Positions 1-64,000 of a DNA stretch of 64,000 nt are shown here, piece by piece. A program made the position numbers and the translations under genes. How positions within the stretch are numbered: the first letter of the stretch is position 1; every line of letters starts with the position of its first letter. The notes beneath the pieces are model-generated. The model saw nothing but the letters and a program-made list of their open reading frames with translations, made no database searches and had not been told where the DNA came from. This DNA comes from Candidatus Latescibacterota bacterium (GTDB lineage: Bacteria; Latescibacterota; UBA2968; UBA8231). The DNA lies in NCBI GenBank assembly GCA_965217585.1, contig OZ244561.1, positions 2,944,001 through 3,008,000 on the forward strand, in the 5' to 3' direction.

Positions 1-1612
1 GGAGCCAATCGAAGCGCACCGTGTCGGGGAAACGGTCTTGGTCGTCGTTATCTTCGACGAGCTCGACGATGCCCTCGCGCTCGCTGTCGTAGCGGATCTC
101 GCCCGTGCCCGTGGTGACAAAGGTCCGCGTATTGTAGAGCGGATCCATGCTGTACGCCTCGCCAAAGACAAAGAAGGGGGCAGCCTTTTTGGATGCGTTC
201 ACCATCCAAGCCGGTGCCCGGCGGCGACCGCCGATGCCGGACGTAGTGTGGTGCTCGTCGCGCAGGACGTTGGGGTACTTGCGGTAGCTCACGCTCAGGT
301 CGTATTCGGCGTACAGGTCAAAGCCCTTGTAGTCGCGTATTTCGATGTTGCCGCCGAAGATGTGGGTCGCCGTGGGCAGGCCGTATTCGAAGCGGATGGT
401 CTGCAAATTGGTGATGTCTTGCACGTTGCCGTCGGCTTGGGCTACGAGCAGTAGCACGGCCTCCCCGTCGCGGTTGACTTGGCGGTTGGACGTCATCCAG
501 ACCTGGTAGTCGTTGCCCAGCACGAGGCGGAACTCGACTTTGGCGATGTCCTCTTTGGGAAACGAGGCCCGATCGACAAAGGCCGGACTGTCGAAATCGT
601 AGCTCAGGCGGATCTCCTCCGGGCCGTTGGCGGCGATGTAGCCCTGCTGGACAAAGCCGCCCTCGATGACCGGCTCGAACTGGATGTCTTTGCCGGCATC
701 GACGGTGCCGTCCTCGTAGGTGATCAGTACGTCTGAGCCGGCCTGGAAGAAGGCGGCTCCACCCGTTCCGTCTCCTGGGGAATCGTCGCGCAGGACGATC
801 TGAATCAGCGACACGGTCTTGTTTTGGGCCACAGTCAAGGTGCCGGAAAACGGGTTGCCCACTAGGCGGTCCGAAAGCGTGTTCGACTGGTGGGCATTGA
901 CCGCGTGCAGGCCCAATTGCAAGGCGTCGCTGAGTTGGTAGGCAAAGCGCCCGCCGAACAGCGTGGTGTTGTTGGTGCGGAGTACTTCTTGGTTTTCGGT
1001 TGTCGAACCGCCTGGATTGCTCAAGCGCGAATAGACGAGCGTCCCTTCGTAGCGGTCGGTGGCGAGGTCAAACTGCACGCCGTCCATGCGCGGCTTGGAA
1101 AAGACCATCGGCGAGATCACCGAGCGCATCTGCGCGCTGGTCGTCAAGGTGTAGAAGTATTGGCCCTTGGCGTCTGAGGCGATGACCATGTCGGAAAACC
1201 ACTGTTGGAAGCGGTCGGACTTGAGCAGCGAGTTGCCGAACTGCTGGGGCTTGCTCTGGGAGTTGTTGAAGATCAACCAGCCACGGGTGAGAAAATTGCC
1301 GTACAAGTCGTAAAAGTAGTCGCCTTCGAGGCTGATATCGACGTAGCGCTGGTAGGGGTTGCGGGCGTAGTTGGTGTACTGCCACTGGCGCCAGTGGTAC
1401 TCTTTGTAGAGCTCCTGCGGCACGTACCAGCGGCGCACTGCCGGGTCGAGAACGCCGAGCATGACGTCTGGCCCTTGAGGTGCAAAGGAGGTTTCGTCGC
1501 CCTGTTGTAGCCCTAGGCGCGAGCTGTAATCGACTTGGCCGACTGCCTCCTGGGCTGCGCCAGCGGCGACGAGTAGCAAAACGACGCTAATTCTAGTAGT
1601 AACAGTGTGCAT
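1..1612 (-). CDS. Large secreted/outer-membrane protein, hypothetical; runs off the left edge of the window
   Basis: Not in the ORF track. Read by hand from the ATG at 1612 (MHTVTTRISVVLLLVAAGAAQEAVGQVDYSSRLG...), open to position 1. Signal peptide, aromatic-rich beta-strand-like segments and an EDNDDQDRFPD acidic motif. Starts 18 bp after the upstream gene. Confidence 0.8.
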   Translation of the reverse strand, partial: MHTVTTRISVVLLLVAAGAAQEAVGQVDYSSRLGLQQGDETSFAPQGPDVMLGVLDPAVRRWYVPQELYKEYHWRQWQYTNYARNPYQRYVDISLEGDYFYDLYGNFLTRGWLIFNNSQSKPQQFGNSLLKSDRFQQWFSDMVIASDAKGQYFYTLTTSAQMRSVISPMVFSKPRMDGVQFDLATDRYEGTLVYSRLSNPGGSTTENQEVLRTNNTTLFGGRFAYQLSDALQLGLHAVNAHQSNTLSDRLVGNPFSGTLTVAQNKTVSLIQIVLRDDSPGDGTGGAAFFQAGSDVLITYEDGTVDAGKDIQFEPVIEGGFVQQGYIAANGPEEIRLSYDFDSPAFVDRASFPKEDIAKVEFRLVLGNDYQVWMTSNRQVNRDGEAVLLLVAQADGNVQDITNLQTIRFEYGLPTATHIFGGNIEIRDYKGFDLYAEYDLSVSYRKYPNVLRDEHHTTSGIGGRRRAPAWMVNASKKAAPFFVFGEAYSMDPLYNTRTFVTTGTGEIRYDSEREGIVELVEDNDDQDRFPDTVRFDWL

Positions 1613-1630
1613 GGCGCTCTCTTTTCGCCC

Positions 1631-4600
1631 CTAATAGGCTACCGCGATAAGGTGGGATCGCCGTTGTCCGGCGCTGGCTTCGACGTCGATGTCCACGTCG
1701 ATCTGGCAGATGTAGAGTCCGGGTGGCACGACGCGGCCGCGGTCGTCTTTCCCGTCCCAGATAAAGCGTTGGTGCCCGCCTTGGGCGGTGCCCTCTAGCA
1801 GGCGCATGGGCCGGCCGTCGAGTGCCCAGATGCGGACGGCGGCTGGCCGTTCGGCATAGACTTTGAACAGCGAAAACTCGATTTGGGCGACGTCGTTTAC
1901 GAGGTCGCCGTTGGGCGTAAAAGGATTGGGCGCGACCGAGATGTCGGCGACGACCTGCACGGCACCGAGCGCGGCGATCGACAGGGTTTGCGACGGCCGC
2001 AGCGCGGTGGCGTCGGCGGCGTCGGCGGGCTGATAGGGCGTGCCGGCCGCTTGGTTGCGCACCGCCACCTTCAGCTTGGTGCCGTGGAGGAAGACTTTGG
2101 CCGCAAAGCGCAGGCGCACGAGGCGGCCTTGACCGACGACCCACCCTCTGGCACGGCCTAGCCGGCTGTACTGGGCCGCGCTGAGCGTGTCTCCGGCCTC
2201 GTCGAAAAGCGTCTGGCTGCCCAAACCGACGACCTTGCGGAAGTAGCGCACGGGTCCTTGGGACTCGGGCGGCAACTCGTCGTAGGCGGCGCGATCCACT
2301 TCCACTAGCTCTTCTCCGGCAATGCGGAAGTAGCGCACCGCGCCGCGCACCGCGTCTGGGAGCAGGGCATGCGAGGTCGCCGTCAGGAGCTGGCCGTCGA
2401 TGCTGGTGGGCACTTCCTCGCCATCGGCAGCCGTGCGAAAATATAGCTGGGGTAGCGCATCGGTGTCGCTGCGGGCGACCTCCGGGAGGCGCACTAGGAG
2501 CGAGTCGCCTTGCAGCATCTGGCCGTCGGTGCTTGCCAGATCCAAGAGCGACTGCGGCGCTCCAGATGCGAACTGCTCCTCGGTGCCTATTGCCACATCA
2601 ATAAGCTGCATGTCGAGTCCCGGATCGGCGCTGATGAGCATCTCGTCGAACCCAAGGCTGCGGACCGAGGTGGGCTGCTCTAGGAATTGGGGCTGGACGA
2701 AAACCTCGAAGGTGTCCAGAACCCCCACTTGGGCTTCGGGCGGCCAGACTTCGGCTCGCAGCCCGAGGGCGACCGGGGTGTGTAGCTCTACGGAGATGCT
2801 CTGTAGCGCTGGTGCGATTTGGCGGTCCTCGCTGAGCAGGCGGGCCTGGATTTGCATGAACTTGCGCAAGCTGGGCGACGTTACCGGGTCGCCGGGTTGC
2901 TGGTACTGCTGGCTCCAAGCACTCCAGCCCGGGCCTATTGCAAAGGATGTGTCGATTGGCCCTTTGAGGAAGGCGAGGAGCTTCTTGTGCTCGGCTGCGG
3001 TCTTTTCAATGCCATTGCTGTCGTAGAAGCGTATCTGCTGGATGAGTTGGTCGCCGGTGCGGGTGCGAATCTCGACCTTGGTGCCCGGCGGCGTTTGGGC
3101 TTCCCAGTGGATACTGCCCAAGGTCACGAGCCCAGGCAGTTCAATCAGAGCAGACTCCAACTCGATTTCTGCGGGCACGCCCTTGGCAAACAGCATCAGT
3201 TCGTTGAAGCTAGACCAGAAGCGGTCGGTGCGGTTTTGGGTGTCGCCGATGAAGTTGGCGAAGGTCAATAAATCGAGGAAGCGCACCTTGACCACGGGGT
3301 TTTGCAGATCGTTGAGGTGACTGAAATTCCCGTTATCGACGTTTTTTATCCGTTCCGGCGGTGTAATCGCGCGCCAGCGCAACTTGCCTTGGGCGTCGCG
3401 TTCTCCGGTTGATGACCGCATCTGATAGCCGCGGATGTTGCCGCCGACGACGCGGATTTGGTCCAACCATACCGTGCCGCCAATGTCGATGGTCAGCACG
3501 TTACCACCCGGGTTGAGGGGGTCTTGGGTGGGTTGCTGATAACGGCTGCTGATATCCCCGTCGAAAGCCGGTGCCGGCGTCTTGCCAGCCGAGGTCAGGT
3601 CCAAAGTGCCGCCACCTTCGACTAGGCCGAGGCTGATGTTGTCTCCCCACCCCCACACTTCGACCTCGGCTAGGCGCGGCAATTCCCGGCGGTAGAATTC
3701 TCGCCGTCCGCGGCGTTCTTCCTCCAAGGACTCGTAGGTCTCGGCGTCCACCGGCTCTTCGCGGCCGGCGAAGTCGCGTACGAAGTGGACGATGTCGCCG
3801 CGTTCATGCGTTGTCAACGCCTCCCATGCGGCTTGGTCGATTTGCTCGGCCCGCCCGCCGCGCGTGTCGGTAATTACGATGCGGATGGTTTCGAGGACCT
3901 TGCCAGTCCAGTCCGGGTCGGCGCTGTTTTGCCGCAGCTTCTTGACACTGCTGATGCCGCTGGAGGCATCTACGAGGCCGAGGTTGACCAGGGCCCCCTC
4001 AGTTGCGGCTGCACTTTCAAAAAAGAAGGCGCGCTGCTGGGTATTGGGGCCTTCGTGGGGGACAAACAGCTCAAAGCTAACCTTGCGATCGTCGGTAAAC
4101 GATAGAGTCTGGTTCCGTGCCAAGAGGAGGAGATATTTGAAGAACGGATCGCCTAACTCCTCTTCGACAAAGCGTACAGAAATGCCCTCTACGGGTACAG
4201 CGCGGCCCAGATCGACCTCGACCCACCACTGCTCGATGGGATCGTCTGGGTCGGGCTCCCAAAAGGTGGTCGGATCGCCGTCGACGATGCGGGCCGCCAT
4301 CTCGATGTTGGAGCCAGCGCGGCTGACTCCGGGCCGCACCAGATAGTCGTAGACGAACTTTTTCTGGGCGTCTTGGATGGGTTGGCCGAGCACATCTACT
4401 TTCAGGGTGCTATCCACATTGAGGATGCGCGGGGCTTTGTTGGTGATCACTACCGGACGGGCGATACTGGGGTCGGAGAGGACGTTGTAGATCGAGCGCA
4501 GGTGCCGCGGACGCACCGCGCCCGAGTTGTCGATAGTGGTCAGATGTTCGGGTTTTTTCCAGTGCTCCCAGTGGCTGCGCCCGGATACGACGATGCGATC

Positions 4601-4690
4601 GTCGACGATGTCGTACCCTTGTTGTGCGCTGGCTGGCAGCCATGCCCACAACAGGCAGTACGCGATGGCACCCCATTTTATTCTTATCAC
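1631..4690 (-). CDS. Secreted protein with discoidin-like segments and a C-terminal FlgD Ig-like domain
   Basis: 1019 aa, GTG start with AGGAGG RBS, signal peptide. DGDPTTFW...WVEVDLG motif; C-terminal APNPFTPNGD...WDGKDDRGRVVPPGLY. Confidence 0.85.
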   Translation of the reverse strand: MIRIKWGAIAYCLLWAWLPASAQQGYDIVDDRIVVSGRSHWEHWKKPEHLTTIDNSGAVRPRHLRSIYNVLSDPSIARPVVITNKAPRILNVDSTLKVDVLGQPIQDAQKKFVYDYLVRPGVSRAGSNIEMAARIVDGDPTTFWEPDPDDPIEQWWVEVDLGRAVPVEGISVRFVEEELGDPFFKYLLLLARNQTLSFTDDRKVSFELFVPHEGPNTQQRAFFFESAAATEGALVNLGLVDASSGISSVKKLRQNSADPDWTGKVLETIRIVITDTRGGRAEQIDQAAWEALTTHERGDIVHFVRDFAGREEPVDAETYESLEEERRGRREFYRRELPRLAEVEVWGWGDNISLGLVEGGGTLDLTSAGKTPAPAFDGDISSRYQQPTQDPLNPGGNVLTIDIGGTVWLDQIRVVGGNIRGYQMRSSTGERDAQGKLRWRAITPPERIKNVDNGNFSHLNDLQNPVVKVRFLDLLTFANFIGDTQNRTDRFWSSFNELMLFAKGVPAEIELESALIELPGLVTLGSIHWEAQTPPGTKVEIRTRTGDQLIQQIRFYDSNGIEKTAAEHKKLLAFLKGPIDTSFAIGPGWSAWSQQYQQPGDPVTSPSLRKFMQIQARLLSEDRQIAPALQSISVELHTPVALGLRAEVWPPEAQVGVLDTFEVFVQPQFLEQPTSVRSLGFDEMLISADPGLDMQLIDVAIGTEEQFASGAPQSLLDLASTDGQMLQGDSLLVRLPEVARSDTDALPQLYFRTAADGEEVPTSIDGQLLTATSHALLPDAVRGAVRYFRIAGEELVEVDRAAYDELPPESQGPVRYFRKVVGLGSQTLFDEAGDTLSAAQYSRLGRARGWVVGQGRLVRLRFAAKVFLHGTKLKVAVRNQAAGTPYQPADAADATALRPSQTLSIAALGAVQVVADISVAPNPFTPNGDLVNDVAQIEFSLFKVYAERPAAVRIWALDGRPMRLLEGTAQGGHQRFIWDGKDDRGRVVPPGLYICQIDVDIDVEASAGQRRSHLIAVAY

Positions 4691-4702
4691 GATGGCACCT
4701 CC

Positions 4703-6307
4703 TTACAGGCGCTCGGCGAATAAGGCGACTTGGCTTTCGCGCTCGGCGCGCAGGCGTTGGATGAGCGCGTCCATGAGTTCGTTCCGGCGCCTTACTTCCA
4801 AGATGCCCCGCGCTCGCGCTCGCGCTTGGGCGAAGGGTTGGATGTCGCCGCCCTCCTTTTGGCGCACTCGGAATACGGCAAATTGGTCTAGCACCTCCAC
4901 TGGCCCACCCCATTCGCCGACCTCTGCGGCAAAGGCCGCGTCCACGAGCTGGGGATAGCGCGCCCGCACCACCTTGCGCAGACGCAACGCCCCGTCGTCG
5001 TGCGGGTCGCCGTGGGTTTCGACGCCCGGTCGGGCCAACAGCTCGGCGACGGTGCTGCCGTTTGCGAGGGCTTCGCGCAACTGTTGGGCCTGCTCGCGGG
5101 TGGGCGCGAGGAGCTGGTTGATGTGGACGGATTCAGCCGTGCGGAAGCGCGTCTTGTTCGCCTCGTAGTACGCGGCGACTTCTTCCTCGCTGGGGACGGC
5201 CTTTGTCGCTGTTTCTGCCTTGGTGAGCTGTTGCAAAACGAGGGCCTTGCGCTTGCGCTCGCGCCACTCGGCGAATTCGGCTTCTCGATCCCATCCGCGC
5301 CGTTGGGCTGCCGCGGTCATCAGATAGGCTGGCAAGAGCGCGGCGCGGGCCAACGAGACGACCTGGGCGCTGTCTTGCAACGCGCCCCGGAAGCCGACCG
5401 AGCGCAGGTCGTAGAGGTATTCGCCCAAGGGAATCGCTCCGCCGTCAAAGCGGTAGAGGGGAAGCGCGGCGAGCGAGTCGGCGAGATCCGGCTCGGCCAG
5501 CAAGGCTTGCAGGCCCTCGTGGTCCAACTGGAGGCCCAAGGAGCGGCTCAGGGTTTCCACTTCGATTTGCAGGCGACTCTGCCACTTTTCGCGGCGTGCC
5601 GCGCTGGCCGCTTCTTGCGCGTAGTCGGCCTTGTCGGCCGGTCGGTCTTCGACAAAGCGGTAGATTTGCCAGCCGCCCGCTATGGGTAGCGGCGCGGCGA
5701 TTTGGCCGACCGGCAGGGAGAGGAAGGTCTGCGGCGGAATGGCAAAGCGCTGCGCTTGGGTGCGCCCAATCCAACCGACGACTCCGTCGCCCTGTGGAGC
5801 GAAAAGGTCGTTGGCCGCAAAGTGCTGCGCGAGTTCGGCGAAAGGCTCGCCCGCGTGCAGGGCCTGCAATACGCGGTCCACATCTTGCTGCTGCCGCACC
5901 AGAATCCGCGCAAAGAGCCGCTCGCGGTCGAATCCCATATCGACGAAGGTGCGCTCGACTTCCTCGGGTGTCACCTCGATTTGGGGAGCGAGTACTTCGG
6001 CTTGGTAGCGCTGGGAGAGTTGCTTGCGGACGAGGGCGTTTAGCTGGTAGCGGACCTCGTCGCTTTGCTCGATCCCCCTAGCGCGGGCCTCTTGCAGCAG
6101 CAGTTCCTGATCGACGAGAGACTGTAGGTGATCGCGCGCGGATTCGCTCTGCAAGCCGGACGGCAAGCGCTCGACAAAGCGCAGGTACTCGGCCTTGGTG
6201 AGGGCCACGTCGCCGACTTGGGCCACGACTGTGTCGTCTGGCGCGCAGCCGAACAGGGTTAAGAGGGCGATAGCGCGCCACAGGGAGCGGGGAGTAGCGA
6301 TAAACAT
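4703..6307 (-). CDS. Parvulin/PpiC-type peptidyl-prolyl isomerase (SurA/PrsA-like lipoprotein, two PPIase domains)
   Basis: Lipobox-like LFGC. LVDQELLLQEARARG and FAELAQHF motifs; second domain EEVAAYYEANKTRF...VHINQLL. ATG at 6307 preferred over TTG at 6325. Confidence 0.85.
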   Translation of the reverse strand: MFIATPRSLWRAIALLTLFGCAPDDTVVAQVGDVALTKAEYLRFVERLPSGLQSESARDHLQSLVDQELLLQEARARGIEQSDEVRYQLNALVRKQLSQRYQAEVLAPQIEVTPEEVERTFVDMGFDRERLFARILVRQQQDVDRVLQALHAGEPFAELAQHFAANDLFAPQGDGVVGWIGRTQAQRFAIPPQTFLSLPVGQIAAPLPIAGGWQIYRFVEDRPADKADYAQEAASAARREKWQSRLQIEVETLSRSLGLQLDHEGLQALLAEPDLADSLAALPLYRFDGGAIPLGEYLYDLRSVGFRGALQDSAQVVSLARAALLPAYLMTAAAQRRGWDREAEFAEWRERKRKALVLQQLTKAETATKAVPSEEEVAAYYEANKTRFRTAESVHINQLLAPTREQAQQLREALANGSTVAELLARPGVETHGDPHDDGALRLRKVVRARYPQLVDAAFAAEVGEWGGPVEVLDQFAVFRVRQKEGGDIQPFAQARARARGILEVRRRNELMDALIQRLRAERESQVALFAERL

Positions 6308-6441
6308 GCTGTTTGATTTAATCAACTGCTAGGCGGGTGTCAAGTTTTTTGCCCATAGGACTAACTGCATGTAATTCTTGTTGTTTAGAAGCTATCTGAT
6401 GCGCCGTGAAGCTCCCCCACCGCCGTAGAGACGGGCCAATC

Positions 6442-6511
6442 GCAGACAAGAATGTCTGCATCACGTTTTGGTCCAACTGACGCAGTGTAGGGACAGGCCC
6501 CTGTGCCTATC
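6442..6511. repeat. Two REP-like short palindromes
   Basis: GCAGACAAGAATGTCTGC hairpin (6442-6459) followed by ATCAC, and a GTAG-headed GTAGGGACAGGCCCCTGTGCCTATC (6487-6511). Both resemble RAYT-associated REPs. Confidence 0.45.
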
Positions 6512-6830
6512 GTCCTAGAGGGGCGGGGCCGACCACTTACATCGTCGTGAGGACTCCGCTGCATTGTTTTTGTCGTGGGTCATTTATTGGTTGCTTATTC
6601 TAGCCGAAACGGAACCGGCTTTCCGTTCGTCGGAAGGCGATCCTCATCAAATTAGAAGCTGTTGGGTTATTTGGAATAACGTGAGTTCGGGATAAGCAGA
6701 GGGGCAAAAGCTCGACAGGCTAGTTTTTCGGGTTCAAATTGAGCGCTCGCTTTGATCTCCAGTTGAAGGCGAGCCGTTTTTTATGTGATCTCGGACGGCC
6801 CCCACCGTCTCGCTGGCGGGCTGATGCCTT

Positions 6831-6896
6831 GGCCTTCAGAAATTTCTCGGCGGCCTGTTGGGCGTGGAAATCGACGATCTCATCGGCCACTCCATC
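6831..6896 (-). pseudogene. Fragment of a second HEPN-domain gene
   Basis: Reads DGVADEIVDFHAQQAAEKFLKA immediately after the HEPN stop, matching EEAFGFHVQQAAEKSFKA of the intact gene. Confidence 0.6.
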
Positions 6897-7287
6897 ACGC
6901 CCGCTCCTCCTCTGGAAACTCGCCCCGAACCCGTTCAAGCAGTACTTCGACGAGCGCGAGCGCCCCTTCCCGATCAATCGCCTCAGTACTGGAGTCGATA
7001 CCCTCATAGCGAAACTCGACAGCGTATGGGGTGTATCCGATCAGCTTCTGAAAAAGCTTCGTAGCAACGCCTTGGGCGGCGAGGAGATTCAGCAGCAATT
7101 CCAGATTGTGCGTGAGAGGGTACGTCTCACCTAGCAGGGCGAGCCATGCCTTGAACGACTTCTCGGCTGCTTGCTGCACGTGGAATCCAAACGCCTCTTC
7201 CGGCACACTAGCCGTCATGCCTTGGAGCGTAAGGAGGTCGCGCTCGGCTGCCTGAAACATCGCTCTTGCACATTTAACGTCGCTCAT
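6895..7287 (-). CDS. HEPN domain protein (MNT-HEPN module)
   Basis: Start MSDVKCARAMFQAAERDL at 7287 overlaps the MNT end. FHVQQAAEKSFKA and YPLTHNL motifs. Confidence 0.85.
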   Translation of the reverse strand: MSDVKCARAMFQAAERDLLTLQGMTASVPEEAFGFHVQQAAEKSFKAWLALLGETYPLTHNLELLLNLLAAQGVATKLFQKLIGYTPYAVEFRYEGIDSSTEAIDREGALALVEVLLERVRGEFPEEERA

Positions 7288-7627
7288 AAAGCACCTTTCC
7301 CTCTCGCAGTGCCCGCGCCAAAACGTGGTTGAGGGAGTCGCGCCAGTAGGCGACGTCTTCATGGGAATAGACCAAGACATCGACCGGGACGAAAAATCTC
7401 GCTAGCGCGTGGTAGAGTCGGACCATCTCTTGGTGGCGACTGCGCCCCGGACCAAACGGTTCGGCTTCCACGACGATCAGATCGACGTCCGAATCTTCCC
7501 GCTCGTCGCCCCGGCCGCGGGAGCCGAAAAGGATCACCTGCTCGGGATCGACTTCGGCGACGATGGCTTGGACCATCTGCTCAATGAGTGTGTCGGTGAC
7601 TTGGGTCACGGACGGTGTCGTATTCAT
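7274..7627 (-). CDS. Minimal nucleotidyltransferase (MNT) antitoxin
   Basis: ILFGSRGRGDEREDSDVDL matches the GS-x10-DxD Pol-beta-like motif; adjacent to HEPN. Confidence 0.88.
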   Translation of the reverse strand: MNTTPSVTQVTDTLIEQMVQAIVAEVDPEQVILFGSRGRGDEREDSDVDLIVVEAEPFGPGRSRHQEMVRLYHALARFFVPVDVLVYSHEDVAYWRDSLNHVLARALREGKVLYERR

Positions 7628-7836
7628 CAGACCCAAGGGCTAAATTCGCCTGATTGAACCGGCTTGCGGGCATATCCCTCCCGGTGTTTTTGCTCCTTTT
7701 CTTTTATTTCTTCATGCCTGAGAGCAGCGTATAGAGCCGATCGCGCAAAAGCCGATCGCGTTGTACCTGTTTTTTTTATGACCTTATCAACCGCCTCAAT
7801 CAGTTCCTCATCGAGGGTCATTTGGACTGTTCTCAT
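7627..7836 (-). CDS. Ribbon-helix-helix (CopG/MazE-like) protein
   Basis: MRTVQMTLDEELIEAVD...TTRSAFARSAL pattern. Its TGA overlaps the MNT ATG (TGATG). Confidence 0.8.
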   Translation of the reverse strand: MRTVQMTLDEELIEAVDKVIKKTGTTRSAFARSALYAALRHEEIKEKEQKHREGYARKPVQSGEFSPWV

Positions 7837-7983
7837 GTCTTGGTCTCCGGAATTGATTTCAACAGAATAGTTATTTTTATAGCTATAATCTATGCCACTT
7901 TGCCTGTCAACTGTGCCCGGCCGCGTCGAATGGGCTGTGGTATTCGGATTCGGCCACGACTACGTGAAATGACGCATTCAGGG

Positions 7984-9930
7984 TCAATACATGCGGATTA
8001 CGTTGCCCGTCATGCCGGTGAATCCATCCACGACCAGCCACGCCCCACCCGAAGCGAATTGCCCAAGTATTACCCCCAAAAAGAACCAGCGCGTCGAGCG
8101 GTAGCCGTTCGGCCCCATGTATTTCAAGACGACGGATTTAATCAGCCAAGCGAGAAAGATGCTGAACCAGATATTGCCGAGGATCCAAGTGCCGCTGGCC
8201 ACGTAGCCTATGGGATGCAGGGGCCACCACAACAAGTGGTGGCGCGCCCACAGCAAGAGCGCCATGACCGCGGCCCCCACCCCGTTCCAGAGCCACCCCG
8301 GCCAATAGGGTCCGGTCGGCGTCTCGATGAAGCGGGCGGCGAAGCGAAACGGCTCAAAGGCGAAAAGGCCGGAGAAATACTGCCGGTGCAGGTTGAGCGC
8401 CCCGTACTGGTAGCCCAAGTTCAAGGTCGCGTAGATCGAGCCCAAAAGGCCGATGACCAGCGCCGCCGTTAGCATCGCTAGGACGCGCCGCCGCCCGACC
8501 TTTAGGCCGTGCAACATGCGGATGCCGTTGGCGCAGGGGGCCATCATAAAGACTAGCAGGTCGCCCGCCCAAGCGAGGGTAAAGCCCAGCGCCATCATCC
8601 CCGTCGCCCCCAGCGCGGTCGAGCCGACACCCGAGACCACAAAGCCCGCGCCCGAAAGCCCCTCCACGGCCGACGAGAGGCCAGCTTCGACAATCACGCG
8701 GGTGAGGGCGAAGAAGATCGCAAACGCCGCGCCGAGAAACAGCACCACCGCCCACCAAGGCAGCCCCGTCTGCCACAGCCACAAGCCCATGACGACCGAG
8801 CCTACCGCCAAGCCGACCAAGGCCGTTCGGTAGGACAGCAACTCCCCGGCTGCGCTGCCGCCGGCTCGGGCCTGCTGCCACACGGCCTTTAGATGCCCGC
8901 GTGCCGTCCACAGCCCGAGGATGACCAGCGCAATCATCGCGCCCATGCTCTGATGGCTCAACATGCCCGTGGTGGGGCCAGCATGGCTGTAGGCATCGAG
9001 CTGTTCGGTGGTGAAGACGCCCAGCGTCGAACAGGCCCATTCTTGGGCTTTGGCCAACAGGTAGAAAAACCACAAGCTGCCGGAGATTCCGGTGTTGATA
9101 AAGTAGGCTAGGCCCATCATCAGGTAGTTGAGCCGGATGTGCAAGACAACCGCGTCGTGCCCCAAGGCTAGCGGCAGGTTGAGATCGACGCGCGGCGCGA
9201 ATTCGTAGTAGTGGCTAAAGGAGTTGATCGTATTGAGGATCGCCGGCACCGCAAAGCCAGCCCACATTATTGGATTGCGCAAAAAGGGCTTTATGCGCGC
9301 TGGCTGCGGGCCGTCCTCGATCATCCCCAACGGCACTTGGACCAGCGGGTAGAGCAACCGCTCGTGGTCCATCCACTGCCGCCGCATAATCACCATCGCG
9401 CAGATGAGCACGAGGTAGAAGGCGGCCATAAAGAGCAACCACCAGAAAAGCGGCTCGACCCAAGCGCCATAGGGAATGGATTCGCCACGGGGTAGCCCCT
9501 CGTAAAACTGCTTGATCGCCACCTCGTCTTGGACGACCAGCCAGGTGGGGATGTGGGATACCAGTAAATCCGCCCAATTATTTTCTGGGGTTGCGTAGTA
9601 GAGCACACTGGAAATGGCGGGGATTGTGGCACCGGTAAAGCCCCGCGAGGGGATCGCCGTTGCCAGCATCATCATCGCGGTAATCAGCAGCAGTTCGGCG
9701 CGGTTGAATGCCCAGTGCCGCCGCATTAGCCCCAGCAGCGGTTGCACCAGCGCGAGCAGCCAGAAGAGCAGGAAAAAGGCGGCCGGCGTCGATGAACTCA
9801 AGCCCAGCCGGGTGCCCTTGATGACGAATTCCCCATAGGGCAGGCCGACGGCGATCAAGGCGCAAAGCCCGAGGCCAGTCAGCATCGCCGGTAGGCGAAT
9901 TGCGAGGGAGGGCTGGGGGTCTGGGGACAT
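7984..9930 (-). CDS. Multi-pass membrane protein, DUF6785/DUF6784 (OPT-like) family
   Basis: Many TM helices. RRQWMDHERLLYPLVQVP and WWPLHPIGY motifs. Start MSPDPQ at 9930 preferred. Confidence 0.75.
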   Translation of the reverse strand: MSPDPQPSLAIRLPAMLTGLGLCALIAVGLPYGEFVIKGTRLGLSSSTPAAFFLLFWLLALVQPLLGLMRRHWAFNRAELLLITAMMMLATAIPSRGFTGATIPAISSVLYYATPENNWADLLVSHIPTWLVVQDEVAIKQFYEGLPRGESIPYGAWVEPLFWWLLFMAAFYLVLICAMVIMRRQWMDHERLLYPLVQVPLGMIEDGPQPARIKPFLRNPIMWAGFAVPAILNTINSFSHYYEFAPRVDLNLPLALGHDAVVLHIRLNYLMMGLAYFINTGISGSLWFFYLLAKAQEWACSTLGVFTTEQLDAYSHAGPTTGMLSHQSMGAMIALVILGLWTARGHLKAVWQQARAGGSAAGELLSYRTALVGLAVGSVVMGLWLWQTGLPWWAVVLFLGAAFAIFFALTRVIVEAGLSSAVEGLSGAGFVVSGVGSTALGATGMMALGFTLAWAGDLLVFMMAPCANGIRMLHGLKVGRRRVLAMLTAALVIGLLGSIYATLNLGYQYGALNLHRQYFSGLFAFEPFRFAARFIETPTGPYWPGWLWNGVGAAVMALLLWARHHLLWWPLHPIGYVASGTWILGNIWFSIFLAWLIKSVVLKYMGPNGYRSTRWFFLGVILGQFASGGAWLVVDGFTGMTGNVIRMY

Positions 9931-10103
9931 GGATATGTGGGGTAGTGGGTGCGCGGCGAATTGGGAAACGTAGCCAAATCCGCGGATACCCGTCAATGAA
10001 CGGCTGAATCCGCTGCAAAGGGTGGCGGCGCTCTGGTTGCTGTCTGCGGGAAAATGCCGCTAACTATCTGGACATCCGACGACCTTTTTATAGACGAGGA
10101 GAT

Positions 10104-12062
10104 ATGGAGCGCAAAATTTACGCCTTTGGCATGGACGGCTTTATCGTCCCAATGATGAAGCGATTCGCCGCGGAAGGGGCCTTGCCCCACTTCGAGCGCC
10201 TGCTGCGCGAGGGGACGGTCAACCAGACCCTGCCCTCCTTCCCAGTGTGGACTCCGACCAACTGGGCCACCCTTTCGACGGGGGCGCACACGGGCACGCA
10301 CGGGGTGACGCGCTGGCGGGTGGAAGTCGCGCCGGGCCAGCGGATCGACAGTTTCGACGGGCGGGCCAACAATGCCGAGCGCATCTGGAATGCCTTGGAG
10401 CGGGCGGGCATGCAGAGCGTGGCCGTACACTATCCAGCGGCCCATCCTTCCGGGGTAGAGACGGGTTTTGTCGTCGATGGCTTTGGCCACCCCGGACACC
10501 AAAGCACGGATTTTGAAGTGGCCACCTGCCAAGCCTACACCACGGAGGCCGCGCTAGAGGAAGCTATTGAGATGGACCACGACGGCACGGCCGTGCGGCA
10601 AGCCCAGAGCAGCGTCGAGCCGATCCCGCCTCTAAAGGCGGCGCAAGGGTGGCGGAACCTACCCGAAAGTCATGCCCCACCGTTGGAAAGCCGCATTGAG
10701 GTAGTGGCTCGGTTGGGTGGGGATGTCACCGCATTTCACCTGCTGGCGGTGGACAGTGCGGGGAAGGGCTACGACCGGGTGCTGGTGTGTCGGGACCGGG
10801 ACGGAGCTAGTTGCATAGCCGTTGCCGGGGTAGGGGAATGGAGCGAGTGGGTGGTGGAGGACTTTGCCATCGACGGGAACAGACGCTCGGCTTCGGTGCG
10901 CTTCAAGCTGATGGAACTGGCAGCGGACGGCAGCCAGCTCAAGCTCTACCGCACTCAGGTGACCTATACCGACGGCTTTACTCTGCCCGACGAGTTGGCC
11001 GGGGAACTGGTGGAGCGCTTTGGGCCGTATCAGGAACACGCCTCTATGTTGCCCTATACCGCGGGGATGGCCGATTTTGACACGGCCTTGGAAGAATGCG
11101 AGTACCAGGGGATGTGGTTTGCCGAGGTCGCTCGCTATATGCTGCGCGAGCGAGGCTGTTCCTTTTTTCTTTGCCACTGGCATCTGTACGACTATCTCAA
11201 CCACATCCATCTCGGGGACGTGGATCCCGTGTGCCCGGGGTATGCCGCCGAGCGTGCCGAACAGTACTTGGACTATTTTCGGCGGGCCTATCAGGTGGGG
11301 GACCGCATTTTGGGGCGGCTGTGGGAGGATGAGGATGAGCATACGTACGTGGGCGTGGTGTCCGACCACGGGTGCTCGCCCGATGTGCGGGTGGCCAATA
11401 TCCGGCAGTTTTTGCACGAGCAGGGCTTTCTGGCACTCAAGGGCGGGAAAGAGGCGCTGGTGCGCGATCAAGTGCGCGAGGAAGATATCGACTGGGAGCG
11501 CACCCGGGCCTATATGAAGGACGACAAGGGGTTTGACATTTTCATCAACGCCGAGTTAGGGCCGGAATTCGACCGCATTGAGGCCGAATTGCTGCTAGCC
11601 CTGCGCACTTGGGTTGACCAGGAAGTGGGGCGCAATCCAGTGGCCTTGGCCCTGCCTCGGCGGGACGCGTACATCCTCGGCCAGTGGGGCGACCAGTGCG
11701 GCGATGTGGTCTTTGCTTGGGACCACGGGTACGTGAGCGGGTACTATGGGCAGTGGCGGGGCATTGCGGGCGGGGGCTGTGTTGGAGCGCCCAATGTGTA
11801 CGGGGCACACCACGGAGGGTTTCTGCCGACCCAGAGCCAGACCTCGTCCAGCTTTGGCTCGTGGTTGCTGGCCGGGACGGGGGTGAAGCGGGGCTACGAG
11901 CGGCCGGTGGAGAAGCTGGGGTACATCCATGCCGCCGACGTCGTGCCCACCTTCTGCCAGATACTGGGGGCCGAGCCGCCTCGCCAGGCGCAGGGGACGG
12001 TGGCGCGGGATTTGTTTGAAGGGCACGAGATGGTCAGGGAGCGGGATCCTGGCCGGTCCTGA
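10104..12062 (+). CDS. Alkaline phosphatase superfamily / type I phosphodiesterase-nucleotide pyrophosphatase
   Basis: FGMDG, WTPTNWATLSTG...HG, VSDHG, GAHHGG and AADVVPT motifs; GAGGAG RBS. Confidence 0.88.
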   Translation: MERKIYAFGMDGFIVPMMKRFAAEGALPHFERLLREGTVNQTLPSFPVWTPTNWATLSTGAHTGTHGVTRWRVEVAPGQRIDSFDGRANNAERIWNALERAGMQSVAVHYPAAHPSGVETGFVVDGFGHPGHQSTDFEVATCQAYTTEAALEEAIEMDHDGTAVRQAQSSVEPIPPLKAAQGWRNLPESHAPPLESRIEVVARLGGDVTAFHLLAVDSAGKGYDRVLVCRDRDGASCIAVAGVGEWSEWVVEDFAIDGNRRSASVRFKLMELAADGSQLKLYRTQVTYTDGFTLPDELAGELVERFGPYQEHASMLPYTAGMADFDTALEECEYQGMWFAEVARYMLRERGCSFFLCHWHLYDYLNHIHLGDVDPVCPGYAAERAEQYLDYFRRAYQVGDRILGRLWEDEDEHTYVGVVSDHGCSPDVRVANIRQFLHEQGFLALKGGKEALVRDQVREEDIDWERTRAYMKDDKGFDIFINAELGPEFDRIEAELLLALRTWVDQEVGRNPVALALPRRDAYILGQWGDQCGDVVFAWDHGYVSGYYGQWRGIAGGGCVGAPNVYGAHHGGFLPTQSQTSSSFGSWLLAGTGVKRGYERPVEKLGYIHAADVVPTFCQILGAEPPRQAQGTVARDLFEGHEMVRERDPGRS

Positions 12063-12189
12063 TGCCCCAGACCGTTCCAACTTCGGCGGCTAAAATTCAA
12101 GGACGGCGTTGTAATCCTCACAACAGCGTGCACGCACGCACAACAAAAGGTGCAGGCTCAAAAGCACCGAGAAAAGTGGGAGAACGGAG

Positions 12190-13167
12190 ATGAGTGAGAC
12201 AACGCCAATGGAAAAGCACGTGCTGGTGTGCGACTGGGTGTCCGAAGACCTCGATCCGGAAAGGGAACGGCTCGGGCGGGCGGGGATTGCGCTCTCCTCT
12301 TCGGGAATCGCGATCACCGATTCAGTGGATGAAAAGCGGTGCAAACTGAAGCAGGCGATCGCATTGACCCCCCGCATCGACGCGCTGATGTTCTGCATCG
12401 CCCCGGTAGACGCGGAGATCATCGGCCTGCTCCCCGGTAGCTGTAAACTGCTGCAGCGATATGGCACGGGTCTCGACAACGTCGACCTGGAAGCGGCCGT
12501 CGAACGCGGCATGAGCGTCCGCAATACGCCGCAGTACTGCGTCGAGGAAGTGGCGGTCCACGCCATGGGCATGTCCCTGGCCCTGCACCGCCAGCTTGGA
12601 TCGACGCAGGAGCGGCTGCTGCGCGGGGAGTGGTCGCTGAAACCGTCGGCTCCCATCCGGCGGTTGAGCAGGCTGAGGCTGGGAGTGCTGGGATTCGGCC
12701 GCATCGGCCGCAAGTTGGGCGAACTGATGCGGCCCTTGGTGCGGGACGTGGTCTATTTCGACGAAGTGGAGGCCGATGGGATCAACTGGGCCACGCGGAT
12801 CGGGCGGGAAGAACTGCTGCGAACGGCGGATCTGGTTTCGCTGCACCTGCCGCTGACGCCCCAGACGCGCTGTATCATCAACGCCGAGACCCTGGCAATG
12901 ATGAAGAAGTCCGCCCTGTTGGTCAACGTGGCGCGCGGCGCCCTGGTCGACTCCGAGGCGTTGGCCGCGGCCCTGAACGAGGGACGGCTCGGCGGTGCCG
13001 GCCTGGACGTCTTCGAACCGGAGATCCTTCCCGGCGACTCCCCGCTGCGGACGGCGGCGAATATCCTGCTGACGAGCCATACGGCCTGGTATAGCGAGGA
13101 TTCGGTTCAGGACGCGCGGGTCGAGGCCGTGGAGAGTGTCATAGAAGTTCTCGGCGAAGGGAAGTAG
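12190..13167 (+). CDS. D-2-hydroxyacid dehydrogenase (CtBP/SerA-like)
   Basis: RYGTGLDNVD, GFGRIG, SLHLPLT, VNVARG, LDVFEPE and SHTAW motifs. Confidence 0.92.
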   Translation: MSETTPMEKHVLVCDWVSEDLDPERERLGRAGIALSSSGIAITDSVDEKRCKLKQAIALTPRIDALMFCIAPVDAEIIGLLPGSCKLLQRYGTGLDNVDLEAAVERGMSVRNTPQYCVEEVAVHAMGMSLALHRQLGSTQERLLRGEWSLKPSAPIRRLSRLRLGVLGFGRIGRKLGELMRPLVRDVVYFDEVEADGINWATRIGREELLRTADLVSLHLPLTPQTRCIINAETLAMMKKSALLVNVARGALVDSEALAAALNEGRLGGAGLDVFEPEILPGDSPLRTAANILLTSHTAWYSEDSVQDARVEAVESVIEVLGEGK

Positions 13168-13284
13168 GTGCCAGGCTCACCCGACTACACCCCCGGCCTC
13201 GCCGAGCGCGGCTTCGACGAGGCGGCCCTAACGAGCATCCTGGGCGGCAACCACCTGCGCCTGCTCAAAGCCGTGATCGGGTGA
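13168..13284 (+). pseudogene. C-terminal remnant of a membrane dipeptidase (M19)/amidohydrolase
   Basis: GLAERGFDEAALTSILGGNHLRLLKAVIG* is the typical M19 C-terminus; the N-terminal part is absent. Confidence 0.65.
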
Positions 13285-13315
13285 AGTGTGCGGGTGCCGG
13301 GCACCTTACTGCGGA

Positions 13316-13552
13316 TCAAAATAAATGCCCTACTGGAATTACCTCATTGCGTTTAGCTGCTTTCTTGCCCGTGGCTATTTCGTGCACTACATGAAGGATA
13401 TCGGCGGAATAATACCGATTGCCGCACGAATCGCAGACGCCTATCGCGACATCTTCCAGAATCACAAACCTATTTTTGTGCTTGAACGCCTCATGCGCGA
13501 CAAGACGTGGTTTAACCGTTCCGTCGCAGTATTCGCAATTGTATCCGTACAT
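13316..13552 (-). CDS. YgiT-type (MqsA-like) zinc finger protein, putative antitoxin
   Basis: MYGYNCEYC...CDSCGNRYYS with two CxxC motifs; start at 13552 just after the DUF4258 gene. Confidence 0.82.
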   Translation of the reverse strand: MYGYNCEYCDGTVKPRLVAHEAFKHKNRFVILEDVAIGVCDSCGNRYYSADILHVVHEIATGKKAAKRNEVIPVGHLF

Positions 13553-13557
13553 GGTCC

Positions 13558-13854
13558 TTATTCCTTGAGTTCGGTGACTTCGTAGACCGTAATAATCAGG
13601 AAGCGGTCGTTTCCAGTAAAACGCCCGACAACACCGACTGGCGTCTTCTGATCGACAGCCATGCCTTCTATGATGTACTTCGTTCCTCTCGGATCGTCCC
13701 TTTCCATACGGACAATTTGTCCATTCCATACCGCTGTCTCGACATCGACAATATCCAGTAAATCCTCGGCCATCTCCTCCATAGCGTGAGCGGACATATC
13801 GTATTGGCGCGCCCGGATCTTGTCTCTTATGCGCTCTATGAGGCTCAGCGACAA
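13558..13854 (-). CDS. DUF4258 family protein, putative RelE-like toxin
   Basis: SAHAMEEM, DPRGTKYIIEG and IITVYE motifs; paired with the YgiT zinc finger. Confidence 0.8.
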   Translation of the reverse strand: MSLSLIERIRDKIRARQYDMSAHAMEEMAEDLLDIVDVETAVWNGQIVRMERDDPRGTKYIIEGMAVDQKTPVGVVGRFTGNDRFLIITVYEVTELKE

Positions 13855-14180
13855 GCAGGTCCTCCCCTCTCCCTTGTGACATATAACTTAGATTATTCTT
13901 GGCCTGTCTCCAAGCAGATCTCCTTGAGGTGGGCACGGCGCGCTCCGCGGCCAGGGCGCTTGACAAAGCGCCTTTTTGGCGGGTATCTAGGGCGCTGTCA
14001 ATGGATGGAAACCCACAAATCCCTGGAAATCGGCCGCCCTGGCCAGCCGAATCCACGGAAACGCGGACCTGTGCTGGTGTGGACGGTGGCGCGGGATTTG
14101 TTTGAGGGACACGAAATGGTCCGGGAGCGGGCGGCTAGCCGCGAATGGAGCGATCAGTAACACCTACTTGAGGAGGAACC

Positions 14181-15065
14181 ATGGACAATTTGACTAAACG
14201 CACCTTGGGTCGCACGGGCCTCGAGGTCACGCAACTCGGCTTTGGAGCGGCTGAGCGCGGCCTGCCGGATGAAGCGGAGTACGACGATCAGGCGGGTAGC
14301 GTATTGAATGCAGCCCTCGATGCGGGGATCAACCTCGTTGACACAGCCCCGGATTACGGCGCGAGCGAGGAGCGGGTCGGCAAGTATCTCAGCCATCGCC
14401 GCGACGAGTTTTTTCTAGCTACTAAATGTGGCTGCAACATCGACGAGGAGGGCAACAGACTGGAGCCGGGCCACTTGTGGACGGCCGAGCGCTTGCGCAC
14501 CAACATCGACCAGAGTCTGCGTCGCCTGAAGACCGACTGCGTAGATCTGCTACAGATGCACAATCCCACCGTGGAAGACGTTGAAATAGGAGGGCTGATC
14601 GAAGTGCTTGAGGATATCCGACAGGCGGGAAAGACCCGTTTCATCGGCGTGTCTTCCACGCTGCCGCATCTGGCCGCATTCGTGGAGTCGGGTGCGTTTG
14701 ATGCGTTTCAGATCCCCTATTCGGCTCTTGAGCGCCAGCACGAAAGGACGATTCAGGAAGCGGCCGACGCCGGAGCTGGCATTCTCATTCGCGGTGGTAT
14801 TAGCCTGGGACACCGGGCCAATGAGGAGCGCCAGTCGAAATGGGAGCAGGCGGGGCTCGACGAACTGATCGGCGGGATGAGTCGTCACGAATTTGTCCTG
14901 CGCTTCACCCTCGCCCATCCAGCGTGTCACACGACGATTGTCGGCACGACGAACCTCGAGCACATGAAGGCCAATGTCGCTGCGGCCTTGGCGGGTCCAC
15001 TGCCTGCGGATCTCTACGCGGAGACAAAGGCTAGGCTGGCGAGTATTGGCGAGGAGCCGGAGTAG
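14181..15065 (+). CDS. Aldo/keto reductase
   Basis: RTLGRTG, DTAPDYG, ATKCG, SLRRLKTDCVDLLQMH motifs; GAGGAGG RBS. Confidence 0.93.
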   Translation: MDNLTKRTLGRTGLEVTQLGFGAAERGLPDEAEYDDQAGSVLNAALDAGINLVDTAPDYGASEERVGKYLSHRRDEFFLATKCGCNIDEEGNRLEPGHLWTAERLRTNIDQSLRRLKTDCVDLLQMHNPTVEDVEIGGLIEVLEDIRQAGKTRFIGVSSTLPHLAAFVESGAFDAFQIPYSALERQHERTIQEAADAGAGILIRGGISLGHRANEERQSKWEQAGLDELIGGMSRHEFVLRFTLAHPACHTTIVGTTNLEHMKANVAAALAGPLPADLYAETKARLASIGEEPE

Positions 15066-15097
15066 CTTGAGAAGCCGACACAAGGATGAGGCAGCCC

Positions 15098-15865
15098 CTA
15101 ACTGAGCATGGCGCGTTCTTCGTCGCTCATGTCGAGGATGTAATCGGGGGCTTGCGTCCGATGGTAGCCGGGCGCGTGGGCTTGGAAAGAGGGACTGTAC
15201 TTGTAGATCAGTGAGCGGCGCTGGTGTTCGCCCTGCCATACCAGCGTGCCGTGGGTCAGTGCTTCGGTGAAGACAAGGGCGTCGCCGGCTTGGCTGTGGA
15301 CCTCTTTGACGTACTCGCGGTGTTCTTCGTACAGGGACAGCTTCTCGGGCAGGGGAAAATTGGCTTTGTGGGACCCGGGTATGACCGCTAGGCCACCGTC
15401 GCCGGGGCCTTCGTCGGCTAGCTGGAATTCGACCACGGTCAAACCGCAAAACATCTGGCCAAATTTGAAGGTGTAGGTCTGCGAGAAATCTTGGCGCTCA
15501 ACGCCGCCGCCGTGTAGAAAGTGGCCACCGTCGCCTTTGTCCATGGCAATGAGCAAGGGACCGTGATCTAGGCGGTAGCCGCCGAGCAGTTCGTTGAGAT
15601 AGGGCTGGATCACGGCGTGGACGAGTAGGTCGCGAAAAGGCTCGCAGTGCGGGCGTTCCCATTCCAACATGCCCTCCATCCACTTTTGCTTGTCCGTGCC
15701 GCCGAGGACCTTGGAGTTTCCTTCGAGGGTGCGCTCGGTCTGGAAAAAGCGATCGACGTGGGCGTCGATGGCGGCGTTGCAGCGGTCCACTTCCTCCTCG
15801 CTCAGCACCCCCTTGAGGTGGACGAAGCCTTTGAGGTCGAAGAAGAATTTATCGTCGTCGTTCAC
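15098..15865 (-). CDS. PhyH-family Fe(II)/2OG oxygenase (H-x-G variant)
   Basis: FFDLKGF, LHGGG, GGLAVIPGSHK and GDALVFTEALTHG motifs. Confidence 0.85.
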   Translation of the reverse strand: MNDDDKFFFDLKGFVHLKGVLSEEEVDRCNAAIDAHVDRFFQTERTLEGNSKVLGGTDKQKWMEGMLEWERPHCEPFRDLLVHAVIQPYLNELLGGYRLDHGPLLIAMDKGDGGHFLHGGGVERQDFSQTYTFKFGQMFCGLTVVEFQLADEGPGDGGLAVIPGSHKANFPLPEKLSLYEEHREYVKEVHSQAGDALVFTEALTHGTLVWQGEHQRRSLIYKYSPSFQAHAPGYHRTQAPDYILDMSDEERAMLS

Positions 15866-15883
15866 AGGTCTTTGGGTTCGCTT

Positions 15884-16660
15884 TTAGTGTGGTGGCCGGA
15901 GGACGGCTTGTTGCTCTGGCGTCATGTCCCGGACGTAGGGGGGATACGATATCTCGGAGATAGAGGGGACGAGGGTTTGGTAGCGCGGGCAGTAGGAGTA
16001 GAGCAGGGTGCGGCGCTGGTGGTCCGCTCGCCAGACTAGGGTGCCGTGAATGGTGGTTTCGGCGAAGATCACGACATCGCCGGTGCGCACGTTGACTTCG
16101 ACGACTTCGTCTTGGAAAGCCTCGCAATCGCGCAGCGCTTCGGGGATCGGATAGTTGGCTTTATGGCCGCCGGGGACTACGGCCAAGCCGCCGTCGCCGG
16201 GGCCTTCGTCGGCCAGCGGGAATTCCACTAGAGTCAGGCTGTTGTAGATCTTGCCGAATTTCCAGTGATAGGTCAGCGAATAGGACAGCCGATCGAGTTG
16301 GCCGCCGTGGAGGTAGTGACCGGCGCAGCCTTTGTCCATCACAATTAGTCGTGGCCGCGTGGCCATGTGATAGTCGCCTATTATTTCGCGCAAGTATGGT
16401 TTGAGGCGGGGGTGTACCATCAATTGGCGGAAGGGCTCGCAGTAGGGTCGCTCCCAGGCAACCATCTCATCACTCCAGCGCTGGCGGATGTCGCTGGTCA
16501 GGGCCTTGGACTCGCCTTCGAAGCGGCGCTCGTGGACCTCGATTTGGTCGTCGTAGTGATCGATGGCCTCGTTGCAGCGGCGGATGGTGTCTGGATCGAC
16601 GACATCTCTGAGGATGAGGTAGCCGTTGAGGTCGAAGAAATACTTTTCGTCGTCTGTCAT
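15884..16660 (-). CDS. PhyH-family Fe(II)/2OG oxygenase (H-x-G variant), tandem paralogue
   Basis: MTDDEKYFFDLNGY start at 16660. LHGGQ, GGLAVVPGGHK and FAETTIHG motifs; clearly similar to its neighbour. Confidence 0.85.
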   Translation of the reverse strand: MTDDEKYFFDLNGYLILRDVVDPDTIRRCNEAIDHYDDQIEVHERRFEGESKALTSDIRQRWSDEMVAWERPYCEPFRQLMVHPRLKPYLREIIGDYHMATRPRLIVMDKGCAGHYLHGGQLDRLSYSLTYHWKFGKIYNSLTLVEFPLADEGPGDGGLAVVPGGHKANYPIPEALRDCEAFQDEVVEVNVRTGDVVIFAETTIHGTLVWRADHQRRTLLYSYCPRYQTLVPSISEISYPPYVRDMTPEQQAVLRPPH

Positions 16661-16730
16661 ACGCCAATTTCCCGTAAACAGTGGGCCTAGGAAGGTGGAC
16701 GATGACGCCGCGGTACGCAACTCCGGGACT

Positions 16731-17222
16731 TCACTCCGGCGCTGGTTTCGAGCTGTCCAGTGCTTCTTGGAGAGCGGCGGTTAGGACCTCGGGCTCGTCC
16801 GTGCCGATGCGACAGGTCTTGCCGCTCTTCATTTTCAGTTCCACTGCCTCCTGTCCTGAGACATTGTAGAGCCAGCCGTAGGGTGTCAGGCGGATGCCCC
16901 AGCCGTAGAGCGAGGGGTTGCTCACCGGCCGGCAGGTGTCGATCTGATCGAGGGGGAAGCGCTTGCGGATCAGGCCGATGCCAAAGCGGATGCGGAGGTG
17001 TTCGGCGTCGATCTCGACCGTTAGGCTGGCGAACAGAGCCAAGACTATGGCGAAGAATACCACTATGCTGCCTAGCAGCGTGATAGTGGCTATTTCGACC
17101 ACCCACGCGGACGCGGGCAAGACGGTCAGCGATATGGCGACCGAGGCGATGACGGCGGCGATGACCGTGCCGATGGCGACGACGATGACCGCGCCGAACT
17201 GGGTGTGGCGATAGGCGTTCAC
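16731..17222 (-). CDS. Small membrane protein (two TM helices plus a PH-like domain)
   Basis: GTG start overlaps the upstream stop. YRHTQFG, YGWGIR and IGTDEP motifs. Confidence 0.7.
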   Translation of the reverse strand: MNAYRHTQFGAVIVVAIGTVIAAVIASVAISLTVLPASAWVVEIATITLLGSIVVFFAIVLALFASLTVEIDAEHLRIRFGIGLIRKRFPLDQIDTCRPVSNPSLYGWGIRLTPYGWLYNVSGQEAVELKMKSGKTCRIGTDEPEVLTAALQEALDSSKPAPE

Positions 17223-18205
17223 AGCATCTGTTCCTGCCAGGGTTTGATCCACAGGCCCACCAACTTGCCGTCTTGGTCGAGGACGACGCGCACCTCGGGT
17301 GATGCGGTACTGTACCGGCCCCTGAAGCGGTGGATCAGCAGGTGCGGTTGGCCCTCTATGGACCGGGTCTCGACGAAGTCTAGGCCCTCAAAGGTGCCGA
17401 AGAGCTGCCGAATTTGTTGGTAGCTGTGGCGCTGGACTTCTGCGGTGAAAGCCTTGCGAAAGCTCTCAGTGGCCTCTGGCCCCAAGGCTTCAAAGCGACC
17501 CTGCTCGTGGGCTTGGAGGATCTGGGTGGCCAGTTGCTCAGCCAGATGGTGTTGTTCGGACTGGACGGGTGGGCTGGCAACGGTCTGGGGAGTTGCGGTC
17601 CCTGGCAGCAGGCGTCCCGCCGCTCCGGTGGCGACCTCGCCTAGGGCAATGGCGGCGATGAATACGGCAATGGCCCGACCACCGGCGACATTGCACGAAA
17701 TAGCAAAGGCGCGGTACATCAGTAGTACCATCCAGACCAGCAGCAGTATCAGCACTATGCCTACCGAACTGAGGAGGGCAAGCTGCGCGATAGAGAAATC
17801 CGAGATGCTCTCGGTGACCAAAGACGTGGCGATGCTGCGAAAGAGCGGCGACACCGCGATCAGGGCTATGAGCAGTCCGGGAGCTCGGGCTAGGGCCTGG
17901 GTGCCGAAGACGTCGATGGGGCGCACGCGGCTGCGGCTGATCAGGCGACCGCCGATGTAGAGCAGGGCACTGGGGATGGCCCAGGCCATGAGGCCCTGCG
18001 CTATAGCGTGCCAGAGCGGGGCCGGGGCCGTGCGCTGGAAGGAAATCACGCCTGTGAAGCGGAAATCGAAGATGCCGCCAAGCCAAGCAGTCAAAACAAT
18101 ACATGCTAGGCCCCAGGCTAGGGCTTGGCCGCCGGCTAGGAAGTGAAAGGGATTGAACAGCCACAGGTGCCAGGCTGAGGTCGTGCGGGTGTGGGGAGCG
18201 TCCAT
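17219..18205 (-). CDS. Membrane protein (Yip1-like TM region) with a C-terminal DUF3887-like domain
   Basis: About five TM helices; C-terminal EVRVVLDQDGKLVGLWIKPW. Confidence 0.7.
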   Translation of the reverse strand: MDAPHTRTTSAWHLWLFNPFHFLAGGQALAWGLACIVLTAWLGGIFDFRFTGVISFQRTAPAPLWHAIAQGLMAWAIPSALLYIGGRLISRSRVRPIDVFGTQALARAPGLLIALIAVSPLFRSIATSLVTESISDFSIAQLALLSSVGIVLILLLVWMVLLMYRAFAISCNVAGGRAIAVFIAAIALGEVATGAAGRLLPGTATPQTVASPPVQSEQHHLAEQLATQILQAHEQGRFEALGPEATESFRKAFTAEVQRHSYQQIRQLFGTFEGLDFVETRSIEGQPHLLIHRFRGRYSTASPEVRVVLDQDGKLVGLWIKPWQEQML

Positions 18206-18231
18206 GGGAGCTTCTTTCTATGCAATGCGCG

Positions 18232-18567
18232 TTACTCTTGCTCGGCTTTGCCGAGATCGTTCTTTGGGCTTTCCGCCTCTTCCAACGGCCCCAGTTGCTC
18301 GACGAGGGCATCGAGGCGGTTGCGCAGAGTGGGGTAGGAGACGCCGTAGAGTTTGGCCATGTGCTTGAGATTGCCGCCTATCTGGAGGAAGCGGAGCACA
18401 AAGGTCTGATCCTCTGGGGCAAGGCGGGCCAATGGTGGCAGGGCAAAGTCGCCTAGCACGGACGTATCGCACTCGGTACAGTCTAGGCGGGCGACCTGCA
18501 GGGCCGCGGAACAAGCCGGGCAATGGGTAGGCAAGCGAGGGTTCTGCATTGGATCAGTATGATTCAT
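18232..18567 (-). CDS. DUF2089 family regulator (Zn ribbon + HTH)
   Basis: CPAC...CTEC and GNLKHMAKLYGVSYPTLRNRLD motifs. Confidence 0.88.
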   Translation of the reverse strand: MNHTDPMQNPRLPTHCPACSAALQVARLDCTECDTSVLGDFALPPLARLAPEDQTFVLRFLQIGGNLKHMAKLYGVSYPTLRNRLDALVEQLGPLEEAESPKNDLGKAEQE

Positions 18568-18568
18568 T

Positions 18569-18649
18569 TTTATTCAATTAATTTTTAAATAAGTTAAAAT
18601 TATATTTTCTTTTACGCAAGAATAATTTTTAAATATGTAATTGAATAAA
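18569..18649. promoter_or_regulatory. AT-rich divergent promoter with inverted and direct repeats (putative DUF2089 operator)
   Basis: TTTATTCAATTA (18569-18580) / TAATTGAATAAA (18638-18649) form a perfect inverted repeat. TAATTTTTAAATA occurs at 18579 and 18623. Confidence 0.6.
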
Positions 18650-18824
18650 TGGCGAGTTATACGCCGTGCTCCGGAAGCAGCAGCGATTCGACAAGGGATC
18701 TGTCGCTTACCGGGAAATCCTTGCTACGAGGGTAGGTTCATGGTATCTTGCCCCTCTCTTAAGGATATCATGCCATGATTCTAATAAGTTCCTTGTAAAT
18801 TCCTTGAATCAAGGCTTTGTGGCC

Positions 18825-21494
18825 ATGAGGAAGCTGGCGCTCGTTTTCGTTGCGGTGTCCATCTATGTGCCTTCTCTCCAGGCCCAAGATCAACGGCTCG
18901 AACTTCCAACCTATCACCTGACCGTCGATCCCGCCGACCTGAGTGCCCTCTACCAGTCCCCCCGCAGCGATGTCCGCTATCCCGCCCAATTTTCCTTCGA
19001 GGGAGAGGTTCTCGAGTGCGAGGTGCGATTCCGGGGCGGGAGGACGTCCCGCAGGTACCCAAAGAAAAGCTGGAAGGTCTGGTTTGAGGATCCATCCAAT
19101 CCGGTTGGAGTCAGGGAGCTCAACCTCAACGCGGAATACTCGGATCTCTCGTTGATGCGCAACGCGCTGGCCATGAGGTTGTATCAGTTCATCGGCCATC
19201 CAGCGCCGAATACCGAGCACATCAGCCTGATGGTCAACGATGACTTCATGGGCGTCTTCGTCCAGGTAGAGGAGCCTGATCAGGATCTTCTTCGGCGGTA
19301 CGACTACGAGCTCGGAAGTCTCTACAAATCCGAGGATCACGGTGGGAGTACAGCGCCATTGCTGGATTACGACACCTACCTTTGTTCGTGGAACAAGAAG
19401 GTGGGAGGTGAATCCGACTATATCAATGGGCAGCGGCTATTCAATCAGCTCCTCTATCTGACGTATGAGGATTTTGCAGAGCGGATTTCCCTTCTGGTGG
19501 ATGTGGAGAATGTGCTTCAATACTTCGCGATCGCCTATGCGATCTCCAGTCTAGACGCCGTGACGAAGAATACGCTGCTCTATTTAGATCCGAGCGGGCG
19601 CTTGCATCAAATCTTACCCTGGGATCACGATGCTTCCTTCGGCAATCACTGGACCGGAGAATACCGGCCCGACTTTGAAACGGTCTCCGAACACCCCCAT
19701 CTGAACCACCATCTTCTATTTCAGAGGTTGATGGAATACGACGCCTGGCGCGAGTCGTTCTGGAGCAAGGTCAGCTTCGTCATCGAGCACGGATTCGCCG
19801 CCGTGGAGGCCGAGATCGATTCAACGTACGAGTTGATCAAGTCGGACGTTTATCTGGACGGAGCCAAGCTTGGCACCAACGCCGAATTTGACGATGAGAT
19901 CTCGCGTCTGAAAGGCTTTCTGGCGGCGAGGAGATCGTTCCTGACGGATTTCCCCTTTGTCGAAAAGAATCTTCTATCGGACTTGTACTGCTCCGATCCG
20001 TTTCCCTCGCCCGATGCCGATGATCGCGGCGTGGTGTTTCGAGCCACTTCGCGCAGCCCCCAGGCCGTCGTGGTCGAATACATCACGGATTTGTCGTCCT
20101 ACAAGACATGGGGAGAAGGGATCACGGTCAAGGAACTCGCGCTGTTCGACGATGGTCGACACGATGATCTGCAGGCGGGGGACCTCGTCTACGGCAATCG
20201 TCTCGTGCTGCCCAAAAACTACACGGGCCTCGTGCCCTATTCTTTCAGGGCCGGAGACTACTACAGCTATCCCTCCAACGGGCTATTCTACATCAATTAC
20301 AGGACCACGAAGACGTTCGCTTTGAATGTGAATCACGCCGGTATCGAGGGGTATCGACACTTGCAGATCGGAGACGTTCATCGGATACGCGATGAATATT
20401 TCATCGAGATCATCAATGCCGGTGAGTTGAATCTGAACCTTTCCTACTGCAGCTTTGAAGCCGGGGAGTATTTCAACCGCTTCATGTTCCCGCCCGAGAC
20501 GAACATCGAGGCGGGCACCAGCCTGATCCTTTCCTCGAACAGAGATGCCGCCGGGGACCTGTTTCCGGACTCGCCCGTCTTCGGCAACCTTTTTTTCGAT
20601 GTCTCGCTGGGCGACACGATGAAGCTGCTGACGCCCACACTGACGGTGATGACGGCTCGCGTCAACGAGACCTACAGCGCTGTCGATCTTCCGATACCAT
20701 CCATTGTGATCAACGAAATCAACTATCATTCAGCGGATGATCTGGATGCGGGAGATTGGGTCGAGTTGTACAATCCCAACGATGCTTCCGTCGATCTTGC
20801 CGGTTGGTACTTTCAAGACGACGATGACGACCATTCCTTTGTGCTGCCCGGTGGGACGCTCATCGAGCCGCGCGGATTTCTGGTGTTGTGCCGAGATGGT
20901 GCGGCTCTCGAATCCCTCCTGGGGGTCTCTTGTGTCGGAGACTTCGATTTCGGATTGAGGAACAGTGGAGAGCTGGTTCGCCTCTTCGACAGCGATGGAT
21001 TACTGGTCGATTCTTTCACCTACCAAGACGACAGTCCGTGGCCGGTGGAGGCGGACGGCGACGGTCCTACGCTGGAGTTGCTTCACTATAGCTTGGACAA
21101 TGCGGACCCCATGCACTGGCGGGCTTCCATCCCGATGGGGGGCACTCCGGGTCGGGCCAACAGCGTGTTGGCGTCACCTACATCTGTCGCGAGCGAGACG
21201 GACGAGGGAGCACCGCGGTCGTTCAACCTCTTTCAGAACTATCCCAATCCCTTCAATAGCGAAACCCACATCGCCTTTCACCTACCGCGAACGGAGCATC
21301 TTTCTCTGGAAATCTTCAACTTGACCGGCCAATTGGTGGCCACCCTGATGGAGGGCGTTTATCGAGCGGGCAGACACCGGATAGCCTGGGACGGCCGGAA
21401 CGATCGAGGAGAGTCCGCTGGTTCCGGGATATTCTTCTATCGGTTGACGACGGAAACCTTGCAGTCAACGCGAACCATGGTCCTCGTCAAGTGA
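18825..21494 (+). CDS. Secreted CotH-family kinase with choice-of-anchor-X-like, lamin-tail and FlgD/T9SS-like C-terminal domains
   Basis: Signal peptide MRKLALVF. CotH motifs RFRGG..S..KKSWKV and ILPWDHDASFG; LFDDGRHDD; IVINEINY..DWVELYN; NYPNPFN...WDGRNDRG. Confidence 0.88.
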   Translation: MRKLALVFVAVSIYVPSLQAQDQRLELPTYHLTVDPADLSALYQSPRSDVRYPAQFSFEGEVLECEVRFRGGRTSRRYPKKSWKVWFEDPSNPVGVRELNLNAEYSDLSLMRNALAMRLYQFIGHPAPNTEHISLMVNDDFMGVFVQVEEPDQDLLRRYDYELGSLYKSEDHGGSTAPLLDYDTYLCSWNKKVGGESDYINGQRLFNQLLYLTYEDFAERISLLVDVENVLQYFAIAYAISSLDAVTKNTLLYLDPSGRLHQILPWDHDASFGNHWTGEYRPDFETVSEHPHLNHHLLFQRLMEYDAWRESFWSKVSFVIEHGFAAVEAEIDSTYELIKSDVYLDGAKLGTNAEFDDEISRLKGFLAARRSFLTDFPFVEKNLLSDLYCSDPFPSPDADDRGVVFRATSRSPQAVVVEYITDLSSYKTWGEGITVKELALFDDGRHDDLQAGDLVYGNRLVLPKNYTGLVPYSFRAGDYYSYPSNGLFYINYRTTKTFALNVNHAGIEGYRHLQIGDVHRIRDEYFIEIINAGELNLNLSYCSFEAGEYFNRFMFPPETNIEAGTSLILSSNRDAAGDLFPDSPVFGNLFFDVSLGDTMKLLTPTLTVMTARVNETYSAVDLPIPSIVINEINYHSADDLDAGDWVELYNPNDASVDLAGWYFQDDDDDHSFVLPGGTLIEPRGFLVLCRDGAALESLLGVSCVGDFDFGLRNSGELVRLFDSDGLLVDSFTYQDDSPWPVEADGDGPTLELLHYSLDNADPMHWRASIPMGGTPGRANSVLASPTSVASETDEGAPRSFNLFQNYPNPFNSETHIAFHLPRTEHLSLEIFNLTGQLVATLMEGVYRAGRHRIAWDGRNDRGESAGSGIFFYRLTTETLQSTRTMVLVK

Positions 21495-21599
21495 TGGGGG
21501 CGTGTCATGACAGGCATAGAATACGACTCACACCGCACGAAGCTTAGGCATCCCGTCCGCTGGCTGACAGGCTGCTGGGTGGTTTTACTCTTGCTATCG

Positions 21600-21780
21600 C
21601 CCGCCGGTAGCCAGGACGGATCGCCAGCACCTCCTTGCGTCCGTCGCTCATGGCACCGATGACGACCAGCAGCGCGGCCTTCTCCTTCTCCAGTCCCGCC
21701 TTCACGTAGATGCCATCCGCCCAGGCGTAGACCACCTCCCGGTCGTCCAGACGCCGCTGCTGTCAGGCCTCGAACTCCAT
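21600..21780 (-). pseudogene. IS256-family transposase fragment
   Basis: EFEA*QQRRLDDREVVYAWADGIYVKAGLEKEKAALLVVIGAMSDGRKEVLAIRPGYR; internal stop, both ends missing. Confidence 0.8.
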
Positions 21781-21811
21781 TTGCTAATATTTGACGATAT
21801 ACAGTGAATAA

Positions 21812-22086
21812 CTGACGTTACGCAGTTTTTGTCATGCCTGCGAAAGCAGGCATCCAGATTACTCCTCGGCGGTTCGGGCTTCGGTACGTTTGGTTGAACC
21901 GCTGAGCGACTCGACAACTCGATTGAGCGCACCGAATTCCGCATCGTGCGCGGGGCTGGATTCCCGCCCCGTGTCGGGGCACGGGGTGACGTTCTTTCGC
22001 GGGAATGACATGAGTGGGCGGCAGGAAGCCACAGACGATAACGGCTGCGTAACATCAGTACCTAAGAAGTCCGTGCGTAACGTCAG
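21812..22086. mobile_element. MITE with 13-bp TIRs and a 7-bp flanking direct repeat, carrying a REP doublet
   Basis: CTGACGTTACGCA (21812-21824) / TGCGTAACGTCAG (22074-22086), with TGAATAA on both flanks. Internal GTCATGCCTGCGAAAGCAGGCATCCAG and an inverted CTGGATTCCCGC...GCGGGAATGAC. Confidence 0.7.
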
Positions 22087-22167
22087 TGAATAAGTGAATG
22101 TAGCGCACCAGAGCTAAGTTCTGATGCTGGCTCGCTCACTAGGGCAACAGTCTGGAGAGGAATAATT

Positions 22168-22986
22168 ATGGACGAATTCGCATTGGCGGAGGATTTCCAG
22201 TTCGACGCGCAGGGTTTTCTCATGCTGCGGAACGTCTTTGACGCCGAGCGCTGCCGGGGCTACCTCGAAGAGCTTGAGCGACTGTTTGCGCGCAAATACG
22301 ATGACCCTTGGCTGCGCGATGGGGTTCGCGGGCAGACGACGGTGCAGATCGCCGAAGGCCAGCGGCGGGTCAACGGCCTGCCGCTGTGGACGGAAGTATT
22401 CGACGAGGTCATCAGTTTTGCGCCGGTGGTGGAGCGCTTGCGGCGCTGGATGCAGCACCCCCAGCTCGTCAACACGTGGGCTATTGAGAAGACGGAGGGG
22501 ACGCCTTGGGGTGGATGGCACCGGGGGTTAAATCCAGACGACTATACCGTGCGCAGAGGGCAGATCCGCACGCGCATGTTGAATTGCGTGTACTTTCTGA
22601 CGGACAACGATGAAGAAGATGGCTGCTTAGCGGTGGTGCCCGGTGCGCACAAGTCGGAGATCGATCTGCCCATGGCCGAGTACCGGAGCCGCGATTTGCC
22701 CGGGGCCGTGCGGGTCACTGGGAAGGCGGGGGATATGGTCATGTTCTCGGAGACGCTGCTCCATACGGGCGCGGCAAAGAGTTCATCCCGTCAGCGCACG
22801 AACCTCTATTTCAATTACATCGACGCCACCTACAACCCGGCGATGCGGGAACTGCTGGCCGGCAACCAAGGCAACGTCAACCACTACGTGTTCCCACCCG
22901 AGGTGCGCTCTCGTTTCGACGAGACTCAGCGCGAGCTTACCGAGTGGATGGAGTGGCAGCGCACGGCACCGGCGTCGAGTGGCTAG
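22168..22986 (+). CDS. PhyH-family Fe(II)/2OG oxygenase (H-x-G variant)
   Basis: FDAQGFL, WHRG, GCLAVVPGAHK and GDMVMFSETLLH motifs. Confidence 0.85.
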   Translation: MDEFALAEDFQFDAQGFLMLRNVFDAERCRGYLEELERLFARKYDDPWLRDGVRGQTTVQIAEGQRRVNGLPLWTEVFDEVISFAPVVERLRRWMQHPQLVNTWAIEKTEGTPWGGWHRGLNPDDYTVRRGQIRTRMLNCVYFLTDNDEEDGCLAVVPGAHKSEIDLPMAEYRSRDLPGAVRVTGKAGDMVMFSETLLHTGAAKSSSRQRTNLYFNYIDATYNPAMRELLAGNQGNVNHYVFPPEVRSRFDETQRELTEWMEWQRTAPASSG

Positions 22987-23036
22987 GCGAGATATTCGTA
23001 GAAGTAAGCGATTAACAGGCGATAAAGGAGAATCAC

Positions 23037-24416
23037 TTGACGAATATACCCTCTCCCTCGCCAGAGGAAGTCTTGGCCGAAGGAGAAGTGCAAGAGCGAC
23101 GGGACGCTCTCCGGCGCACGGTTCAAGAAGCATTTGAGGCCGAGGATCTAGGCACCCTGCGTCTCATCCTCAACGACCATCACCCTGCGGACTTGGCCGA
23201 TTTGTTCCGCCACCTAGACGAAGAGGAGCAACCCGTAGCATTGCAGACTTTGGCTGAGCCGCTGGCCGCCGCGGTCTTGGCCGAGATGGACACGGATGTC
23301 CTGCGCGAGGTGGCCGAAGATCTGCCCGCTGACGATTTGTCGGGATTGGTCGATGAAATGGCCCCCGACGATGCGGCCGATGTCTTGGGCGACCTGTCTG
23401 AGGAGCAGAGTGCCGAGGTCCTCGATTTGCTCGAAGGCGAGGAAGCGGGGCAGGTACGCGAGTTGTTGGCCCATCCCGAGGATACGGCCGGCGGGCTGAT
23501 GACCTCGCGTTTTATCGCCATGTCCGAGGAGATGAGCGCAGCCCAAGCCATAGAGCAGGTGCGGGCTTGGGCCGAAGACGAAGATGAGGTGTTCTATCTC
23601 TATTTGACCGACCAAGAGGGGCTGCTGAGTGGTTTGGTGCCGCTCAAGCGGTTGTTGTTGGCCCCGGCCGATGCCCCGGTTGGCACCTTGGCCAAGCGCA
23701 ATCCGATCGCGGTGCGGAGCGATATGGACCAGGAGGAGATCGCCTATATCTTCGCCGAGTACGATCTGTGGGTATTGCCGGTGGTCAATGATGTAGGGCG
23801 CTTGGTGGGCGTGGTGACTGTGGACGACATCTTCGACGTCATCGAAGAGGAGACCACCGAGGATATGTACGAGATGGCGGCTATTCCCTCGGAGGAGCGC
23901 ACGGATCGCTCGGCTGCGGGCGTGGTGCGTCTGCGGCTGCCTTGGCTGTTGGTTTGCTTGGGGGGCACTTTGCTCGCGGGTGCGGTGATCGAGGGTTTTG
24001 CCGATACGCTGGCCACGGTCCTTGCCCTGTCTTTTTTCGTGCCCGCGGTCATGGCTATGGGCGGCAATACGGGCATCCAGACCGCTACGGTGACTGTGCG
24101 CAGCTTAGCCATCGGCCAGGAGCAATGGGGCTTGGTGGGACGCGAACTGCGGGTGGCTTTGGGCTTGGGGGGTATTCTGGGTGTTTTGTCTTGGGGCGTG
24201 GCTAGCTGGTGGACTGGCGATGTGCTCTTGGGGGGATGCGTCGGCTTGGCGATGGGGGCGGCGGTGATACTGGCGGCGGTGATGGGTGCTGTGGTGCCGT
24301 TGGTTTTCCGCCGCTTGGGGATTGATCCGGCTGTGGCTTCGGGGCCGCTGATCACGACGATCAACGACGGGTTGTCTCTGCTGCTCTATTTTGGGATTGC
24401 TGTGTTTTTCTTGTAG
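23037..24416 (+). CDS. mgtE: Magnesium transporter MgtE
   Basis: HPADLAD, DDAAD, a CBS pair (TAGGLMT, GVVTVDD), RLPWL, MGGNTGIQT and DPAVASGPLITT; TTG start with AAGGAG RBS. Confidence 0.96.
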   Translation: MTNIPSPSPEEVLAEGEVQERRDALRRTVQEAFEAEDLGTLRLILNDHHPADLADLFRHLDEEEQPVALQTLAEPLAAAVLAEMDTDVLREVAEDLPADDLSGLVDEMAPDDAADVLGDLSEEQSAEVLDLLEGEEAGQVRELLAHPEDTAGGLMTSRFIAMSEEMSAAQAIEQVRAWAEDEDEVFYLYLTDQEGLLSGLVPLKRLLLAPADAPVGTLAKRNPIAVRSDMDQEEIAYIFAEYDLWVLPVVNDVGRLVGVVTVDDIFDVIEEETTEDMYEMAAIPSEERTDRSAAGVVRLRLPWLLVCLGGTLLAGAVIEGFADTLATVLALSFFVPAVMAMGGNTGIQTATVTVRSLAIGQEQWGLVGRELRVALGLGGILGVLSWGVASWWTGDVLLGGCVGLAMGAAVILAAVMGAVVPLVFRRLGIDPAVASGPLITTINDGLSLLLYFGIAVFFL

Positions 24417-24978
24417 GGGTGGGGCTACTCGGTGATAGGCAGCAAACCCGTACTGCCAGCACTGCCGAGGGACCTGCGAGAGCACAAACGATCTTCAGGG
24501 ATCTTGCCCGACCCGTGCGTTCAGCGTCTTGACAGAGAGGTCCCCAAAGGCACCTTATTATTATAGAGTAGGAAATCCACCGCGCAGATTATTAGAGCAG
24601 GAGAAGAAAGTAGTTTCGGAGAGTCGGATCACACTGGCGAGCCACAACTCCCGTGCACGTGGGTGTGCCCCGAACGAGCTGACGAGGAGTAATCATGCAG
24701 ACTTCGCTTACCGGCTGCTTTCGGGCATATGAGATACCGTTGCTGTCGTTCGTTGATTGCAATATAGCCGACATGGACATCGGGGCAACAACCCGAAGGC
24801 CGACCCGCAGAAGGTGCGAGTGGTGTTAGTATTATCCACGGGCAGCGCAAACTGAAGGTACCCGCACGGAGATAACGCTTGCTACTCCTTGTCGGCCGGA
24901 GGTACGACAGTTGAGAGATCCCGTTGCCTGTCCAGCGATCGAAATCCATCACATAACGAATTCCCTGGGAGAGGTGCC

Positions 24979-26313
24979 ATGAACATCGACAGAGTCCGGG
25001 TCAGAGGATTGTTTGACCACTTCGACCACGACCTGGAGTTCCACACTAACGAACGCATCATGATTATGATCGGCCCGAACGGCTTCGGCAAGACCACGAC
25101 GCTACGGCTCATAGATGTATTATTCAACCAATCGATGTGGAGTCTGGCCCGCATGCCGTTTCGAGATATCGAGGTCTCGTTCGATGAAGGTACGACCTTG
25201 ATTGCAGCGAGAGAAACGGATCCAATGCGCCAACAGAAGGACCGTCTACCGGTCACCCTGACTGTTCAGTGTAACGGCGAAGAAGAGACATTTTCGCCCC
25301 CCAAAGTCGCGGTTGATCCGAACGACTTGACGATTCCGCTCTCCGCTGTCGATGACATCATTCCGGTTCTTGACCGTGTCGGTCCCCGAAAGTGGCGCAA
25401 CAGGGAGACTAATGACGTACTGGATCTCGACGAGGTGCTCACGGTCTTCCATGACGAATTCCCGCCGGAGGTTCAACGCGTTGACTTAGCAAGCCCGGAA
25501 TGGCTGCAAGAATTACTACATGCTGTCGCGGTTCGCTTCATCGACACTGAACGTCTGACGGGCACAGCCAAGAGAGATCGGCGCGGGCTATGGAAAGGTC
25601 GTCCTGAGCGCACCGTTCGCCTTTATTCTGAGGAACTCGCCAGTCAGGTAAACGACTCAATCGCAAAATACGGCGCGCTATCTCAGTCCCTCGACAAGAC
25701 GTTTCCTGTGCGCTTGGTCGCCGCTGGCGGACGCTCCGGCGGGTCCGTGGAGACGTTGCGAGAAGATCTCGACACGATCGAACAGAAGCTCTCACAACTT
25801 GAAGAGGTTGGCCTGCTAGTGGGTGATCAGGTCCACATCAAGATTCCTGATTTGGCTGACGTAGATGAGTCGCAGCGCGGCGTGCTCGCGGTGTATGCAA
25901 AGGACACTCAGGACAAACTGGGCGTGTTCGATGAGCTATACGAGAAGGTAGGCACCTTCAGAAGGATAGCGAACTCGCGCTTTCGTCATAAACAGGTGAG
26001 GGTGGACGGGCAGGGGTTCAGCGTCGTTACGGACGATGGTTTGACTCTGGATTTGGAAATGCTCTCCTCTGGAGAACAGCATGAACTCGTCATTCTTTAT
26101 GAATTGCTCTTTAGGGCAAAGAGCAATTCACTCATTCTCATCGACGAGCCAGAGCTTTCGCTTCACGTCGCTTGGCAAGAGCGGTTCGTGAAGGATCTTG
26201 AGGAAACCGCTAGAGTGTCCAACTTTCGCGCAATTATCGCGACGCATTCCCCGGAGATCATTGGAGACAGATGGGACCTTACTGTTGAACTGAGTGGTCC
26301 GAACGGGGACTGA
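24979..26313 (+). CDS. ABC-type (AAA_15/AAA_21) ATPase, PARIS AriA-like
   Basis: Start MNIDRVRVRGLF at 24979 with GAGG RBS. Walker A GPNGFGKT, LSSGEQ, ILIDEPE and ATHS; no TM partner; coupled to the DUF4435 gene. Confidence 0.85.
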   Translation: MNIDRVRVRGLFDHFDHDLEFHTNERIMIMIGPNGFGKTTTLRLIDVLFNQSMWSLARMPFRDIEVSFDEGTTLIAARETDPMRQQKDRLPVTLTVQCNGEEETFSPPKVAVDPNDLTIPLSAVDDIIPVLDRVGPRKWRNRETNDVLDLDEVLTVFHDEFPPEVQRVDLASPEWLQELLHAVAVRFIDTERLTGTAKRDRRGLWKGRPERTVRLYSEELASQVNDSIAKYGALSQSLDKTFPVRLVAAGGRSGGSVETLREDLDTIEQKLSQLEEVGLLVGDQVHIKIPDLADVDESQRGVLAVYAKDTQDKLGVFDELYEKVGTFRRIANSRFRHKQVRVDGQGFSVVTDDGLTLDLEMLSSGEQHELVILYELLFRAKSNSLILIDEPELSLHVAWQERFVKDLEETARVSNFRAIIATHSPEIIGDRWDLTVELSGPNGD

Positions 26314-27152
26314 TGCGTCGCAAGCCGATAGTCAAGGCCAATGAAATACGCCTGAAACGTCAGCACCACAACGGTTGCTTTCTCGTAGTCGAAGGTCGCG
26401 ACGACCGATTGTTCTTCGAGCAGTTCATCGATGCTGATGCCTGTACGGTAATTGTAGCTGACGGAAAGCCGAACGTTGCTGAAGTCATCGGCATACTGGA
26501 CGCGGATCGCTTTCCGGGCGTAGTCGGTGTAGTAGATGCGGACCTCGATCATATAGAGGGCATCGAACAGGAAAGTGACAATGTTATTGTTCTCGAGACG
26601 GTGGACTTGGAAGCGTTGCTCATTCAGTCCCCTGCGCTTGATCGTGTCCTAGTCGAGCTAGGGAGTGCTGCGAAGATCGCCAGATTCGGGAAGGATGTTC
26701 GGAAGGCGCTACTTGAAGCTACGCTGACGATCGGGTGTCTGCGTCTACATTCAATGCGTGCCGAGCTGAGTCTGACGTTTCAAAAGATCAACTACGCAAA
26801 ATGTATCGACGAAACGTCGCTCACAGTTGATGTTCACTTCCTCGTTCGGGAAGTGAAGAATCGTTCCAGCCGTTTCGATCTGCGGTGCCAAGATCTCGTG
26901 CAGGGCATCGACGCCATCCAGCTCCCATTGGAAGACCCGTGGCTGGTATGTTACGGAGCGGACATGGTGGCACTCCTGGCATTCGGATTGAGGAAAACGC
27001 TGGGCACGAATAATTCACAGGCCGTAGCCCCGGACGTGCTACGTAGGTGTCTACGTCTGGCGTTTCAGCGCAGTGACCTGAACAAGTCGCAACTCGCCTC
27101 GGAGTTACACGATTGGACGGCGCGGAACTCGGGTTTTAGCGTATTAAGATAA
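26313..27152 (+). CDS. DUF4435 TOPRIM-like nuclease, PARIS AriB-like
   Basis: [16 protein letters not shown] and DLEALL motifs; TGATG overlap with the ATPase. Confidence 0.8.
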
Positions 27153-27434
27153 GAGACCCTGTTTCATCGCTTGGGCTAAGTCGTAGGCCGCCTGCAATCG
27201 GTACCACGTGTTCGCCCCGCCGCCGAATGCCTTGTCGAGGCGGATCGCCATCTGCGGCGAGATCCTCGAATGACCATTCACGACATCGGATAGCTGCTTT
27301 CGGCTGACGCCAAGTTTTTTTGCTGCTTCCGTCACGCTAAGCCCCAACGGCTCTAGGCAGTCATGACGGACGGACAGACCTGGATGGGGTGGGTTCTTCA
27401 TCTGGAGACCGTTGTGTCGGAAGCGGACAATCAT
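27144..27434 (-). CDS. higA: HigA-family antitoxin, C-terminally clipped, with a fused N-terminal HigB remnant
   Basis: NPPHPG...[20 protein letters not shown]...MAIRL motif. Leader [10 protein letters not shown] resembles a HigB N-terminus. Confidence 0.8.
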
Positions 27435-27548
27435 TCATAGAATGTAACCTGTCACTTCCCAGTTTGCCATTCTCCTTGGCTTGGGCTGCCGGCCCCCGGC
27501 GACGGTGCTAGCGATTGATAGTTTTCACTCGAATCAGGAGTTTTACTA

Positions 27549-27615
27549 TTTGATGAAAATACCTATTTGAGTGAAATTTCTTGATTTTTTCACTCAAATC
27601 CCTATTTTCAGCAAA
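27549..27615. promoter_or_regulatory. 28-bp inverted repeat pair, putative AbiEi operator
   Basis: TTTGATGAAAATACCTATTTGAGTGAAA (27549-27576) vs TTTCACTCAAATCCCTATTTTCAGCAAA (27588-27615), 4 mismatches; abuts the start codon. Confidence 0.7.
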
Positions 27616-28718
27616 TGATGAAATCTGCTGAAATAGTGAAAGAGCTAGAGATCGCGGCCGCGAATGCTGTCCGCGACCTGCTAGGCCATGTGCCGAACGT
27701 GGAGATCGGCTCGGTCGATTATGAGGAGAATGTCGGACGCGACTACCGAATCGATTTACGGATCGCTTTGAGTCGTGGCGGCGTCAATTATGCGCTCATC
27801 ATTGAGGTGAAAGGGAATGGGGCACCGCGCTTTGTCCGTTCCGCGATCTATCACCTTAGAGACTATGTGGCGCATGTGGATCAATCCAATCACGCGGATG
27901 CCGGCCAGCGTTTGATTCCGATGCTTGTCAGCCCCTACCTGTCTCCGGAGTCGCGGGCGATCTGCACCGATCACAATGTCGCTTATCTCGATCTTTTCGG
28001 GAACGCCCATCTCGCTTTTGATAGTGTCTATATTGATCGAGCCGTCGCAGATAAGCCGAAGTCCGAAAGCCGAGCGCTAAGGTCAATCTTTAACCCAAAG
28101 GCGGCCGCTATCTTGCGCGTTATGCTGCGCGATCCAGACCGCGCATGGCGCGTCACCGACTTGGCCGAAAAAGCCAATGCGAGCCTTGGTCATGTGAGCA
28201 ATGTTCGCAAAGCGCTGCTTGAACGGGAATGGATTGAAAAACGGGTTGACGGCGTCGTCCTCAGCCAGCCGGATGCGCTCTTGAAAGCGTGGCGTGAGAA
28301 CTATCGTCGGCCGGCCGGCCATCGCATCACCGGATACACGCATCTCCACGGCAAGCAGTTCGACGAGCGATTGTCGAAAGCACTTAATCCACAGTGCCCG
28401 CGCGCGATCTACTCATTGCATTCCGCCGCCCAATGGTTCGCGCCCTTTGGCCGGGACGGCACACATACTTTATATGCTGACGAATCTGGTGCTCAATTTT
28501 TGCAAGAGGCGTTGAGACTGACCCCTGTCACAAAAGGAGCGAATGTCGTCTTGCATATCCCCAATGATGAGAGCCTGTTCGACGACGCCATAGAGCCAGC
28601 GCCAGGCATATTCTGTACCAGTCCGATCATTACGTATCTCGATCTGTGGAACGGCAACGACCGCGACCGTGAGGCTGCCGAATATGTAGCCAGGGAGTTC
28701 TTCGCATGGCTAGAATAG
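27615..28718 (+). CDS. Type IV TA AbiEi-like antitoxin (PD-(D/E)xK-like N-terminus + wHTH)
   Basis: ID....IIEVK, PYLSP, YLDLFGN, DLAEKANASLGHVSNV, and C-terminal SPIITYLDL...RDREAAE. Confidence 0.75.
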   Translation: MMKSAEIVKELEIAAANAVRDLLGHVPNVEIGSVDYEENVGRDYRIDLRIALSRGGVNYALIIEVKGNGAPRFVRSAIYHLRDYVAHVDQSNHADAGQRLIPMLVSPYLSPESRAICTDHNVAYLDLFGNAHLAFDSVYIDRAVADKPKSESRALRSIFNPKAAAILRVMLRDPDRAWRVTDLAEKANASLGHVSNVRKALLEREWIEKRVDGVVLSQPDALLKAWRENYRRPAGHRITGYTHLHGKQFDERLSKALNPQCPRAIYSLHSAAQWFAPFGRDGTHTLYADESGAQFLQEALRLTPVTKGANVVLHIPNDESLFDDAIEPAPGIFCTSPIITYLDLWNGNDRDREAAEYVAREFFAWLE

Positions 28719-28864
28719 AACCGCGATCCGCCAATGACTATGATGACCGCACCACAGCGGCGGTCAAATCCGTACTGGTCGAGATCGGGCAAATCTTGGG
28801 CAGCTTTGAAAGCAAGTACTCTGGAGGCATTTTGATTATGTATATACAGTTGTATACTCAATAG
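28706..28864 (+). pseudogene. Truncated cognate nucleotidyltransferase (AbiEii-like) toxin
   Basis: ATG overlaps the AbiEi end. MARIEPRSANDYDDRTTAAVKSVLVEIGQILGSF then runs into the brnT promoter before the expected GG motif. Confidence 0.6.
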
Positions 28865-28865
28865 A

Positions 28866-29162
28866 ATGAACTTTGAATGGGACGAAGCCAAAAATGAGGC
28901 AAACCTTGCCAAGCATGGGATTGACTTTAAAGGTGCTCAAACCATTTGGGAGACCACCGTAGTTACTCTGCAAAGCTCCCAACCGCATTCCGACGAAGTT
29001 CGCTATCTAGCAATTGGTCTCTATAAAGGGCGTGAAATCACCGTCGTCTATACGTGGCGCGGTGCCAATATACGCCTGATTTCAGCGCGGAGGGCACGTA
29101 CCAATGAGCGAAAATTCTACTGGCAAAATGCGCGACCGAACGAATCTGAAGAGGCTGGATAG
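28866..29162 (+). CDS. brnT: BrnT-family toxin
   Basis: FEWDEAKNEANLAKHGIDF...IRLISARRA; palindromic TGTATATACA upstream. Confidence 0.92.
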   Translation: MNFEWDEAKNEANLAKHGIDFKGAQTIWETTVVTLQSSQPHSDEVRYLAIGLYKGREITVVYTWRGANIRLISARRARTNERKFYWQNARPNESEEAG

Positions 29163-29400
29163 CCTCACCGACGAAGAGATTGAACAGGCGGCTCGGTCCG
29201 ATGCCGATACCTTGCTGTTAGAAGGGTGCGATATGGCGTCCCTGGAGGTCGTGATGCCTGAGAGGAAACAATCGATTTCTTTGCGTGTTGACTCGGATGT
29301 ATTGGCCTATTTCAAGTCCTTTGGTAAAGGCTACCAAACGCGGATGAACGCTGTATTGCGCACCTATATGCAAGCCCAACAACGCCAAAAAGAGGTCTGA
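29104..29400 (+). CDS. brnA: BrnA-family antitoxin
   Basis: KQSISLRVDSDVLAYFK..GKGYQTRMNAVLR; overlaps brnT. Confidence 0.92.
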   Translation: MSENSTGKMRDRTNLKRLDSLTDEEIEQAARSDADTLLLEGCDMASLEVVMPERKQSISLRVDSDVLAYFKSFGKGYQTRMNAVLRTYMQAQQRQKEV

Positions 29401-29409
29401 GAAGCGGTT

Positions 29410-29712
29410 TTACTCCCTCAGAGCAGGGGTAGTGGACAGCCGCCCGACCTTGATTTGGTCGGCCTGTTTCATCGCTTGGGCTAAGTCGTAGGCCGCCTGC
29501 AACCGGTACCACGTATTCGCTCCGCCGCCAAATGCCTTGTCAAGGCGGATAGCCATCTGCGGCGAGATTCCCGAACGACCATTCACGACATCGGATAGCT
29601 GTTTCCGGCTGACTCCAAGTTTTTTTGCCGCTTCCGTCACGCTAAGCCCCAATGGCTCTAGGCAATCGTGACGGATGGACAGTCCCGGATGAGGTGGGTT
29701 ATTCATTGGCAT
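29410..29712 (-). CDS. higA: HigA-family antitoxin, full-length second copy
   Basis: [10 protein letters not shown] start at 29712; near-identical to the copy at 27144-27401. Confidence 0.88.
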
Positions 29713-29726
29713 CTTATAGTCTTTCT

Positions 29727-29762
29727 TCAGTGGTAATCGATTAGGTCTACGTCGCTGGCATG
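29727..29762 (-). pseudogene. C-terminal remnant of a HigB toxin
   Basis: Reads [11 protein letters not shown] ending 14 bp upstream of higA; typical HigB C-terminus (..DVD..DYH). Confidence 0.65.
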
Positions 29763-29903
29763 CACGCTGCAAACGATTTCTAGGGAGCTTGCCCGACCTT
29801 TGCATGCGTTCTATTATACCCATGACTGCTACAGGTATTATACATCTCCCGTTGCGAAAACAGCGATACCACGACCCGTCGAATGTTGCGTTGAAAGAAA
29901 GTC

Positions 29904-32225
29904 ATGAAAGTCGCTATCACGCTTTCGGCCATTTGTCTGGCGCTGCCAGCCATGGCGCAGGACAAATCGTCGTATGACTTGGTTATCGGGAGCGCGAAAG
30001 CGTCCGGCCAAGCCAGTTTACCTGAGTATGTCAATGTTCGCAACGAACGAATCGAAGCATCCATGCTGTCAGGAGGCTACTTCACCCTAGGTACCGCCGC
30101 AGGCCTTTCGGCATCGACGCTGGATGACCAGTGTGCTATTACCTACGGCCATCCCTATGCCAAGACATCCCATTTGGTTTTTTCTGTCGATGGAAACTGG
30201 TACCGGCTGGAGGATTATTTTAGCAACGATGGTTTAACTCTGGAGCAGTCGGGAGACGCGCTACGAGTCCAGGCGCGGTCTGAGGGCGATGTAATGGTGA
30301 CCTTTACCGTGGCGCTCGGCGAAGGTCACGGTGCCCTACTCCAGGCCGAGATAGGCAATTTCGACGACGTACCTCACACCTTCAGGGTCGGCGTTGCCCT
30401 CGATCCGGCGCTAGGCCGTTGGGGGGACGGATACCTGACTCTCGGCAGTGAATCTCTGCGGCACGGAGCCCGTCTGCGGTCTCCCGATCTACCCGCGGTG
30501 TTGACTTTGTGGGAACGAGATCGCACCGCCAAGGGATTGGGGGTGGACTTTTCTTTTGCGGATCCGGCCCCGGACCTCGTCGTCGCTGGTAACTGGGCAA
30601 AGCTGCACGGAACGGACGCGCCGGAGGACCAACCTGCAACAGAAGAACGGCTTTACGACCTCGCTCTGAAGGTGTACTGGGGTGAAACGCAATTATCCCC
30701 GGGTGAAACCCGCCTGTACCGGATGGCGATGGATCTACGGCCACCGGATTTCAGCACACCCGTCTTTGTGCGCTGGGACCTGCCATCCTCTTTCGTCCTA
30801 ACCGACAACCTGATGTTTCCGCGCGATTTCAAAAGCTATCTGGAGATCGTCAACAACAGCGGACGGCAGGTCAACGCCACGGTCTCTCTCGACCTGCCGA
30901 CGGTGTTGAATGCGGTCCCCGCCGAGCACGCGCTCTCTCTGGACACACAACCGGCCTACCATCAGCTCGACATGCGTTCCAATCTGGTTTATGAGGATGG
31001 TATATTCGACGTTGGCGTTGAAGTCACGGAGGGGGGTGAGATTCTCGACCAATTGCGCCGCGCTTTCTTCCTGCCGGCGACGCCGGTAGCCGACATCGGC
31101 TTGGTCGTACGGGTGGATACCGTCGATTTGACCCACTACCCGGAAGTGGCGCTGACCTTCGAAGTCAGGGAAGAGGCGGAGGATCGCCTCATTACGCGGC
31201 TGGCGCCGGAAAATCTGTTCTTGTTCGAAAACGACCAGCGTCTGCGGGAGTTCTCCCTGAAGAAAGACCGCTCGTCCGGCGTCGATGCGGTGGACATCGT
31301 CTTTGTTCTAGACGTGACCGGTAGCATGGGAGATGAGATCGACGGAGTAAAGAATCACATTGTCGAATTCGCCGACAGCCTCAGCCATCGGGGGATCGAC
31401 TTCCGTCTGGGTATGGTGACGTTCCTGGACGTCATCGGGAACGTCTATCCATTCACCCGCGATGTTCAAGCGTTTCGCGCTCTGGTCGGCGAGCAGTTCG
31501 CCGACGGTGGCGGCGACGGACCAGAAAATTCCCTAGATGCGCTTATGGAAGCGACGCGATTCCTATTTCGGCCGGAGGCCAGTCGCGTGGTCGTATGGAT
31601 CACCGATGCCAATTACCACGAGAGGAATTCCGTGACTCCTCTCACCCGAAGCGAGGTGATCGACGCCCTTCTCGCCAACGAAATCACGGTACATTCCGTC
31701 GGCAACACTTCGTACCGTTCGGCCTTCTACGAGCCCTTCACTGTAGCGACCGGTGGCCGCGATTTTGACATATACGGCAACTTCCGGGACGTTCTGCTGG
31801 AAATTTCTCGCTTTGAAGTTTTCGGCAAGTTTGTCGTTACCTACCTCTCGCCGGCAGTGGACCGTGACGAAAACCGGATCGAACTGAAAATCCGGTACGC
31901 CGGACTGGGAGGTATGGCAGTACTGAGCTACTTGATTCCATCTTCAGGGAAAACGGGGAAACGGCTGAGTTTTTTCCCCAATCCGTTCAACTCGGAGATA
32001 AATTTCCTCGTCAATAACGGGGATTACGCCCGTGGTACACTCCACATCTACAACCTCCTAGGTCAGGAGGTAGCGCAGTACCGTCTGCGCGGCACAACTA
32101 CGCAAAGGATCGTCTGGAACGCCGGTGGCACTGTCGCAACAGGCCCGTACCTGGCGCGATTGTCACTCGTGGACTCCGATGGCGAAGTCCAGATCGAGAC
32201 GGCGCGGATCCTCTACCTCAAATAG
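29904..32225 (+). CDS. Secreted von Willebrand factor A protein with a C-terminal sorting-like domain
   Basis: Signal peptide; MIDAS DVTGS, GGDGPE and ITDA; FFPNPFN..IYNLLGQ tail. Confidence 0.85.
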   Translation: MKVAITLSAICLALPAMAQDKSSYDLVIGSAKASGQASLPEYVNVRNERIEASMLSGGYFTLGTAAGLSASTLDDQCAITYGHPYAKTSHLVFSVDGNWYRLEDYFSNDGLTLEQSGDALRVQARSEGDVMVTFTVALGEGHGALLQAEIGNFDDVPHTFRVGVALDPALGRWGDGYLTLGSESLRHGARLRSPDLPAVLTLWERDRTAKGLGVDFSFADPAPDLVVAGNWAKLHGTDAPEDQPATEERLYDLALKVYWGETQLSPGETRLYRMAMDLRPPDFSTPVFVRWDLPSSFVLTDNLMFPRDFKSYLEIVNNSGRQVNATVSLDLPTVLNAVPAEHALSLDTQPAYHQLDMRSNLVYEDGIFDVGVEVTEGGEILDQLRRAFFLPATPVADIGLVVRVDTVDLTHYPEVALTFEVREEAEDRLITRLAPENLFLFENDQRLREFSLKKDRSSGVDAVDIVFVLDVTGSMGDEIDGVKNHIVEFADSLSHRGIDFRLGMVTFLDVIGNVYPFTRDVQAFRALVGEQFADGGGDGPENSLDALMEATRFLFRPEASRVVVWITDANYHERNSVTPLTRSEVIDALLANEITVHSVGNTSYRSAFYEPFTVATGGRDFDIYGNFRDVLLEISRFEVFGKFVVTYLSPAVDRDENRIELKIRYAGLGGMAVLSYLIPSSGKTGKRLSFFPNPFNSEINFLVNNGDYARGTLHIYNLLGQEVAQYRLRGTTTQRIVWNAGGTVATGPYLARLSLVDSDGEVQIETARILYLK

Positions 32226-32236
32226 GCCAGTCGCCA

Positions 32237-34321
32237 ATGTTGAGACTCTTCGCGGTCATACCTGTCGTCCTTGCGGTTTCATTGGCCGGTGCCGATGGGT
32301 TGATGCTCCCTGCGGAGCCGGACTATCCGCATGACTTCCTGCGCAACCGAATGACGCATGTAGAAGTAGAAATGCACGGGGTTGTCGCCGTCACTTCGGT
32401 CTATCAGGAGTTCGTCAACGAGTGGCATAGGGAGACCGACGCGGTTTATTCCTTCCCACTGCCACCAGACGCAAGGGCTACGGAAGTTCTGTACTGGCGG
32501 GACGGCAAGGTGCTGGAGGCGGTACTCAGGGTGCGCGACCAAGCGGTGAACCCGGGAACCGGGGAAGGCGGGCCCGCTGCTCTTCTCAACCGCTATCTAG
32601 GTCGCAACGGGATTCGCATCAGGATCGACGGGATCGCGCCGCAAGAGATTCAGCGCGTGCAACTGACTTACATTGGGCTTTGCGACTACAAGCAAGGTGA
32701 ATGCCGTTATCGCTACCCATTGGATACGAGCGATTTTGTAAAACGTCCATTGGATCATTTGCAGTTCAACTTCATCGTGCGCTCGAATTCGAATATCGTG
32801 GATTTCGGTCTGCCCACGCATTCGGAGCACCGAACAGTTTACTCCGCGGCGAAGGAACTCGAAATCGAATTCTCCCGGCCGAAGAGTTACCTGAACCGCG
32901 ATCTCGAGTTCTTCTACACGGTAGAACAAAACGCTCTAGGGGTCGATTTCTACTCAGCAGCTAACGATACCTCAGACGGCCACTTCGCCCTTTTTTTGCG
33001 GCCCGAAAACCACCCCGGTGAAGGAAGGGTGCTGCCAAGACAGGTGCTCTTCCTCCTTGCCAATTCCACCCGCATGTTCGGTGCCAAATTGGACCAGAGC
33101 ATCCGGGCGATTTCGAGATCCCTCGAACAACTCGGCCCCGAAGACCGCTTCAACATCCTCCTGTTCAACAATCAGGTTTCGCTGTGGAAGCCGATCCCGG
33201 TCGCTGCCGACAGGGTCCACGTTGCCGCAGCGGTCGATTTTCTGATGACGGTAGAAACCGCCACAGGCTCTCGGCTTGACGACGGCTTGCAGGAGTGTCT
33301 TGCCCAGATCTCCAGCGATGATTTCAGCAACGCCATCCTCGTCTTCACCGACGGACGCTCCCCCCTCGATCCGCGGGAGATCGAGGCTTTGAACGAGCAT
33401 CGAGTCGGCATCTTTCCCATCGGCATCGGCACGGATCTGGACCGGGCGCGGTTGGAGATGACCGCGGCATTGAACTACGGATTTGTGACCTATCTCGACG
33501 AGGACTTCGGCCTTGAGGAGGCCATGGTGGGTGTTTTCGAGCGCATCAGCAACCCCATCATGAAAAATACAGTAATGGAGTACGGAAGAGCTGACTTGTT
33601 CGAGATCCTCCCTCGCAAAATTCCAGACACGTACTCGGGTTCGTATTTTTTCACCACCGGCCGGTACAGGATTCCGGGCCCGTCCAGTTTCAGCCTCGCA
33701 GGTTTTTCCGCCGCAGGTTTGGTGACCTTCGATTTCACGTTGGATTTCAGTGACAAAAGGGAATTTCCTTTCACCGAGCAGCTATGGGCCAAGGAGTTTA
33801 TCGATGCGCTTGAACGCGAAATCGAAGTGTACGGCGAGACGCAGGAGCTCAAAGACCAAGTGATCGAGCTGAGTCTCACGTACAATATTCGCAGCCGTTA
33901 TACAGCGTACGTAGCGGAGGCAGAGGAATACAGTAGCGGTGACGATAGTGTTACGGAGGCAGAGGAATACGATAGCGATGACGATGATCTTGCTTTTACT
34001 GCAATCTTCGAGGAGAAAGAGGATTCCCTTCCCACCTCCGCCATTCTCGGCAGTTACCCTAATCCGTTCAATACATGGACGAAAATTAGCCTGTTCGTCC
34101 ATGAACGGGACGCGCGCGTGATAAAACTTTTAAAAATTTACAATCTGTTGGGACAGCTCGTGGCAGTTGTAGATGTAAGCCACCTACCCGCGGGCATGCA
34201 CGAAATGTCGTTAGAAGTTGGGGGTATTTTGGAAGGAAATCTGGCCAGCGGACTGTACATCGTGCGCTTGCAAGTGCAAAATACCATCACCAGCGCGGTC
34301 CGGATTAATCTGGTCAGGTAA
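32237..34321 (+). CDS. Secreted VIT + vWA (inter-alpha-trypsin inhibitor-like) protein with a sorting-like tail
   Basis: VIT motif QEFVN..AVYSFPLP; vWA LGPEDRFNILLF and FTDG; LWA...SRYTAYVA; SYPNPFN tail. Confidence 0.85.
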   Translation: MLRLFAVIPVVLAVSLAGADGLMLPAEPDYPHDFLRNRMTHVEVEMHGVVAVTSVYQEFVNEWHRETDAVYSFPLPPDARATEVLYWRDGKVLEAVLRVRDQAVNPGTGEGGPAALLNRYLGRNGIRIRIDGIAPQEIQRVQLTYIGLCDYKQGECRYRYPLDTSDFVKRPLDHLQFNFIVRSNSNIVDFGLPTHSEHRTVYSAAKELEIEFSRPKSYLNRDLEFFYTVEQNALGVDFYSAANDTSDGHFALFLRPENHPGEGRVLPRQVLFLLANSTRMFGAKLDQSIRAISRSLEQLGPEDRFNILLFNNQVSLWKPIPVAADRVHVAAAVDFLMTVETATGSRLDDGLQECLAQISSDDFSNAILVFTDGRSPLDPREIEALNEHRVGIFPIGIGTDLDRARLEMTAALNYGFVTYLDEDFGLEEAMVGVFERISNPIMKNTVMEYGRADLFEILPRKIPDTYSGSYFFTTGRYRIPGPSSFSLAGFSAAGLVTFDFTLDFSDKREFPFTEQLWAKEFIDALEREIEVYGETQELKDQVIELSLTYNIRSRYTAYVAEAEEYSSGDDSVTEAEEYDSDDDDLAFTAIFEEKEDSLPTSAILGSYPNPFNTWTKISLFVHERDARVIKLLKIYNLLGQLVAVVDVSHLPAGMHEMSLEVGGILEGNLASGLYIVRLQVQNTITSAVRINLVR

Positions 34322-34337
34322 GACGGGAATTGTCTGC

Positions 34338-34379
34338 CTACGCCACCGTCGATAGCCGCTCGACCTTGATTTGGTAGGC
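34338..34379 (-). pseudogene. 3' remnant of a third higA copy
   Basis: Reads AYQIKVERLSTVA*; 34351-34379 matches 29435-29463 at 26/29 nt. Confidence 0.65.
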
Positions 34380-34382
34380 GCA

Positions 34383-35066
34383 GTGAAACTGATCGTTACC
34401 AACGACGACGGCATCGAAGCAGAGGGCCTGCAGACCCTGGTCCATCTGGCGTCGCGGTGGGGCGAGGTCGTCGTTGTCGCGCCGGCGGAGCCTCAGTCCG
34501 GTGTCGGACATCAGTTGACAACTGATAGGCCCATTCGCGTGGATAAACTGACGGAAGAACGCTACAGGATATGGGGCACGCCGGCCGACTGTTCCCGTCT
34601 GGCGCTCAACTGCCTAGCATCCGATGCTGACTGGGTGCTCTCCGGGATCAACCACGGCGGCAATCTCGGGGTGGATGTGTACGAATCCGGCACGGTAGCT
34701 GCCGCTAGGGAGGCTGCTATTCACGGTTGTAAGGCCATCGCCCTGTCCCACTATACCGTAAAAGGCCGGTCGATCGACTGGCCGCTGGCCACCGAACGGC
34801 TCCGGCCGGTTTTGGATAAGGTGCTGAACGAGACGCTGGAAGCCGGATGTTTTCTGAACGTGAACCTGCCCCATCCTGAGCACAACCGAATACGCTTGGA
34901 AACGAAACATGCCCCGGTGGACCCAAGCCCCCACAGAACCACATTCTCGCGAACCGGTGATGGATTTCTATACACCGGAATCTATCAAGAGCGCTGGCGA
35001 CAACCCGGCAGTGACGTGGACCACTGTTTCAAGGGGCACGTTTCGCTGTCGAAAATCGCTGTTTGA
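34383..35066 (+). CDS. surE: 5'/3'-nucleotidase SurE
   Basis: VTNDDG, QSGVG, GTPADC and SGINHGGNLG..SGTVAAAREA motifs; GTG start at 34383. Confidence 0.95.
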   Translation: MKLIVTNDDGIEAEGLQTLVHLASRWGEVVVVAPAEPQSGVGHQLTTDRPIRVDKLTEERYRIWGTPADCSRLALNCLASDADWVLSGINHGGNLGVDVYESGTVAAAREAAIHGCKAIALSHYTVKGRSIDWPLATERLRPVLDKVLNETLEAGCFLNVNLPHPEHNRIRLETKHAPVDPSPHRTTFSRTGDGFLYTGIYQERWRQPGSDVDHCFKGHVSLSKIAV

Positions 35067-35108
35067 ATAGGTTGCAATTTAATCGACGAAACACGGCGGA
35101 GCAGATCG

Positions 35109-36269
35109 ATGAAGATAGCTGACGTTAGAGCATTCCCGTTGCGGATTAGTGAACGCGCCGAGGAGGCGTCGCGATCGCCAACGATTGATGTCGGCGAATA
35201 CTATGTGAATCGTTCAGCGTCCACCACGATCTACTCGCACCATCACGAGACCACCGTTATCCGGGTTGAGACGGACAACGGGATCGTCGGGTGGGGTGAG
35301 GCGCAGTCGCCGGTGTCGCCGAACACTACTGCGACGGTAGTGCGCGAATTGGTGAGGCCGTTAGTGATGGGGTGCGATCCGTTCGACATTGAGGCGATTT
35401 GGACGCGCAACTATGGTGCAATGCGGGAGCGCGGACATTCGACGGGTTTCTACATCGACGCTATCGCAGGGACTGACATCGCGTTGTGGGATGTGGTAGG
35501 AAAGGCTATCGGGAAGCCGGTGCACAAGATCGCGGGTGGGCGGTATCGAGAGGAGATACCGCTCTACGCAGGGATTGGGGGCACAGACCCGGTGAAGGTT
35601 GCGGATGCGGCTGAGGAGCATGTGGGCTATGGGTACAAGGCGTTGAAGCTGCACTTGTTGTTGGATGTGGAGGGCGTTGCGGAGATTTGCCGCGCAGTGC
35701 GGCAGCGCGTCGGGCCGGGCATCATGCTGATGGTCGATACACACATGCGGCAGACAGTTGCGAGCTCGATCCTGCTGGGTCGCGAACTGGAAAAGCTAAG
35801 TTTCACTTGGCTGGAGGCACCAATAATGCCGGAGGATATCCCGGGTCAGGCTGAGATAACCCGGGCGTTGGATATGGCGGTGGCGGTAGGGGAGTGGACG
35901 CGCACTCGCTACGAGATGCGCGAGCAATTCGAGCGCCGAGCGTATGACATCTTGATGCACGACATCGCGCGGACGGGGATTACCGAGGGGCATCGGATTG
36001 CGACGCTGGCCGACACCTACAACATTCCGGTCGCGCCGCATGTCGGAGGGGGTGGGATCCTGGCGGTTGCTGCGACAGTCGAGTGGTCGGCGTCGTGTCC
36101 GAACTTCATGATCATGGAGCACAGCCATCACGCCAACGCGGTCAAGAGCCGGATCCTCAAGGAGCCGTACGAACCTGAAAACGGCTACTACAAGGTTACG
36201 GATCGGCCGGGTTTGGGTGTTGAGGTGGATGAGGCGGCGTTGGAGACGTACGCGTTTCCGGAGAGTTGA
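35109..36269 (+). CDS. Mandelate racemase/muconate lactonizing enzyme family (enolase superfamily)
   Basis: ETDNGIVGWGE, DIALWD..GK, LMVD, WLEAP, VGE and PGLGVEVD motifs. Confidence 0.92.
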   Translation: MKIADVRAFPLRISERAEEASRSPTIDVGEYYVNRSASTTIYSHHHETTVIRVETDNGIVGWGEAQSPVSPNTTATVVRELVRPLVMGCDPFDIEAIWTRNYGAMRERGHSTGFYIDAIAGTDIALWDVVGKAIGKPVHKIAGGRYREEIPLYAGIGGTDPVKVADAAEEHVGYGYKALKLHLLLDVEGVAEICRAVRQRVGPGIMLMVDTHMRQTVASSILLGRELEKLSFTWLEAPIMPEDIPGQAEITRALDMAVAVGEWTRTRYEMREQFERRAYDILMHDIARTGITEGHRIATLADTYNIPVAPHVGGGGILAVAATVEWSASCPNFMIMEHSHHANAVKSRILKEPYEPENGYYKVTDRPGLGVEVDEAALETYAFPES

Positions 36270-36314
36270 GAAACCCTACATTGACTGGTTGTTGCAAGCA
36301 GGAGGGTATATTCA

Positions 36315-37121
36315 ATGTTAGCCGATTTGGAAGTTGGTCAGTTTTGGACATTCGGGTTCGTCGTCTTGAGGAGTTGCCTGAGCGAGAATGAGGTAGATCG
36401 CCTTCAGGAAGCACACAATCGCGTCATTGCAGACGCACCGGAGTACAACTATTTCGCTGAGAACGGCACCCAGAAGCTCAGCCCCTTCGTTCAGGCGGAC
36501 GATGCCTTCGCGGAGTTAATCGAGCATCCCTGCGCGATGGAAGCCATGCGCGATATCTGGGGGAAGGAGTGCCTGTACATCGCTGGTAGCGATATGTGGG
36601 CGAATCGAGACGATACCCCTTGGCACACCGACGGTCATCCGGGGCGACAGACGGTCACGCTCAAGACCGCTATCTACCTCGATGAGCAGGACAAAGGCTT
36701 TGGAGCACTGAACCTGATTCCCGGCAGCCACCATCCGGAATTCTCTGCGGCGCTATTCCGCTCTTGTGGGTACTGGGACCGGGGGAGGCCCCGGCTACAC
36801 CTCAATCCCGATGCAATTCCAGGGACGGTTTCCCTCCAAACGCGACCTGGAGACGTTGTGTTGTGGGACAATCGCCTGTGGCACTCGGCCTTCAGACGCC
36901 AAGACGGTCGTCCGCGGCGGACGATGTTCATTGGCTATATGCCGGACCCCCAAGATGACCTGCTTGCGGTCAAAGACCTCCAAATGATGGTTGAAACGGC
37001 TTTGCGCGAGAAGCAGTCGTTCGTTTACAGCAAGGAGATGATGGAAAAGGGCGGTGCGGGGCGCGAGAAGATGGCGGCGCGGCTGGAGGAGTTGGGTGTA
37101 GAGCGGGTGAGAGAGCCATGA
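36315..37121 (+). CDS. PhyH-family dioxygenase (canonical HxD)
   Basis: WHTD, GALNLIPGSH and GDVVLWDNRLWH motifs. Confidence 0.9.
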   Translation: MLADLEVGQFWTFGFVVLRSCLSENEVDRLQEAHNRVIADAPEYNYFAENGTQKLSPFVQADDAFAELIEHPCAMEAMRDIWGKECLYIAGSDMWANRDDTPWHTDGHPGRQTVTLKTAIYLDEQDKGFGALNLIPGSHHPEFSAALFRSCGYWDRGRPRLHLNPDAIPGTVSLQTRPGDVVLWDNRLWHSAFRRQDGRPRRTMFIGYMPDPQDDLLAVKDLQMMVETALREKQSFVYSKEMMEKGGAGREKMAARLEELGVERVREP

Positions 37122-37238
37122 ATTTGATTCCGCCGGAAATCTCAGTGCTGAAATCCGGCGGAATCGATGGGGTCCTATGTATTCCTGCTGTCAGAAACTC
37201 GCCTTCGGACATCGGTGCAGGATATATGCTGTCCGGTT

Positions 37239-38936
37239 TCACTCATCGCGGAGGCATCCGTTTATCTTGTGATTTGGATCGTCGGGCAAACCGGCGTGGT
37301 CGATATTCGCGTCGACACCACTGGAAACCGCCGTGATGGTGGACCCCTTGTAATGGACAACCTGATTTGGCTCAACCGATATTCCTGTTCTATCCCGATC
37401 GTTCCTGGAAACACAGTACTCAAAGACCAGCCTTTCCGTGCCTGATCCGGACTTGTAGTCGGCTATTTCCCATAATGGATTCGAGTCAATTTCGAAAACC
37501 AGAAACGGTGCGCCTGTTACCGCTACAGGCATGTCGAAGATCACTGCTACCTTTATGATCTCACCACGGCCATAGGTGGTACCACTCTCGGGAGTGGAAA
37601 TTATCCGGATTCTCTCAATTACAGGTATTGGTTCTTGCTCGGCTCGTATCGTCGATGACCACGCTCCGCTACCTTCGCTATTGTTGGCCCGCACCTGAAT
37701 TTCGTAGGCATCTTCCGTCAAATCCTCTAGCGTGACGGTCGTCGCTGTCAGATCGGTGTCTGTTACTTCGGTCCAGGCCGCTGCTCCGGCCGCTCGGTAG
37801 CGATAGTCGTAATCGGTGACCTCGAAGCCTGCTGGGAATTCCACCAAGCTCCCGTTTTCGCTGAAGCCTTCAGACGCGGTCCAGTTCACGTCAATCTTGG
37901 TGTCGTCGGTGTCCTGAAATCCGGCTGCTATATCTTCCGGTGGCACCGGAGATCCTACGTCCTTGACTCGGATGGTCACGTCGAGCACCGAGCCACTGCA
38001 CCCTGTTGGAGTTCCTTCATTGTTTAGGAGATGGATGTCGTGCGTGTTTACGACGCGTATCTGGTACTCGTTGTCCGCGTTGCTGTCGCCAGGCGTTTCA
38101 TAGTCCGGCGCGGTCTTGAAGGCCAGCGACACGGTTCCCGCTGTCGCCCTCTCTTCCGAATCGAGGGAAAACAGGGCATTGTCATCGCCGCCGTCGGGTA
38201 GCATGTATTCATTGAAGATAGTAACGATTTCACAGCGGATAGAGGGCGGCGACCAGGCGAATCCCCACTCCCGATGCGCGGCTGTGACCGCCGTCCAAGT
38301 GGGCAACCCGCTCTCGGGAATCGTTGCCCCTTCGTACATCTCGATGGGAGTCGGGATCTCCCAGCGTTGGTCTCCTATGTATTCGGCTGGGGCTGAGAAC
38401 TGGGCCGAGCCGTCGTACACTGGGTGCACATTGAATTGCATGGGATCGCTTTCATCGGTTCCATCACTTGCGTAGATTGCAGACGGCAGAGTGGGGATGG
38501 TGGCGACTTCCCCGTAAACTGAGGTGAATTGGGCGGGGGTTATATCGCCGTTTCCCTGAAATACGAAGTTGTTGCCTTCCCGCGTGATCTTGAACAGAGC
38601 TTCCGCAGGGGTCTGAATGCCCGAAAGACCGGGCACTGCGAACGCGAACCGATAAGAGATGGCGTCGCCGTCCGGGTCCGTCGCTGGCTCCCCTCCGAAC
38701 TCTAGCCGAGCTACGGGACCCCTCGGAAGCAAGAGGGTCAACTCTTGTCCTGCTGTGGAACTATTGAAACTTGGGGGATGGTTGGCTCCGTGGTCCTTGG
38801 TTGCCACCGCTTTGCCAGCGGGAAACAATTGGTTCTGTTGAGCCGGTTGGGTCGCTTGGGTCGGCTTGGAGTCGTTGCCACAGGCGACTACAAAAAGCGC
38901 CAGCATAAGGCTTAGGTATAAAGATAGCCGTTTCAT
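37239..38936 (-). CDS. Lipoprotein with cadherin-like and fibronectin type III domains
   Basis: Start MKRLSLYL at 38936 with lipobox VVAC. ATDPDGD and PDYETPGDSNADNEY (cadherin-like); YEIQVRANNSEGSGAWS (Fn3); YKSGSGTERLVFEY. Confidence 0.82.
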   Translation of the reverse strand: MKRLSLYLSLMLALFVVACGNDSKPTQATQPAQQNQLFPAGKAVATKDHGANHPPSFNSSTAGQELTLLLPRGPVARLEFGGEPATDPDGDAISYRFAFAVPGLSGIQTPAEALFKITREGNNFVFQGNGDITPAQFTSVYGEVATIPTLPSAIYASDGTDESDPMQFNVHPVYDGSAQFSAPAEYIGDQRWEIPTPIEMYEGATIPESGLPTWTAVTAAHREWGFAWSPPSIRCEIVTIFNEYMLPDGGDDNALFSLDSEERATAGTVSLAFKTAPDYETPGDSNADNEYQIRVVNTHDIHLLNNEGTPTGCSGSVLDVTIRVKDVGSPVPPEDIAAGFQDTDDTKIDVNWTASEGFSENGSLVEFPAGFEVTDYDYRYRAAGAAAWTEVTDTDLTATTVTLEDLTEDAYEIQVRANNSEGSGAWSSTIRAEQEPIPVIERIRIISTPESGTTYGRGEIIKVAVIFDMPVAVTGAPFLVFEIDSNPLWEIADYKSGSGTERLVFEYCVSRNDRDRTGISVEPNQVVHYKGSTITAVSSGVDANIDHAGLPDDPNHKINGCLRDE

Positions 38937-39029
38937 AATCGTAGCTCCGTGGTTACGAGGTAAGGGAAAGGAAAAGGATGGAATTGCCGCTATCGTCGGG
39001 GAAGCGCGGGACCGGAGGTCGGAGGCGAC

Positions 39030-39176
39030 TGCCGTCGGTATAGATGAGGTGAGTTTGACCGGCGACTCGTTCGATGGCGAACCAGTCGCGGTCGAGGGAG
39101 AGCGTGAACTCGCCGGAGGCTGTGTTGCCGCCGACATGTTCAATGTCGAGGTGTCCTGTGCGAAATCACCGGTCAT
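39030..39176 (-). pseudogene. Frameshifted remnant of a PPC-like domain surface protein
   Basis: MTGDFAQDTST, then in a shifted frame VGGNTASGEFTLSLDRDWFAIERVAGQTHLI; resembles DRDWFAVEL.AG..Y PPC repeats. Confidence 0.45.
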
Positions 39177-39417
39177 AAGGCAGCCTCCCGTCTACGTCGT
39201 CTACGCCTAAATGCGCTACCGTTGGTGAGTGCACTCACCTTTCAAAACGGGTGAAGGGGTGCTTCCGTTCCCGCGAAGTCTTGCCGTCCTTTATTTCGCC
39301 CCTTGTGGACGATATTAAGACCTTGACAGAGGCCCCCCCCAAGACGCCTTATTATGCCCATGCGTTAGCTGGTGGACCAGAGACGCGTTTCGCCTGTGCA
39401 GAGGTAAAGGGAAAATC

Positions 39418-40221
39418 ATGACAGATCTCACCATGAGTGCCGAACAGATTCGCCAGTTTGACGAGGACGGCTACCTAATCCTCGAAAACCTCTTGCCCCC
39501 GGAGGACGTCGAGCGGATTATGCGCATCGCCCGCTGCGACCCGCAGTTGGCTGCCGACGCCAAGGGCAACCAGAATTACGAAGGCGAAGGACTCGACACC
39601 CGCTTGGCTTATCGCCCCGACCTTGCCGACGATGTGTACAGCGCCCTAGCTCGCAGCCGCCGACTCGTCGAACCGCTCGAACAGTTGTTCGGCGACCGGG
39701 TGCGCTACTACTATCAATTGCAAATGATGAAAGATCCTCAGACCGGCGGGTGGCAGTACCACCAGGACTACGGCTACCACTACGAGCAATTCTTCTACCC
39801 CGCGTTCGCCAGCGTCATGGTCGCCCTCGATCCGGCTACCCGCGCCAATGGCTGCCTGAAAGTGGTGCGAGGCTCCAACCGCCTAGGTCGGCTCGAACAC
39901 CAGTCCTCCGGCTCCCAGCGCATCGCCGATCCGCAGCGAGTCGCAATGGCGCTGCGGGAAATGGAGGAAGTGTATTGCGAACTAGCGCCGGGATCGGTCC
40001 TATACTTTCACGGCAACACGCTGCACGCCTCAGAGCCAAACCTTAGCTCGCAGCCGCGTTGGTCGCTCATCTATGCGTACGTGGCTGCCTCCAATACGTA
40101 CGTCCTACCCGACTGGCCCGACGACCAGTGCCCTCTCCTAGAAAAATGGGACGATTCCAAAGTGGACGCCGCTGCTCGGCGGCATTGGGAGGCTGTGGCC
40201 GCAACTAAGAAAGGAGGATAA
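39418..40221 (+). CDS. PhyH-family dioxygenase (canonical HxD)
   Basis: FDEDGYL, YHQDYGY, NGCLKVVRGS and FHGNTLH motifs. Confidence 0.9.
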   Translation: MTDLTMSAEQIRQFDEDGYLILENLLPPEDVERIMRIARCDPQLAADAKGNQNYEGEGLDTRLAYRPDLADDVYSALARSRRLVEPLEQLFGDRVRYYYQLQMMKDPQTGGWQYHQDYGYHYEQFFYPAFASVMVALDPATRANGCLKVVRGSNRLGRLEHQSSGSQRIADPQRVAMALREMEEVYCELAPGSVLYFHGNTLHASEPNLSSQPRWSLIYAYVAASNTYVLPDWPDDQCPLLEKWDDSKVDAAARRHWEAVAATKKGG

Positions 40222-40223
40222 GC

Positions 40224-41042
40224 GTGGAGAATTCCACAGGGAACGTTGCAGCCGTCTTAATGGTTGCTTCTACGTTATGCGTTATTCATGCCGTCCCTGG
40301 GCTGTCGCAGCCGGCCGATGCTAAAAGAAAGGTGTACGTCGGCACCATGGTGGCCGTCATTTTTGGCCAGGACCTGCACCATAAAACGGCTTTTACCACC
40401 CCTGATAATGAAGAGATGACAGTTTCGAGCCATCTCGTTATTGATTACGGAATCGGGTTCGCGGGCATTGCGGGAAAAGGAATTTCCGATTATGCGGCGC
40501 TTGAATTTACCGGCTCTTGGTCGAGGCTGCCATCCCATCTCGAAGTTCCCCTGCCCTTACCCACCTTCTTTACGGAGGGGCTCTCCCAAAGCGGTTTTGA
40601 ACTACCTAGCGGTTTTAACTATGACGGGAAATTAGTGGCACTGCAGTCGAAGATTGATCTTTTGCTTTACCCGACAAAGATGGCCACGAGTCCCAGCGGC
40701 GGCGCGAAGCCGTACTTGGGAGGTGGCGTGGGAATCGTACGATCGGACATGGACATGGATATTGAAAAGGAGGGGTCGCAGGCAGTTGTCGAGACTTTGG
40801 GGAGTTTTGCCGAACTGGTTCCCGAAAATCTTGCCGGACTGATTCCCGAAAATCTTGCCGGACTGATTCCCGAAAAGATAGACGAAAAAGAAACGGATCT
40901 GCAGTTGACCCTGCGGGCGGGCGTAAACATGCCCTTCAACAGCATGGACTTAGATTTGGGTTGGCAGTTCTACAGAACATACGTTAAAGGGAAAGACAAC
41001 GATTCTCACGTGGCGGGCGGCATCCTGAAGTACGTGTTTTAA
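40224..41042 (+). CDS. Outer-membrane beta-barrel protein
   Basis: Signal peptide, KPYLGGGVG and terminal LKYVF (BAM-type beta signal). Confidence 0.75.
   Translation: MENSTGNVAAVLMVASTLCVIHAVPGLSQPADAKRKVYVGTMVAVIFGQDLHHKTAFTTPDNEEMTVSSHLVIDYGIGFAGIAGKGISDYAALEFTGSWSRLPSHLEVPLPLPTFFTEGLSQSGFELPSGFNYDGKLVALQSKIDLLLYPTKMATSPSGGAKPYLGGGVGIVRSDMDMDIEKEGSQAVVETLGSFAELVPENLAGLIPENLAGLIPEKIDEKETDLQLTLRAGVNMPFNSMDLDLGWQFYRTYVKGKDNDSHVAGGILKYVF
40819..40876 (+). repeat. In-frame 24-bp tandem repeat (about 2.4 copies)
   Basis: TTCCCGAAAATCTTGCCGGACTGA x2 plus TTCCCGAAAA, encoding PENLAGLI repeats. Confidence 0.9.
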
Positions 41043-41109
41043 GCGCTCCTTGTGCCAGCCGGGTTGCCAGCGGCCCCGGCCTATCGGCATGCGCTCGCTC
41101 ATGTTTGCT

Positions 41110-41215
41110 CCTTTCATCTGCGCCAAAAAGCGTTTGGCGTTCCCGGCAAAGTGATCCTCGACCTCATTGCCGTCAACCCCAGCATCTCAGCGATTTGGCG
41201 CTCCTGATTGAGCTG
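41110..41215 (-). pseudogene. Possible amidohydrolase C-terminal remnant
   Basis: IAEMLGLT / NEVEDHFAGNAKRFLAQMKG across a frameshift; resembles the GNA.R end of Amidohydro_2 proteins. Confidence 0.35.
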
Positions 41216-41364
41216 ACGAAGGCACCCCATAGCCGGATTTCGACATGGCCCTCATGGCCCTGTGTGCTCCCGGTACCTTGACAGAATTATCGCTCATGGT
41301 TCCTTATTATGACTATACACAAATGGAGCCACTTATATCGCTTAATTAACGATGGGATTAGCTA

Positions 41365-42399
41365 ATGAAAAAAAAGCAAGCTACCATCAAAGATATTGCA
41401 CGGGAGTTGAAGATTTCGCATTCGACCGTCTCTCGGGCACTATCTCAGGATCGGAAGGTGTCGGCCTTGGTCAAAGAGCAGACCCGAACGCGGGTGAAAC
41501 GAGTAGCCGCCGAGCTGGACTACAGCCCCAATTTGATGGCGCAGGGGTTTGTGACGGGGAAGACGGGTACCTTGGGTCTGCTGACCCATCAGGTTTCCCG
41601 GGCGATATTTAGCAGTCAGACCAATCAGATTCTGAAGGTGGCTGACAAGCAGAAGTATCATATCTTGGTGGGCATGGCCGCTAACCGGACTCCTCTGATT
41701 CCACTAGACGACCAGACCATTCAGATCAAGCAGTTGCTTTCCCGGGGTGTAGACGGGCTGTTCATTAATACGCGGGGCCACAAAGATGAGCCCGAGCGAA
41801 TTTTGGATGTCGTGCGGGAACGAGTGCCCGTGGTGACGTTTATCTACCCGACGCCCAACCTGAGCGGGGTCGTGTTGGACCTGATAACAGATTTTTTTGA
41901 GGTCACAGAGCATTTGATCAAGTTGGGCCACGAGCGGATCGGGTTTATCGGCCCGGACTGGGATGAGGCCAGCCCGGTTTCAGCCAAGGCCAAGGGGTAT
42001 TTACAGGCGATGCAAAAGCACGGCCTGTCGCACGAATTCCTACCGGCCTTGGGCATCCATGCGAAGGGGGGGTATCGTCAGAGTAAAAGGCTCGGCGACC
42101 GGTTTACGGCTCTTGTGTGCCGGGATGATTATACGGCCATAGGCGTTTGTCGCGGGCTACGGGAATCAGGTCTTCGCGTCCCCGAGGATGTGGCTGTGGT
42201 GGGGCACGACGATACCGACGTGGCGGCGTATGTGACACCGGCACTGACGACCTTGACAACTCCCTACGAGGCGATTGCCCAAGCGGCGATGGAGCTGATG
42301 CTGGAACAGCTTGAGGGGGAGGAGACGCCTCGGCAAATAACCTTGAAATCGCCTCTGGTCGTGCGGGAATCCTGCGGGGCGAACATAAGTGAAAAATGA
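41365..42399 (+). CDS. LacI-family transcriptional regulator
   Basis: TIKDIARELKISHSTVSRAL, YSPN, VPEDVAVVGHDD, PALTT and LVVRESCG motifs. Confidence 0.95.
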   Translation: MKKKQATIKDIARELKISHSTVSRALSQDRKVSALVKEQTRTRVKRVAAELDYSPNLMAQGFVTGKTGTLGLLTHQVSRAIFSSQTNQILKVADKQKYHILVGMAANRTPLIPLDDQTIQIKQLLSRGVDGLFINTRGHKDEPERILDVVRERVPVVTFIYPTPNLSGVVLDLITDFFEVTEHLIKLGHERIGFIGPDWDEASPVSAKAKGYLQAMQKHGLSHEFLPALGIHAKGGYRQSKRLGDRFTALVCRDDYTAIGVCRGLRESGLRVPEDVAVVGHDDTDVAAYVTPALTTLTTPYEAIAQAAMELMLEQLEGEETPRQITLKSPLVVRESCGANISEK

Positions 42400-42465
42400 T
42401 CGAAAGGGCGCGCATTGCCCCGAGTGAGGGCGTGGCCTATATTACAGAGACATTGAGAATATAGC

Positions 42466-42550
42466 TTCCGTTGGGGGTGGTCCGGCAGCGGGCCTGAGAT
42501 TTTATACCCTTCGAACCTGAACTGGATCGTGCCAGCGTAGGGAAACGGAT
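42466..42550 (+). ncRNA. TPP riboswitch
   Basis: GGGG...CTGAGA...ATACCC..GAACCTGA..GGAT..CCAGCGTAGGGA with P1 TCCGTT/AACGGA; upstream of a TonB receptor and thiN. Confidence 0.93.
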
Positions 42551-42570
42551 GCCGTACGCACCGCGTACGC

Positions 42571-42604
42571 TCCGCTGGCCCATCTTGGGCGAGCGGTTTT
42601 TTTA
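42571..42604 (+). terminator. Intrinsic terminator (riboswitch expression platform)
   Basis: CCGCT-GCCCA-loop-TGGGC-AGCGG hairpin followed by TTTTTTT. Confidence 0.75.
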
Positions 42605-42653
42605 TGCCCCTCGACGGAATTCTTCCGCAAGTGCGAAACGAGGGAGCAGATCT

Positions 42654-44996
42654 ATGAAAATTTCAATGCCGTTGGCCAGCTTGCTGGCCGGTTTATTGAC
42701 GCTGTCGGCGCTATCCTTGGCGCAGGCCGAGGAAATCTCCGGTCAGGTATTGGATGCGGCCACAGGTCGCCCTTTGGAAGGGGCCAATGTGCAGGCCGGG
42801 AACACGGCCACCACCACCGACGTCCAAGGCCGCTTCAGGGTGGAGGCGGCCCCGGGCGATTCCCTCGACATTTCCTTTATCGGCTACCAGCGCGCACGGG
42901 TAGCGGTCGTCTCGCCGCTGGTCGTGGCCCTGGAGCGCACGGTTTTGCAAGTGCCCGCAGTGGTGGTGGAAGGCGGCTTGATGCGCCAGCGACTCGACCG
43001 CTTAGCCGCCAGCGTCACGGTGGTAGATGGGGACCGTTCCCGGGCCAGCGGGGCCGGGCACTTGCAGGACGCGACCCATGCGGTGCCCAATTTGAATTGG
43101 GCTGGCGGCTCGTCCCGGCCGCGCTATTTCCAGATCCGGGGCATTGGCGAGCGCAGCCATTACGCTGGCGAAGGGCCGCCTAGTTTTTCAGTGGGATTCG
43201 TCATGGACGATGTTGACTTGAGCGGCATGGGCACGGCCGGTTTGCTCTTTGACGTCGATCAGGTCGAAGTCTTCAAAGGCCCCCAGTCAACCATTTTTGG
43301 CCCCAACGCCTTGGCCGGCCTGATCAACTTGCGCTCAGCCGATCCCCAGCGGGGGTTTGCCGGGATGGGCAGCGCCGAGATGGGCAGCGATGGCTTAGGG
43401 CGTTTTTCCGGGGCGGTGAATCTGCCGGTGGGGACCGATTTGGCGCTGCGCGTGGGGTACGAAAACGGCCGCGCCAACGGCTTTCGCAGCAACGCCTTCC
43501 TCGACGCCGACGATACCAACCACCGGCGCGAGCAGTTGCTGCGCGCCAAGGTGGGCTGGACCCCGGCGGCCGGCCCCGAGATCTTGGGCACCTTCTTTTG
43601 GGCCGATATGGACAACGGGTACGACGCCTGGGTGCCCGACAACAACGAGGACTTGACCACCTATTCCGACAAGCTGGGCAAGGACCGCCAGCAGACGACC
43701 GGGGCCTCGCTCAAGAGCACTTGGGGGCTGGGCGCGAGTGGTGCCGAATTGGTCGCGATTACCGCGTTTTCGCGTAGCGAATTGGAGCACAGCTACGACG
43801 GCGATTGGGGCAACGACGAGTACTGGCTGCAAGCGCCGTACAACTTCGATCCAGCCGTCGAGGGATGGAACTACGACTTCTTCGACCGCAATGTGCGCGA
43901 CCGCACGGTTCTGAGCCAAGAGGCCCGGCTCTTGGTCGAGGAACTGGTGGTGGGAGCCTATTGGAAGCGCCTCGAAGAGGAAGACAATGCCGCGGGCTAT
44001 TTGTTCGGCGGCGACGCCACGGACCTGAACGGGCGCTACGAGATCGACAACTTGGCCTTTTACGGCCAGTACGGGCTGGCCTTGGGCCAAGGGTTGCGGT
44101 TGGAAGTCAATGCTCGGCTCGATCGCAACGATACGGCTTATGAGGGGACGACGACGAATTACGGGGCTGACAGCACCAGCACCGCTTTCGCCGTCGATCA
44201 ATGGCTGGGTGGCGGCAAAACGGCCCTCAGTTACGACTGGCGTCCGGGCCATACCCTGTACGCTTCGGCCTCGCGCGGCTATCGCTCCGGCGGGGTCAAC
44301 CAGCACCCGTACTTGGCCGCGGAGAACCGCCCTTACGACCCCGAATACATAGTCAATTTTGAAATCGGCTGGCGCGCTAGTGGGCCGCGTTATTCCACCG
44401 GGCTGACCCTGTTCCACGCCCTGCGCTCGGACCAGCAGGTCGAACTGTCGAGTCAGCAGGATCCGGGCGACCCCAACAGCTTTTTCTATTTCACGGCCAA
44501 TGCCGTCTCAGGCCGCAACAGCGGCTTGGAATGGGAGCAGACCGTCCGCCTTTTGCCCCAAGTCGAACTCTTCGGCTCGCTGGGTGTGCTCACTACTCAC
44601 ATCGATACTTACACCTTCCCCACGGAAGACGGGGAAGTAACGCTGGGGGACCGGGCCGCAGCTCACGCCCCCAACTACACCTTTAGCTTGGGCGGCAAAT
44701 ACCGCCATCAGTCGGGCTTGGAGGCGCGGCTGGCCCTGACTGGCATGGATCAATTCTTCTTCTCCGATGGCCACGACCAAGTCTCAGAGCCTTATCGATT
44801 GGTCAACGGCCACATCGCCTACCAGTGGGAAGCATGGTCCCTGCAACTATGGGGCCGCAACCTGCTCGATGAGCGCTATGGGGTGCGGGGCTTCTACTTT
44901 GGCCTAGAGCCGCCCGATTACGCCGATAAGCTGTACAAAACCTACGGCGATCCGCGCCAGATCGGCGTGCGGCTGACGACGCAGTTTGGAGACTAA
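42654..44996 (+). CDS. TonB-dependent receptor, probably for thiamine or a precursor
   Basis: Start MKISMPL at 42654. Carboxypeptidase-regulatory-like N domain, plug motifs IRGIG and VEVFKGPQST, terminal YGDPRQIGVRL; under a TPP riboswitch. Confidence 0.9.
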   Translation: MKISMPLASLLAGLLTLSALSLAQAEEISGQVLDAATGRPLEGANVQAGNTATTTDVQGRFRVEAAPGDSLDISFIGYQRARVAVVSPLVVALERTVLQVPAVVVEGGLMRQRLDRLAASVTVVDGDRSRASGAGHLQDATHAVPNLNWAGGSSRPRYFQIRGIGERSHYAGEGPPSFSVGFVMDDVDLSGMGTAGLLFDVDQVEVFKGPQSTIFGPNALAGLINLRSADPQRGFAGMGSAEMGSDGLGRFSGAVNLPVGTDLALRVGYENGRANGFRSNAFLDADDTNHRREQLLRAKVGWTPAAGPEILGTFFWADMDNGYDAWVPDNNEDLTTYSDKLGKDRQQTTGASLKSTWGLGASGAELVAITAFSRSELEHSYDGDWGNDEYWLQAPYNFDPAVEGWNYDFFDRNVRDRTVLSQEARLLVEELVVGAYWKRLEEEDNAAGYLFGGDATDLNGRYEIDNLAFYGQYGLALGQGLRLEVNARLDRNDTAYEGTTTNYGADSTSTAFAVDQWLGGGKTALSYDWRPGHTLYASASRGYRSGGVNQHPYLAAENRPYDPEYIVNFEIGWRASGPRYSTGLTLFHALRSDQQVELSSQQDPGDPNSFFYFTANAVSGRNSGLEWEQTVRLLPQVELFGSLGVLTTHIDTYTFPTEDGEVTLGDRAAAHAPNYTFSLGGKYRHQSGLEARLALTGMDQFFFSDGHDQVSEPYRLVNGHIAYQWEAWSLQLWGRNLLDERYGVRGFYFGLEPPDYADKLYKTYGDPRQIGVRLTTQFGD

Positions 44997-45000
44997 AGTC

Positions 45001-45669
45001 GTGAGCGGTCAGTCCGCTTTAATCGTCGGCAACGGCGAGCCACCTTCCCGAGCACTATTCGCCGCCTGTGCTCGGGAAGCCGAGTTGATTCTGTGCGCCG
45101 ACGGCGGTGCTAATATCGCCTCGGCGTACGGGTACGTGCCCGATTACATCGTCGGCGATCTCGACTCGGTCAGCCGCCAAAGCAAGGCCGCCCTTGCCGC
45201 CGACCGCCTTATCCTCGTTGACCCCGAGGGCGATGTGGGCACGGATGGCCAAAAGGTCCTCAACCACGCTGTCGCTTTGGGTGTTACCAAAGCCGTCCTC
45301 CTCGGTTTTACGGGACGGCGCACCGATCACCTGCTGGGCAATTTGAGTCTGCTCAAGACCTTTGCCGACCACCTCACCTTGCGATTAGTTGACGACTACT
45401 GCGACATCCGCCTCATCGACCGCCGCATCCGCTTTCGCGCCGCCCTTGGCCAGAAAATTTCCCTGTGCCCACTCGACGGCGCGGCGGAAGGTATTGAGAC
45501 GTTTGGATTAAAATGGCCCTTGCGGTCCGAGAGCCTGATCCCGGGCGTGCGCGAGGGCATCTCCAATGAGGTGGTGGACAATCCGGTCGAGATTAGGGTC
45601 GGGCGCGGCGACTTGCTGTTGTGTGTGCAGCGAGAGCGCGCGTCCGGGCAGATCGAGTTGCTGGATTAG
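45001..45669 (+). CDS. thiN: Thiamine pyrophosphokinase
   Basis: CADGGAN, PDYIVGDLDS, TD, GRRTDHLLGN, GLKWPL and GISNE motifs. Confidence 0.93.
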   Translation: MSGQSALIVGNGEPPSRALFAACAREAELILCADGGANIASAYGYVPDYIVGDLDSVSRQSKAALAADRLILVDPEGDVGTDGQKVLNHAVALGVTKAVLLGFTGRRTDHLLGNLSLLKTFADHLTLRLVDDYCDIRLIDRRIRFRAALGQKISLCPLDGAAEGIETFGLKWPLRSESLIPGVREGISNEVVDNPVEIRVGRGDLLLCVQRERASGQIELLD

Positions 45670-45681
45670 TTCCCCGACGAA

Positions 45682-46632
45682 TCAGGCCGAGCAGCTAGCG
45701 CCCCCGAGGACGCAAAACTGGGCGCAGTGGGGGTGGTTGAGCTTCACCGGGCCCCAGGCTTCGGTTAGGGTCCGGCCCATCTCAAAGGCCGCGTCATACG
45801 GTAGCAGGGTACAGGAGAGCACGACCGGAGAATCCACTCCCTTGCGCTTGACGACCATGCGCGACGAGGCGCACATGATGTCGTCGGGCGATTGGCCGAG
45901 CAGGTCCCAGCAGCCGGTGGTGATCTCGGGAACATCAACGGAGGAGTTCATCTCTGGGAAGATGATGAGCTGGCTGGGGTCGATCGCGTCAATGCGCACG
46001 CCGAGGTCGGCGAAGAGACGGGCGAAGCCAGCGCGCAATTCGCTCTCTTCGTCACCCCAGAGCGTGCGGCCGGCGGCTGTTAGGCGGAAGCCGCAATCGG
46101 AGAGCCAGCGCAAGCCCTCGATCATCGGTGCCCAAGAGCGCTCGCCGCGCTCCGCCTCGTGCAGCGCCGACTCGTAGTGGTCGATGGAGACGCGGATCGT
46201 CAGCCGGTCGCCGTGCGCGTCGCGCAGCCGCAGCAGGCCGTCGGCGCACTTCATCATCGGTCGCATGGCGTTGGTCAGCACCAAGCTCTCGAAGCCCCGT
46301 CCCAGCACGTCCTCAAGCATGCCGAGCATCTCGGGATTCATAAAAGGCTCGCCGCCGGTGAAGCCGATTTCGCGCGTGCTCAGCCGGTCGCGCTCAATTT
46401 CGTCGAGGTACGCTGCCACCTCTGCTGCTGTGAGGTACATTAGACGGTCGTTGCGCGGACTCGATTCGATGTAGCAGTTGGCACACTCTAGGTTGCAAAG
46501 GGTGCCGGTGTTGAACCACAAGGTTTCCAGCCGCGTCAACGCCACGCGAGCTCGCTCCTCTCCGTCGGCGGTGACGTCGGGGTCTTGGAACTTGCGTGGG
46601 TCTAGGCGGGGCGGGGCTTGCGCTTGGGTCAT
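45682..46632 (-). CDS. Radical SAM protein (ArsS-related family)
   Basis: WFNTGTLCNLECANC (CxxxCxxC), FTGGEP and a Cys-rich C-terminus HPHCAQFCVLGGASCS. Confidence 0.85.
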   Translation of the reverse strand: MTQAQAPPRLDPRKFQDPDVTADGEERARVALTRLETLWFNTGTLCNLECANCYIESSPRNDRLMYLTAAEVAAYLDEIERDRLSTREIGFTGGEPFMNPEMLGMLEDVLGRGFESLVLTNAMRPMMKCADGLLRLRDAHGDRLTIRVSIDHYESALHEAERGERSWAPMIEGLRWLSDCGFRLTAAGRTLWGDEESELRAGFARLFADLGVRIDAIDPSQLIIFPEMNSSVDVPEITTGCWDLLGQSPDDIMCASSRMVVKRKGVDSPVVLSCTLLPYDAAFEMGRTLTEAWGPVKLNHPHCAQFCVLGGASCSA

Positions 46633-46824
46633 GCTGCCTCCGGTCTGGGTCTCGTCATCCAAGGCGACGGGGATGCGGGTGTTGACCGCTTGGGCGTCGT
46701 GCGGCTGCTAAAAGAGTCGATAGCTTAATAGACTGTCAAGGTAAGCTACAGTTCTGGGAGCCGTATTTACAGGGGCTATGGCGAAGGAAGATTGCGGCGC
46801 GATCGTAAAGTAGAGTCTTATCTA

Positions 46825-46948
46825 GGGCATCCGCGACGGCCTCTCCAACGAGGTGGTGGACAACCCGGTCGAAATGGTGGGACGCGGCGATCTGCTGTTG
46901 TGCGTGCAGCGGCAGAGCGCGTCCGGGCAGATCGAGCCGCTGAATTAG
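46825..46948 (+). pseudogene. Second copy of the thiN 3' end
   Basis: GIRDGLSNEVVDNPVE..GRGDLLLCVQR..SGQIEPLN* matches 45543-45669 with small indels. Confidence 0.85.
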
Positions 46949-47607
46949 TCGCTGTCCCAAGCCAGCGATAGCTGAATCCCAACCTGCCCGGTCCCCAATT
47001 CCAAGCGCGGCGCGATCTCCACTCCCTGCTCCTGCTTTTCGTCGCCCAACGCGAGCAACTGCCACCCAGCGAGGGCAAAGGCCGCCGCAGTCATCCAGCT
47101 CATCTGGCTTTGGGTGTCGCGGCTGTTGGCGCGGTCCAAAAAGCGCTCGGCTTCTTGCGGCGTGCTGGCCTTTTGGTAGCGCCGATAAGCGTCGTCGCCC
47201 TGCTGGCGAAAGTCCCAGCTTTTGACGAGCAGTATCGCGCTCCCGCTGCAAAGGGCCCAGCCCCAAGCGCGGCGCGACGTCATCCAGCCACGATCTGCGC
47301 CCCTTACCGACCATGCCACCGCCCCTAAACCCATCGCCCCCATCACCACCGCCCGCGTGTCGAATCGTCGGCGCTCGTCGTAGAAGATCTGCGCGTCGCT
47401 GCTGGACTCTGTCCGCTCGTAGCGCTCGTCGGCCCGGTTGGCTTCCCGCCGCGCCTGATAGGCTTCGCTGAGCAGCCAGCCGCCGGCACCCAGCGCGATA
47501 TAGCTGGCTACTTTGCGCGAGAGGCGCGGACCATCCGCTCGCGCCTCTCCGAGCGACGCCAGCGTCAGGATGCAGGCCAGTGTTAGAATGCTCCGTCTGT
47601 TGTTCAC
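46945..47607 (-). CDS. Secreted/membrane hypothetical protein with two internal repeats
   Basis: Signal peptide and two hydrophobic-helix / ..Y..Y..A / hydrophobic-helix units; GTG overlaps the TolC stop. Confidence 0.7.
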   Translation of the reverse strand: MNNRRSILTLACILTLASLGEARADGPRLSRKVASYIALGAGGWLLSEAYQARREANRADERYERTESSSDAQIFYDERRRFDTRAVVMGAMGLGAVAWSVRGADRGWMTSRRAWGWALCSGSAILLVKSWDFRQQGDDAYRRYQKASTPQEAERFLDRANSRDTQSQMSWMTAAAFALAGWQLLALGDEKQEQGVEIAPRLELGTGQVGIQLSLAWDSD

Positions 47608-48983
47608 CGCAGGTCTCCACGCCCTCTGGCGGCGACGGGTTTCCCCACCGCTTGGTCGAGCTGGGCTAGCTGGATGTGGTAGTTGAAAATGGCCTGGACT
47701 AAGTCGTTGCGCGCCGCAAAAAGGCTCGCTTGCGCTTGGAGCCGCTCTAGCTGCGTTCCGGTGGACAAAGCATAGCGCTCCTGCGCCAGCTTGTAGCTTT
47801 CCTCGGCAGCGCTGACCGCGATCTGGTTGGCCTCAATGCTGCGCCGATATAGCTCGATATTGAGGAAGGCTCTTTTAATATCCAGTGCCACCTGCCGCTT
47901 AGCTTGGTCGAAGTCTTCCATGCGCTGGCGGTAGTTCAGCTTTTGCGACTTGATGGAATTCTGGGTGCTCAAGCGGTTGAATAACGGCAGCCCCAGGCTC
48001 ACGCTGAACGAGTAGCCGTAGTTTTTCAAAAAGAGATCTTCCGGCCCCGCAAACGTCTCGTCGGCCCGCAGTCGCCAGTTGTAGCCGGTGCTCATGCTCA
48101 CGGTCGGGTGCAGCAACTCGTAGCGGGTCCCGCGCAGGTCCTCCTCGGCTTGCAGCAATAAAAACTCCTGCGACCGCAAGTCCGGGCGGTGCTCCAGCGC
48201 CAAGGCCAAGGCTTCCTCGTAGCTCAGCGCGAGCGGTACCATCGCAAATTCCTCCTCGACCGGCACAATCGGTTCGTAGGTCCGCAAGCCCATGGCAAAG
48301 GCCAAGTCGGCACCAGTCACCGCGACGCTGTTTTCGCGGTCGATTAGGTTCGCCCGTGCGCTGGCCAACGCGGCCCGCTCCGTCAGCACATCCGACAGGG
48401 GCACCGAGCGGACCTCGAAGAGCGTCTCGGCCCGGCGCAGGCTCTCCTCTGAGACCCGCACCTGCTCGGTCTGTACCTTCATCAGTTCAATAGCCTGCAA
48501 TAAGCTGAAGTATCCCTGCTTGACCTCAAAGACTACTTGCTGCTGGCTCGTACTCAGGTCCATCTCGGCCGCCTTGTGCCCCAGTTTGCTCGACGCTAGG
48601 GCGGTCCAGTTGCCGCGATTGTACAGGTTCATACTGAAGCCGGTACCCAGCGACTGCGAGCCGCTGGAGGTGCTCTCGCCGAGGGTAGAGGTGACCTCGC
48701 CGGTGGCTGGATCGACAAAGGATCCCTCGCGCGGCCCGGAGACGCTGCGCGACATCCCGTAGGAGGCGCTGATCGATGGTAGAAAGGCATTGCGAGCGTT
48801 CCCGATTTGGATCGCCGCGGCTTCGATATTGGAGCGGCCCTGGATGACCGCGGCGCTCTGCTCTAGGGCGATGGCGATGCAGTCGTCCATGCTCAAGCGG
48901 AGCGCCGCTGGCTCTGCTGCGCCGCTGGGGCGCGTCAGGACCCCCACCACCAGCCAGCAGAAAACGGTGTGTTTACTTTTCAC
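47604..48983 (-). CDS. TolC-family outer membrane factor
   Basis: LSMDDCIAIAL, FLPSIS, ALEHRPDL, LPLFN and QLDQAVG motifs; GTG at 48983 overlaps the upstream stop. Confidence 0.9.
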   Translation of the reverse strand: MKSKHTVFCWLVVGVLTRPSGAAEPAALRLSMDDCIAIALEQSAAVIQGRSNIEAAAIQIGNARNAFLPSISASYGMSRSVSGPREGSFVDPATGEVTSTLGESTSSGSQSLGTGFSMNLYNRGNWTALASSKLGHKAAEMDLSTSQQQVVFEVKQGYFSLLQAIELMKVQTEQVRVSEESLRRAETLFEVRSVPLSDVLTERAALASARANLIDRENSVAVTGADLAFAMGLRTYEPIVPVEEEFAMVPLALSYEEALALALEHRPDLRSQEFLLLQAEEDLRGTRYELLHPTVSMSTGYNWRLRADETFAGPEDLFLKNYGYSFSVSLGLPLFNRLSTQNSIKSQKLNYRQRMEDFDQAKRQVALDIKRAFLNIELYRRSIEANQIAVSAAEESYKLAQERYALSTGTQLERLQAQASLFAARNDLVQAIFNYHIQLAQLDQAVGKPVAARGRGDLR

Positions 48984-49699
48984 GAGAGCAGCCTTTCTCG
49001 CTGCGCCATCTGCCGCAGCCCCGAAAAGAGCAAGAGCGCACCGCCGAGCACCAGCGTCGCGCGGTTGAGCGCGACCATCTCGGCCCACACCGCATCGTCT
49101 AGGCCCAGCGGCAGGCTAAAGGGATTTAAGAAGAGAAAGTAAGCGGTCTCCGCCAGCGACTCGGCGCTCAGCAATACCGCGACCAGTACTCCCAGCGAAA
49201 GCATCCCGGCCGTATTGCTGCTCTTGCAGAGCACCGAAAAGAAGAAGGTCAGATTGGCGATCAGAAACGCCGGTGCGAACGCATTGAGTCCGCCCAGCGC
49301 GAACGGAAATTCGGCGAAGAGGAAATAGGCCGCCGCACTCATGCCCAGCAGGGTCGCCGCCAATAGCAGGTAAACGGCCACCATCCGCAGCGCCCAGATC
49401 CCGTAGTGCGAGGTGGAAGTGCTAAAGAGCGCCTCCAGCGTCCGGCGGTCGCGCTCGCCGGCCACCAGATCCATCGCTAGGTAAATCGCCAAGACCGCGC
49501 CGGGGATCTCCACCAGCACGTAGGGGGCCTGCCCGGCGCTGAACCCCTCGTCCGGCCGGAACACCGCCAGTGCGTAGAGCACTCCGTAGTATGTGGCGAT
49601 ACCCAAAACCATGAGCAGCAGCTTGCGGTGAAAGACGATCCGCGCACTGAGCCAGCACTGGGCGACTAAGCTGGCAAACAGGGTGGTCCAAGTCAGCAC
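48980..49699 (-). CDS. ABC-2 type permease
   Basis: About six TM helices; LVAGERDRRTLEALFS motif; GTG at 49699 overlaps the upstream stop. Confidence 0.8.
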   Translation of the reverse strand: MLTWTTLFASLVAQCWLSARIVFHRKLLLMVLGIATYYGVLYALAVFRPDEGFSAGQAPYVLVEIPGAVLAIYLAMDLVAGERDRRTLEALFSTSTSHYGIWALRMVAVYLLLAATLLGMSAAAYFLFAEFPFALGGLNAFAPAFLIANLTFFFSVLCKSSNTAGMLSLGVLVAVLLSAESLAETAYFLFLNPFSLPLGLDDAVWAEMVALNRATLVLGGALLLFSGLRQMAQRERLLS

Positions 49700-52600
49700 G
49701 AGGGCACGTTCTCCCGTCTCAACACATAGATGTAGGCGTCCTCCAGCGTCGGCTCGACGGGCACGGCCGCCAGCCCCGGCACGGCGTCCGCAGCCAGAAA
49801 CCGCACGCGAATGCCGGCGGGTGCGCGCAAGTGCGAGATCACGTTGACCTGCTCGCCGATCCGGGATAGCTCCTCTTCGGCGACGACCGCCTCCCACGCA
49901 TGGCCTTGCGCCAGATCGCGCATGGCCTGCGGCGTGCCCTCGTAGAGGATGCGGCCGGCATTGAGCACTGCGAGGCGGTTGCAGCTACCGGAAATATCCT
50001 CGACGATGTGGGTCGAGAAAAGGACGATCCGCTCCTGACTGATCCGCGCCAACAGGTTGCGGAAGCGAATCCGCTCCACCGGATCTAGGCCCGCGGTCGG
50101 CTCGTCAACGACGATGATCTGCGGCAGATGCAGCAGGGTCTGCGCGATCCCCACGCGCTGCTTCATGCCGCCGGAAAACGAGCCGATCAGGTCGTCTTGC
50201 CGCCCGTCGAGATTGACCTGTTCGAGGCTGGCACCGACCCGGGCGCGGCGCAGGGCCGGGTCGCGGAATCCCTCCAGCAGGGCGCGATACTCTAGATACT
50301 GATAGGCCGTCAGGTGCTCGTAGAGGCCGAAGTGCTGGGGCAAATAGCCGATCACCCCCTGCACTGGGCCGCGGCGGGTGACATTGACGCCGTCAAAGGC
50401 CACCGATCCCGAGCTTGGCTCCAGCACTTGCGATATGATCCGCATCAGCGTCGTCTTGCCGGCCCCGTTGGGGCCGAGCAGGCCGAACATGCCGCGCCCG
50501 ATCTCCAAGTTGACCCCATAGAGGGCTTGGTATTGCGGCCTTTCCACGCCGATCAGGGGCAGGGCCGCCGCCCCGCGATACGCCCTGCGCACCAGCCACG
50601 CCAGCCGACCTGCCAGCGCCGCCGGATCCACCTCGCCGCGGCGCACCCGGTCGGCCAACAGACGCGCCCCCTGATAGCCCAGCCACACCGCCAGCGAGGC
50701 GACCGTCAGCGAAGGCAGTGCCAAGCGTTGATGTACATAGCCAACCAATAGCAGCGGCACCGCCCATTGCGCCAGCGCGTGCGCCCCCGCGCCCAGACCA
50801 AGCAAAGCCCCCTGCCGCAGCACGTGGGCCACCAAGCCCCACGTCGCCAGCGAGAGCAGGTAGAGCCAGAGCGCGTCCGCAAAGTAGGTGTGTAGAAAGC
50901 CGAGGAGCACCAACAGCGGCAGCTTCCAGCTCAAGCCGTCCTTGATCGCTTTGCGATCTACCGGGTCAATACCTTGAGTCCGCAGTCTTGAGTCGCGGCG
51001 GTCGAAGCGCGTCCACTCCCGGCGGAAGCGCCCGGGGGCACCGTAGATCTTGGTCAGGGTTTGCAGGCGGATCGAATGCACCGCCGGCACCTCGTGCCGC
51101 GCCGCCCGGGCGCGGTAGATCCGCAGGGCAAGCGCGGCCACTCCGAGCAGCAAAAACCACAGCGGCAGCGCCAAGAGCACCGGCCAGAACAGGCTCGCGG
51201 ACTCCATATACAACGCGACCACAGCCGCCGCCGCGACCACAGTCGCCAATCCCACGCCGACGCGGCCGATCCCCCTGAGCCACGCCCGCACCTGATCCAG
51301 CCCCATATAGGCCACCGGCACGAAGATCAGCGTCGAGACCATCGACACCGCCAGCCCCCCCAAGACGGTGATGGCGAAGGGCGGCCAGACCTCGTAGTCG
51401 CCGCCGAAGTCGAGCGCCAAAGGCATCACGCCCAACAGGGTCGTCGCCGAGGTCATCAGGATCGGCCGCACCCTGGAGCGAGCGGCCGCCAGCACCGCCC
51501 GCTCGCGGCGGCAGCCTTCCCGCTCGCGGAGCGTGCCAATGGCGTCGATGAGGATAATGCCGTTGTTGACGGCAATGCCGATCAACACGATAAAGCCCAG
51601 CAGAGCCATCGGCCCCGCCTGCGAGCTTAGCCCGGTGCCCGTCAGCATCAGCGCCCAGCACGAGCCAATCGCCGCGGTCGGCAGGGTGCAAAAGATCAGC
51701 AGCGGCGAGGCGAACGATTCAAAGAGCGAGGCCAGCACCATGTAGGTCAGCACCGCCGCGATCCCCATCATCCAGTAGTAGATCGCATCCGTTGCGACCT
51801 CGGCGATCTCGATGGTGTAGTCGCCGGGCAGCACCAAGTCTTGGACCACTGCCCGCACTTGGTCCCGCGCCGCGTCGAGCAGGGGCTGCGAGTCGAGGAT
51901 TTCGTCTGTGAACTGATAGGAGACCACCACGCGCCGCGCTTGGTCGGTGCGCAGGATACTATTGCGCCCCTCGTCGGTGCGCACCTTGGCCAGCTCCGCA
52001 AGCGGCACATACTCACCCGTACTGGTCAGCACCGGAATGGCCCCAACCCCGGCGCGCCCGGGCCCATCGGCCTCTGGGTCTGCGGTCGGCCGCACCTCGA
52101 TGGGGATCTCGCTGCCGTCGGCCTTGAGGAAATCCGTCTGTGCTGCGAAGCCTTCTGGATTGGCGTTGGCTATCGCGCTCAGGACGGTGTTGACGCGCAG
52201 GTCGTGGTCGAAAAGCGCCAGCGGACGGGGAATCACCTGGATCTCGGGGCCGCTGCGCTGGAGGTCGGGCCGCACGCTGTTGGCGTCGATTTCCTCCAAC
52301 TCTTCGAGCCGATAGGACAAATCGTCGGCGATCATCTGCAACACCGCGAAGTCGTACCCCTTGATCAGCGCCGTCTCTGAGGTGGCCCCCGCCTGCAAGT
52401 TGAAACCCCCGGTCCCCCCGGTCCCCCCGGTCCCCCCCCCGCGTCCGCCACCCCGTCCCCTGCCGCCGCCGAAACTGCTAGCCTGCGGTTCGTAGCCGAT
52501 CAGGGCACCCTGAATTTCCTGCAACTCGCCGTCGAGCTGGTCCTTCAATTCCTCGGCCGACACCCGCTCGGGCCGCTCGTCGCGGTCGAGGAGCATCACC

Positions 52601-54396
52601 GTGACGCTGCCCTGCCCCTCCTGGACGCTGGTCGTAAACCGCTCAATGCCCGGCAGTACTTGCACCGCGTCCTCAATCTGTCGCATCACCTCGTCTGTCG
52701 CATCGAGGGTCGCGCCGTCGGAGAGACTCGCGTACACCGAAAACCGAGTCTCCGCGGCGATGACTTCCTGTTGCAGCAGGAAAAAGAACGCGGCCACCAA
52801 CGTCGCCAGCAGCACCAGGAACACGCCGCAAGCCACTGCGCCCCGATGGCGCAAACTGGCCTTGAGGAACAGCGTGTACCTCCCCATTAGCCTTCCCGTG
52901 CCCAAAGGTGCCGATGCCTGACGCTCGAGCATCCGCGCCGCCAACGCGGGTACCAGCGACAGGGCCACCAGCAGCGAGGCCAGCAGCGGGAAGGTGATCG
53001 CCAGCGCCAACTCGCGCAGAATGTCCTGGAAGTCGCTCTGGATAAAGACTACCGGCAAAAAGACCAGTGCCGTTGTCGCCGTCGCCGCGATCACTGCCTT
53101 GCTCACTTCCTCCGTGCCGTCGCGCGCCGCCTCTACGGGCGATTTGCCCCGCTCGAAGTGCTTGAAGATGCTCTCCATCACCACGATGCTGTTGTCGGTC
53201 AGCATCCCCATCGCCAGTGCCAGCCCGCAGAGCGAGAGCACGTTGAGCGTTAGATCCGAGGCGTACATCAAGTTGAACGTCGCCAGCAGCGAAGCCGGAA
53301 TCGCCAGTAGCAGGATGGCCACAAAGTGCGCATTGCGCAGAAAGAGGAACAGCACCGCCAACCCCAACACCAGCCCGACCAACGCCGCCTGTTTCAGGGT
53401 GTCGAGCGAGTCCTCCATCAGCGCGGCTTGGTTGTTGGTGACGATCAGCGACACACCCTCGGGCGCGAAGTCGCGGTTGAGCTGGGCGATCGCCGTGGCC
53501 ACTGCATCGGCGACCGCGATCAGGTTGGCCTCGTCCTCTTTCTGGATCAGGATCCCCACCGCCGACTGGCCGTTGACCCGGCTCAAGTCCGTGCGCTGCT
53601 GCAACCCGTAACCCACCTCGGCCACATCCCCCAAGCGCAGCGGGATCGACGCGTCGATGAGGGTCTCGTCAATCTGCCGCAAGTCGCCAAACTGCCCCTG
53701 AAAGCTGACCGGAAAGACTTGGCTGCCGTCGTACACCGCGCCGAGATAGACCCGGGGCTGGTTGGCGTCGGCGAGCGCGTTGCGCAGATCGGCCATCGTC
53801 AACTGGTAGGCTTGCAGGCGCTCCGGCTCGGCGACGATCTCCACCGCGCTTTGCCGACCGCCCAATACCTGGGCGCTGACCACCCCTTCGACCGCGGCCA
53901 GCGCGGGGGCGATATGTTCCTCGGTGTAGTCCCTGAGCCAGTTGAGGTCCGCCTCTGCTGCCAGGACCTGCAATTCCATCACCGTCGCGCTCAGATCGTT
54001 CTCGTCGAAGCGCTGCACCGCGATTTGGGTCCGGGCGGGAAAACTTGGTTGCAGGCGGTCCATCCGGCTCTGCACCTGCAAGAGCGCGAATTTCATATCC
54101 GTGCCCGGCTCGTAGGATATCCGCACATTGCCCCGGTTGAGCGAGGCGGTAGAAGTCATTTCCACCACGCCTTCGAGCTGACTTATTTCCTCCTCGACCG
54201 GCATCACCAACTCGCGCTCGACCTGTTCGGGTGCCATGCCCTGCTGCGCGATCGCGACGAAGATCTCGGGGTACACCACCTCGGGCATCAGCTCCACGGG
54301 CAGGCGGTCGAGCGAGATCAGCCCCAACAGCGAGACCGCGGAGAAAAACATCGCCGTCGTCACTGGGCGGCGGATGGAGAAGGCCGACAAGCTCAC
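49693..54396 (-). CDS. RND (AcrB-family) permease fused to a C-terminal ABC ATPase
   Basis: Start VSLSAFSIRRPV at 54396 (GTGA overlap). RND motifs GMLTDNSIVVMES and RVRPILMTS, then GPNGAGKTT, FSGGMKQR, VVDEPT and STH in the same frame. Confidence 0.9.
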   Translation of the reverse strand: MSLSAFSIRRPVTTAMFFSAVSLLGLISLDRLPVELMPEVVYPEIFVAIAQQGMAPEQVERELVMPVEEEISQLEGVVEMTSTASLNRGNVRISYEPGTDMKFALLQVQSRMDRLQPSFPARTQIAVQRFDENDLSATVMELQVLAAEADLNWLRDYTEEHIAPALAAVEGVVSAQVLGGRQSAVEIVAEPERLQAYQLTMADLRNALADANQPRVYLGAVYDGSQVFPVSFQGQFGDLRQIDETLIDASIPLRLGDVAEVGYGLQQRTDLSRVNGQSAVGILIQKEDEANLIAVADAVATAIAQLNRDFAPEGVSLIVTNNQAALMEDSLDTLKQAALVGLVLGLAVLFLFLRNAHFVAILLLAIPASLLATFNLMYASDLTLNVLSLCGLALAMGMLTDNSIVVMESIFKHFERGKSPVEAARDGTEEVSKAVIAATATTALVFLPVVFIQSDFQDILRELALAITFPLLASLLVALSLVPALAARMLERQASAPLGTGRLMGRYTLFLKASLRHRGAVACGVFLVLLATLVAAFFFLLQQEVIAAETRFSVYASLSDGATLDATDEVMRQIEDAVQVLPGIERFTTSVQEGQGSVTVMLLDRDERPERVSAEELKDQLDGELQEIQGALIGYEPQASSFGGGRGRGGGRGGGTGGTGGTGGFNLQAGATSETALIKGYDFAVLQMIADDLSYRLEELEEIDANSVRPDLQRSGPEIQVIPRPLALFDHDLRVNTVLSAIANANPEGFAAQTDFLKADGSEIPIEVRPTADPEADGPGRAGVGAIPVLTSTGEYVPLAELAKVRTDEGRNSILRTDQARRVVVSYQFTDEILDSQPLLDAARDQVRAVVQDLVLPGDYTIEIAEVATDAIYYWMMGIAAVLTYMVLASLFESFASPLLIFCTLPTAAIGSCWALMLTGTGLSSQAGPMALLGFIVLIGIAVNNGIILIDAIGTLREREGCRRERAVLAAARSRVRPILMTSATTLLGVMPLALDFGGDYEVWPPFAITVLGGLAVSMVSTLIFVPVAYMGLDQVRAWLRGIGRVGVGLATVVAAAAVVALYMESASLFWPVLLALPLWFLLLGVAALALRIYRARAARHEVPAVHSIRLQTLTKIYGAPGRFRREWTRFDRRDSRLRTQGIDPVDRKAIKDGLSWKLPLLVLLGFLHTYFADALWLYLLSLATWGLVAHVLRQGALLGLGAGAHALAQWAVPLLLVGYVHQRLALPSLTVASLAVWLGYQGARLLADRVRRGEVDPAALAGRLAWLVRRAYRGAAALPLIGVERPQYQALYGVNLEIGRGMFGLLGPNGAGKTTLMRIISQVLEPSSGSVAFDGVNVTRRGPVQGVIGYLPQHFGLYEHLTAYQYLEYRALLEGFRDPALRRARVGASLEQVNLDGRQDDLIGSFSGGMKQRVGIAQTLLHLPQIIVVDEPTAGLDPVERIRFRNLLARISQERIVLFSTHIVEDISGSCNRLAVLNAGRILYEGTPQAMRDLAQGHAWEAVVAEEELSRIGEQVNVISHLRAPAGIRVRFLAADAVPGLAAVPVEPTLEDAYIYVLRRENVPSC

Positions 54397-57300
54397 CGCA
54401 GCCGCTCCACCGTCTCGTAGGCCACGGGAATGACCACCAGCGTCATCAGCGTCGCGGAAATAAGTCCGCCGATCACCGCAATCGCCATCGGCGCCCGCAA
54501 GGCCGCCCCTTCGCCCACCCCGATTGCCATCGGCGCGAGCGCCAAAATCGTGGTTGCCGTCGTCATCAGGATCGGCCGCAGCCGGTCCTGCGCGCCCTGC
54601 AGCACGGCCGCGCGCACCGTCGGCAACTGCGCCCGTAGCTGGTTGATGCGATCGACCAATACGATAGAGTCGTTGACCGCGATCCCGCCCAGCATGATGA
54701 TGCCGATATAGGCCATTGCGCTCAGCGGCTCGCCCAGCCCCCAGAAGGCCCACACCACGCCGACGCCAGCCAGCGGCACGGTCAGCATCACGGTAAAGGG
54801 GTGCAGCAGCGACTCAAAAAGCGAGGCCATCACCATGTACACCAGCACCACCGAGAGCAGCAGCGCGAACTGCAAGTCGGCAAAGGACTCCTGTCGCTCG
54901 CGCTCCTCGCCGCCGATGGCGATCCGATAACCACGGGGCAGGGCCATGCTATTGACGACCTGCTCGACCTGCCCGATGGCCTCGCCCAACACCGCGCCTT
55001 CGACCAGATAACCCGCCACCCGCCCGACCCGGCGCTGGTCCTCGCGCAAAATCTCGCGCGGCCCTTCGACAAGTATGGGATCCGACAAATCGCCCAGAGC
55101 CAGAATCGCCCCATCGGGCGCATCAATCCGCAACTGCGGCAGCTCGCGCAAGTCGAAGCGCGCAAAACCGACGCGGATGTCGCGCGAGCGTTGGTCTTTG
55201 GACAACTCGCCGATTACCTCGCCCGACAGCCGGCGCTCCAGCGCCTGCACGATGGTCGCGACGGTCAGCCCGCTGGCGACGACCGCGTCCTCGCGCAGCC
55301 GCAGGTCGATCTCAGGTTGGCCGCCTTGGAAGTTCGAAGTGACGTTGTACACGCTCGGCAGCTCCTCCAAGCGGGCGGCGAGATCGGCGCACAGGCGGCG
55401 CAACACTTCCACCTCGTCGCCAATAATCTCCACTTGGACCGGGGCCGTCCGCTCGCCCAGCACTCCTTCGAGCGCGGTCTCGTGTAGCTGGTATTGCACG
55501 TCTAGTTCGGGGATTTGCGCCAATTGCGCGTCAACGACCTCGACCAGTTGCGGCAGGTTGCGACTGGTCTGCTGGGCCAGCGCGACCGACAGCGTGGCGC
55601 GGTTGGGTCCGGTAGGGTCGCCGATGTTGGCCAGCCGCGCCGGGTCCACGCCCGCCCGGGCGTACACTCCGGCCACATCGTCGCCGCCTACCTCGCCGAT
55701 GATCTCCCCCACCCGCTTGGCCACCCGATCGGTCAGCTCCAGCCGCGACCCTTGCGCCAGTGACAACTCCACGTGGAAAAGCCCTTGGTCTTCGCGCGGG
55801 ATAAACTCGGTGGGGATTGCGCGGGCGACGTAGGCCGTGCCCGCGCCCGTTGCGGCCACCAGCAACAAAACCACTCCCTTGTGGTCGAGCACCGCGTTGA
55901 GCAAAGCGCGGAAGCGCAACCAGCGCTGCTCGGTTGTCGCCCCGCCGCGCCCGCGCAAAAAACGCGAGGTTAGCATCGGCACGGTCATCATCGCCACCGC
56001 CAGTGACGAGACGAGCGAAAAAGCCACGGTCCAGGCTTGGTCCTTAAACAGTTCGCTGGTCAGCCCTTGCAGGTAAACGATCGGCAGGAAAACCGACACG
56101 GTCGTCAGCGTCGAGGCCGTAATCGCCACCCCGACCTCGCTGGCTCCCTTTGTCGAAGCTTGGCGCGCGTCTTCGCCCCGCTCGAGGTGGCGGTAGATAT
56201 TCTCAATGACCACGATCGCGTTATCGACCAGCATCCCCGCCCCTAGCGCCAAGCCGCCGAGGGTCATGATATTGAGCGTCAGATCCTCGAAATACATCAG
56301 GGTAAAGGTCGCTAGAATTGAAATCGGAATCGCCAGGCCGATCACCAAAGTCGCCGTCCACGAGCGCAAGAAAAACAGCAATACCCCCACCGCCAACACC
56401 GCCCCGTGCAGCGCCGCCTCTTTGACCTCGGCTACGGCCTCCTCGATAAAGCGCGCTTGGTTTTCAACCACTGCAAAGCGCAACTCGGGCAAGTCTTGGT
56501 CGAGCTCGCCGATGGATTCGAGCACCCGGTTGATGACCTGTACCGTATTGCTACCGGCCTCCTTGTAGAGCGCCAAGCCGATGCACTCGACTCCGTCGAG
56601 CCGCACGATCGTCTCCCGTTCCGCGTACTCCAGCGCCACCCGTCCCACTTCGCGCACGTAAACCGGCACCTGCAACCCCGCCTCGACGCCTGCCCCCTGC
56701 CGCGCCCCGACGATCACATTGCGCACGTCCGCTAGGTCTTTGAGCCGCCCCAGCCCCTTGACCTGGTACGATTGCTGCGCCTCGCGCAAGGTCCCCCCGG
56801 ACACGTCCTCATTGGCCGAGGTAATCGCCGCGATGACTTGGTCGGCGTCCTGCCCAAAGGCTTCGAGCAGGTACGGATCCAACGTCACCCGGATTTCTTT
56901 TTCCGCATCTCCTTCGATGTCTGCCGAGGCCACCCCGGCGAGTGCTTCCAGCTTGGGCTTGACCACGGTCTCGACCGCGCCCAACAGCTCGTCGAGGTCG
57001 GCCAACTCCGTCGCCGAGACCGCGATCCGCATCACCGGCAGCGCCTGCGGGTCCTCCTGAATGACATCGAGCGTTTCAATATCCTCGTCGGTGGCGTACA
57101 CCCCCATCTTCTTCTGCACGTCGATCAGGGCAAAATCCATATCCGCTTCCCAATCGAACTCGGCCACCACCACGGACTGCCCTGAGCGGGTGATCGAATA
57201 GACCCGAGCGACTCCGCTGATCGTGCTGATGTCGCGCTCCAGCCGCCGCGTATATTGCTCTTCCACCTCCTGCGGCGCCTTGCCGGGCACCTGCAAGTCA

Positions 57301-57440
57301 ACTGTGATGACCGGCGTGTGCATGTTGGGCAGCAGGTCGGTCCCCAATTTGCTTAGGGAGATCGCCCCCAACAGCGCCACCGCGAGGGTCAGCATCAACA
57401 CGGTGACGGGATAGCGGGTGGAAAACTCAGGTAGCGACAT
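54393..57440 (-). CDS. RND (AcrB-family) permease
   Basis: MSLPEFSTRYPV start at 57440; GMLVDNAIVVIENI, MASLFES and RLRPILMTT motifs. Confidence 0.93.
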   Translation of the reverse strand: MSLPEFSTRYPVTVLMLTLAVALLGAISLSKLGTDLLPNMHTPVITVDLQVPGKAPQEVEEQYTRRLERDISTISGVARVYSITRSGQSVVVAEFDWEADMDFALIDVQKKMGVYATDEDIETLDVIQEDPQALPVMRIAVSATELADLDELLGAVETVVKPKLEALAGVASADIEGDAEKEIRVTLDPYLLEAFGQDADQVIAAITSANEDVSGGTLREAQQSYQVKGLGRLKDLADVRNVIVGARQGAGVEAGLQVPVYVREVGRVALEYAERETIVRLDGVECIGLALYKEAGSNTVQVINRVLESIGELDQDLPELRFAVVENQARFIEEAVAEVKEAALHGAVLAVGVLLFFLRSWTATLVIGLAIPISILATFTLMYFEDLTLNIMTLGGLALGAGMLVDNAIVVIENIYRHLERGEDARQASTKGASEVGVAITASTLTTVSVFLPIVYLQGLTSELFKDQAWTVAFSLVSSLAVAMMTVPMLTSRFLRGRGGATTEQRWLRFRALLNAVLDHKGVVLLLVAATGAGTAYVARAIPTEFIPREDQGLFHVELSLAQGSRLELTDRVAKRVGEIIGEVGGDDVAGVYARAGVDPARLANIGDPTGPNRATLSVALAQQTSRNLPQLVEVVDAQLAQIPELDVQYQLHETALEGVLGERTAPVQVEIIGDEVEVLRRLCADLAARLEELPSVYNVTSNFQGGQPEIDLRLREDAVVASGLTVATIVQALERRLSGEVIGELSKDQRSRDIRVGFARFDLRELPQLRIDAPDGAILALGDLSDPILVEGPREILREDQRRVGRVAGYLVEGAVLGEAIGQVEQVVNSMALPRGYRIAIGGEERERQESFADLQFALLLSVVLVYMVMASLFESLLHPFTVMLTVPLAGVGVVWAFWGLGEPLSAMAYIGIIMLGGIAVNDSIVLVDRINQLRAQLPTVRAAVLQGAQDRLRPILMTTATTILALAPMAIGVGEGAALRAPMAIAVIGGLISATLMTLVVIPVAYETVERLR

Positions 57441-57450
57441 AATGCGAGTA

Positions 57451-58548
57451 CTATCTCCCCGGCCCGCCCCGACCACCTGCCCCCCTAGCCTCTCCGGTCC
57501 CCGTTACACTGACCCGCGTCCGCGACCGCAGGGTCTCGTAGTTGCTCGTAATCAGCCGCTCCCCCTCCTCCACGCCGCGCAGCACCTCCACGAACGTTTC
57601 GTCCTCTAGCCCGGTCTCAATTTCCCGCATCTGCGCCCGTGCGCTTTCTTCGACGAATACGACCTCGCGATTCCTCCTCACTAGCACCAACTCGCGCGGT
57701 ACCAGCACCACGTCGGCGTGCGACTCGACCACGATCTCGGCCTTGACGAACATCCCTGGCCGCAGCAAGTGCTCGGGGTTGTCTATCGCCGCCACCGCGC
57801 GAAAGGTCCGCGTCGCGGCATCCACCACCGGGTCAACCGCGACGATGCGGCCGGCGAACACCTCGTCCGGGTAGGAGTAATCGACCGCCCGCACGGGCTG
57901 ATCCAGCGCGATGTGGCGGATTTGCGAGTTGGGAATCTGCAAGTCGAGCAGCACCGCGCTGTAATCGACGATGCGGCAGATCTGGATGTTCGCCTCGACC
58001 AGCGTCTGCTCGCTGGCGTCGGTGAACTCGCTGAGCACCCCGGAGATCGGGGCGGTAATTGCGGTCTTGCCGATCTGGACCAAGGCGTCGTCGTAGTCCG
58101 ACTGCGCGTCGGCCAAATCCTTGCGCGCCGCTTCGACATCGAACTGGGTCACCAAGCCGCGCTCGACTAGGACTTCTTGTTCGGCGAGGGTTTGGCGCGC
58201 GTTCTGCACGGCCAGCTTGCGCGCCTCCAGCCGGGCACCGACCACCAGTTCCTCGTTGTCGAGGCGGGCGAGCACTTGGCCCTGCTGCACGGCCATCCCC
58301 TCGGTCGGCTTGCGCCCGTCGCCTAGTTGGACCAGCGACAGGAACCCCCGCGTCTCGGTGACCACCACTGCTTCCTGCACTGACCGCAGGGTGCCGGTGG
58401 AGGTAACGACGGACTCGATGGTCCCCAACCCCACCGGCTGCACGGTGACCGGGACCGTCAAATCGGCCGTCTGCTGGACGGTCTCGCTTTCGCAGCCGAT
58501 TAGCAACAGGAGCGCCCATGCCGAGGCGCATAGGATTGTATATCGCAT
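57451..58548 (-). CDS. RND periplasmic adaptor (MFP) lipoprotein
   Basis: Lipobox LIGC; ITAPISG, VDAATRT and LRPGMF motifs. Confidence 0.92.
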   Translation of the reverse strand: MRYTILCASAWALLLLIGCESETVQQTADLTVPVTVQPVGLGTIESVVTSTGTLRSVQEAVVVTETRGFLSLVQLGDGRKPTEGMAVQQGQVLARLDNEELVVGARLEARKLAVQNARQTLAEQEVLVERGLVTQFDVEAARKDLADAQSDYDDALVQIGKTAITAPISGVLSEFTDASEQTLVEANIQICRIVDYSAVLLDLQIPNSQIRHIALDQPVRAVDYSYPDEVFAGRIVAVDPVVDAATRTFRAVAAIDNPEHLLRPGMFVKAEIVVESHADVVLVPRELVLVRRNREVVFVEESARAQMREIETGLEDETFVEVLRGVEEGERLITSNYETLRSRTRVSVTGTGEARGAGGRGGPGR

Positions 58549-58635
58549 ATTTACCTCAGAGCAGGGCAAGCACAAGGGCTGCCCCGACAAGATTTGTTGG
58601 TATAGATGCTTTAGGATGTGCCCTACGGATATGTC

Positions 58636-61600
58636 TCAAAATACCTTGTTCAACCAACGGGTAATAGCGCTCGGTTGCTGCCGCCCGCCACCGCGACCGC
58701 CGCGACCGCCGCGACCGCCGCGACCGCGCCAATTGCCGAAAGACCCCACATCTTCCTCGTAGGCGGCCTCTGGGTTGTCTGGGTCAATCCAGCGCCAGCG
58801 CACTGCATCGGCGTAGAGTTGGCCGCTGGCTTGGTCGGACAGCTCGACCCGCGCCCTTTCGCCTTCGGCAAAGTGAAATCGCCCCAGCAAATTCCAGCCG
58901 CCTTGCAGCGTCTCGCTCTTGAGCGCGAGAGTATCTACCACACCCCCATGCGCGACCGCGAGCGAAAACGATTCGGCCAAGCTCAACCCAAAGCGCCGAC
59001 TAAACCGCGACGGCACGAAATAGTACGCCACGTCGTAGAAGCCCGCCTTGGGCAGCGTGGTCGTCCACACCGCCGGCTGCGCCCCATCGCCGGGCGGCTT
59101 CCAGCGGAAATTGGTCTCGTAGCGGCCGAAGGCAAGAGGCAGCTCCTGCACCTGCCAGTTGTCGCCTCTAAGCCCGGGGCGCAGGTAGCGTTGCACCCGG
59201 CGGATCGGCATGGAAAAGCCCTCGTCGTCGTTGTCGACTACGATCTCCGAGAAAAAGTTTTCCTCGTCTTCTACGACTCGCACGTAGGATTTGGGATAGC
59301 CGGCAAAGACCTGCTCGGGGATGCTCAAGGCGGCGACAATCGGCCGCTGGTTTTTGGCCAAAAACGGCTCGACCATCACCCGGAACGGCCGTGCAAAAAG
59401 CACCATGGACACCTCGACCTCCTGCCCGCCTTCAATGGCAATCGCCTTTGCGGCTTGGTCCTCGCGCCCAAGGGCCTGCACCTCGACAAAGCCGCGGCCC
59501 GGCTCGCCGTTTTTGATCCGCACGATCACCTGGTACACCACTGCGCCCCAGCCGTCGTCCATCTTCTTGGCCGTCGCCCGGGTCAGGGTATAGCCCGGCA
59601 CGTGGGTTCCGTAGATCCAGTCGTGGACTAGCTGCTGCACGTCGATCTTCTGGCGGCCAACTTCCCCGTCGGGGACGACCGCATCCTCAAAATCGGCAAA
59701 GGAGACCTGCTGGTACTTGTTGTTCTCGTCAAAGGTGCCGACCGCTTCGATAAATTGGTCGGCCCCCAGCACCGACTTGACGACCCGGAAGATGGACAGG
59801 CTCTTGGCTTTGAGGATCGACCGGTAGAGGGCGGGTTCGGCGGCTTTGTCCATTTCCGCCAGCGAGTGCTGCTGCATCTCTACCACCAGCGTGTCCCAAG
59901 CCGGGCCGGTGTTAGCGGCGGGCCGGGGGGCACCGCCGGGGCCGCCGCCCCGAGAGCGCATCATGCTGCTGATCATCCGCGCCATTCCGCCGCTCATCCG
60001 GCCGCCCCAGCGGCTCGAAAACATCGCCATCCGCAAGTCGGCGCTGACGTCTTCCTGCATGTAGAGCGGCAACCCGCGCGCGACTAGGTCGGCGTGCTCG
60101 CCGCCGAAGCCGCGGTCAAAGGACCATAGCTGCACCAGTGGGCTGCGAAACAGGCCGCTACGCCCTCCTTCGGGACTCAAGAAATCCTGGAAGAGTGCCC
60201 CGACCAGCACGTCTTTTTTGGCTTGCGCCTCGTCTTGGTCGCCGCGCCGCCGCGCCATCCGCGCATCAAAGTCGCGCTGGAAGCGGTGGCCCATCAACAC
60301 GTCCTCCTCAATCATCAGCACCCCTGGCTGCACTAGGCCACCGCGCTCCTCCCAGCCCTCGTAGTACCACTGCACCAAGAAGGGCACCTCCACCAGCGAG
60401 AGCCTCGGGTACGAGTATTTCAGCCCCGTCTCCTGCTCCATCGCGTCGAAAAGCTGGTCGATGGTCTCTACTACTTTGTCGGGAGCGTCGGCGAAAAAGC
60501 GCACCGGGCGCAGGTGGGCCGGATGGACATAGAGGGCGAACTCGACCTCGCGGACCGTGGTCTTATAGACCTCGTAGCGGCCGGCGTGTAGAGAAAAAAG
60601 CGGCACCGGATAATCCACCTGCCACTGCGTGCGGACGCGCCCGCCTTGGTCCTCTTGGGCTATGGGTCGCCCCTGCGTGACCACCTCCAGCCCAGCGGGC
60701 ACCGACACCGCGATCTCTGCCGTGGCAAACGAAGGCGGCGGCGGCACTTGCGGGTGGTAGGCTACCCCGGCGATGGGATACCAGCCGCTGCGTGGGGGCA
60801 AAAAGACCGATTCGCCGCGGATCCAGGCCGTCAGGTCGCCCTTGATAAACGGCCACTTGTTCTTGTGCAGCCGCACCTCGTCGCGCAGCAGATCAAAGCC
60901 TTGGCGGTCGATGTCGCCGTCGTAGGCCAGCGTCAAGGTCTGCTCAGCCCCGGCGGCCAGCGGCGCGGCGACCCGGATCACGGCCGCACCCCGCTTCCAC
61001 CCCAACTCGTTGCCGGCCGCATCCTGCACCGACCGCAGCGTCAAGCCGGGGTTGAGCGCAAAAATCAGCGTATCCAGCGCGCCGTCGTGGTCGTTGTACA
61101 ATCGCAACTGGGCCTTGGCCGCCAGCGGCGCATCCTCGCCAGCCAACGCGACCTCCAGCCGGTAGTGCGCCACCTGCGGTACCGGCGCGTCTGCGTAGCG
61201 ATATTGCTCGGCGAGCAGGCGCTGGCGATAGGCTTGGTTGGCTTGGTCTTGGGCGTCGATGTGCTGATACAGCCCCACCGCCGCCAACAGCCCCACCCCG
61301 GCCATGCCCCGGCCGACCCAAGCCCATCCCAGCGACTGGGACAGGCGCGGATAGCGCTCTATCGACAGGCCAAAAAAGAACAGCCCGAGGGCTAAGTAAA
61401 AAAGCCGCTGGTCGATCACCCGCGATATATCGCCCAAGCCGATCATGTCCGAGTAGAAAAGCGGGGCGAAAAAGGCCCCAAAGTCCCACCAGCCGCCGTA
61501 GCCCTCGCCGAGGTAAAACAACACCGCGAGCGCGTAGGCCATAGTCAGCAGGGCGACAGCCGTCTGGTGCCGCAACACAGCGCCTAAAAAGAAGGTCAGG

Positions 61601-62094
61601 GCCGACATGTACAGCAGCGCCGGCAGGGTCATCACCAGCAGGTACAGCAGATAGGGCCGCAGCGTGAACGGCGCGTCGAGCAGGCTGATCTTGGCCGCTT
61701 GGACGGCCACCGTCAAAACCAGCACCGCCAAGCTCAAGGTCAGCAGTGCCCCGAGGACCCCGAGGTACTTGCCGATGACCAGTTCGGCGGTCGCTATCGG
61801 CCGCCCGGCGATCACCTCGTGGACCCCGGCCCGCTCGTCGGCGGCGCGGAAGTCGCCGACGATAAAGGCGATCACGACCGCCTGTACATAGCTATAGACG
61901 TAAAAGGGGACAAACGCCCCCATGCCCAGCGCCGAGCTGAACTCGATCCCCCGCGCTTCGAGCACGGCTAAGCCGACGCCAATCAGCAGCGGCAGCGCGA
62001 CCCCGATGCTGCCGAGGATGCGGAAGCGGGTGGTCCGCAAGAGCAGCATCCGCTCGTAGCGGGCCACGCCGAGGATGTTGTGGACGGCGCGCAT
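58636..62094 (-). CDS. ABC-2 permease fused to an M1-aminopeptidase-like domain (no HExxH) and a golvesin/Xly CBD-like C-terminal domain
   Basis: N-terminal TMs (ARYE, VIGKYLG); LNPGL, WYP and YPRLSLVEVP; C-terminal VVDNDD...GWNLLGRF...ADAVRW. Confidence 0.8.
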   Translation of the reverse strand: MRAVHNILGVARYERMLLLRTTRFRILGSIGVALPLLIGVGLAVLEARGIEFSSALGMGAFVPFYVYSYVQAVVIAFIVGDFRAADERAGVHEVIAGRPIATAELVIGKYLGVLGALLTLSLAVLVLTVAVQAAKISLLDAPFTLRPYLLYLLVMTLPALLYMSALTFFLGAVLRHQTAVALLTMAYALAVLFYLGEGYGGWWDFGAFFAPLFYSDMIGLGDISRVIDQRLFYLALGLFFFGLSIERYPRLSQSLGWAWVGRGMAGVGLLAAVGLYQHIDAQDQANQAYRQRLLAEQYRYADAPVPQVAHYRLEVALAGEDAPLAAKAQLRLYNDHDGALDTLIFALNPGLTLRSVQDAAGNELGWKRGAAVIRVAAPLAAGAEQTLTLAYDGDIDRQGFDLLRDEVRLHKNKWPFIKGDLTAWIRGESVFLPPRSGWYPIAGVAYHPQVPPPPSFATAEIAVSVPAGLEVVTQGRPIAQEDQGGRVRTQWQVDYPVPLFSLHAGRYEVYKTTVREVEFALYVHPAHLRPVRFFADAPDKVVETIDQLFDAMEQETGLKYSYPRLSLVEVPFLVQWYYEGWEERGGLVQPGVLMIEEDVLMGHRFQRDFDARMARRRGDQDEAQAKKDVLVGALFQDFLSPEGGRSGLFRSPLVQLWSFDRGFGGEHADLVARGLPLYMQEDVSADLRMAMFSSRWGGRMSGGMARMISSMMRSRGGGPGGAPRPAANTGPAWDTLVVEMQQHSLAEMDKAAEPALYRSILKAKSLSIFRVVKSVLGADQFIEAVGTFDENNKYQQVSFADFEDAVVPDGEVGRQKIDVQQLVHDWIYGTHVPGYTLTRATAKKMDDGWGAVVYQVIVRIKNGEPGRGFVEVQALGREDQAAKAIAIEGGQEVEVSMVLFARPFRVMVEPFLAKNQRPIVAALSIPEQVFAGYPKSYVRVVEDEENFFSEIVVDNDDEGFSMPIRRVQRYLRPGLRGDNWQVQELPLAFGRYETNFRWKPPGDGAQPAVWTTTLPKAGFYDVAYYFVPSRFSRRFGLSLAESFSLAVAHGGVVDTLALKSETLQGGWNLLGRFHFAEGERARVELSDQASGQLYADAVRWRWIDPDNPEAAYEEDVGSFGNWRGRGGRGGRGGRGGGRQQPSAITRWLNKVF

Positions 62095-62099
62095 GGCGT

Positions 62100-62972
62100 T
62101 TAGGCCGATCCCATAAAATAGATATAGGCGTCTTCGAGGCTGGGCGCGGTCGGCACGGCACCCGGCGGCGGTGCTGCGTCGCCGACGATCCTGAGCGCCA
62201 TGCCGACGCCGTCGGCGCTGATGTTGACCACGCTAAAGCGGCTGGCGATGGCCTCAAACCCGTCGTCGTCGGTCTGCAAAAGCCAGGTTTTGCCCTCGGC
62301 CTTGGCGACGAAGTCCGCGGGTGCGCCGTGGAAGCGCAGCCGTCCCTGATGCAATACGGCCAAGTCCTCGCAGGTGCTCGAAATATCGCCGACGATGTGG
62401 GTCGAGATGAGAATGGTGCGGCTGGCGCTCAGCCTCCCCAAAATGGCCCGGAAGCGGATCCGCTCCTCTGGGTCAAGCCCGACGGTCGGCTCATCGACGA
62501 TGATAAACTCAGGGTCGGCCAAAATCACCTGCGCGATGCCAAGCCGCCGCCGCATCCCCCCCGAAAAGGTGCCGGTCTTGCGCTCGCGCACCTCGTAGAG
62601 ACCCACGTCCTCCAAAGCTTGGGCGACCCTTTCGCGGCGCTGCCGCTGGCCGTGCAACCCGCCGAGCCGCCCCATGTAGTCGAGGAATTCCCAAGCCGAA
62701 AGCTGCGGGTACGCGCCGAAGTGCTGCGGCAAGTAGCCGAGCCGCCGCCGCACCTCGGCGCGGTCCTTTTGCAAGTCCCAGCCGTCGATCTCCACCGCGC
62801 CCGCGCTGGGCACCATCTGGGTGGAGAGAATTTTGATCAGCGTGGTCTTACCCGCGCCGTTGGGTCCTAAGAGACCAAACGTCCCGTGGCGGATCTCCAA
62901 GCTCAGGTCAGCAAGCGCCGGAACCTCGTTGCGGCCATAGGTCTTGCTCAGGTTTTGGATGCGTATTCTCAA
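62100..62972 (-). CDS. ABC transporter ATP-binding protein
   Basis: GPNGAGKTT, FSGGMRRR, IVDEPT, STH and PSLEDAY motifs; TTG overlaps the upstream stop. Confidence 0.93.
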   Translation of the reverse strand: MRIRIQNLSKTYGRNEVPALADLSLEIRHGTFGLLGPNGAGKTTLIKILSTQMVPSAGAVEIDGWDLQKDRAEVRRRLGYLPQHFGAYPQLSAWEFLDYMGRLGGLHGQRQRRERVAQALEDVGLYEVRERKTGTFSGGMRRRLGIAQVILADPEFIIVDEPTVGLDPEERIRFRAILGRLSASRTILISTHIVGDISSTCEDLAVLHQGRLRFHGAPADFVAKAEGKTWLLQTDDDGFEAIASRFSVVNISADGVGMALRIVGDAAPPPGAVPTAPSLEDAYIYFMGSA

Positions 62973-63430
62973 AAACCACCGCCACCACCGCCACCACCGC
63001 CGCGGGGACCGCCGCGGGGACCGCCGCGGCCGCCGAAGTTCCTGCGGCGCTCTTGCTGCTCTTGCATATGCGCTTTCAGTGCCTCGACCTGCTCTTTCTC
63101 CAAGACCTCAGTAAGCACCCCCATGATCTTGGTTTGTATCTCCATTTGCATCTCGCGCATGGTCTCGCGCATGGACCGGAAATCGACCTCGCCGCTGAAC
63201 ATCTTCGCCATTGCCTGCTGTCGCTTTGCGTAGAGCGGCTTGAGGCTGGTCCGCAGTGCGAGTACCTGCTCGTCGGTCACGTTGAATTTCTCCTCGAACG
63301 CCAGCAGACCGAAAATCTGGTCCGGCGACATACCGCCGCGACCACCGCCGCCCGGCTGCGCTTCAAGCGGCAAAACGCCCAACAGACCAATGCCCAAGGC
63401 CCAAAAGGCCGACTTGCGAATGCGTGTCAT
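62969..63430 (-). CDS. Spy/CpxP-like periplasmic helical protein with Gly/Arg-rich ends
   Basis: Start MTRIRKS at 63430, signal peptide; VTDEQ and VLEKEQ (LTxxQ-like), Met-rich helices and a GGRGGPRGG tail. Confidence 0.7.
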   Translation of the reverse strand: MTRIRKSAFWALGIGLLGVLPLEAQPGGGGRGGMSPDQIFGLLAFEEKFNVTDEQVLALRTSLKPLYAKRQQAMAKMFSGEVDFRSMRETMREMQMEIQTKIMGVLTEVLEKEQVEALKAHMQEQQERRRNFGGRGGPRGGPRGGGGGGGGGF

Positions 63431-63583
63431 ACAATCCTCCACGTAAAAGGTTGGGATGAAACTACAGACATTAGACACCCCGTCCCTCCGATCCATTCCC
63501 GCCTTTCGCCCGATAGTGGGTGCTGATGGATAAAGGGCCAGTAAGGCGGAGAACGCAAGAAGGCCCTCTTGCGCGGGACGGAT

Positions 63584-63712
63584 CTCCTCGGTTTTACGGG
63601 ACGGCGCACCGACCACTTGCTGTGCAACCCGGTCGAAATTCGGGTCGGGCGCGGCGACTTGTTGCTGTACGGGCCGCGGGAAGGAGGCGCTGGCGAAACT
63701 TTGGTGAGATGA
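63584..63712 (+). pseudogene. Third thiN remnant with an internal 240-bp in-frame deletion
   Basis: 63584-63612 is identical to 45298-45326. LLGFTGRRTDHLL is joined at CAA to NPVEIRVGRGDLLL (45579 onward). Confidence 0.85.
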
Positions 63713-63746
63713 GTAGGTTGTCTGCTGCATAGAAAGGAGAGCCACC

Positions 63747-64000
63747 ATGAAGACGCACACAGTAGCGATCATCGGCCTCGGGCGCATGGGCAGCACCATC
63801 GACGACGAAGGGCACGGCGACGTGCCCTATTCGGTCGCGGCCGCGACCAAGGCGAGCGAGCGGTTGGAACTCGTGGCCGGAGCGGACCTCCTGCCGGATA
63901 AGCGCGATGCCTTTCAAAGCCGCTGGGGAGCAGCCGTGTACGAAGACTTCCGCGACATGATCCGTCGCGAAGAGCCAGACCTCGTGGCCATCTGCACGGC
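63747..64000 (+). CDS. Gfo/Idh/MocA family oxidoreductase; runs off the right edge
   Basis: AAGGAG RBS; MKTHTVAIIGLGRMG...YEDFRDMIRREEPDLVAICT. Confidence 0.9.
   Translation, partial: MKTHTVAIIGLGRMGSTIDDEGHGDVPYSVAAATKASERLELVAGADLLPDKRDAFQSRWGAAVYEDFRDMIRREEPDLVAICT

What the first reader, a model, noticed from the sequence alone, without database searches (positions are those of the whole stretch)
46945..63430. Hybrid RND-ABC envelope machine: nine genes with an ABC ATPase covalently fused to an RND pump
Seen: one minus-strand operon, mostly with overlapping or closely spaced stop/start codons, in this order: Spy-like protein, ABC ATPase, ABC-2 permease/M1-like/CBD fusion, MFP, RND-1, RND-2::ABC ATPase fusion (~1567 aa), ABC-2 permease, TolC, repeat protein. 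Established: RND pumps are proton-driven and normally independent of ABC ATPases, and an ABC transporter needs two NBDs and two TMDs. Here exactly two NBDs and two ABC-2 TMDs are present, and one NBD is tethered to an RND subunit. Inference: a complete heterodimeric ABC transporter is physically coupled to a heteromeric RND-MFP-TolC conduit, giving a dual-energy (ATP + PMF) machine, perhaps handing a peptide, protein or glycan cargo from ABC to RND. I know of no characterised system with this architecture, although uncharacterised homologues may exist in FCB-group genomes.
Basis: partly seen in the sequence, partly recalled or inferred. Interest (0 to 1): 0.85.

Follow-up and report, generated by a model that had tools for sequence, protein, structure and literature searches.

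The report
RND pump fused to ABC ATPase
A proton-driven RND efflux pump subunit is permanently fused to an ATP-driven ABC transporter motor inside a conserved seven-part envelope export gene set that nobody appears to have studied, although it also occurs in bacteria that can be grown in the laboratory.

Summary
Nine tightly packed minus-strand genes lie at 46945-63430, and one of them (49693-54396, 1567 aa) encodes a complete RND permease joined through a ~260-aa membrane linker to a canonical ABC ATPase. It is not an assembly artefact. All 120 listed database relatives carry both domains. 39 of 45 fetched loci hold an unbroken frame of at least 1500 aa. The linker profile finds 160 clusters and, in full-length proteins, only in this position. 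The conserved core has seven parts: free ATPase, ABC-2 permease with a periplasmic pseudo-M1-aminopeptidase and a CBM-like domain, outer-membrane factor, adaptor, RND1, RND2::ATPase, and a small ABC-2 permease. It occurs in about half of the genomes searched in the window's own phylum (named relatives: Latescibacterota), rarely in Bacteroidota (including cultured Marivirga, Draconibacterium and Parabacteroides), and in Calditrichota. One MAG keeps the same seven parts in a different gene order with a short linker, which argues for one functional unit. The fused ATPase carries a predicted four-helix membrane insertion between its first two strands. The most likely mechanism is an ABC-2 exporter hard-wired to an RND tripartite pump for two-step export. 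That mechanism, the cargo and the stoichiometry are inferred, not shown. "Spy-like" is unsupported, and genes 1 and 9 are lineage-specific. Six literature searches found no description.

The parts
62969..63430 (-). Gene 1: small secreted-looking protein (153 aa from ATG 63430; the maximal ORF reaches 63799) with Gly/Arg-rich N- and C-terminal tracts. Lineage-specific accessory gene, family unknown.
   Evidence: ORF. No Pfam or NCBIfam match, none at E<=10. tblastn finds it only in G001 and G016 among 8 regions. RGG tract.
62100..62972 (-). Gene 2: free ABC ATPase (NBD1), 290 aa, DrrA/GldA-like, with a C-terminal ~70-aa domain.
   Evidence: PF00005 1.3e-31. TIGR01188 and TIGR03522 hits lie below their cut-offs. 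46% identical to NBD2 over 270 aa. Orthologue next to Perm1 in 6 of 8 regions; unlinked but retained (68% identity) in G019 and G026.
58636..62094 (-). Gene 3: Perm1, 1152 aa. It has an N-terminal ABC-2-type membrane domain (6 predicted TM plus one long helix), a periplasmic M1-aminopeptidase fold without the zinc site, a beta-sandwich, a Golvesin_C (CBM6/35/36-like) domain and an RGG tail.
   Evidence: Pfam. TM prediction and HEXXH absence. AF2 model pLDDT 78.8, pTM 0.74. Foldseek IRAP/ERAP1/APN E 3.7e-20. Profile hit to the xanthan lyase C-terminus 6f2p_A, 6.7e-9. HEXXH in 1 of 114 homologues, and off-site.
57451..58548 (-). Gene 4: periplasmic adaptor (MFP), 365 aa from ATG 58548 (alternative TTG 58590).
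   Evidence: HlyD_D23 4.5e-23. TIGR01730 RND_mfp 176.6 bits, above the 94.9 cut-off. Conserved in 39 of 45 loci.
54393..57440 (-). Gene 5: RND1 permease, 1015 aa from ATG 57440 (alternative GTG 57476).
   Evidence: ACR_tran 1.6e-223. NF033617 602.7 bits, below the 1250 cut-off. 31% identical to RND2. TM4 Asp and TM11 Arg retained.
51301..54396 (-). Gene 6, part a: RND2 permease domain (residues 1-1032 of the 1567-aa fusion). It carries a Gly/Arg-rich insertion at residues 643-664 in the periplasmic part.
   Evidence: ACR_tran 1.7e-188. Best solved relative is E. coli MdtB 9lyq_B, 1e-84. GTGA start/stop overlap. RGG tract.
50527..51300 (-). Gene 6, part b: linker (residues 1033-1290). It contains two extra TM helices, then NBD strand beta1 with the invariant Lys/Tyr, an amphipathic helix, a four-helix membrane bundle and a basic helix.
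   Evidence: AF2 of residues 1000-1567, pLDDT 79. Alignments A2 and A3. The profile finds 160 clusters and, in full-length proteins, only at ~1025-1300.
49693..50526 (-). Gene 6, part c: NBD2 core from strand beta2 onward, plus a C-terminal beta domain.
   Evidence: ABC_tran 1.6e-26. Walker A, Q-loop, SGG, Walker B-Glu and H-loop are invariant in 44 of 44 sequences. Foldseek matches TM_1403, NosF and ABCA NBDs.
48980..49699 (-). Gene 7: Perm2, small ABC-2-type permease, 239 aa from GTG 49699, 6 predicted TM.
   Evidence: PF12679 26.8-26.9 bits against a 27.2 cut-off. TM prediction. tblastn hit in 39 of 45 loci. Predicted docking on NBD2: ipSAE 0.66, best control 0.00.
47604..48983 (-). Gene 8: outer-membrane factor (TolC family), from GTG 48983 (GTGA overlap with the Perm2 stop).
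   Evidence: OEP 7.5e-65. TIGR01844 172 bits, below the 225 cut-off. Sequence. An OMF gene lies inside the cassette, at another position, in 34 of 37 loci.
46945..47607 (-). Gene 9: 220-aa protein of unknown family. Lineage-specific.
   Evidence: No family. Found only in G001 among 8 regions.

Best explanation
The locus encodes one envelope-spanning export machine built from two known engines that are covalently tied together. Engine one is an ABC-2 (type V-like) exporter made of NBD1, NBD2, Perm1 and Perm2. Engine two is a heteromeric RND pump (RND1 and RND2) with its periplasmic adaptor and outer-membrane channel. RND2 continues after its twelfth TM helix into two more TM helices and then into NBD2. 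The first strand of NBD2 is separated from the rest of the domain by a four-helix membrane bundle, so the ATPase is pinned to the membrane beside the RND trimer. The proposed cycle is as follows. ATP hydrolysis by the two canonical NBDs moves an amphipathic cargo, possibly a peptide or glycoconjugate, out of the cytoplasm or inner leaflet. The large periplasmic pseudo-aminopeptidase/CBM module of Perm1 holds that cargo next to the RND porter domain. The proton-driven RND/MFP/OMF conduit then expels it across the outer membrane. What is shown: the gene content, the fusion, its conservation, intact catalytic motifs, predicted folds, and a predicted canonical NBD2-Perm2 interface. What is inferred: physical assembly, heterodimeric ABC stoichiometry, the order of the steps, and the cargo.
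For: The fusion is conserved. 120 of 120 listed relatives carry PF00873 and PF00005, with 88-39% identity over the C-terminal 568 aa, and 108 of them are at least 1500 aa. The frame is unbroken in 39 of 45 loci. The linker is specific to this context, and no clear stand-alone form exists: all 7 hits were partial or split. Synteny MFP-RND1-fusion holds in 39 of 45 loci, with Perm2 detected in 39 of 45. The full cassette with ATPase1 and Perm1 appears in 6 of 8 20-kb regions. ATPase1 is retained but unlinked in the other two. An OMF lies inside the cassette in 34 of 37 loci. A permuted gene order with the same seven parts and a short-linker fusion occurs in G573. NBD2 catalytic motifs are invariant in 44 of 44 sequences, and the NBD1 motifs are canonical. 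NBD1 and NBD2 are 46% identical, and the best non-fusion match to the NBD2 query in genomes that carry the fusion is the ATPase1 orthologue. Both RNDs keep the TM4 Asp and TM11 Arg. AF2 predicts the membrane insertion. The complex model places Perm2's N-terminal helix (residues 2-25) and its loop 85-101 on the Q-loop/helical subdomain of NBD2. It scores ipSAE 0.66 against a best control of 0.00; that mark was reached by 58 of 80 solved complexes and 2 of 110 mismatched pairs. The runs agree in at least 81% of contacts and the partner pLDDT is at least 74. This pass may reflect likeness to solved ABC-2 complexes.
Against: No experiment or co-purification exists. The complex test covers only NBD2-Perm2 and cannot tell a heterodimer from homodimers. 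Perm1's membrane domain and Perm2 are barely alike (hhalign probability 7%). ATPase plus Perm1-like pairs occur without any RND gene in the fetched flank in Planctomycetota and other loci (L061, L066, L085, L087), so that pair can probably work alone. Both RNDs lack the AcrB-type D408 and K940 equivalents, so proton coupling is assumed rather than verified. The neighbouring genes give no cargo clue. The four-helix insertion made no confident contact with Perm2.
Confidence: 0.55

Rival explanations
1. Two separate homodimeric ABC-2 exporters, (NBD1)2(Perm1)2 and (NBD2)2(Perm2)2, are merely co-encoded with an RND pump. Only the second is tethered to it, for instance through two RND2 copies in an RND1:RND2 1:2 trimer.
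For: In the window the genes lie as adjacent pairs, g2-g3 and g6-g7. ATPase plus Perm1-like pairs exist without RND genes in the flank. Both NBDs have fully canonical sites rather than one degenerate site. NBD2 docks Perm2 in the model.
Against: In G573 the adjacency is swapped: ATPase1 lies next to the small permease, and Perm1-like lies next to RND2::NBD. In G019 and G026 ATPase1 is unlinked from Perm1. All four ABC parts travel together with the RND genes in every complete cassette examined.
Confidence: 0.2
2. The ABC module is an extractor rather than a cytoplasm-to-periplasm exporter. Like LolCDE or LptB2FG, it pulls a lipid-anchored or outer-leaflet molecule out of the inner membrane and hands it to the RND/MFP/OMF conduit or to the Perm1 periplasmic module.
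For: Perm1 has a very large periplasmic domain with a peptide-binding fold and a CBM-like domain. From general knowledge, RND pumps take substrates from the periplasm or outer leaflet.
Against: Nothing distinguishes this from the main reading. The NBD fold matches type V exporters such as NosF, ABCA and TM_1403 best. No lipoprotein or LPS genes lie nearby.
Confidence: 0.13
3. NBD2, with Perm2, does not transport anything. It is an ATP-dependent gate or assembly factor that controls or powers RND2 directly, giving an ATP-regulated RND.
For: The tether is covalent and an unusual membrane bundle is inserted in the NBD. RND2 never has an acidic residue next to the TM10 Asn (0 of 40), whereas 13 of 36 RND1 sequences do.
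Against: RND2 keeps the TM4 Asp and TM11 Arg. The predicted NBD2-Perm2 interface is the canonical transport-coupling one. A short-linker variant lacks the membrane bundle yet keeps all parts.
Confidence: 0.1
4. The fusion is an assembly or annotation artefact, caused by a lost stop codon or a frameshift.
For: None found.
Against: Searches show the same fusion in many independent assemblies and phyla. No indels appear in four runs.
Confidence: 0.01

Closest known systems
MdtABC-TolC (heteromeric RND pump of E. coli)
   Same: Two tandem RND paralogues sit with an adaptor and an outer-membrane channel. MdtB is the best solved relative of RND2 (9lyq_B, 1e-84).
   Different: Neither RND is an orthologue: NCBIfam MdtB/MdtC scores are 323-379 bits against cut-offs of 1584 and 1774. 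No Mdt subunit carries an ATPase. TM4 reads Asp-Asn rather than Asp-Asp, and the TM10 Lys is replaced by Asn.
MacAB-TolC (ABC-driven tripartite efflux pump)
   Same: An ABC ATPase, an adaptor and a TolC-family channel are encoded in one system. The permease has a large periplasmic domain.
   Different: Here the permeases are ABC-2 type, not FtsX/MacB type (no such Pfam hit). An RND pair is also present, and the ATPase is fused to the RND rather than to its own permease. MacB architecture is taken from the review passage.
ABC-2 / type V exporters with periplasmic partners (NosDFY; E. coli YbhGFSR, the latter recalled)
   Same: The NBD fold matches NosF (7osf_B, 1.5e-17) and TM_1403. JGI names Perm1 homologues after the NosY COG. 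From recall, YbhGFSR combines two NBDs, two different ABC-2 permeases and an HlyD-like protein.
   Different: Those systems have no RND component, no NBD membrane insertion and no pseudo-M1/CBM periplasmic module. The YbhGFSR composition is recalled, not checked; only a listing and an abstract start were seen.
SecDF working with SecYEG-SecA
   Same: An RND-superfamily, proton-driven protein assists export that an ATPase starts (review passage). This is a conceptual precedent for ATP plus PMF acting in series.
   Different: Those are separate proteins with a different cargo route, no outer-membrane conduit and no covalent link.
M1 aminopeptidases (IRAP, ERAP1, APN, tricorn factor F3)
   Same: The periplasmic part of Perm1 has their multi-domain fold (E 3.7e-20, 650-690 aligned columns).
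   Different: Identity is only 10-13%. The HEXXH zinc motif is absent in the window protein and in 113 of 114 homologues. The Pfam score lies under the cut-off.

Membership tests
RND permease, HAE-1-like (Pfam ACR_tran) | Full-length match to the 12-TM, two-loop RND architecture | tested here: met
   RND1 744.9 bits and RND2 629 bits against a cut-off of 28, covering profile positions 2-1020.
RND permease, HAE-1-like (Pfam ACR_tran) | AcrB-type proton relay: two TM4 Asp, TM10 Lys, TM11 Arg (residue roles recalled) | tested here: inconclusive
   The first TM4 Asp and the TM11 Arg are conserved in 36 of 36 RND1 and 40 of 40 RND2. The second Asp is Asn in most. The TM10 Lys is replaced (Asn in 35 of 36 RND1 and 40 of 40 RND2, Ser in one RND1).
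MdtB/MdtC equivalogs (NCBIfam NF007798, NF007905) | Score above the curated equivalog cut-off | tested here: not met
   Scores are 323-379 bits against cut-offs of 1584 and 1774.
ABC transporter ATPase (PF00005) | Walker A, Q-loop, LSGGQ-type signature, Walker B with catalytic Glu, H-loop | tested here: met
   All are invariant in 44 of 44 NBD2 sequences (G308-T316, Q354, S408-G410, D431-E432, H463 of A2). NBD1 shows the same motifs in its translation.
ABC-2 type permease (Pfam ABC2_membrane families) | Pfam score above the gathering cut-off; six TM helices | tested here: inconclusive
   Perm2 scores 26.8-26.9 bits against 27.2. Perm1 scores 18.5 against 25. Six hydrophobic segments are predicted in each. 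The G573 small permease scores 36.2 bits, above the cut-off.
M1 zinc aminopeptidase | HEXXH(18)E zinc site and GXMEN motif | tested here: not met
   The window Perm1 has no HEXXH and no GXMEN. HEXXH occurs in 1 of 114 homologues, at a different place. The fold itself is met.
MacB/FtsX-type tripartite ABC pump | FtsX-type four-TM permease with MacB periplasmic core domain | tested here: not met
   None of the nine proteins gives an FtsX or MacB_PCD Pfam hit at E<=0.01.
Spy/CpxP periplasmic chaperones | Match to the LTXXQ/CpxP-like family models | tested here: not met
   No such hit even at E<=10. The best hits were noise at E 0.44 and 1.3.
TolC-family outer membrane factor | Two OEP repeats | tested here: met
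   OEP 218.7 bits in 2 stretches. TIGR01844 scores 172 bits, below its 225 cut-off.
RND-type periplasmic adaptor | TIGR01730 above its cut-off | tested here: met
   176.6 bits against 94.9.

The most novel reading that the evidence does not exclude
The fusion is more than a tether. ATP binding and hydrolysis in the NBD dimer are mechanically transmitted to the RND2 membrane domain through the TM13-14 hairpin and the four-helix bundle inserted in the NBD. The ABC cycle and the proton-driven rotary cycle of the RND trimer would then be allosterically locked into one dual-energy stroke. That would be a class of transporter energisation not described for either superfamily.
Probability: 0.15. Interest if true: 0.92.

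Novelty: new variant of a known kind. Interest (0 to 1): 0.74.

Why it matters
RND and ABC pumps are taught as alternative, independently energised engines of Gram-negative efflux and secretion. This conserved, single-copy gene welds one to the other, and a fixed set of partners has survived gene-order shuffling. That suggests evolution has repeatedly favoured hard-wiring the inner-membrane step of export to the outer-membrane step. The idea of cooperation between inner-membrane transporters and RND pumps would become directly testable in one purifiable complex. The system also offers an ABC ATPase with a membrane bundle inserted between its first strand (which carries an invariant Tyr) and its second strand. 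It offers as well a catalytically dead M1 aminopeptidase fold used as the periplasmic domain of a transporter. Cultured hosts exist, including Marivirga, Draconibacterium, Maribellus and Parabacteroides massiliensis, so genetics and cryo-EM are feasible.

Tried and rejected
Assembly artefact: rejected.

Stand-alone linker-plus-ATPase genes: a linker-only search among proteins of 294-937 aa gave 7 hits, all partial or split copies. The profile search gave only fragments besides the full-length fusions. Only 8000 candidates were scored, so a rare free form is not excluded.

Loss of proton coupling in RND2: not supported, because the TM4 Asp and TM11 Arg are kept.

Perm1 membrane domain and Perm2 as close paralogues: hhalign gave probability 7%, E 0.0049, in register but weak.

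Cargo clues from neighbours: none. The neighbours are oxidoreductases, an NYN protein, a GDSL lipase, a radical SAM protein, a TonB receptor and thiamin pyrophosphokinase.

Promoter and terminator scan: uninformative.

ESM Atlas look-up of the linker: best score 0.81, which is noise level.

Foldseek of the linker-plus-NBD model matched only the NBD.

Expression: no RNA holder was listed.

Literature: searches found no paper on an RND-ABC fusion. They cover open PMC and bioRxiv only. TCDB, subscription journals and supplementary files were not searchable. Of the review PMC8277102 I saw six passages from the first 300,000 characters. Of PMC9166713 I saw two passages; its Supplementary Data 1 on domain architectures was not seen.

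Full report
WHAT IS THERE. Between 46945 and 63430 the minus strand carries nine ORFs with almost no intergenic space. Pfam and NCBIfam identify them in order:
- a 153-aa protein of no family (62969-63430)
- an ABC ATPase, NBD1 (62100-62972)
- a 1152-aa protein with a weak ABC-2 membrane domain, a weak M1-peptidase signal and a Golvesin_C domain, Perm1 (58636-62094)
- an RND-type adaptor (57451-58548)
- an RND permease, RND1 (54393-57440)
- a long ORF with ACR_tran followed by ABC_tran (49693-54396)
- a small ABC-2-like permease, Perm2 (48980-49699)
- a TolC-family channel (47604-48983)
- a 220-aa protein of no family (46945-47607)

The fusion gene starts at a GTG that overlaps the RND1 stop as GTGA. 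The same GTGA device joins Perm2 to TolC, and Perm2's start overlaps the end of the fusion gene by 7 nt.

THE FUSION IS REAL AND OLD. I searched 5.8 billion proteins with the last 568 residues (TM12, linker and ATPase). All 120 listed clusters carry both PF00873 and PF00005, at 88% down to 39% identity. 108 of them are at least 1500 aa. Their source names include Latescibacterota, Gemmatimonadota, Acidobacteriota, KSB1 and Calditrichota.

A scan of one genome per prokaryotic species returned 45 loci that match through the linker. 39 of these hold an unbroken frame of at least 1500 aa. The other six are short contigs or frameshifted. They include cultured Bacteroidota:
- Marivirga sericea and M. 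tractuosa
- Draconibacterium mangrovi
- Maribellus maritimus
- Parabacteroides massiliensis
- Bacteroides sp. 224

A profile of the linker alone finds 160 clusters among 1.84 billion representatives (122 at E<=1e-10). In every full-length protein the linker sits at about residues 1025-1300, and the rest are fragments. A search for stand-alone forms gave only 7 partial or split copies. Short contigs from four runs of one study tile the linker region without indels.

DISTRIBUTION. In the window's own phylum, 84 of 168 genomes have the linker (34 of 52 high-quality ones). It is almost always a single match per genome (82 of 84). It is patchy inside the window's genus, at 7 of 31 genomes counting the window's own. 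In an even sample of Bacteroidota it is rare, at 4 of 401 including the seed. Only 6 candidates per genome were scored there.

THE CONSERVED UNIT HAS SEVEN PARTS, NOT NINE. tblastn of the window proteins against the 45 loci shows MFP-RND1-fusion in 39 of them and Perm2 in 39. Three of the six Perm2 misses have a ~240-aa ORF in the right place, and three end at the locus edge. Eight 20-kb regions were examined:
- ATPase1-Perm1-...-Perm2 is present in six of them.
- In G019 and G026, ATPase1 is not adjacent. A 68%-identical orthologue lies elsewhere, without a Perm1 gene beside it.
- Gene 1 was found only in G001 and G016.
- Gene 9 was found only in G001.

An OMF gene lies between Perm1 and the MFP in 34 of 37 loci with enough flank. 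In the window it lies after Perm2 instead. Many loci that matched only the ATPase are in fact ATPase1 genes at the head of such cassettes in further lineages: Krumholzibacteria, Zixibacteria, Saprospiraceae, Fermentimonas and Sunxiuqinia. Those loci end inside RND2, so the fusion itself was not seen there.

A PERMUTED VARIANT. One unclassified MAG (G573; loci L083 and L100) has the order MFP, ATPase1, small ABC-2 permease, RND1, ABC-2/M1-like permease, RND2::ATPase, OMF. Its fusion is 1438 aa, and its short linker lacks both the extra TM hairpin and the four-helix bundle. The same seven components are kept in a different order. The ATPase-permease adjacencies are swapped, and the ABC and RND genes are interleaved. 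This is the strongest comparative argument that the ABC and RND parts work as one unit. It also argues against reading adjacent pairs as separate transporters.

ANATOMY OF THE FUSION.
- RND2 (residues 1-1032) is a complete RND permease, and its closest solved relative is MdtB.
- An AF2 model of residues 1000-1567 was built from 44 sequences (pLDDT 79, pTM 0.60).
- After TM12 the model predicts two further long helices. An 11-residue strand follows, carrying the invariant Lys and Tyr of the motif read in the alignment as L-x-K-I-Y. From general knowledge of ABC ATPases I take that Tyr to be the adenine-stacking A-loop residue.
- Next come an amphipathic basic helix, four long hydrophobic helices and another basic helix. 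Only then does the second strand and the rest of a normal NBD with a C-terminal beta domain appear.
- In NBD1 the same two strands are about five residues apart.
- Even numbers of TM helices (2 and 4), with basic segments at each cytoplasmic end (sequence printed), keep the ATPase in the cytoplasm.
- Walker A, Q-loop, signature, Walker B-Glu and H-loop are invariant in all 44 sequences.
- The NBD fold matches type V/ABC-2 class ATPases: TM_1403, NosF and ABCA proteins.
- NBD1 is 46% identical to NBD2, including the C-terminal domain.

THE PERMEASES.
- Perm2 is a six-TM ABC-2-like protein.
- A complex model of linker-plus-NBD2 with Perm2 scored ipSAE 0.66, 0.66 and 0.64, against 0.00 for the best of three controls. 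That mark was reached by 58 of 80 solved complexes and 2 of 110 mismatched pairs. The runs agree in at least 81% of contacts, and the partner pLDDT is at least 74.
- The interface pairs Perm2's N-terminal helix and the conserved loop 85-101 with the Q-loop/helical subdomain of NBD2. A few contacts reach the TM13-14 hairpin. This is the textbook NBD-TMD coupling interface, so the pass may partly reflect memory of solved ABC-2 complexes.
- Perm1 folds with pLDDT 78.8 and pTM 0.74. It has a membrane domain, a long helix, and a periplasmic body whose best structural matches are the M1 aminopeptidases IRAP, ERAP1, APN and F3 (E 3.7e-20). A beta-sandwich and the Golvesin_C domain follow.
- The zinc motif HEXXH is absent from the window protein. 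It is present in only 1 of 114 homologues, at another site. The domain is therefore a pseudo-peptidase, presumably a binding module.
[quoted passage not shown] The family profile hits the C-terminus of Paenibacillus xanthan lyase.
- Source databases call Perm1 homologues hypothetical, or name them after the NosY COG.

THE RND PAIR. RND1 and RND2 are 31% identical. Across 36 RND1 and 40 RND2 sequences, TM4 has one conserved Asp, usually followed by Asn, where MdtB has Asp-Asp. The TM10 Lys is replaced, by Asn in all but one RND1. The residue after it is Asp in 13 of 36 RND1 and never in RND2. The TM11 Arg is conserved in both. Proton coupling is therefore plausible, but through a relay that differs from the AcrB textbook case.

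MECHANISM. I favour one machine (confidence 0.55). An ABC-2 exporter made of NBD1, NBD2, Perm1 and Perm2 would deliver cargo to the periplasmic face. There the Perm1 module would present it to a heteromeric RND/MFP/OMF pump held alongside by the covalent link. This hard-wires the two-step cooperation between inner-membrane transporters and RND pumps described in general terms in the abstract start of PMC4338810. There is also a conceptual precedent in SecDF acting with SecA-driven SecYEG (passage). The rivals are two homodimeric ABC units (0.20), an extractor-type ABC module (0.13), an ATP-gated RND (0.10) and an artefact (0.01). The cargo is unknown. The pseudo-aminopeptidase fold and the CBM-like domain hint at a peptide or glycoconjugate, but this is a guess.

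NOVELTY. Each module belongs to a known family. The covalent RND-ABC combination, the membrane bundle inserted in an NBD, and the pseudo-M1 periplasmic domain were not found in print in six searches of open PMC and bioRxiv. Databases annotate the protein only generically. I rate it a new variant of known kinds, of high interest because cultured carriers make it testable.

Noticed in passing
window 62969-63430, 58636-58740, 52405-52470 (RND2 residues 643-664); also the MFP C-terminus near 57451: Gly/Arg-rich (RGG-type) low-complexity tracts sit in periplasm-facing parts of several proteins of this operon. A six-frame scan of the whole 7.32-Mb genome found 12 such tracts, and 3 of them lie in this 16.5-kb operon. 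Homologues often have tracts at the same places: 34 of 108 fusions near residue 640, 67 of 112 Perm1 C-terminal tails, and 39 of 112 Perm1 internal sites. Their function is unknown.
   Followed up: partly
L083:6659-10975 and L100 (genome G573): A second form of the RND::ATPase fusion is 1438 aa with a short linker. It has no extra TM hairpin and no four-helix insertion. Its cassette has a permuted gene order and its Perm1-like protein lacks Golvesin_C.
   Followed up: yes
L091 (Marivirga tractuosa strain ac6), 8112-11283 and 14013-17343: In this strain the RND1 and Perm1 orthologues are each split into two ORFs (485+558 aa and 595+506 aa), while M. sericea has an intact RND1 frame. This could be decay or sequencing error.
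   Followed up: no
L061, L066, L085, L087: ATPase plus Perm1-like (ABC-2 with M1-like domain) gene pairs occur without RND genes in the fetched flank, in Planctomycetota, Pyrinomonadaceae and a Bacteroidia MAG. This is possibly the ancestral two-gene ABC system.
   Followed up: partly
genomes G019 and G026 (L096, L097, L101, L102): The cassette lacks the adjacent ATPase1 gene. A 68%-identical orthologue sits about 0.9-1.4 Mb away without a Perm1 neighbour. G027 has both an adjacent copy and a distant one.
   Followed up: yes
own genus: The cassette is patchy among close relatives, present in 7 of 31 genomes of the genus counting the window's own. It is near-universal in two other families of the class (29 of 31 and 19 of 22). 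That pattern suggests loss or transfer.
   Followed up: no
window 50447-50523: Contig depth in four metagenome runs spikes about 100-fold over the Walker A region. This is presumably conserved ABC sequence from many other organisms, not a feature of this gene.
   Followed up: no
L099:5548-9948 (about 5.5-10 kb beyond the window's right end), minus strand: A 1466-aa ORF with Calx-beta and fn3-like repeats lies upstream of the operon region, with no evident link to it.
   Followed up: no

Follow-up and report, generated by a model that had tools for sequence, protein, structure and literature searches.

RND pumps are the textbook case of proton-driven efflux and ABC transporters that of ATP-driven transport, and the two have been treated as separate systems that cooperate loosely at most. 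ABC ATPases must dimerise, whereas RND pumps are trimers, MdtBC being a 2:1 trimer. Work on AcrB identified two Asp residues of TM4 (Asp-Asp) and a Lys of TM10 as the essential relay residues. ABC ATPases of the Wzt/TagH type are marked by a short "gate helix" in the β1–β2 connection and a conserved Tyr in a basic pocket.

The locus described here lies in the window, i.e., the whole stretch of 64,000 nucleotides of a Candidatus Latescibacterota genome that was analysed. It resembles MdtBC in having tandem AcrB-like paralogues behind an adaptor gene, both with MdtB (9lyq_B) as their best solved relative, and in having an OEP channel gene in the operon. However, one of its paralogues carries a C-terminal ATPase, and the charged residues of TM4 and TM10 differ. 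MacAB-TolC likewise combines an ABC ATPase with a periplasmic adaptor and an outer-membrane channel, and MacB (5lj9_B) superposes on the model of the present ATPase with Z 26.8. However, MacB has its own four-helix transmembrane and periplasmic domains, an unsplit ATPase and no RND. A third likeness is to the DrrA/GldA/NosF systems, in which a separate gene for a six-helix ABC-2 permease also lies next to the ATPase gene. The best NCBIfam scores of the fused ATPase are 176 bits for GldA_ABC_ATP and 163.2 bits for drrA, and its matches to TM_1403 (4yer) and NosF (7osf_B) include the C-terminal domain. These scores fall short of the cut-offs for GldA (TIGR03522, 402.6) and DrrA (TIGR01188, 312.45), and the ATPases of these systems are uninterrupted, soluble and unfused, in contrast to the present one. 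From its sequence, the fused ATPase would work like the GldA/DrrA class while being a member of neither named family.

Extra structure at the site considered here has been described in Wzt-type ATPases, in which a "gate helix" in the β1–β2 connection lies at the cytosolic membrane interface beside an ABC-2-type (type V) permease, according to the text of the paper (PMC6379404). In the literature covered by our search, with subscription journals and bioRxiv supplements outside its coverage, no published RND-ABC fusion or membrane insert in an ABC ATPase was found.

The fused gene and its operon

The features are as follows, where ORF residues count from the start of the open reading frame as listed and model residues count along the modelled fragment, whose helix 4-25 corresponds to ORF residues 1163-1184.

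57451..58590, minus: periplasmic adaptor (membrane-fusion protein); Pfam HlyD_D23 (82.1 bits) and HlyD_3
54393..57476, minus: RND1, the unfused paralogous AcrB-like subunit directly upstream of the fused gene; Pfam ACR_tran, 744.9 bits
49693..54396, minus: fused gene RND2::TM13-TM14::split ABC ATPase, 1567 aa plus stop; from the ORF, its translation and Pfam
51304..54387, minus: AcrB-like RND domain of the fused gene, ORF residues 123-1150; Pfam PF00873 ACR_tran, 629 bits, E 1.7e-188
51202..51267, minus: extra helix TM13, ORF residues 1163-1184; AlphaFold2 model helix 4-25, block pLDDT 84-95
51094..51189, minus: extra helix TM14 with basic cytoplasmic tail, ORF residues 1189-1220; AlphaFold2 model helix 30-61
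51043..51075, minus: strand β1 with the A-loop Tyr (SIRLQTLTKIY), ORF residues 1227-1237; AlphaFold2 strand 68-78
50527..51039, minus: 171-aa insert between β1 and β2, ORF residues 1239-1409
50641..50955, minus: four hydrophobic insert helices forming two hairpins, ORF residues 1267-1371; model helices 108-131, 135-161, 163-185 and 188-212, block pLDDT 91-98
49696..50526, minus: rest of the ABC ATPase (β2 onward, all catalytic motifs) and C-terminal domain, ORF residues 1410-1686; from Pfam, motifs and structural matches
48980..49699, minus: putative ABC-2-type permease, 239 aa; GTG start overlapping the stop of the fused gene as GTGCTGA
47604..49088 (ORF-finder coordinates), minus: TolC-like outer-membrane factor; Pfam OEP, 218.7 bits
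62100..62972, minus: stand-alone ABC ATPase paralogue, used as comparator; Pfam ABC_tran

The listed ORF of the fused gene (49693..54753, minus) translates without a stop. Translation most likely begins at the GTG of 54396-54394, whose overlap with the TGA of the upstream RND gene reads GTGA (4 nt), and the resulting length of 1567 aa agrees with the ~1570 aa of relatives. Translation, Pfam and hydropathy place an RND domain, two hydrophobic helices, β1, the insert and the ATPase in this order in the single open frame. The RND domain matches positions 2-1018 of the 1021 of the PF00873 profile, i.e., a full-length AcrB/AcrD/AcrF-family match, and aligns with MdtB 9lyq_B at E 6.9e-85. The two extra helices that a first-pass annotation, made from the sequence alone, had noticed after RND TM12 were recovered both as Kyte-Doolittle 19-residue maxima (2.25 for TM13, 2.62 for TM14) and as AlphaFold2 helices, and the tail of TM14 is net positive across the family. 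Start/stop overlaps of 4 nt and 7 nt join RND1, the fused gene and the permease gene, and both an adaptor and an outer-membrane factor are encoded beside the pump, as in tripartite efflux systems.

The split ATPase and its insert

Within the fused ATPase, IRLQTLTKIYG (ORF residues 1228-1238, window 51040-51072) is separated from ALYGVNLEI (1410-1418, window 50500-50526) by residues 1239-1409, a gap of exactly 171 aa (window 50527-51039). The closest paralogue within the genome is the stand-alone ATPase (45% identity). By BLASTP, its residues 3-13 (IRIQNLSKTYG) are identical to IRLQTLTKIYG at 7 of 11 positions, and its residues 14-287 match the segment past the insert at 126 of 275 positions (46%, E 1e-77). 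Coordinates, translation and BLASTP agree with the first-pass description of an ATPase split by a hydrophobic insertion. The insertion site had been given as the A-loop, but the break falls directly past the A-loop Tyr-Gly, in the β1–β2 connection, and not within the loop itself; the interval 50527-51075 given earlier comprises strand β1 together with the insert.

The Pfam ABC_tran profile (PF00005) matches residues 1414-1554 with 93.9 bits against a cut-off of 25, the profile match beginning at position 4, after the insert. The catalytic motifs, described as intact from the start, were all located, namely Walker A (GPNGAGKTT, 1427-1435), the signature (FSGGMKQR, 1526-1533), Walker B (IIVVDEP, 1546-1552) and the H-loop (FSTH, 1579-1582), and their key residues are invariant in alignments of 41 and of 69 sequences. 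In the 69 sequences, G268-T276 (model numbering) are invariant except for P269 and G271, which are conserved in at least 90%; the Q-loop Gln (Q314), S368-G370, D391-E392 and H423 are also invariant. The β1 residue K76 is invariant as well, and at least 90% conservation was found for Y78 of β1 and for W88 of the insert. The ATPase of the fused protein looks catalytically competent, judging from its sequence.

AlphaFold2, run with the 69 sequences, returned a model with a mean pLDDT of 92.7 and a pTM of 0.83. The segment IRLQTLTKIYG, whose place in the fold had been made a touchstone of the earlier reading, forms a strand in this model (68-78) at the β1 position of solved nucleotide-binding domains (NBDs), since all 50 solved-NBD rows listed by VIA-align start at model residues 64-68. 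For example, 1vpl aligns over 235 of its 238 chain residues (chain range 2-239) with Z 28.2 and an rmsd of 1.6 Å; the top Foldseek/VIA-align matches of the ATPase are TM_1403 (4yer), TM0544 (1vpl) and NosF (7osf_B). Thus, β1 with its A-loop aromatic residue is predicted to pack into the antiparallel sheet of the ATPase. The ATPase fold is also predicted to close around the insert, which would exit and re-enter at the membrane-facing edge.

AlphaFold2 predicts four hydrophobic helices in the insert, matching the rough count made earlier by eye, and flanks them with two basic helices; no Pfam or NCBIfam model covers the insert. The hydrophobic cores of these helices are short family-wide (13-19 residues), with window hydropathy maxima of only 1.5-1.7. 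The basic flanks carry family-wide net charges of +4.3 and +3.8, and the hairpin tips are slightly acidic. Longer variants of the insert have loops of 50-100 aa between helices 2 and 3, which are Lys/Arg-rich in KSB1-type proteins and Gly/Ser/Asp-rich in the relative P0049. We infer that the insert is embedded in the membrane, with a topology in which a basic loop between helices 2 and 3 would be expected on the cytoplasmic side.

The membrane module alone (residues 1160-1412) was modelled with a pLDDT of 94.0 and a pTM of 0.68. Compared with 48,161 solved chains, its best rows had Z 9.2-8.1 over 70-83 residues and were generic three-helix pieces (MrpF, NuoK, ND4L). No known fold was assigned to the module, the best Z of 9.2 lying below the ~13 that the alignment tool states as noise for helical bundles. 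An ESM Atlas search with the same residues gave a best feature score of 0.75, to a 43-aa hypothetical protein.

As far as the text of the Wzt paper allows the insertion sites to be compared, the present ATPase resembles Wzt, TarH and KpsT in having extra structure in the β1–β2 connection. However, the gate helix is described there as one short interfacial helix, whereas the present inserts comprise 162-239 aa with four hydrophobic and two basic helices, in an ATPase fused to an RND protein. The regulatory insertion of CFTR NBD1 (residues 404-435) differs as well, being ~30 aa long, soluble, mobile and phosphorylated, whereas the present insert is ~170 aa long, hydrophobic and confidently helical in the model. 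The β1–β2 connection of ABC ATPases can apparently take a whole membrane module, which bears on the tolerance of ATPase domains to insertions such as the gate helix of Wzt and the regulatory insertion of CFTR.

Distribution and selection

Both PF00873 and PF00005 are present in 120 of the 120 relatives among the matches listed (38-88% identity over residues 1160-1686). Besides the ~1570-aa class, there is a class of fused ATPases of 1389-1458 aa in which the extra helices are missing. The module (residues 1160-1419) was matched in 84 of the 168 phylum genomes, none of the matches listed containing an internal stop, and in the genus to which the window belongs it occurs patchily, in 6 of 30 genomes. 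Conservation of the insertion site was the other touchstone of the first-pass reading, and an insert of 162-239 aa was found at the identical site in 69 of 69 aligned homologues. A motif scan gave 45 matches, 43 of which are preceded by an NLTK-type strand and two hydrophobic helices. The two others, L070 and L072, have Ser in place of Arg and lack the NLTK strand before the motif, and were set aside as chance matches. Carriers belong to Latescibacterota, KSB1, Acidobacteriota, Gemmatimonadota, Saprospiraceae (including Flavilitoribacter nigricans DSM 23189), Cytophagia, Caldithrix and Zhuqueibacter. In the Flavilitoribacter match, the part read comprises the two helices, β1 and the start of the insert; as a culture-collection strain, it would bring experiments within reach.

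The insert is under purifying selection. In the single unsaturated pair (dS 0.25), dN/dS was 0.34 for the insert against 0.18 for the ATPase core, and four more same-genus pairs with dS ~1 gave 0.15-0.19 for the insert. The earlier view of a membrane-anchored ATPase domain shaped by selection rather than by accidental read-through is upheld by these insert values (0.15-0.34 overall) and by the conservation of fusion and insert in several phyla. In this family, which is conserved across six or more bacterial lineages, RND and ABC are covalently joined and helices of membrane type run through the ATPase fold.

Among proteins of 289-923 aa, only six matches to an unfused module were found, one of which is a contig-end fragment. 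The other short matches sit as pieces on long contigs and fall into clusters whose members measure 91-732 aa, and P0124 (501 aa) clusters with a 1570-aa protein; most of the short matches look like split ORFs and were rejected as stand-alone forms. P0231, a protein of 539 aa with 31% identity on a 14.9-kb contig, begins with Met and two hydrophobic helices and could be a genuine unfused version of the module. In 12 of 12 examined loci, the genes follow one another as adaptor, RND1, RND2-ATPase and ABC-2 permease, and a gene for an outer-membrane channel is close to the operon in just 2 of the 12 other loci.

The putative permease partner and possible roles of the insert

The profile scores of the downstream permease lie below the cut-offs, with 26.9 bits against 27.2 for PF12679 (ABC2_membrane_2) and 18.4 against 31.6 for PF12698, and its sole NCBIfam match is weak and partial. 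The predicted interface with the ATPase, which is canonical, fits the ABC-2 class. The ATPase-permease complex prediction scored 0.65, whereas the best of three controls scored 0.00; 116 of 157 solved complexes and 2 of 215 mismatched pairs attain a mark of 0.65, in rough counts for which own alignments were used. The runs share at least 84% of their contacts, the partner pLDDT is at least 75, and the prediction used a 13-row alignment and a 1:1 stoichiometry, which cannot exist alone. ATPase residues 279-343, 379, 383 and 78-79 contact permease residues 2-25, 85-96 and 234-238, the coupling helix of the permease sitting in the canonical Q-loop groove of the ATPase. These groove contacts come from the conserved permease loop 85-96, with D84, E89, L91 and F92 invariant. 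The prediction supports, although it does not demonstrate, binding between ATPase and permease, and the passing score may stem from similarity to complexes already solved, the pairing of an ATPase with an ABC-2 permease being a textbook one.

The confident interface names no residue of the insert itself and includes just residues 78-79 at its base. This position of the base at a predicted permease interface is a further likeness to Wzt, within what the text of that paper describes. The first-pass suggestion that the insert may be the coupling element is not supported as it was worded. Because the coupling helix of the permease is predicted to fill the usual ATPase groove and no insert residue lies at the interface, a membrane anchor or tether is the more likely role for the insert than a classical coupling element.

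The reading that we favour, and hold to be probable with considerable room for doubt, is that of a genuine, selected gene fusion in which the ATPase pairs with the ABC-2 permease and TM13, TM14 and the insert tether this ABC module to RND2, giving a two-stage exporter. The AcrB-type RND2 runs on through TM13-TM14 into the ABC ATPase, and the insert is predicted to open with a basic amphipathic helix, to continue as two hydrophobic hairpins directed into the membrane and to close with another basic helix. The ATPase would pair in the usual manner with the translationally coupled permease, while TM13, TM14 and the insert would form a membrane-embedded anchor that holds the ABC-2 exporter against the transmembrane domain of RND2. 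In the first stage, the ABC module would take substrate out of the cytoplasm or inner leaflet and deliver it on the periplasmic side. In the second, the pump formed by RND1/RND2, the adaptor and the outer-membrane channel would expel it from the cell. Such a protein would be a natural system for studying how an inner-membrane exporter hands substrates over to an RND pump that captures them in the periplasm. The mismatch between a dimeric ABC ATPase and a trimeric RND pump counts against this two-stage model. So do the patchy occurrence within the genus and the short insert cores of 13-19 residues, which raise the choice between full crossings and re-entrant hairpins.

Several other readings were weighed. 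That the frame results from an assembly error, from read-through of a lost stop or from gene decay might be suspected because some close relatives on long contigs occur in short pieces (P0272-P0276, and a cluster with 91-732-aa members), as from frameshift errors. However, this reading is already refuted by conservation and keeps virtually no weight, the frame being uninterrupted in the 84 of 168 genomes and in all 120 relatives among the matches listed, with purifying selection on insert and core and intact catalytic motifs. There is barely a chance that IRLQTLTKIYG is a relic or chance look-alike and that the ATPase either lacks a proper β1 or uses LPLIGVERPQY before β2 instead. An aromatic residue does stand directly before β2 in a weakly β1-like context (LIGVERPQYQAL), but AlphaFold2 places the strand at 68-78 and leaves residues 239-248 without regular structure, solved NBDs align from model residue 64-68 on, and it is Lys76 and Tyr78 that are conserved in the 69 sequences, the Y of PQY lying outside the conserved columns. 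It is also very improbable that TM13, TM14 and the four insert helices make up the transmembrane domain of a half-transporter, with the downstream permease as an accessory. The six predicted helices equal the number typical of an ABC half-transporter domain; however, no ABC transmembrane fold was recovered among the 48,161 solved chains (best Z 9.2, generic three-helix), the hydrophobic cores of the insert are short, and the predicted groove contacts are made by the conserved loop 85-96 of the permease.

An unlikely but more substantial reading concerns energy coupling and is the first-pass idea of a coupling element in its strong form. TM13, TM14 and the insert would here pass ATP-driven movements of the RecA-like subdomain into the RND2 bundle, so that RND2 would be driven or gated by ATP instead of, or besides, the proton gradient. 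The insert emerges from the β1–β2 connection, which in Wzt shifts by ~8 Å on ATP binding, as stated in the text of that paper (PMC6379404), and the fusion is covalent and kept across phyla. Residues in the RND bundles also bear on this reading. TM4 has Asp-Asn in both RND paralogues, compared with Asp-Asp in MdtB. For the fused RND, this TM4 pair was seen in 13 of 13 loci, together with Asn-Asn in TM10, whereas in TM10 RND1 has Asn-Asp in 12 of 13 (the search pattern gave no TM10 match in the remaining one) and MdtB has Lys-Asn. The fused RND thus lacks the AcrB/MdtB-type proton relay of TM4 Asp-Asp plus TM10 Lys, and a protein without the TM10 Lys, the second TM4 Asp and the TM10 Asp of RND1 fits ATP rather than protons driving RND2. 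However, RND1 too is without this Lys and the second of the Asp residues, so that the clade may just rely on another proton relay, and the ABC-2 permease, kept in 12 of 12 loci, is predicted to fill the canonical ATPase groove.

A wider form of this proposal is a single trans-envelope machine, in which the TM13/TM14/insert bundle would pass ATP-driven movements into RND2 and the two fused subunits of each RND1(RND2)2 trimer would supply the ATPase dimer. This would amount to an RND pump driven or gated by ATP, or else to an obligatory ABC-to-RND hand-over of substrate. We regard such a machine as possible, though doubtful. The family is a natural system for asking if ATP can power or gate an RND pump.

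The two RND paralogues of the operon also differ from each other, RND1 keeping a TM10 carboxylate that RND2 lacks.

The fused gene and its split ATPase

The fused gene (RND2-ATPase, an AcrB-like RND transporter joined to an ABC ATPase) belongs to a minus-strand operon.

Genes of the operon and domains of the fused ORF
62969-63799, minus: 276-aa ORF, end of the operon
62100-62972, minus: stand-alone ABC ATPase, directly upstream of the 1152-aa gene
58636-62094, minus: 1152-aa protein with ABC-2 permease helices, an M1-peptidase-like part and Golvesin_C
minus: adaptor (HlyD_D23), between the 1152-aa gene and RND1
54393..57476, minus: RND1, unfused AcrB-like (Pfam, 744.9 bits)
49693..54753 as listed, minus: fused ORF (translation without stop)
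ORF residues 123-1150, minus: AcrB/AcrD/AcrF domain (Pfam, 629 bits)
ORF residues 1414-1554, minus: ABC_tran domain (Pfam, 93.9 bits)
minus: 239-aa ABC-2-like permease, directly after the fused gene, followed by an OEP-family channel
46736-47620, minus: 294-aa ORF, other end of the operon, by the channel gene

Because the TGA of the upstream RND1 shares bases with a GTG in the long ORF (GTGA), the fused protein most likely starts at 54396 and comprises 1567 residues, in agreement with its relatives (roughly 1570 aa). At its other end, the stop overlaps with the permease GTG as GTGCTGA. Pfam gave no match to residues 1151-1413 of the fused ORF, and neither Pfam nor NCBIfam matched the 276-aa and 294-aa ORFs. 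The closest relative (locus L029) likewise has a conserved copy of the 294-aa ORF beside its channel gene.

The first-pass annotation had described the fused ATPase as split by an insertion of ~170 aa with its catalytic motifs intact, and both statements hold: exactly 171 residues separate IRLQTLTKIYG (ORF residues 1228-1238) from ALYGVNLEI (from 1410), and the Walker A, signature, Walker B and H-loop motifs were all located. The closest paralogue in the 7.3-Mb genome is the stand-alone ATPase at 62100-62972, with which the first-pass annotation had compared the fused one; its residues 3-13 are identical to the orphan segment IRLQTLTKIYG at 7 of 11 positions and its residues 14-287 share 46% identity with the post-insert part (E 1e-77). 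The fused ATPase resembles DrrA/GldA/NosF-type ABC-2 ATPases, with scores far under the curated cut-offs of those families.

Residues 1160-1686 were modelled by AlphaFold2 from a 69-sequence alignment (mean pLDDT 92.7, pTM 0.83; model numbers are ORF residues minus 1159).

Elements of the AlphaFold2 model (model numbering)
4-25 and 30-61: helices TM13 and TM14
68-78: strand beta1
83-100: basic helix
108-131, 135-161, 163-185 and 188-212: hydrophobic helices of the insert
226-238: second basic helix
249-260: strand beta2, then normal ATPase and C-terminal domain

The model thus reproduces the two extra hydrophobic helices after TM12 of the RND part, and the roughly four within the insert, that had been noted from the sequence. 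The top solved matches in Foldseek were TM_1403 (4yer), NosF (7osf_B) and ABCA-type ATPases, and VIA-align gave Z values of 26-30 for the 50 ATPase chains among the matches listed. The listed VIA-align alignments all begin at model residues 64-68, paired with the N-terminal end of each solved ATPase domain, and 1vpl aligns over 235 of 238 chain residues (range 2-239) at 1.6 Å. Because the solved ATPases listed align from this point, the orphan segment is predicted to take the beta1 position and to rejoin the ATPase domain, a point for which the first-pass annotation had proposed an AlphaFold model.

Conservation and selection

The fusion is conserved, selected and intact, with the insert at one fixed site, the permease gene after it, and a second RND and the adaptor before it. 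All 120 proteins among the listed matches to residues 1160-1686 contain PF00873 as well as PF00005; most have a length of 1540-1600 aa, and most cover 93-100% of the query, at identities down to 38%, under generic database names ("efflux RND transporter permease subunit", "ATP-binding cassette domain-containing protein"). Query coverage is only 62-70% in six of them (P0049, P0079, P0089, P0090, P0098 and P0122; 1608-1646 aa), which share this layout but carry an additional loop of 50-100 aa between hydrophobic helices 2 and 3 of the insert, Lys/Arg-rich in KSB1-type proteins and Gly/Ser/Asp-rich in P0049. Alignment of homologues, suggested earlier as a check on the insertion site, places the insert there in 69 of 69 sequences, with a length of 162-239 residues (Gly after beta1 to Ala-Leu of beta2). 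In this alignment Lys76 of LTKIYG is invariant, and Tyr78 and Trp88, the latter within the insert-opening motif APGRFRREW, are at least 90% conserved.

In a search of 168 whole genomes from the phylum, the module (TM13/14, beta1 and insert; residues 1160-1419) was matched in 84, with no internal stops among the matches listed. By family, the module was found in 21/75, 19/22, 29/31, 13/13 and 1/1 genomes, and in none from nine small families. Its occurrence is patchy within the genus to which the window belongs (6 of 30 genomes) and near-universal in three other families, those with 19/22, 29/31 and 13/13. A degenerate DNA pattern for YG-x-PGRF-x-REW, run on one-genome-per-species contigs, matched 45 places. 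In 43 of them, two hydrophobic helices and a strand of the NLTK type precede the motif; the other two were discarded as chance matches. Taxa given in the record titles are Latescibacterota, KSB1, Acidobacteriota, Gemmatimonadota, Saprospiraceae (among them Flavilitoribacter nigricans DSM 23189, which is in culture), Cytophagia, Caldithrix and Zhuqueibacter.

By the Nei-Gojobori method, dN/dS was 0.34 for the insert vs 0.18 for the ATPase core in the sole unsaturated pair (dS 0.25). Four further same-genus pairs, where dS is close to 1, gave 0.15-0.19 vs 0.04-0.10, and two saturated pairs at greater distance gave 0.28-0.42 for the insert. Purifying selection acts on the insert, though less strongly than on the catalytic core. 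This selection, together with the conserved module and the fusion in 120/120 listed relatives, rules out accidental read-through, against which the first-pass annotation had argued. Several relatives of 86-92% identity (P0272-P0276 and cluster members P0279-P0282) are pieces of 91-732 aa. Their contigs measure 0.46-7.4 Mb, apart from a single 9-kb one, and the pieces look more like ORFs split by frameshifts in long-read assembly than like proteins that are naturally short.

Twelve 20-kb regions of other genomes, with RND2 at 32-91% identity, were compared, and all 12 have adaptor, RND1, RND2-ATPase and permease in this order. Because the adaptor is preceded by a relative of the 1152-aa protein in 10 of the 12 (one region ends at that edge and one lacks it), this protein may be part of the same system. 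An OEP-family channel gene lies near the operon in 2 of the 12.

The insert and known systems

Family-wide, the hydrophobic cores of the four insert helices span 13, 19, 15 and 15 residues (mean hydropathy 1.27-1.88), the two short turns between paired helices are slightly acidic, and both flanking helices carry a strong positive charge (net +4.3 and +3.8). The basic flanks, acidic turns and basic helix 2-3 loops of KSB1-type proteins fit two hairpins that enter the membrane at its cytoplasmic face. They may or may not cross it fully, as sliding-window hydropathy maxima reach only 1.5-1.7 in the insert vs 2.2-2.6 in TM13/14. Modelled alone, the module reached a pLDDT of 94.0; a search of 48,161 solved chains for a known fold returned only generic three-helix pieces (best Z 9.2), no Pfam or NCBIfam model covers it, and the ESM Atlas gave nothing usable. 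One 539-aa protein on a 14.9-kb contig (P0231, 31% identity) consists of Met, two hydrophobic helices, beta1, a ~190-aa insert and the ATPase, and by its sequence may represent the module in an unfused state.

Wzt-type exporters (PMC6379404) and CFTR NBD1 are known to carry insertions at the beta1-beta2 site, in the latter as a regulatory insertion (residues 404-435) "between strands 1 and 2" (PMC2217481). However, these insertions are short and not membrane-embedded, whereas the insert of the present family comprises 162-239 aa with hydrophobic helices. A second class of RND-ATPase fusions (P0166, P0169, P0173, P0181, P0185, P0197, P0230 and P0233, 1389-1458 aa; also P0264, 1311 aa) lacks additional hydrophobic helices beyond TM12 and has a polar beta1-beta2 connection of 17-55 aa and a conserved WRW-type linker motif; these short connections indicate that the site is variable among fused forms. 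Neither an RND-ABC fusion nor an ABC ATPase with a membrane insert was described in the literature titles and abstract beginnings searched. The parts are familiar; the covalent RND-ABC union and the split ATPase are not.

Coupling to the permease and to the RND

Complex prediction for the C-terminal fragment with the permease scored 0.65, vs 0.00 for the best of three controls, a mark that 116 of 157 solved complexes but just 2 of 215 mismatched pairs attain (a rough guide only, own alignments having been used). At least 84% of contacts are common to the runs, with a partner pLDDT of at least 75. The predicted interface comprises the Q-loop/helical-subdomain (279-343, 379, 383) and residues 78-79 of the ATPase, and the N-terminal helix 2-25, loop 85-96 and C-terminus of the permease; D84, E89, L91 and F92, assigned to this loop, are invariant. 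No insert residue is named in the confident interface, though some may still make contact. The prediction supports binding of the ATPase fragment to the permease but stops short of demonstrating it; the score may reflect likeness to solved transporters, since an ATPase with an ABC-2 permease is a textbook pair.

In the predicted arrangement, beta1 returns to the sheet of the ATPase, the insert folds into helical hairpins that would leave the ATPase at its membrane-facing edge, and the permease lies in the normal coupling groove. A membrane bundle at the beta1-beta2 site, tied through TM13/14 to TM12 of the RND, would then hold the ABC-2 exporter against RND2. We favour this anchor or tether, which would make a hard-wired two-stage exporter, as a reasonably probable account when taken as a whole package.

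The main rival, which we regard as rather unlikely, is that the bundle passes ATP-driven motion into RND2. It draws on the Wzt gate helix, which is reported to shift by ~8 Å on ATP binding (PMC6379404), and on TM10. This helix reads Asn-Asn in the fused RND2 at 13/13 loci (the window and L029-L040), vs Asn-Asp in RND1 at 12/13 (the 13th gave no match to the search pattern) and Lys-Asn in MdtB; RND2 thus lacks a membrane carboxylate kept by RND1. However, RND1 and RND2 depart alike from MdtB in TM4 (Asp-Asn vs Asp-Asp), and in the model the permease appears to occupy the coupling groove of the ATPase.

For any fused assembly, two-fold ATPases and three-fold RND pumps present a symmetry mismatch. 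The stoichiometry of MdtBC is the analogy behind a guess that the trimer might contain one RND1 and two RND2. The periplasmic region of the fused RND contains a low-complexity run rich in glycine, GGGRGRGGGRGGGTGGTGGTGG (window ~52450-52530, minus; ORF residues ~742-767), which coincides with Gly clusters in the family consensus.
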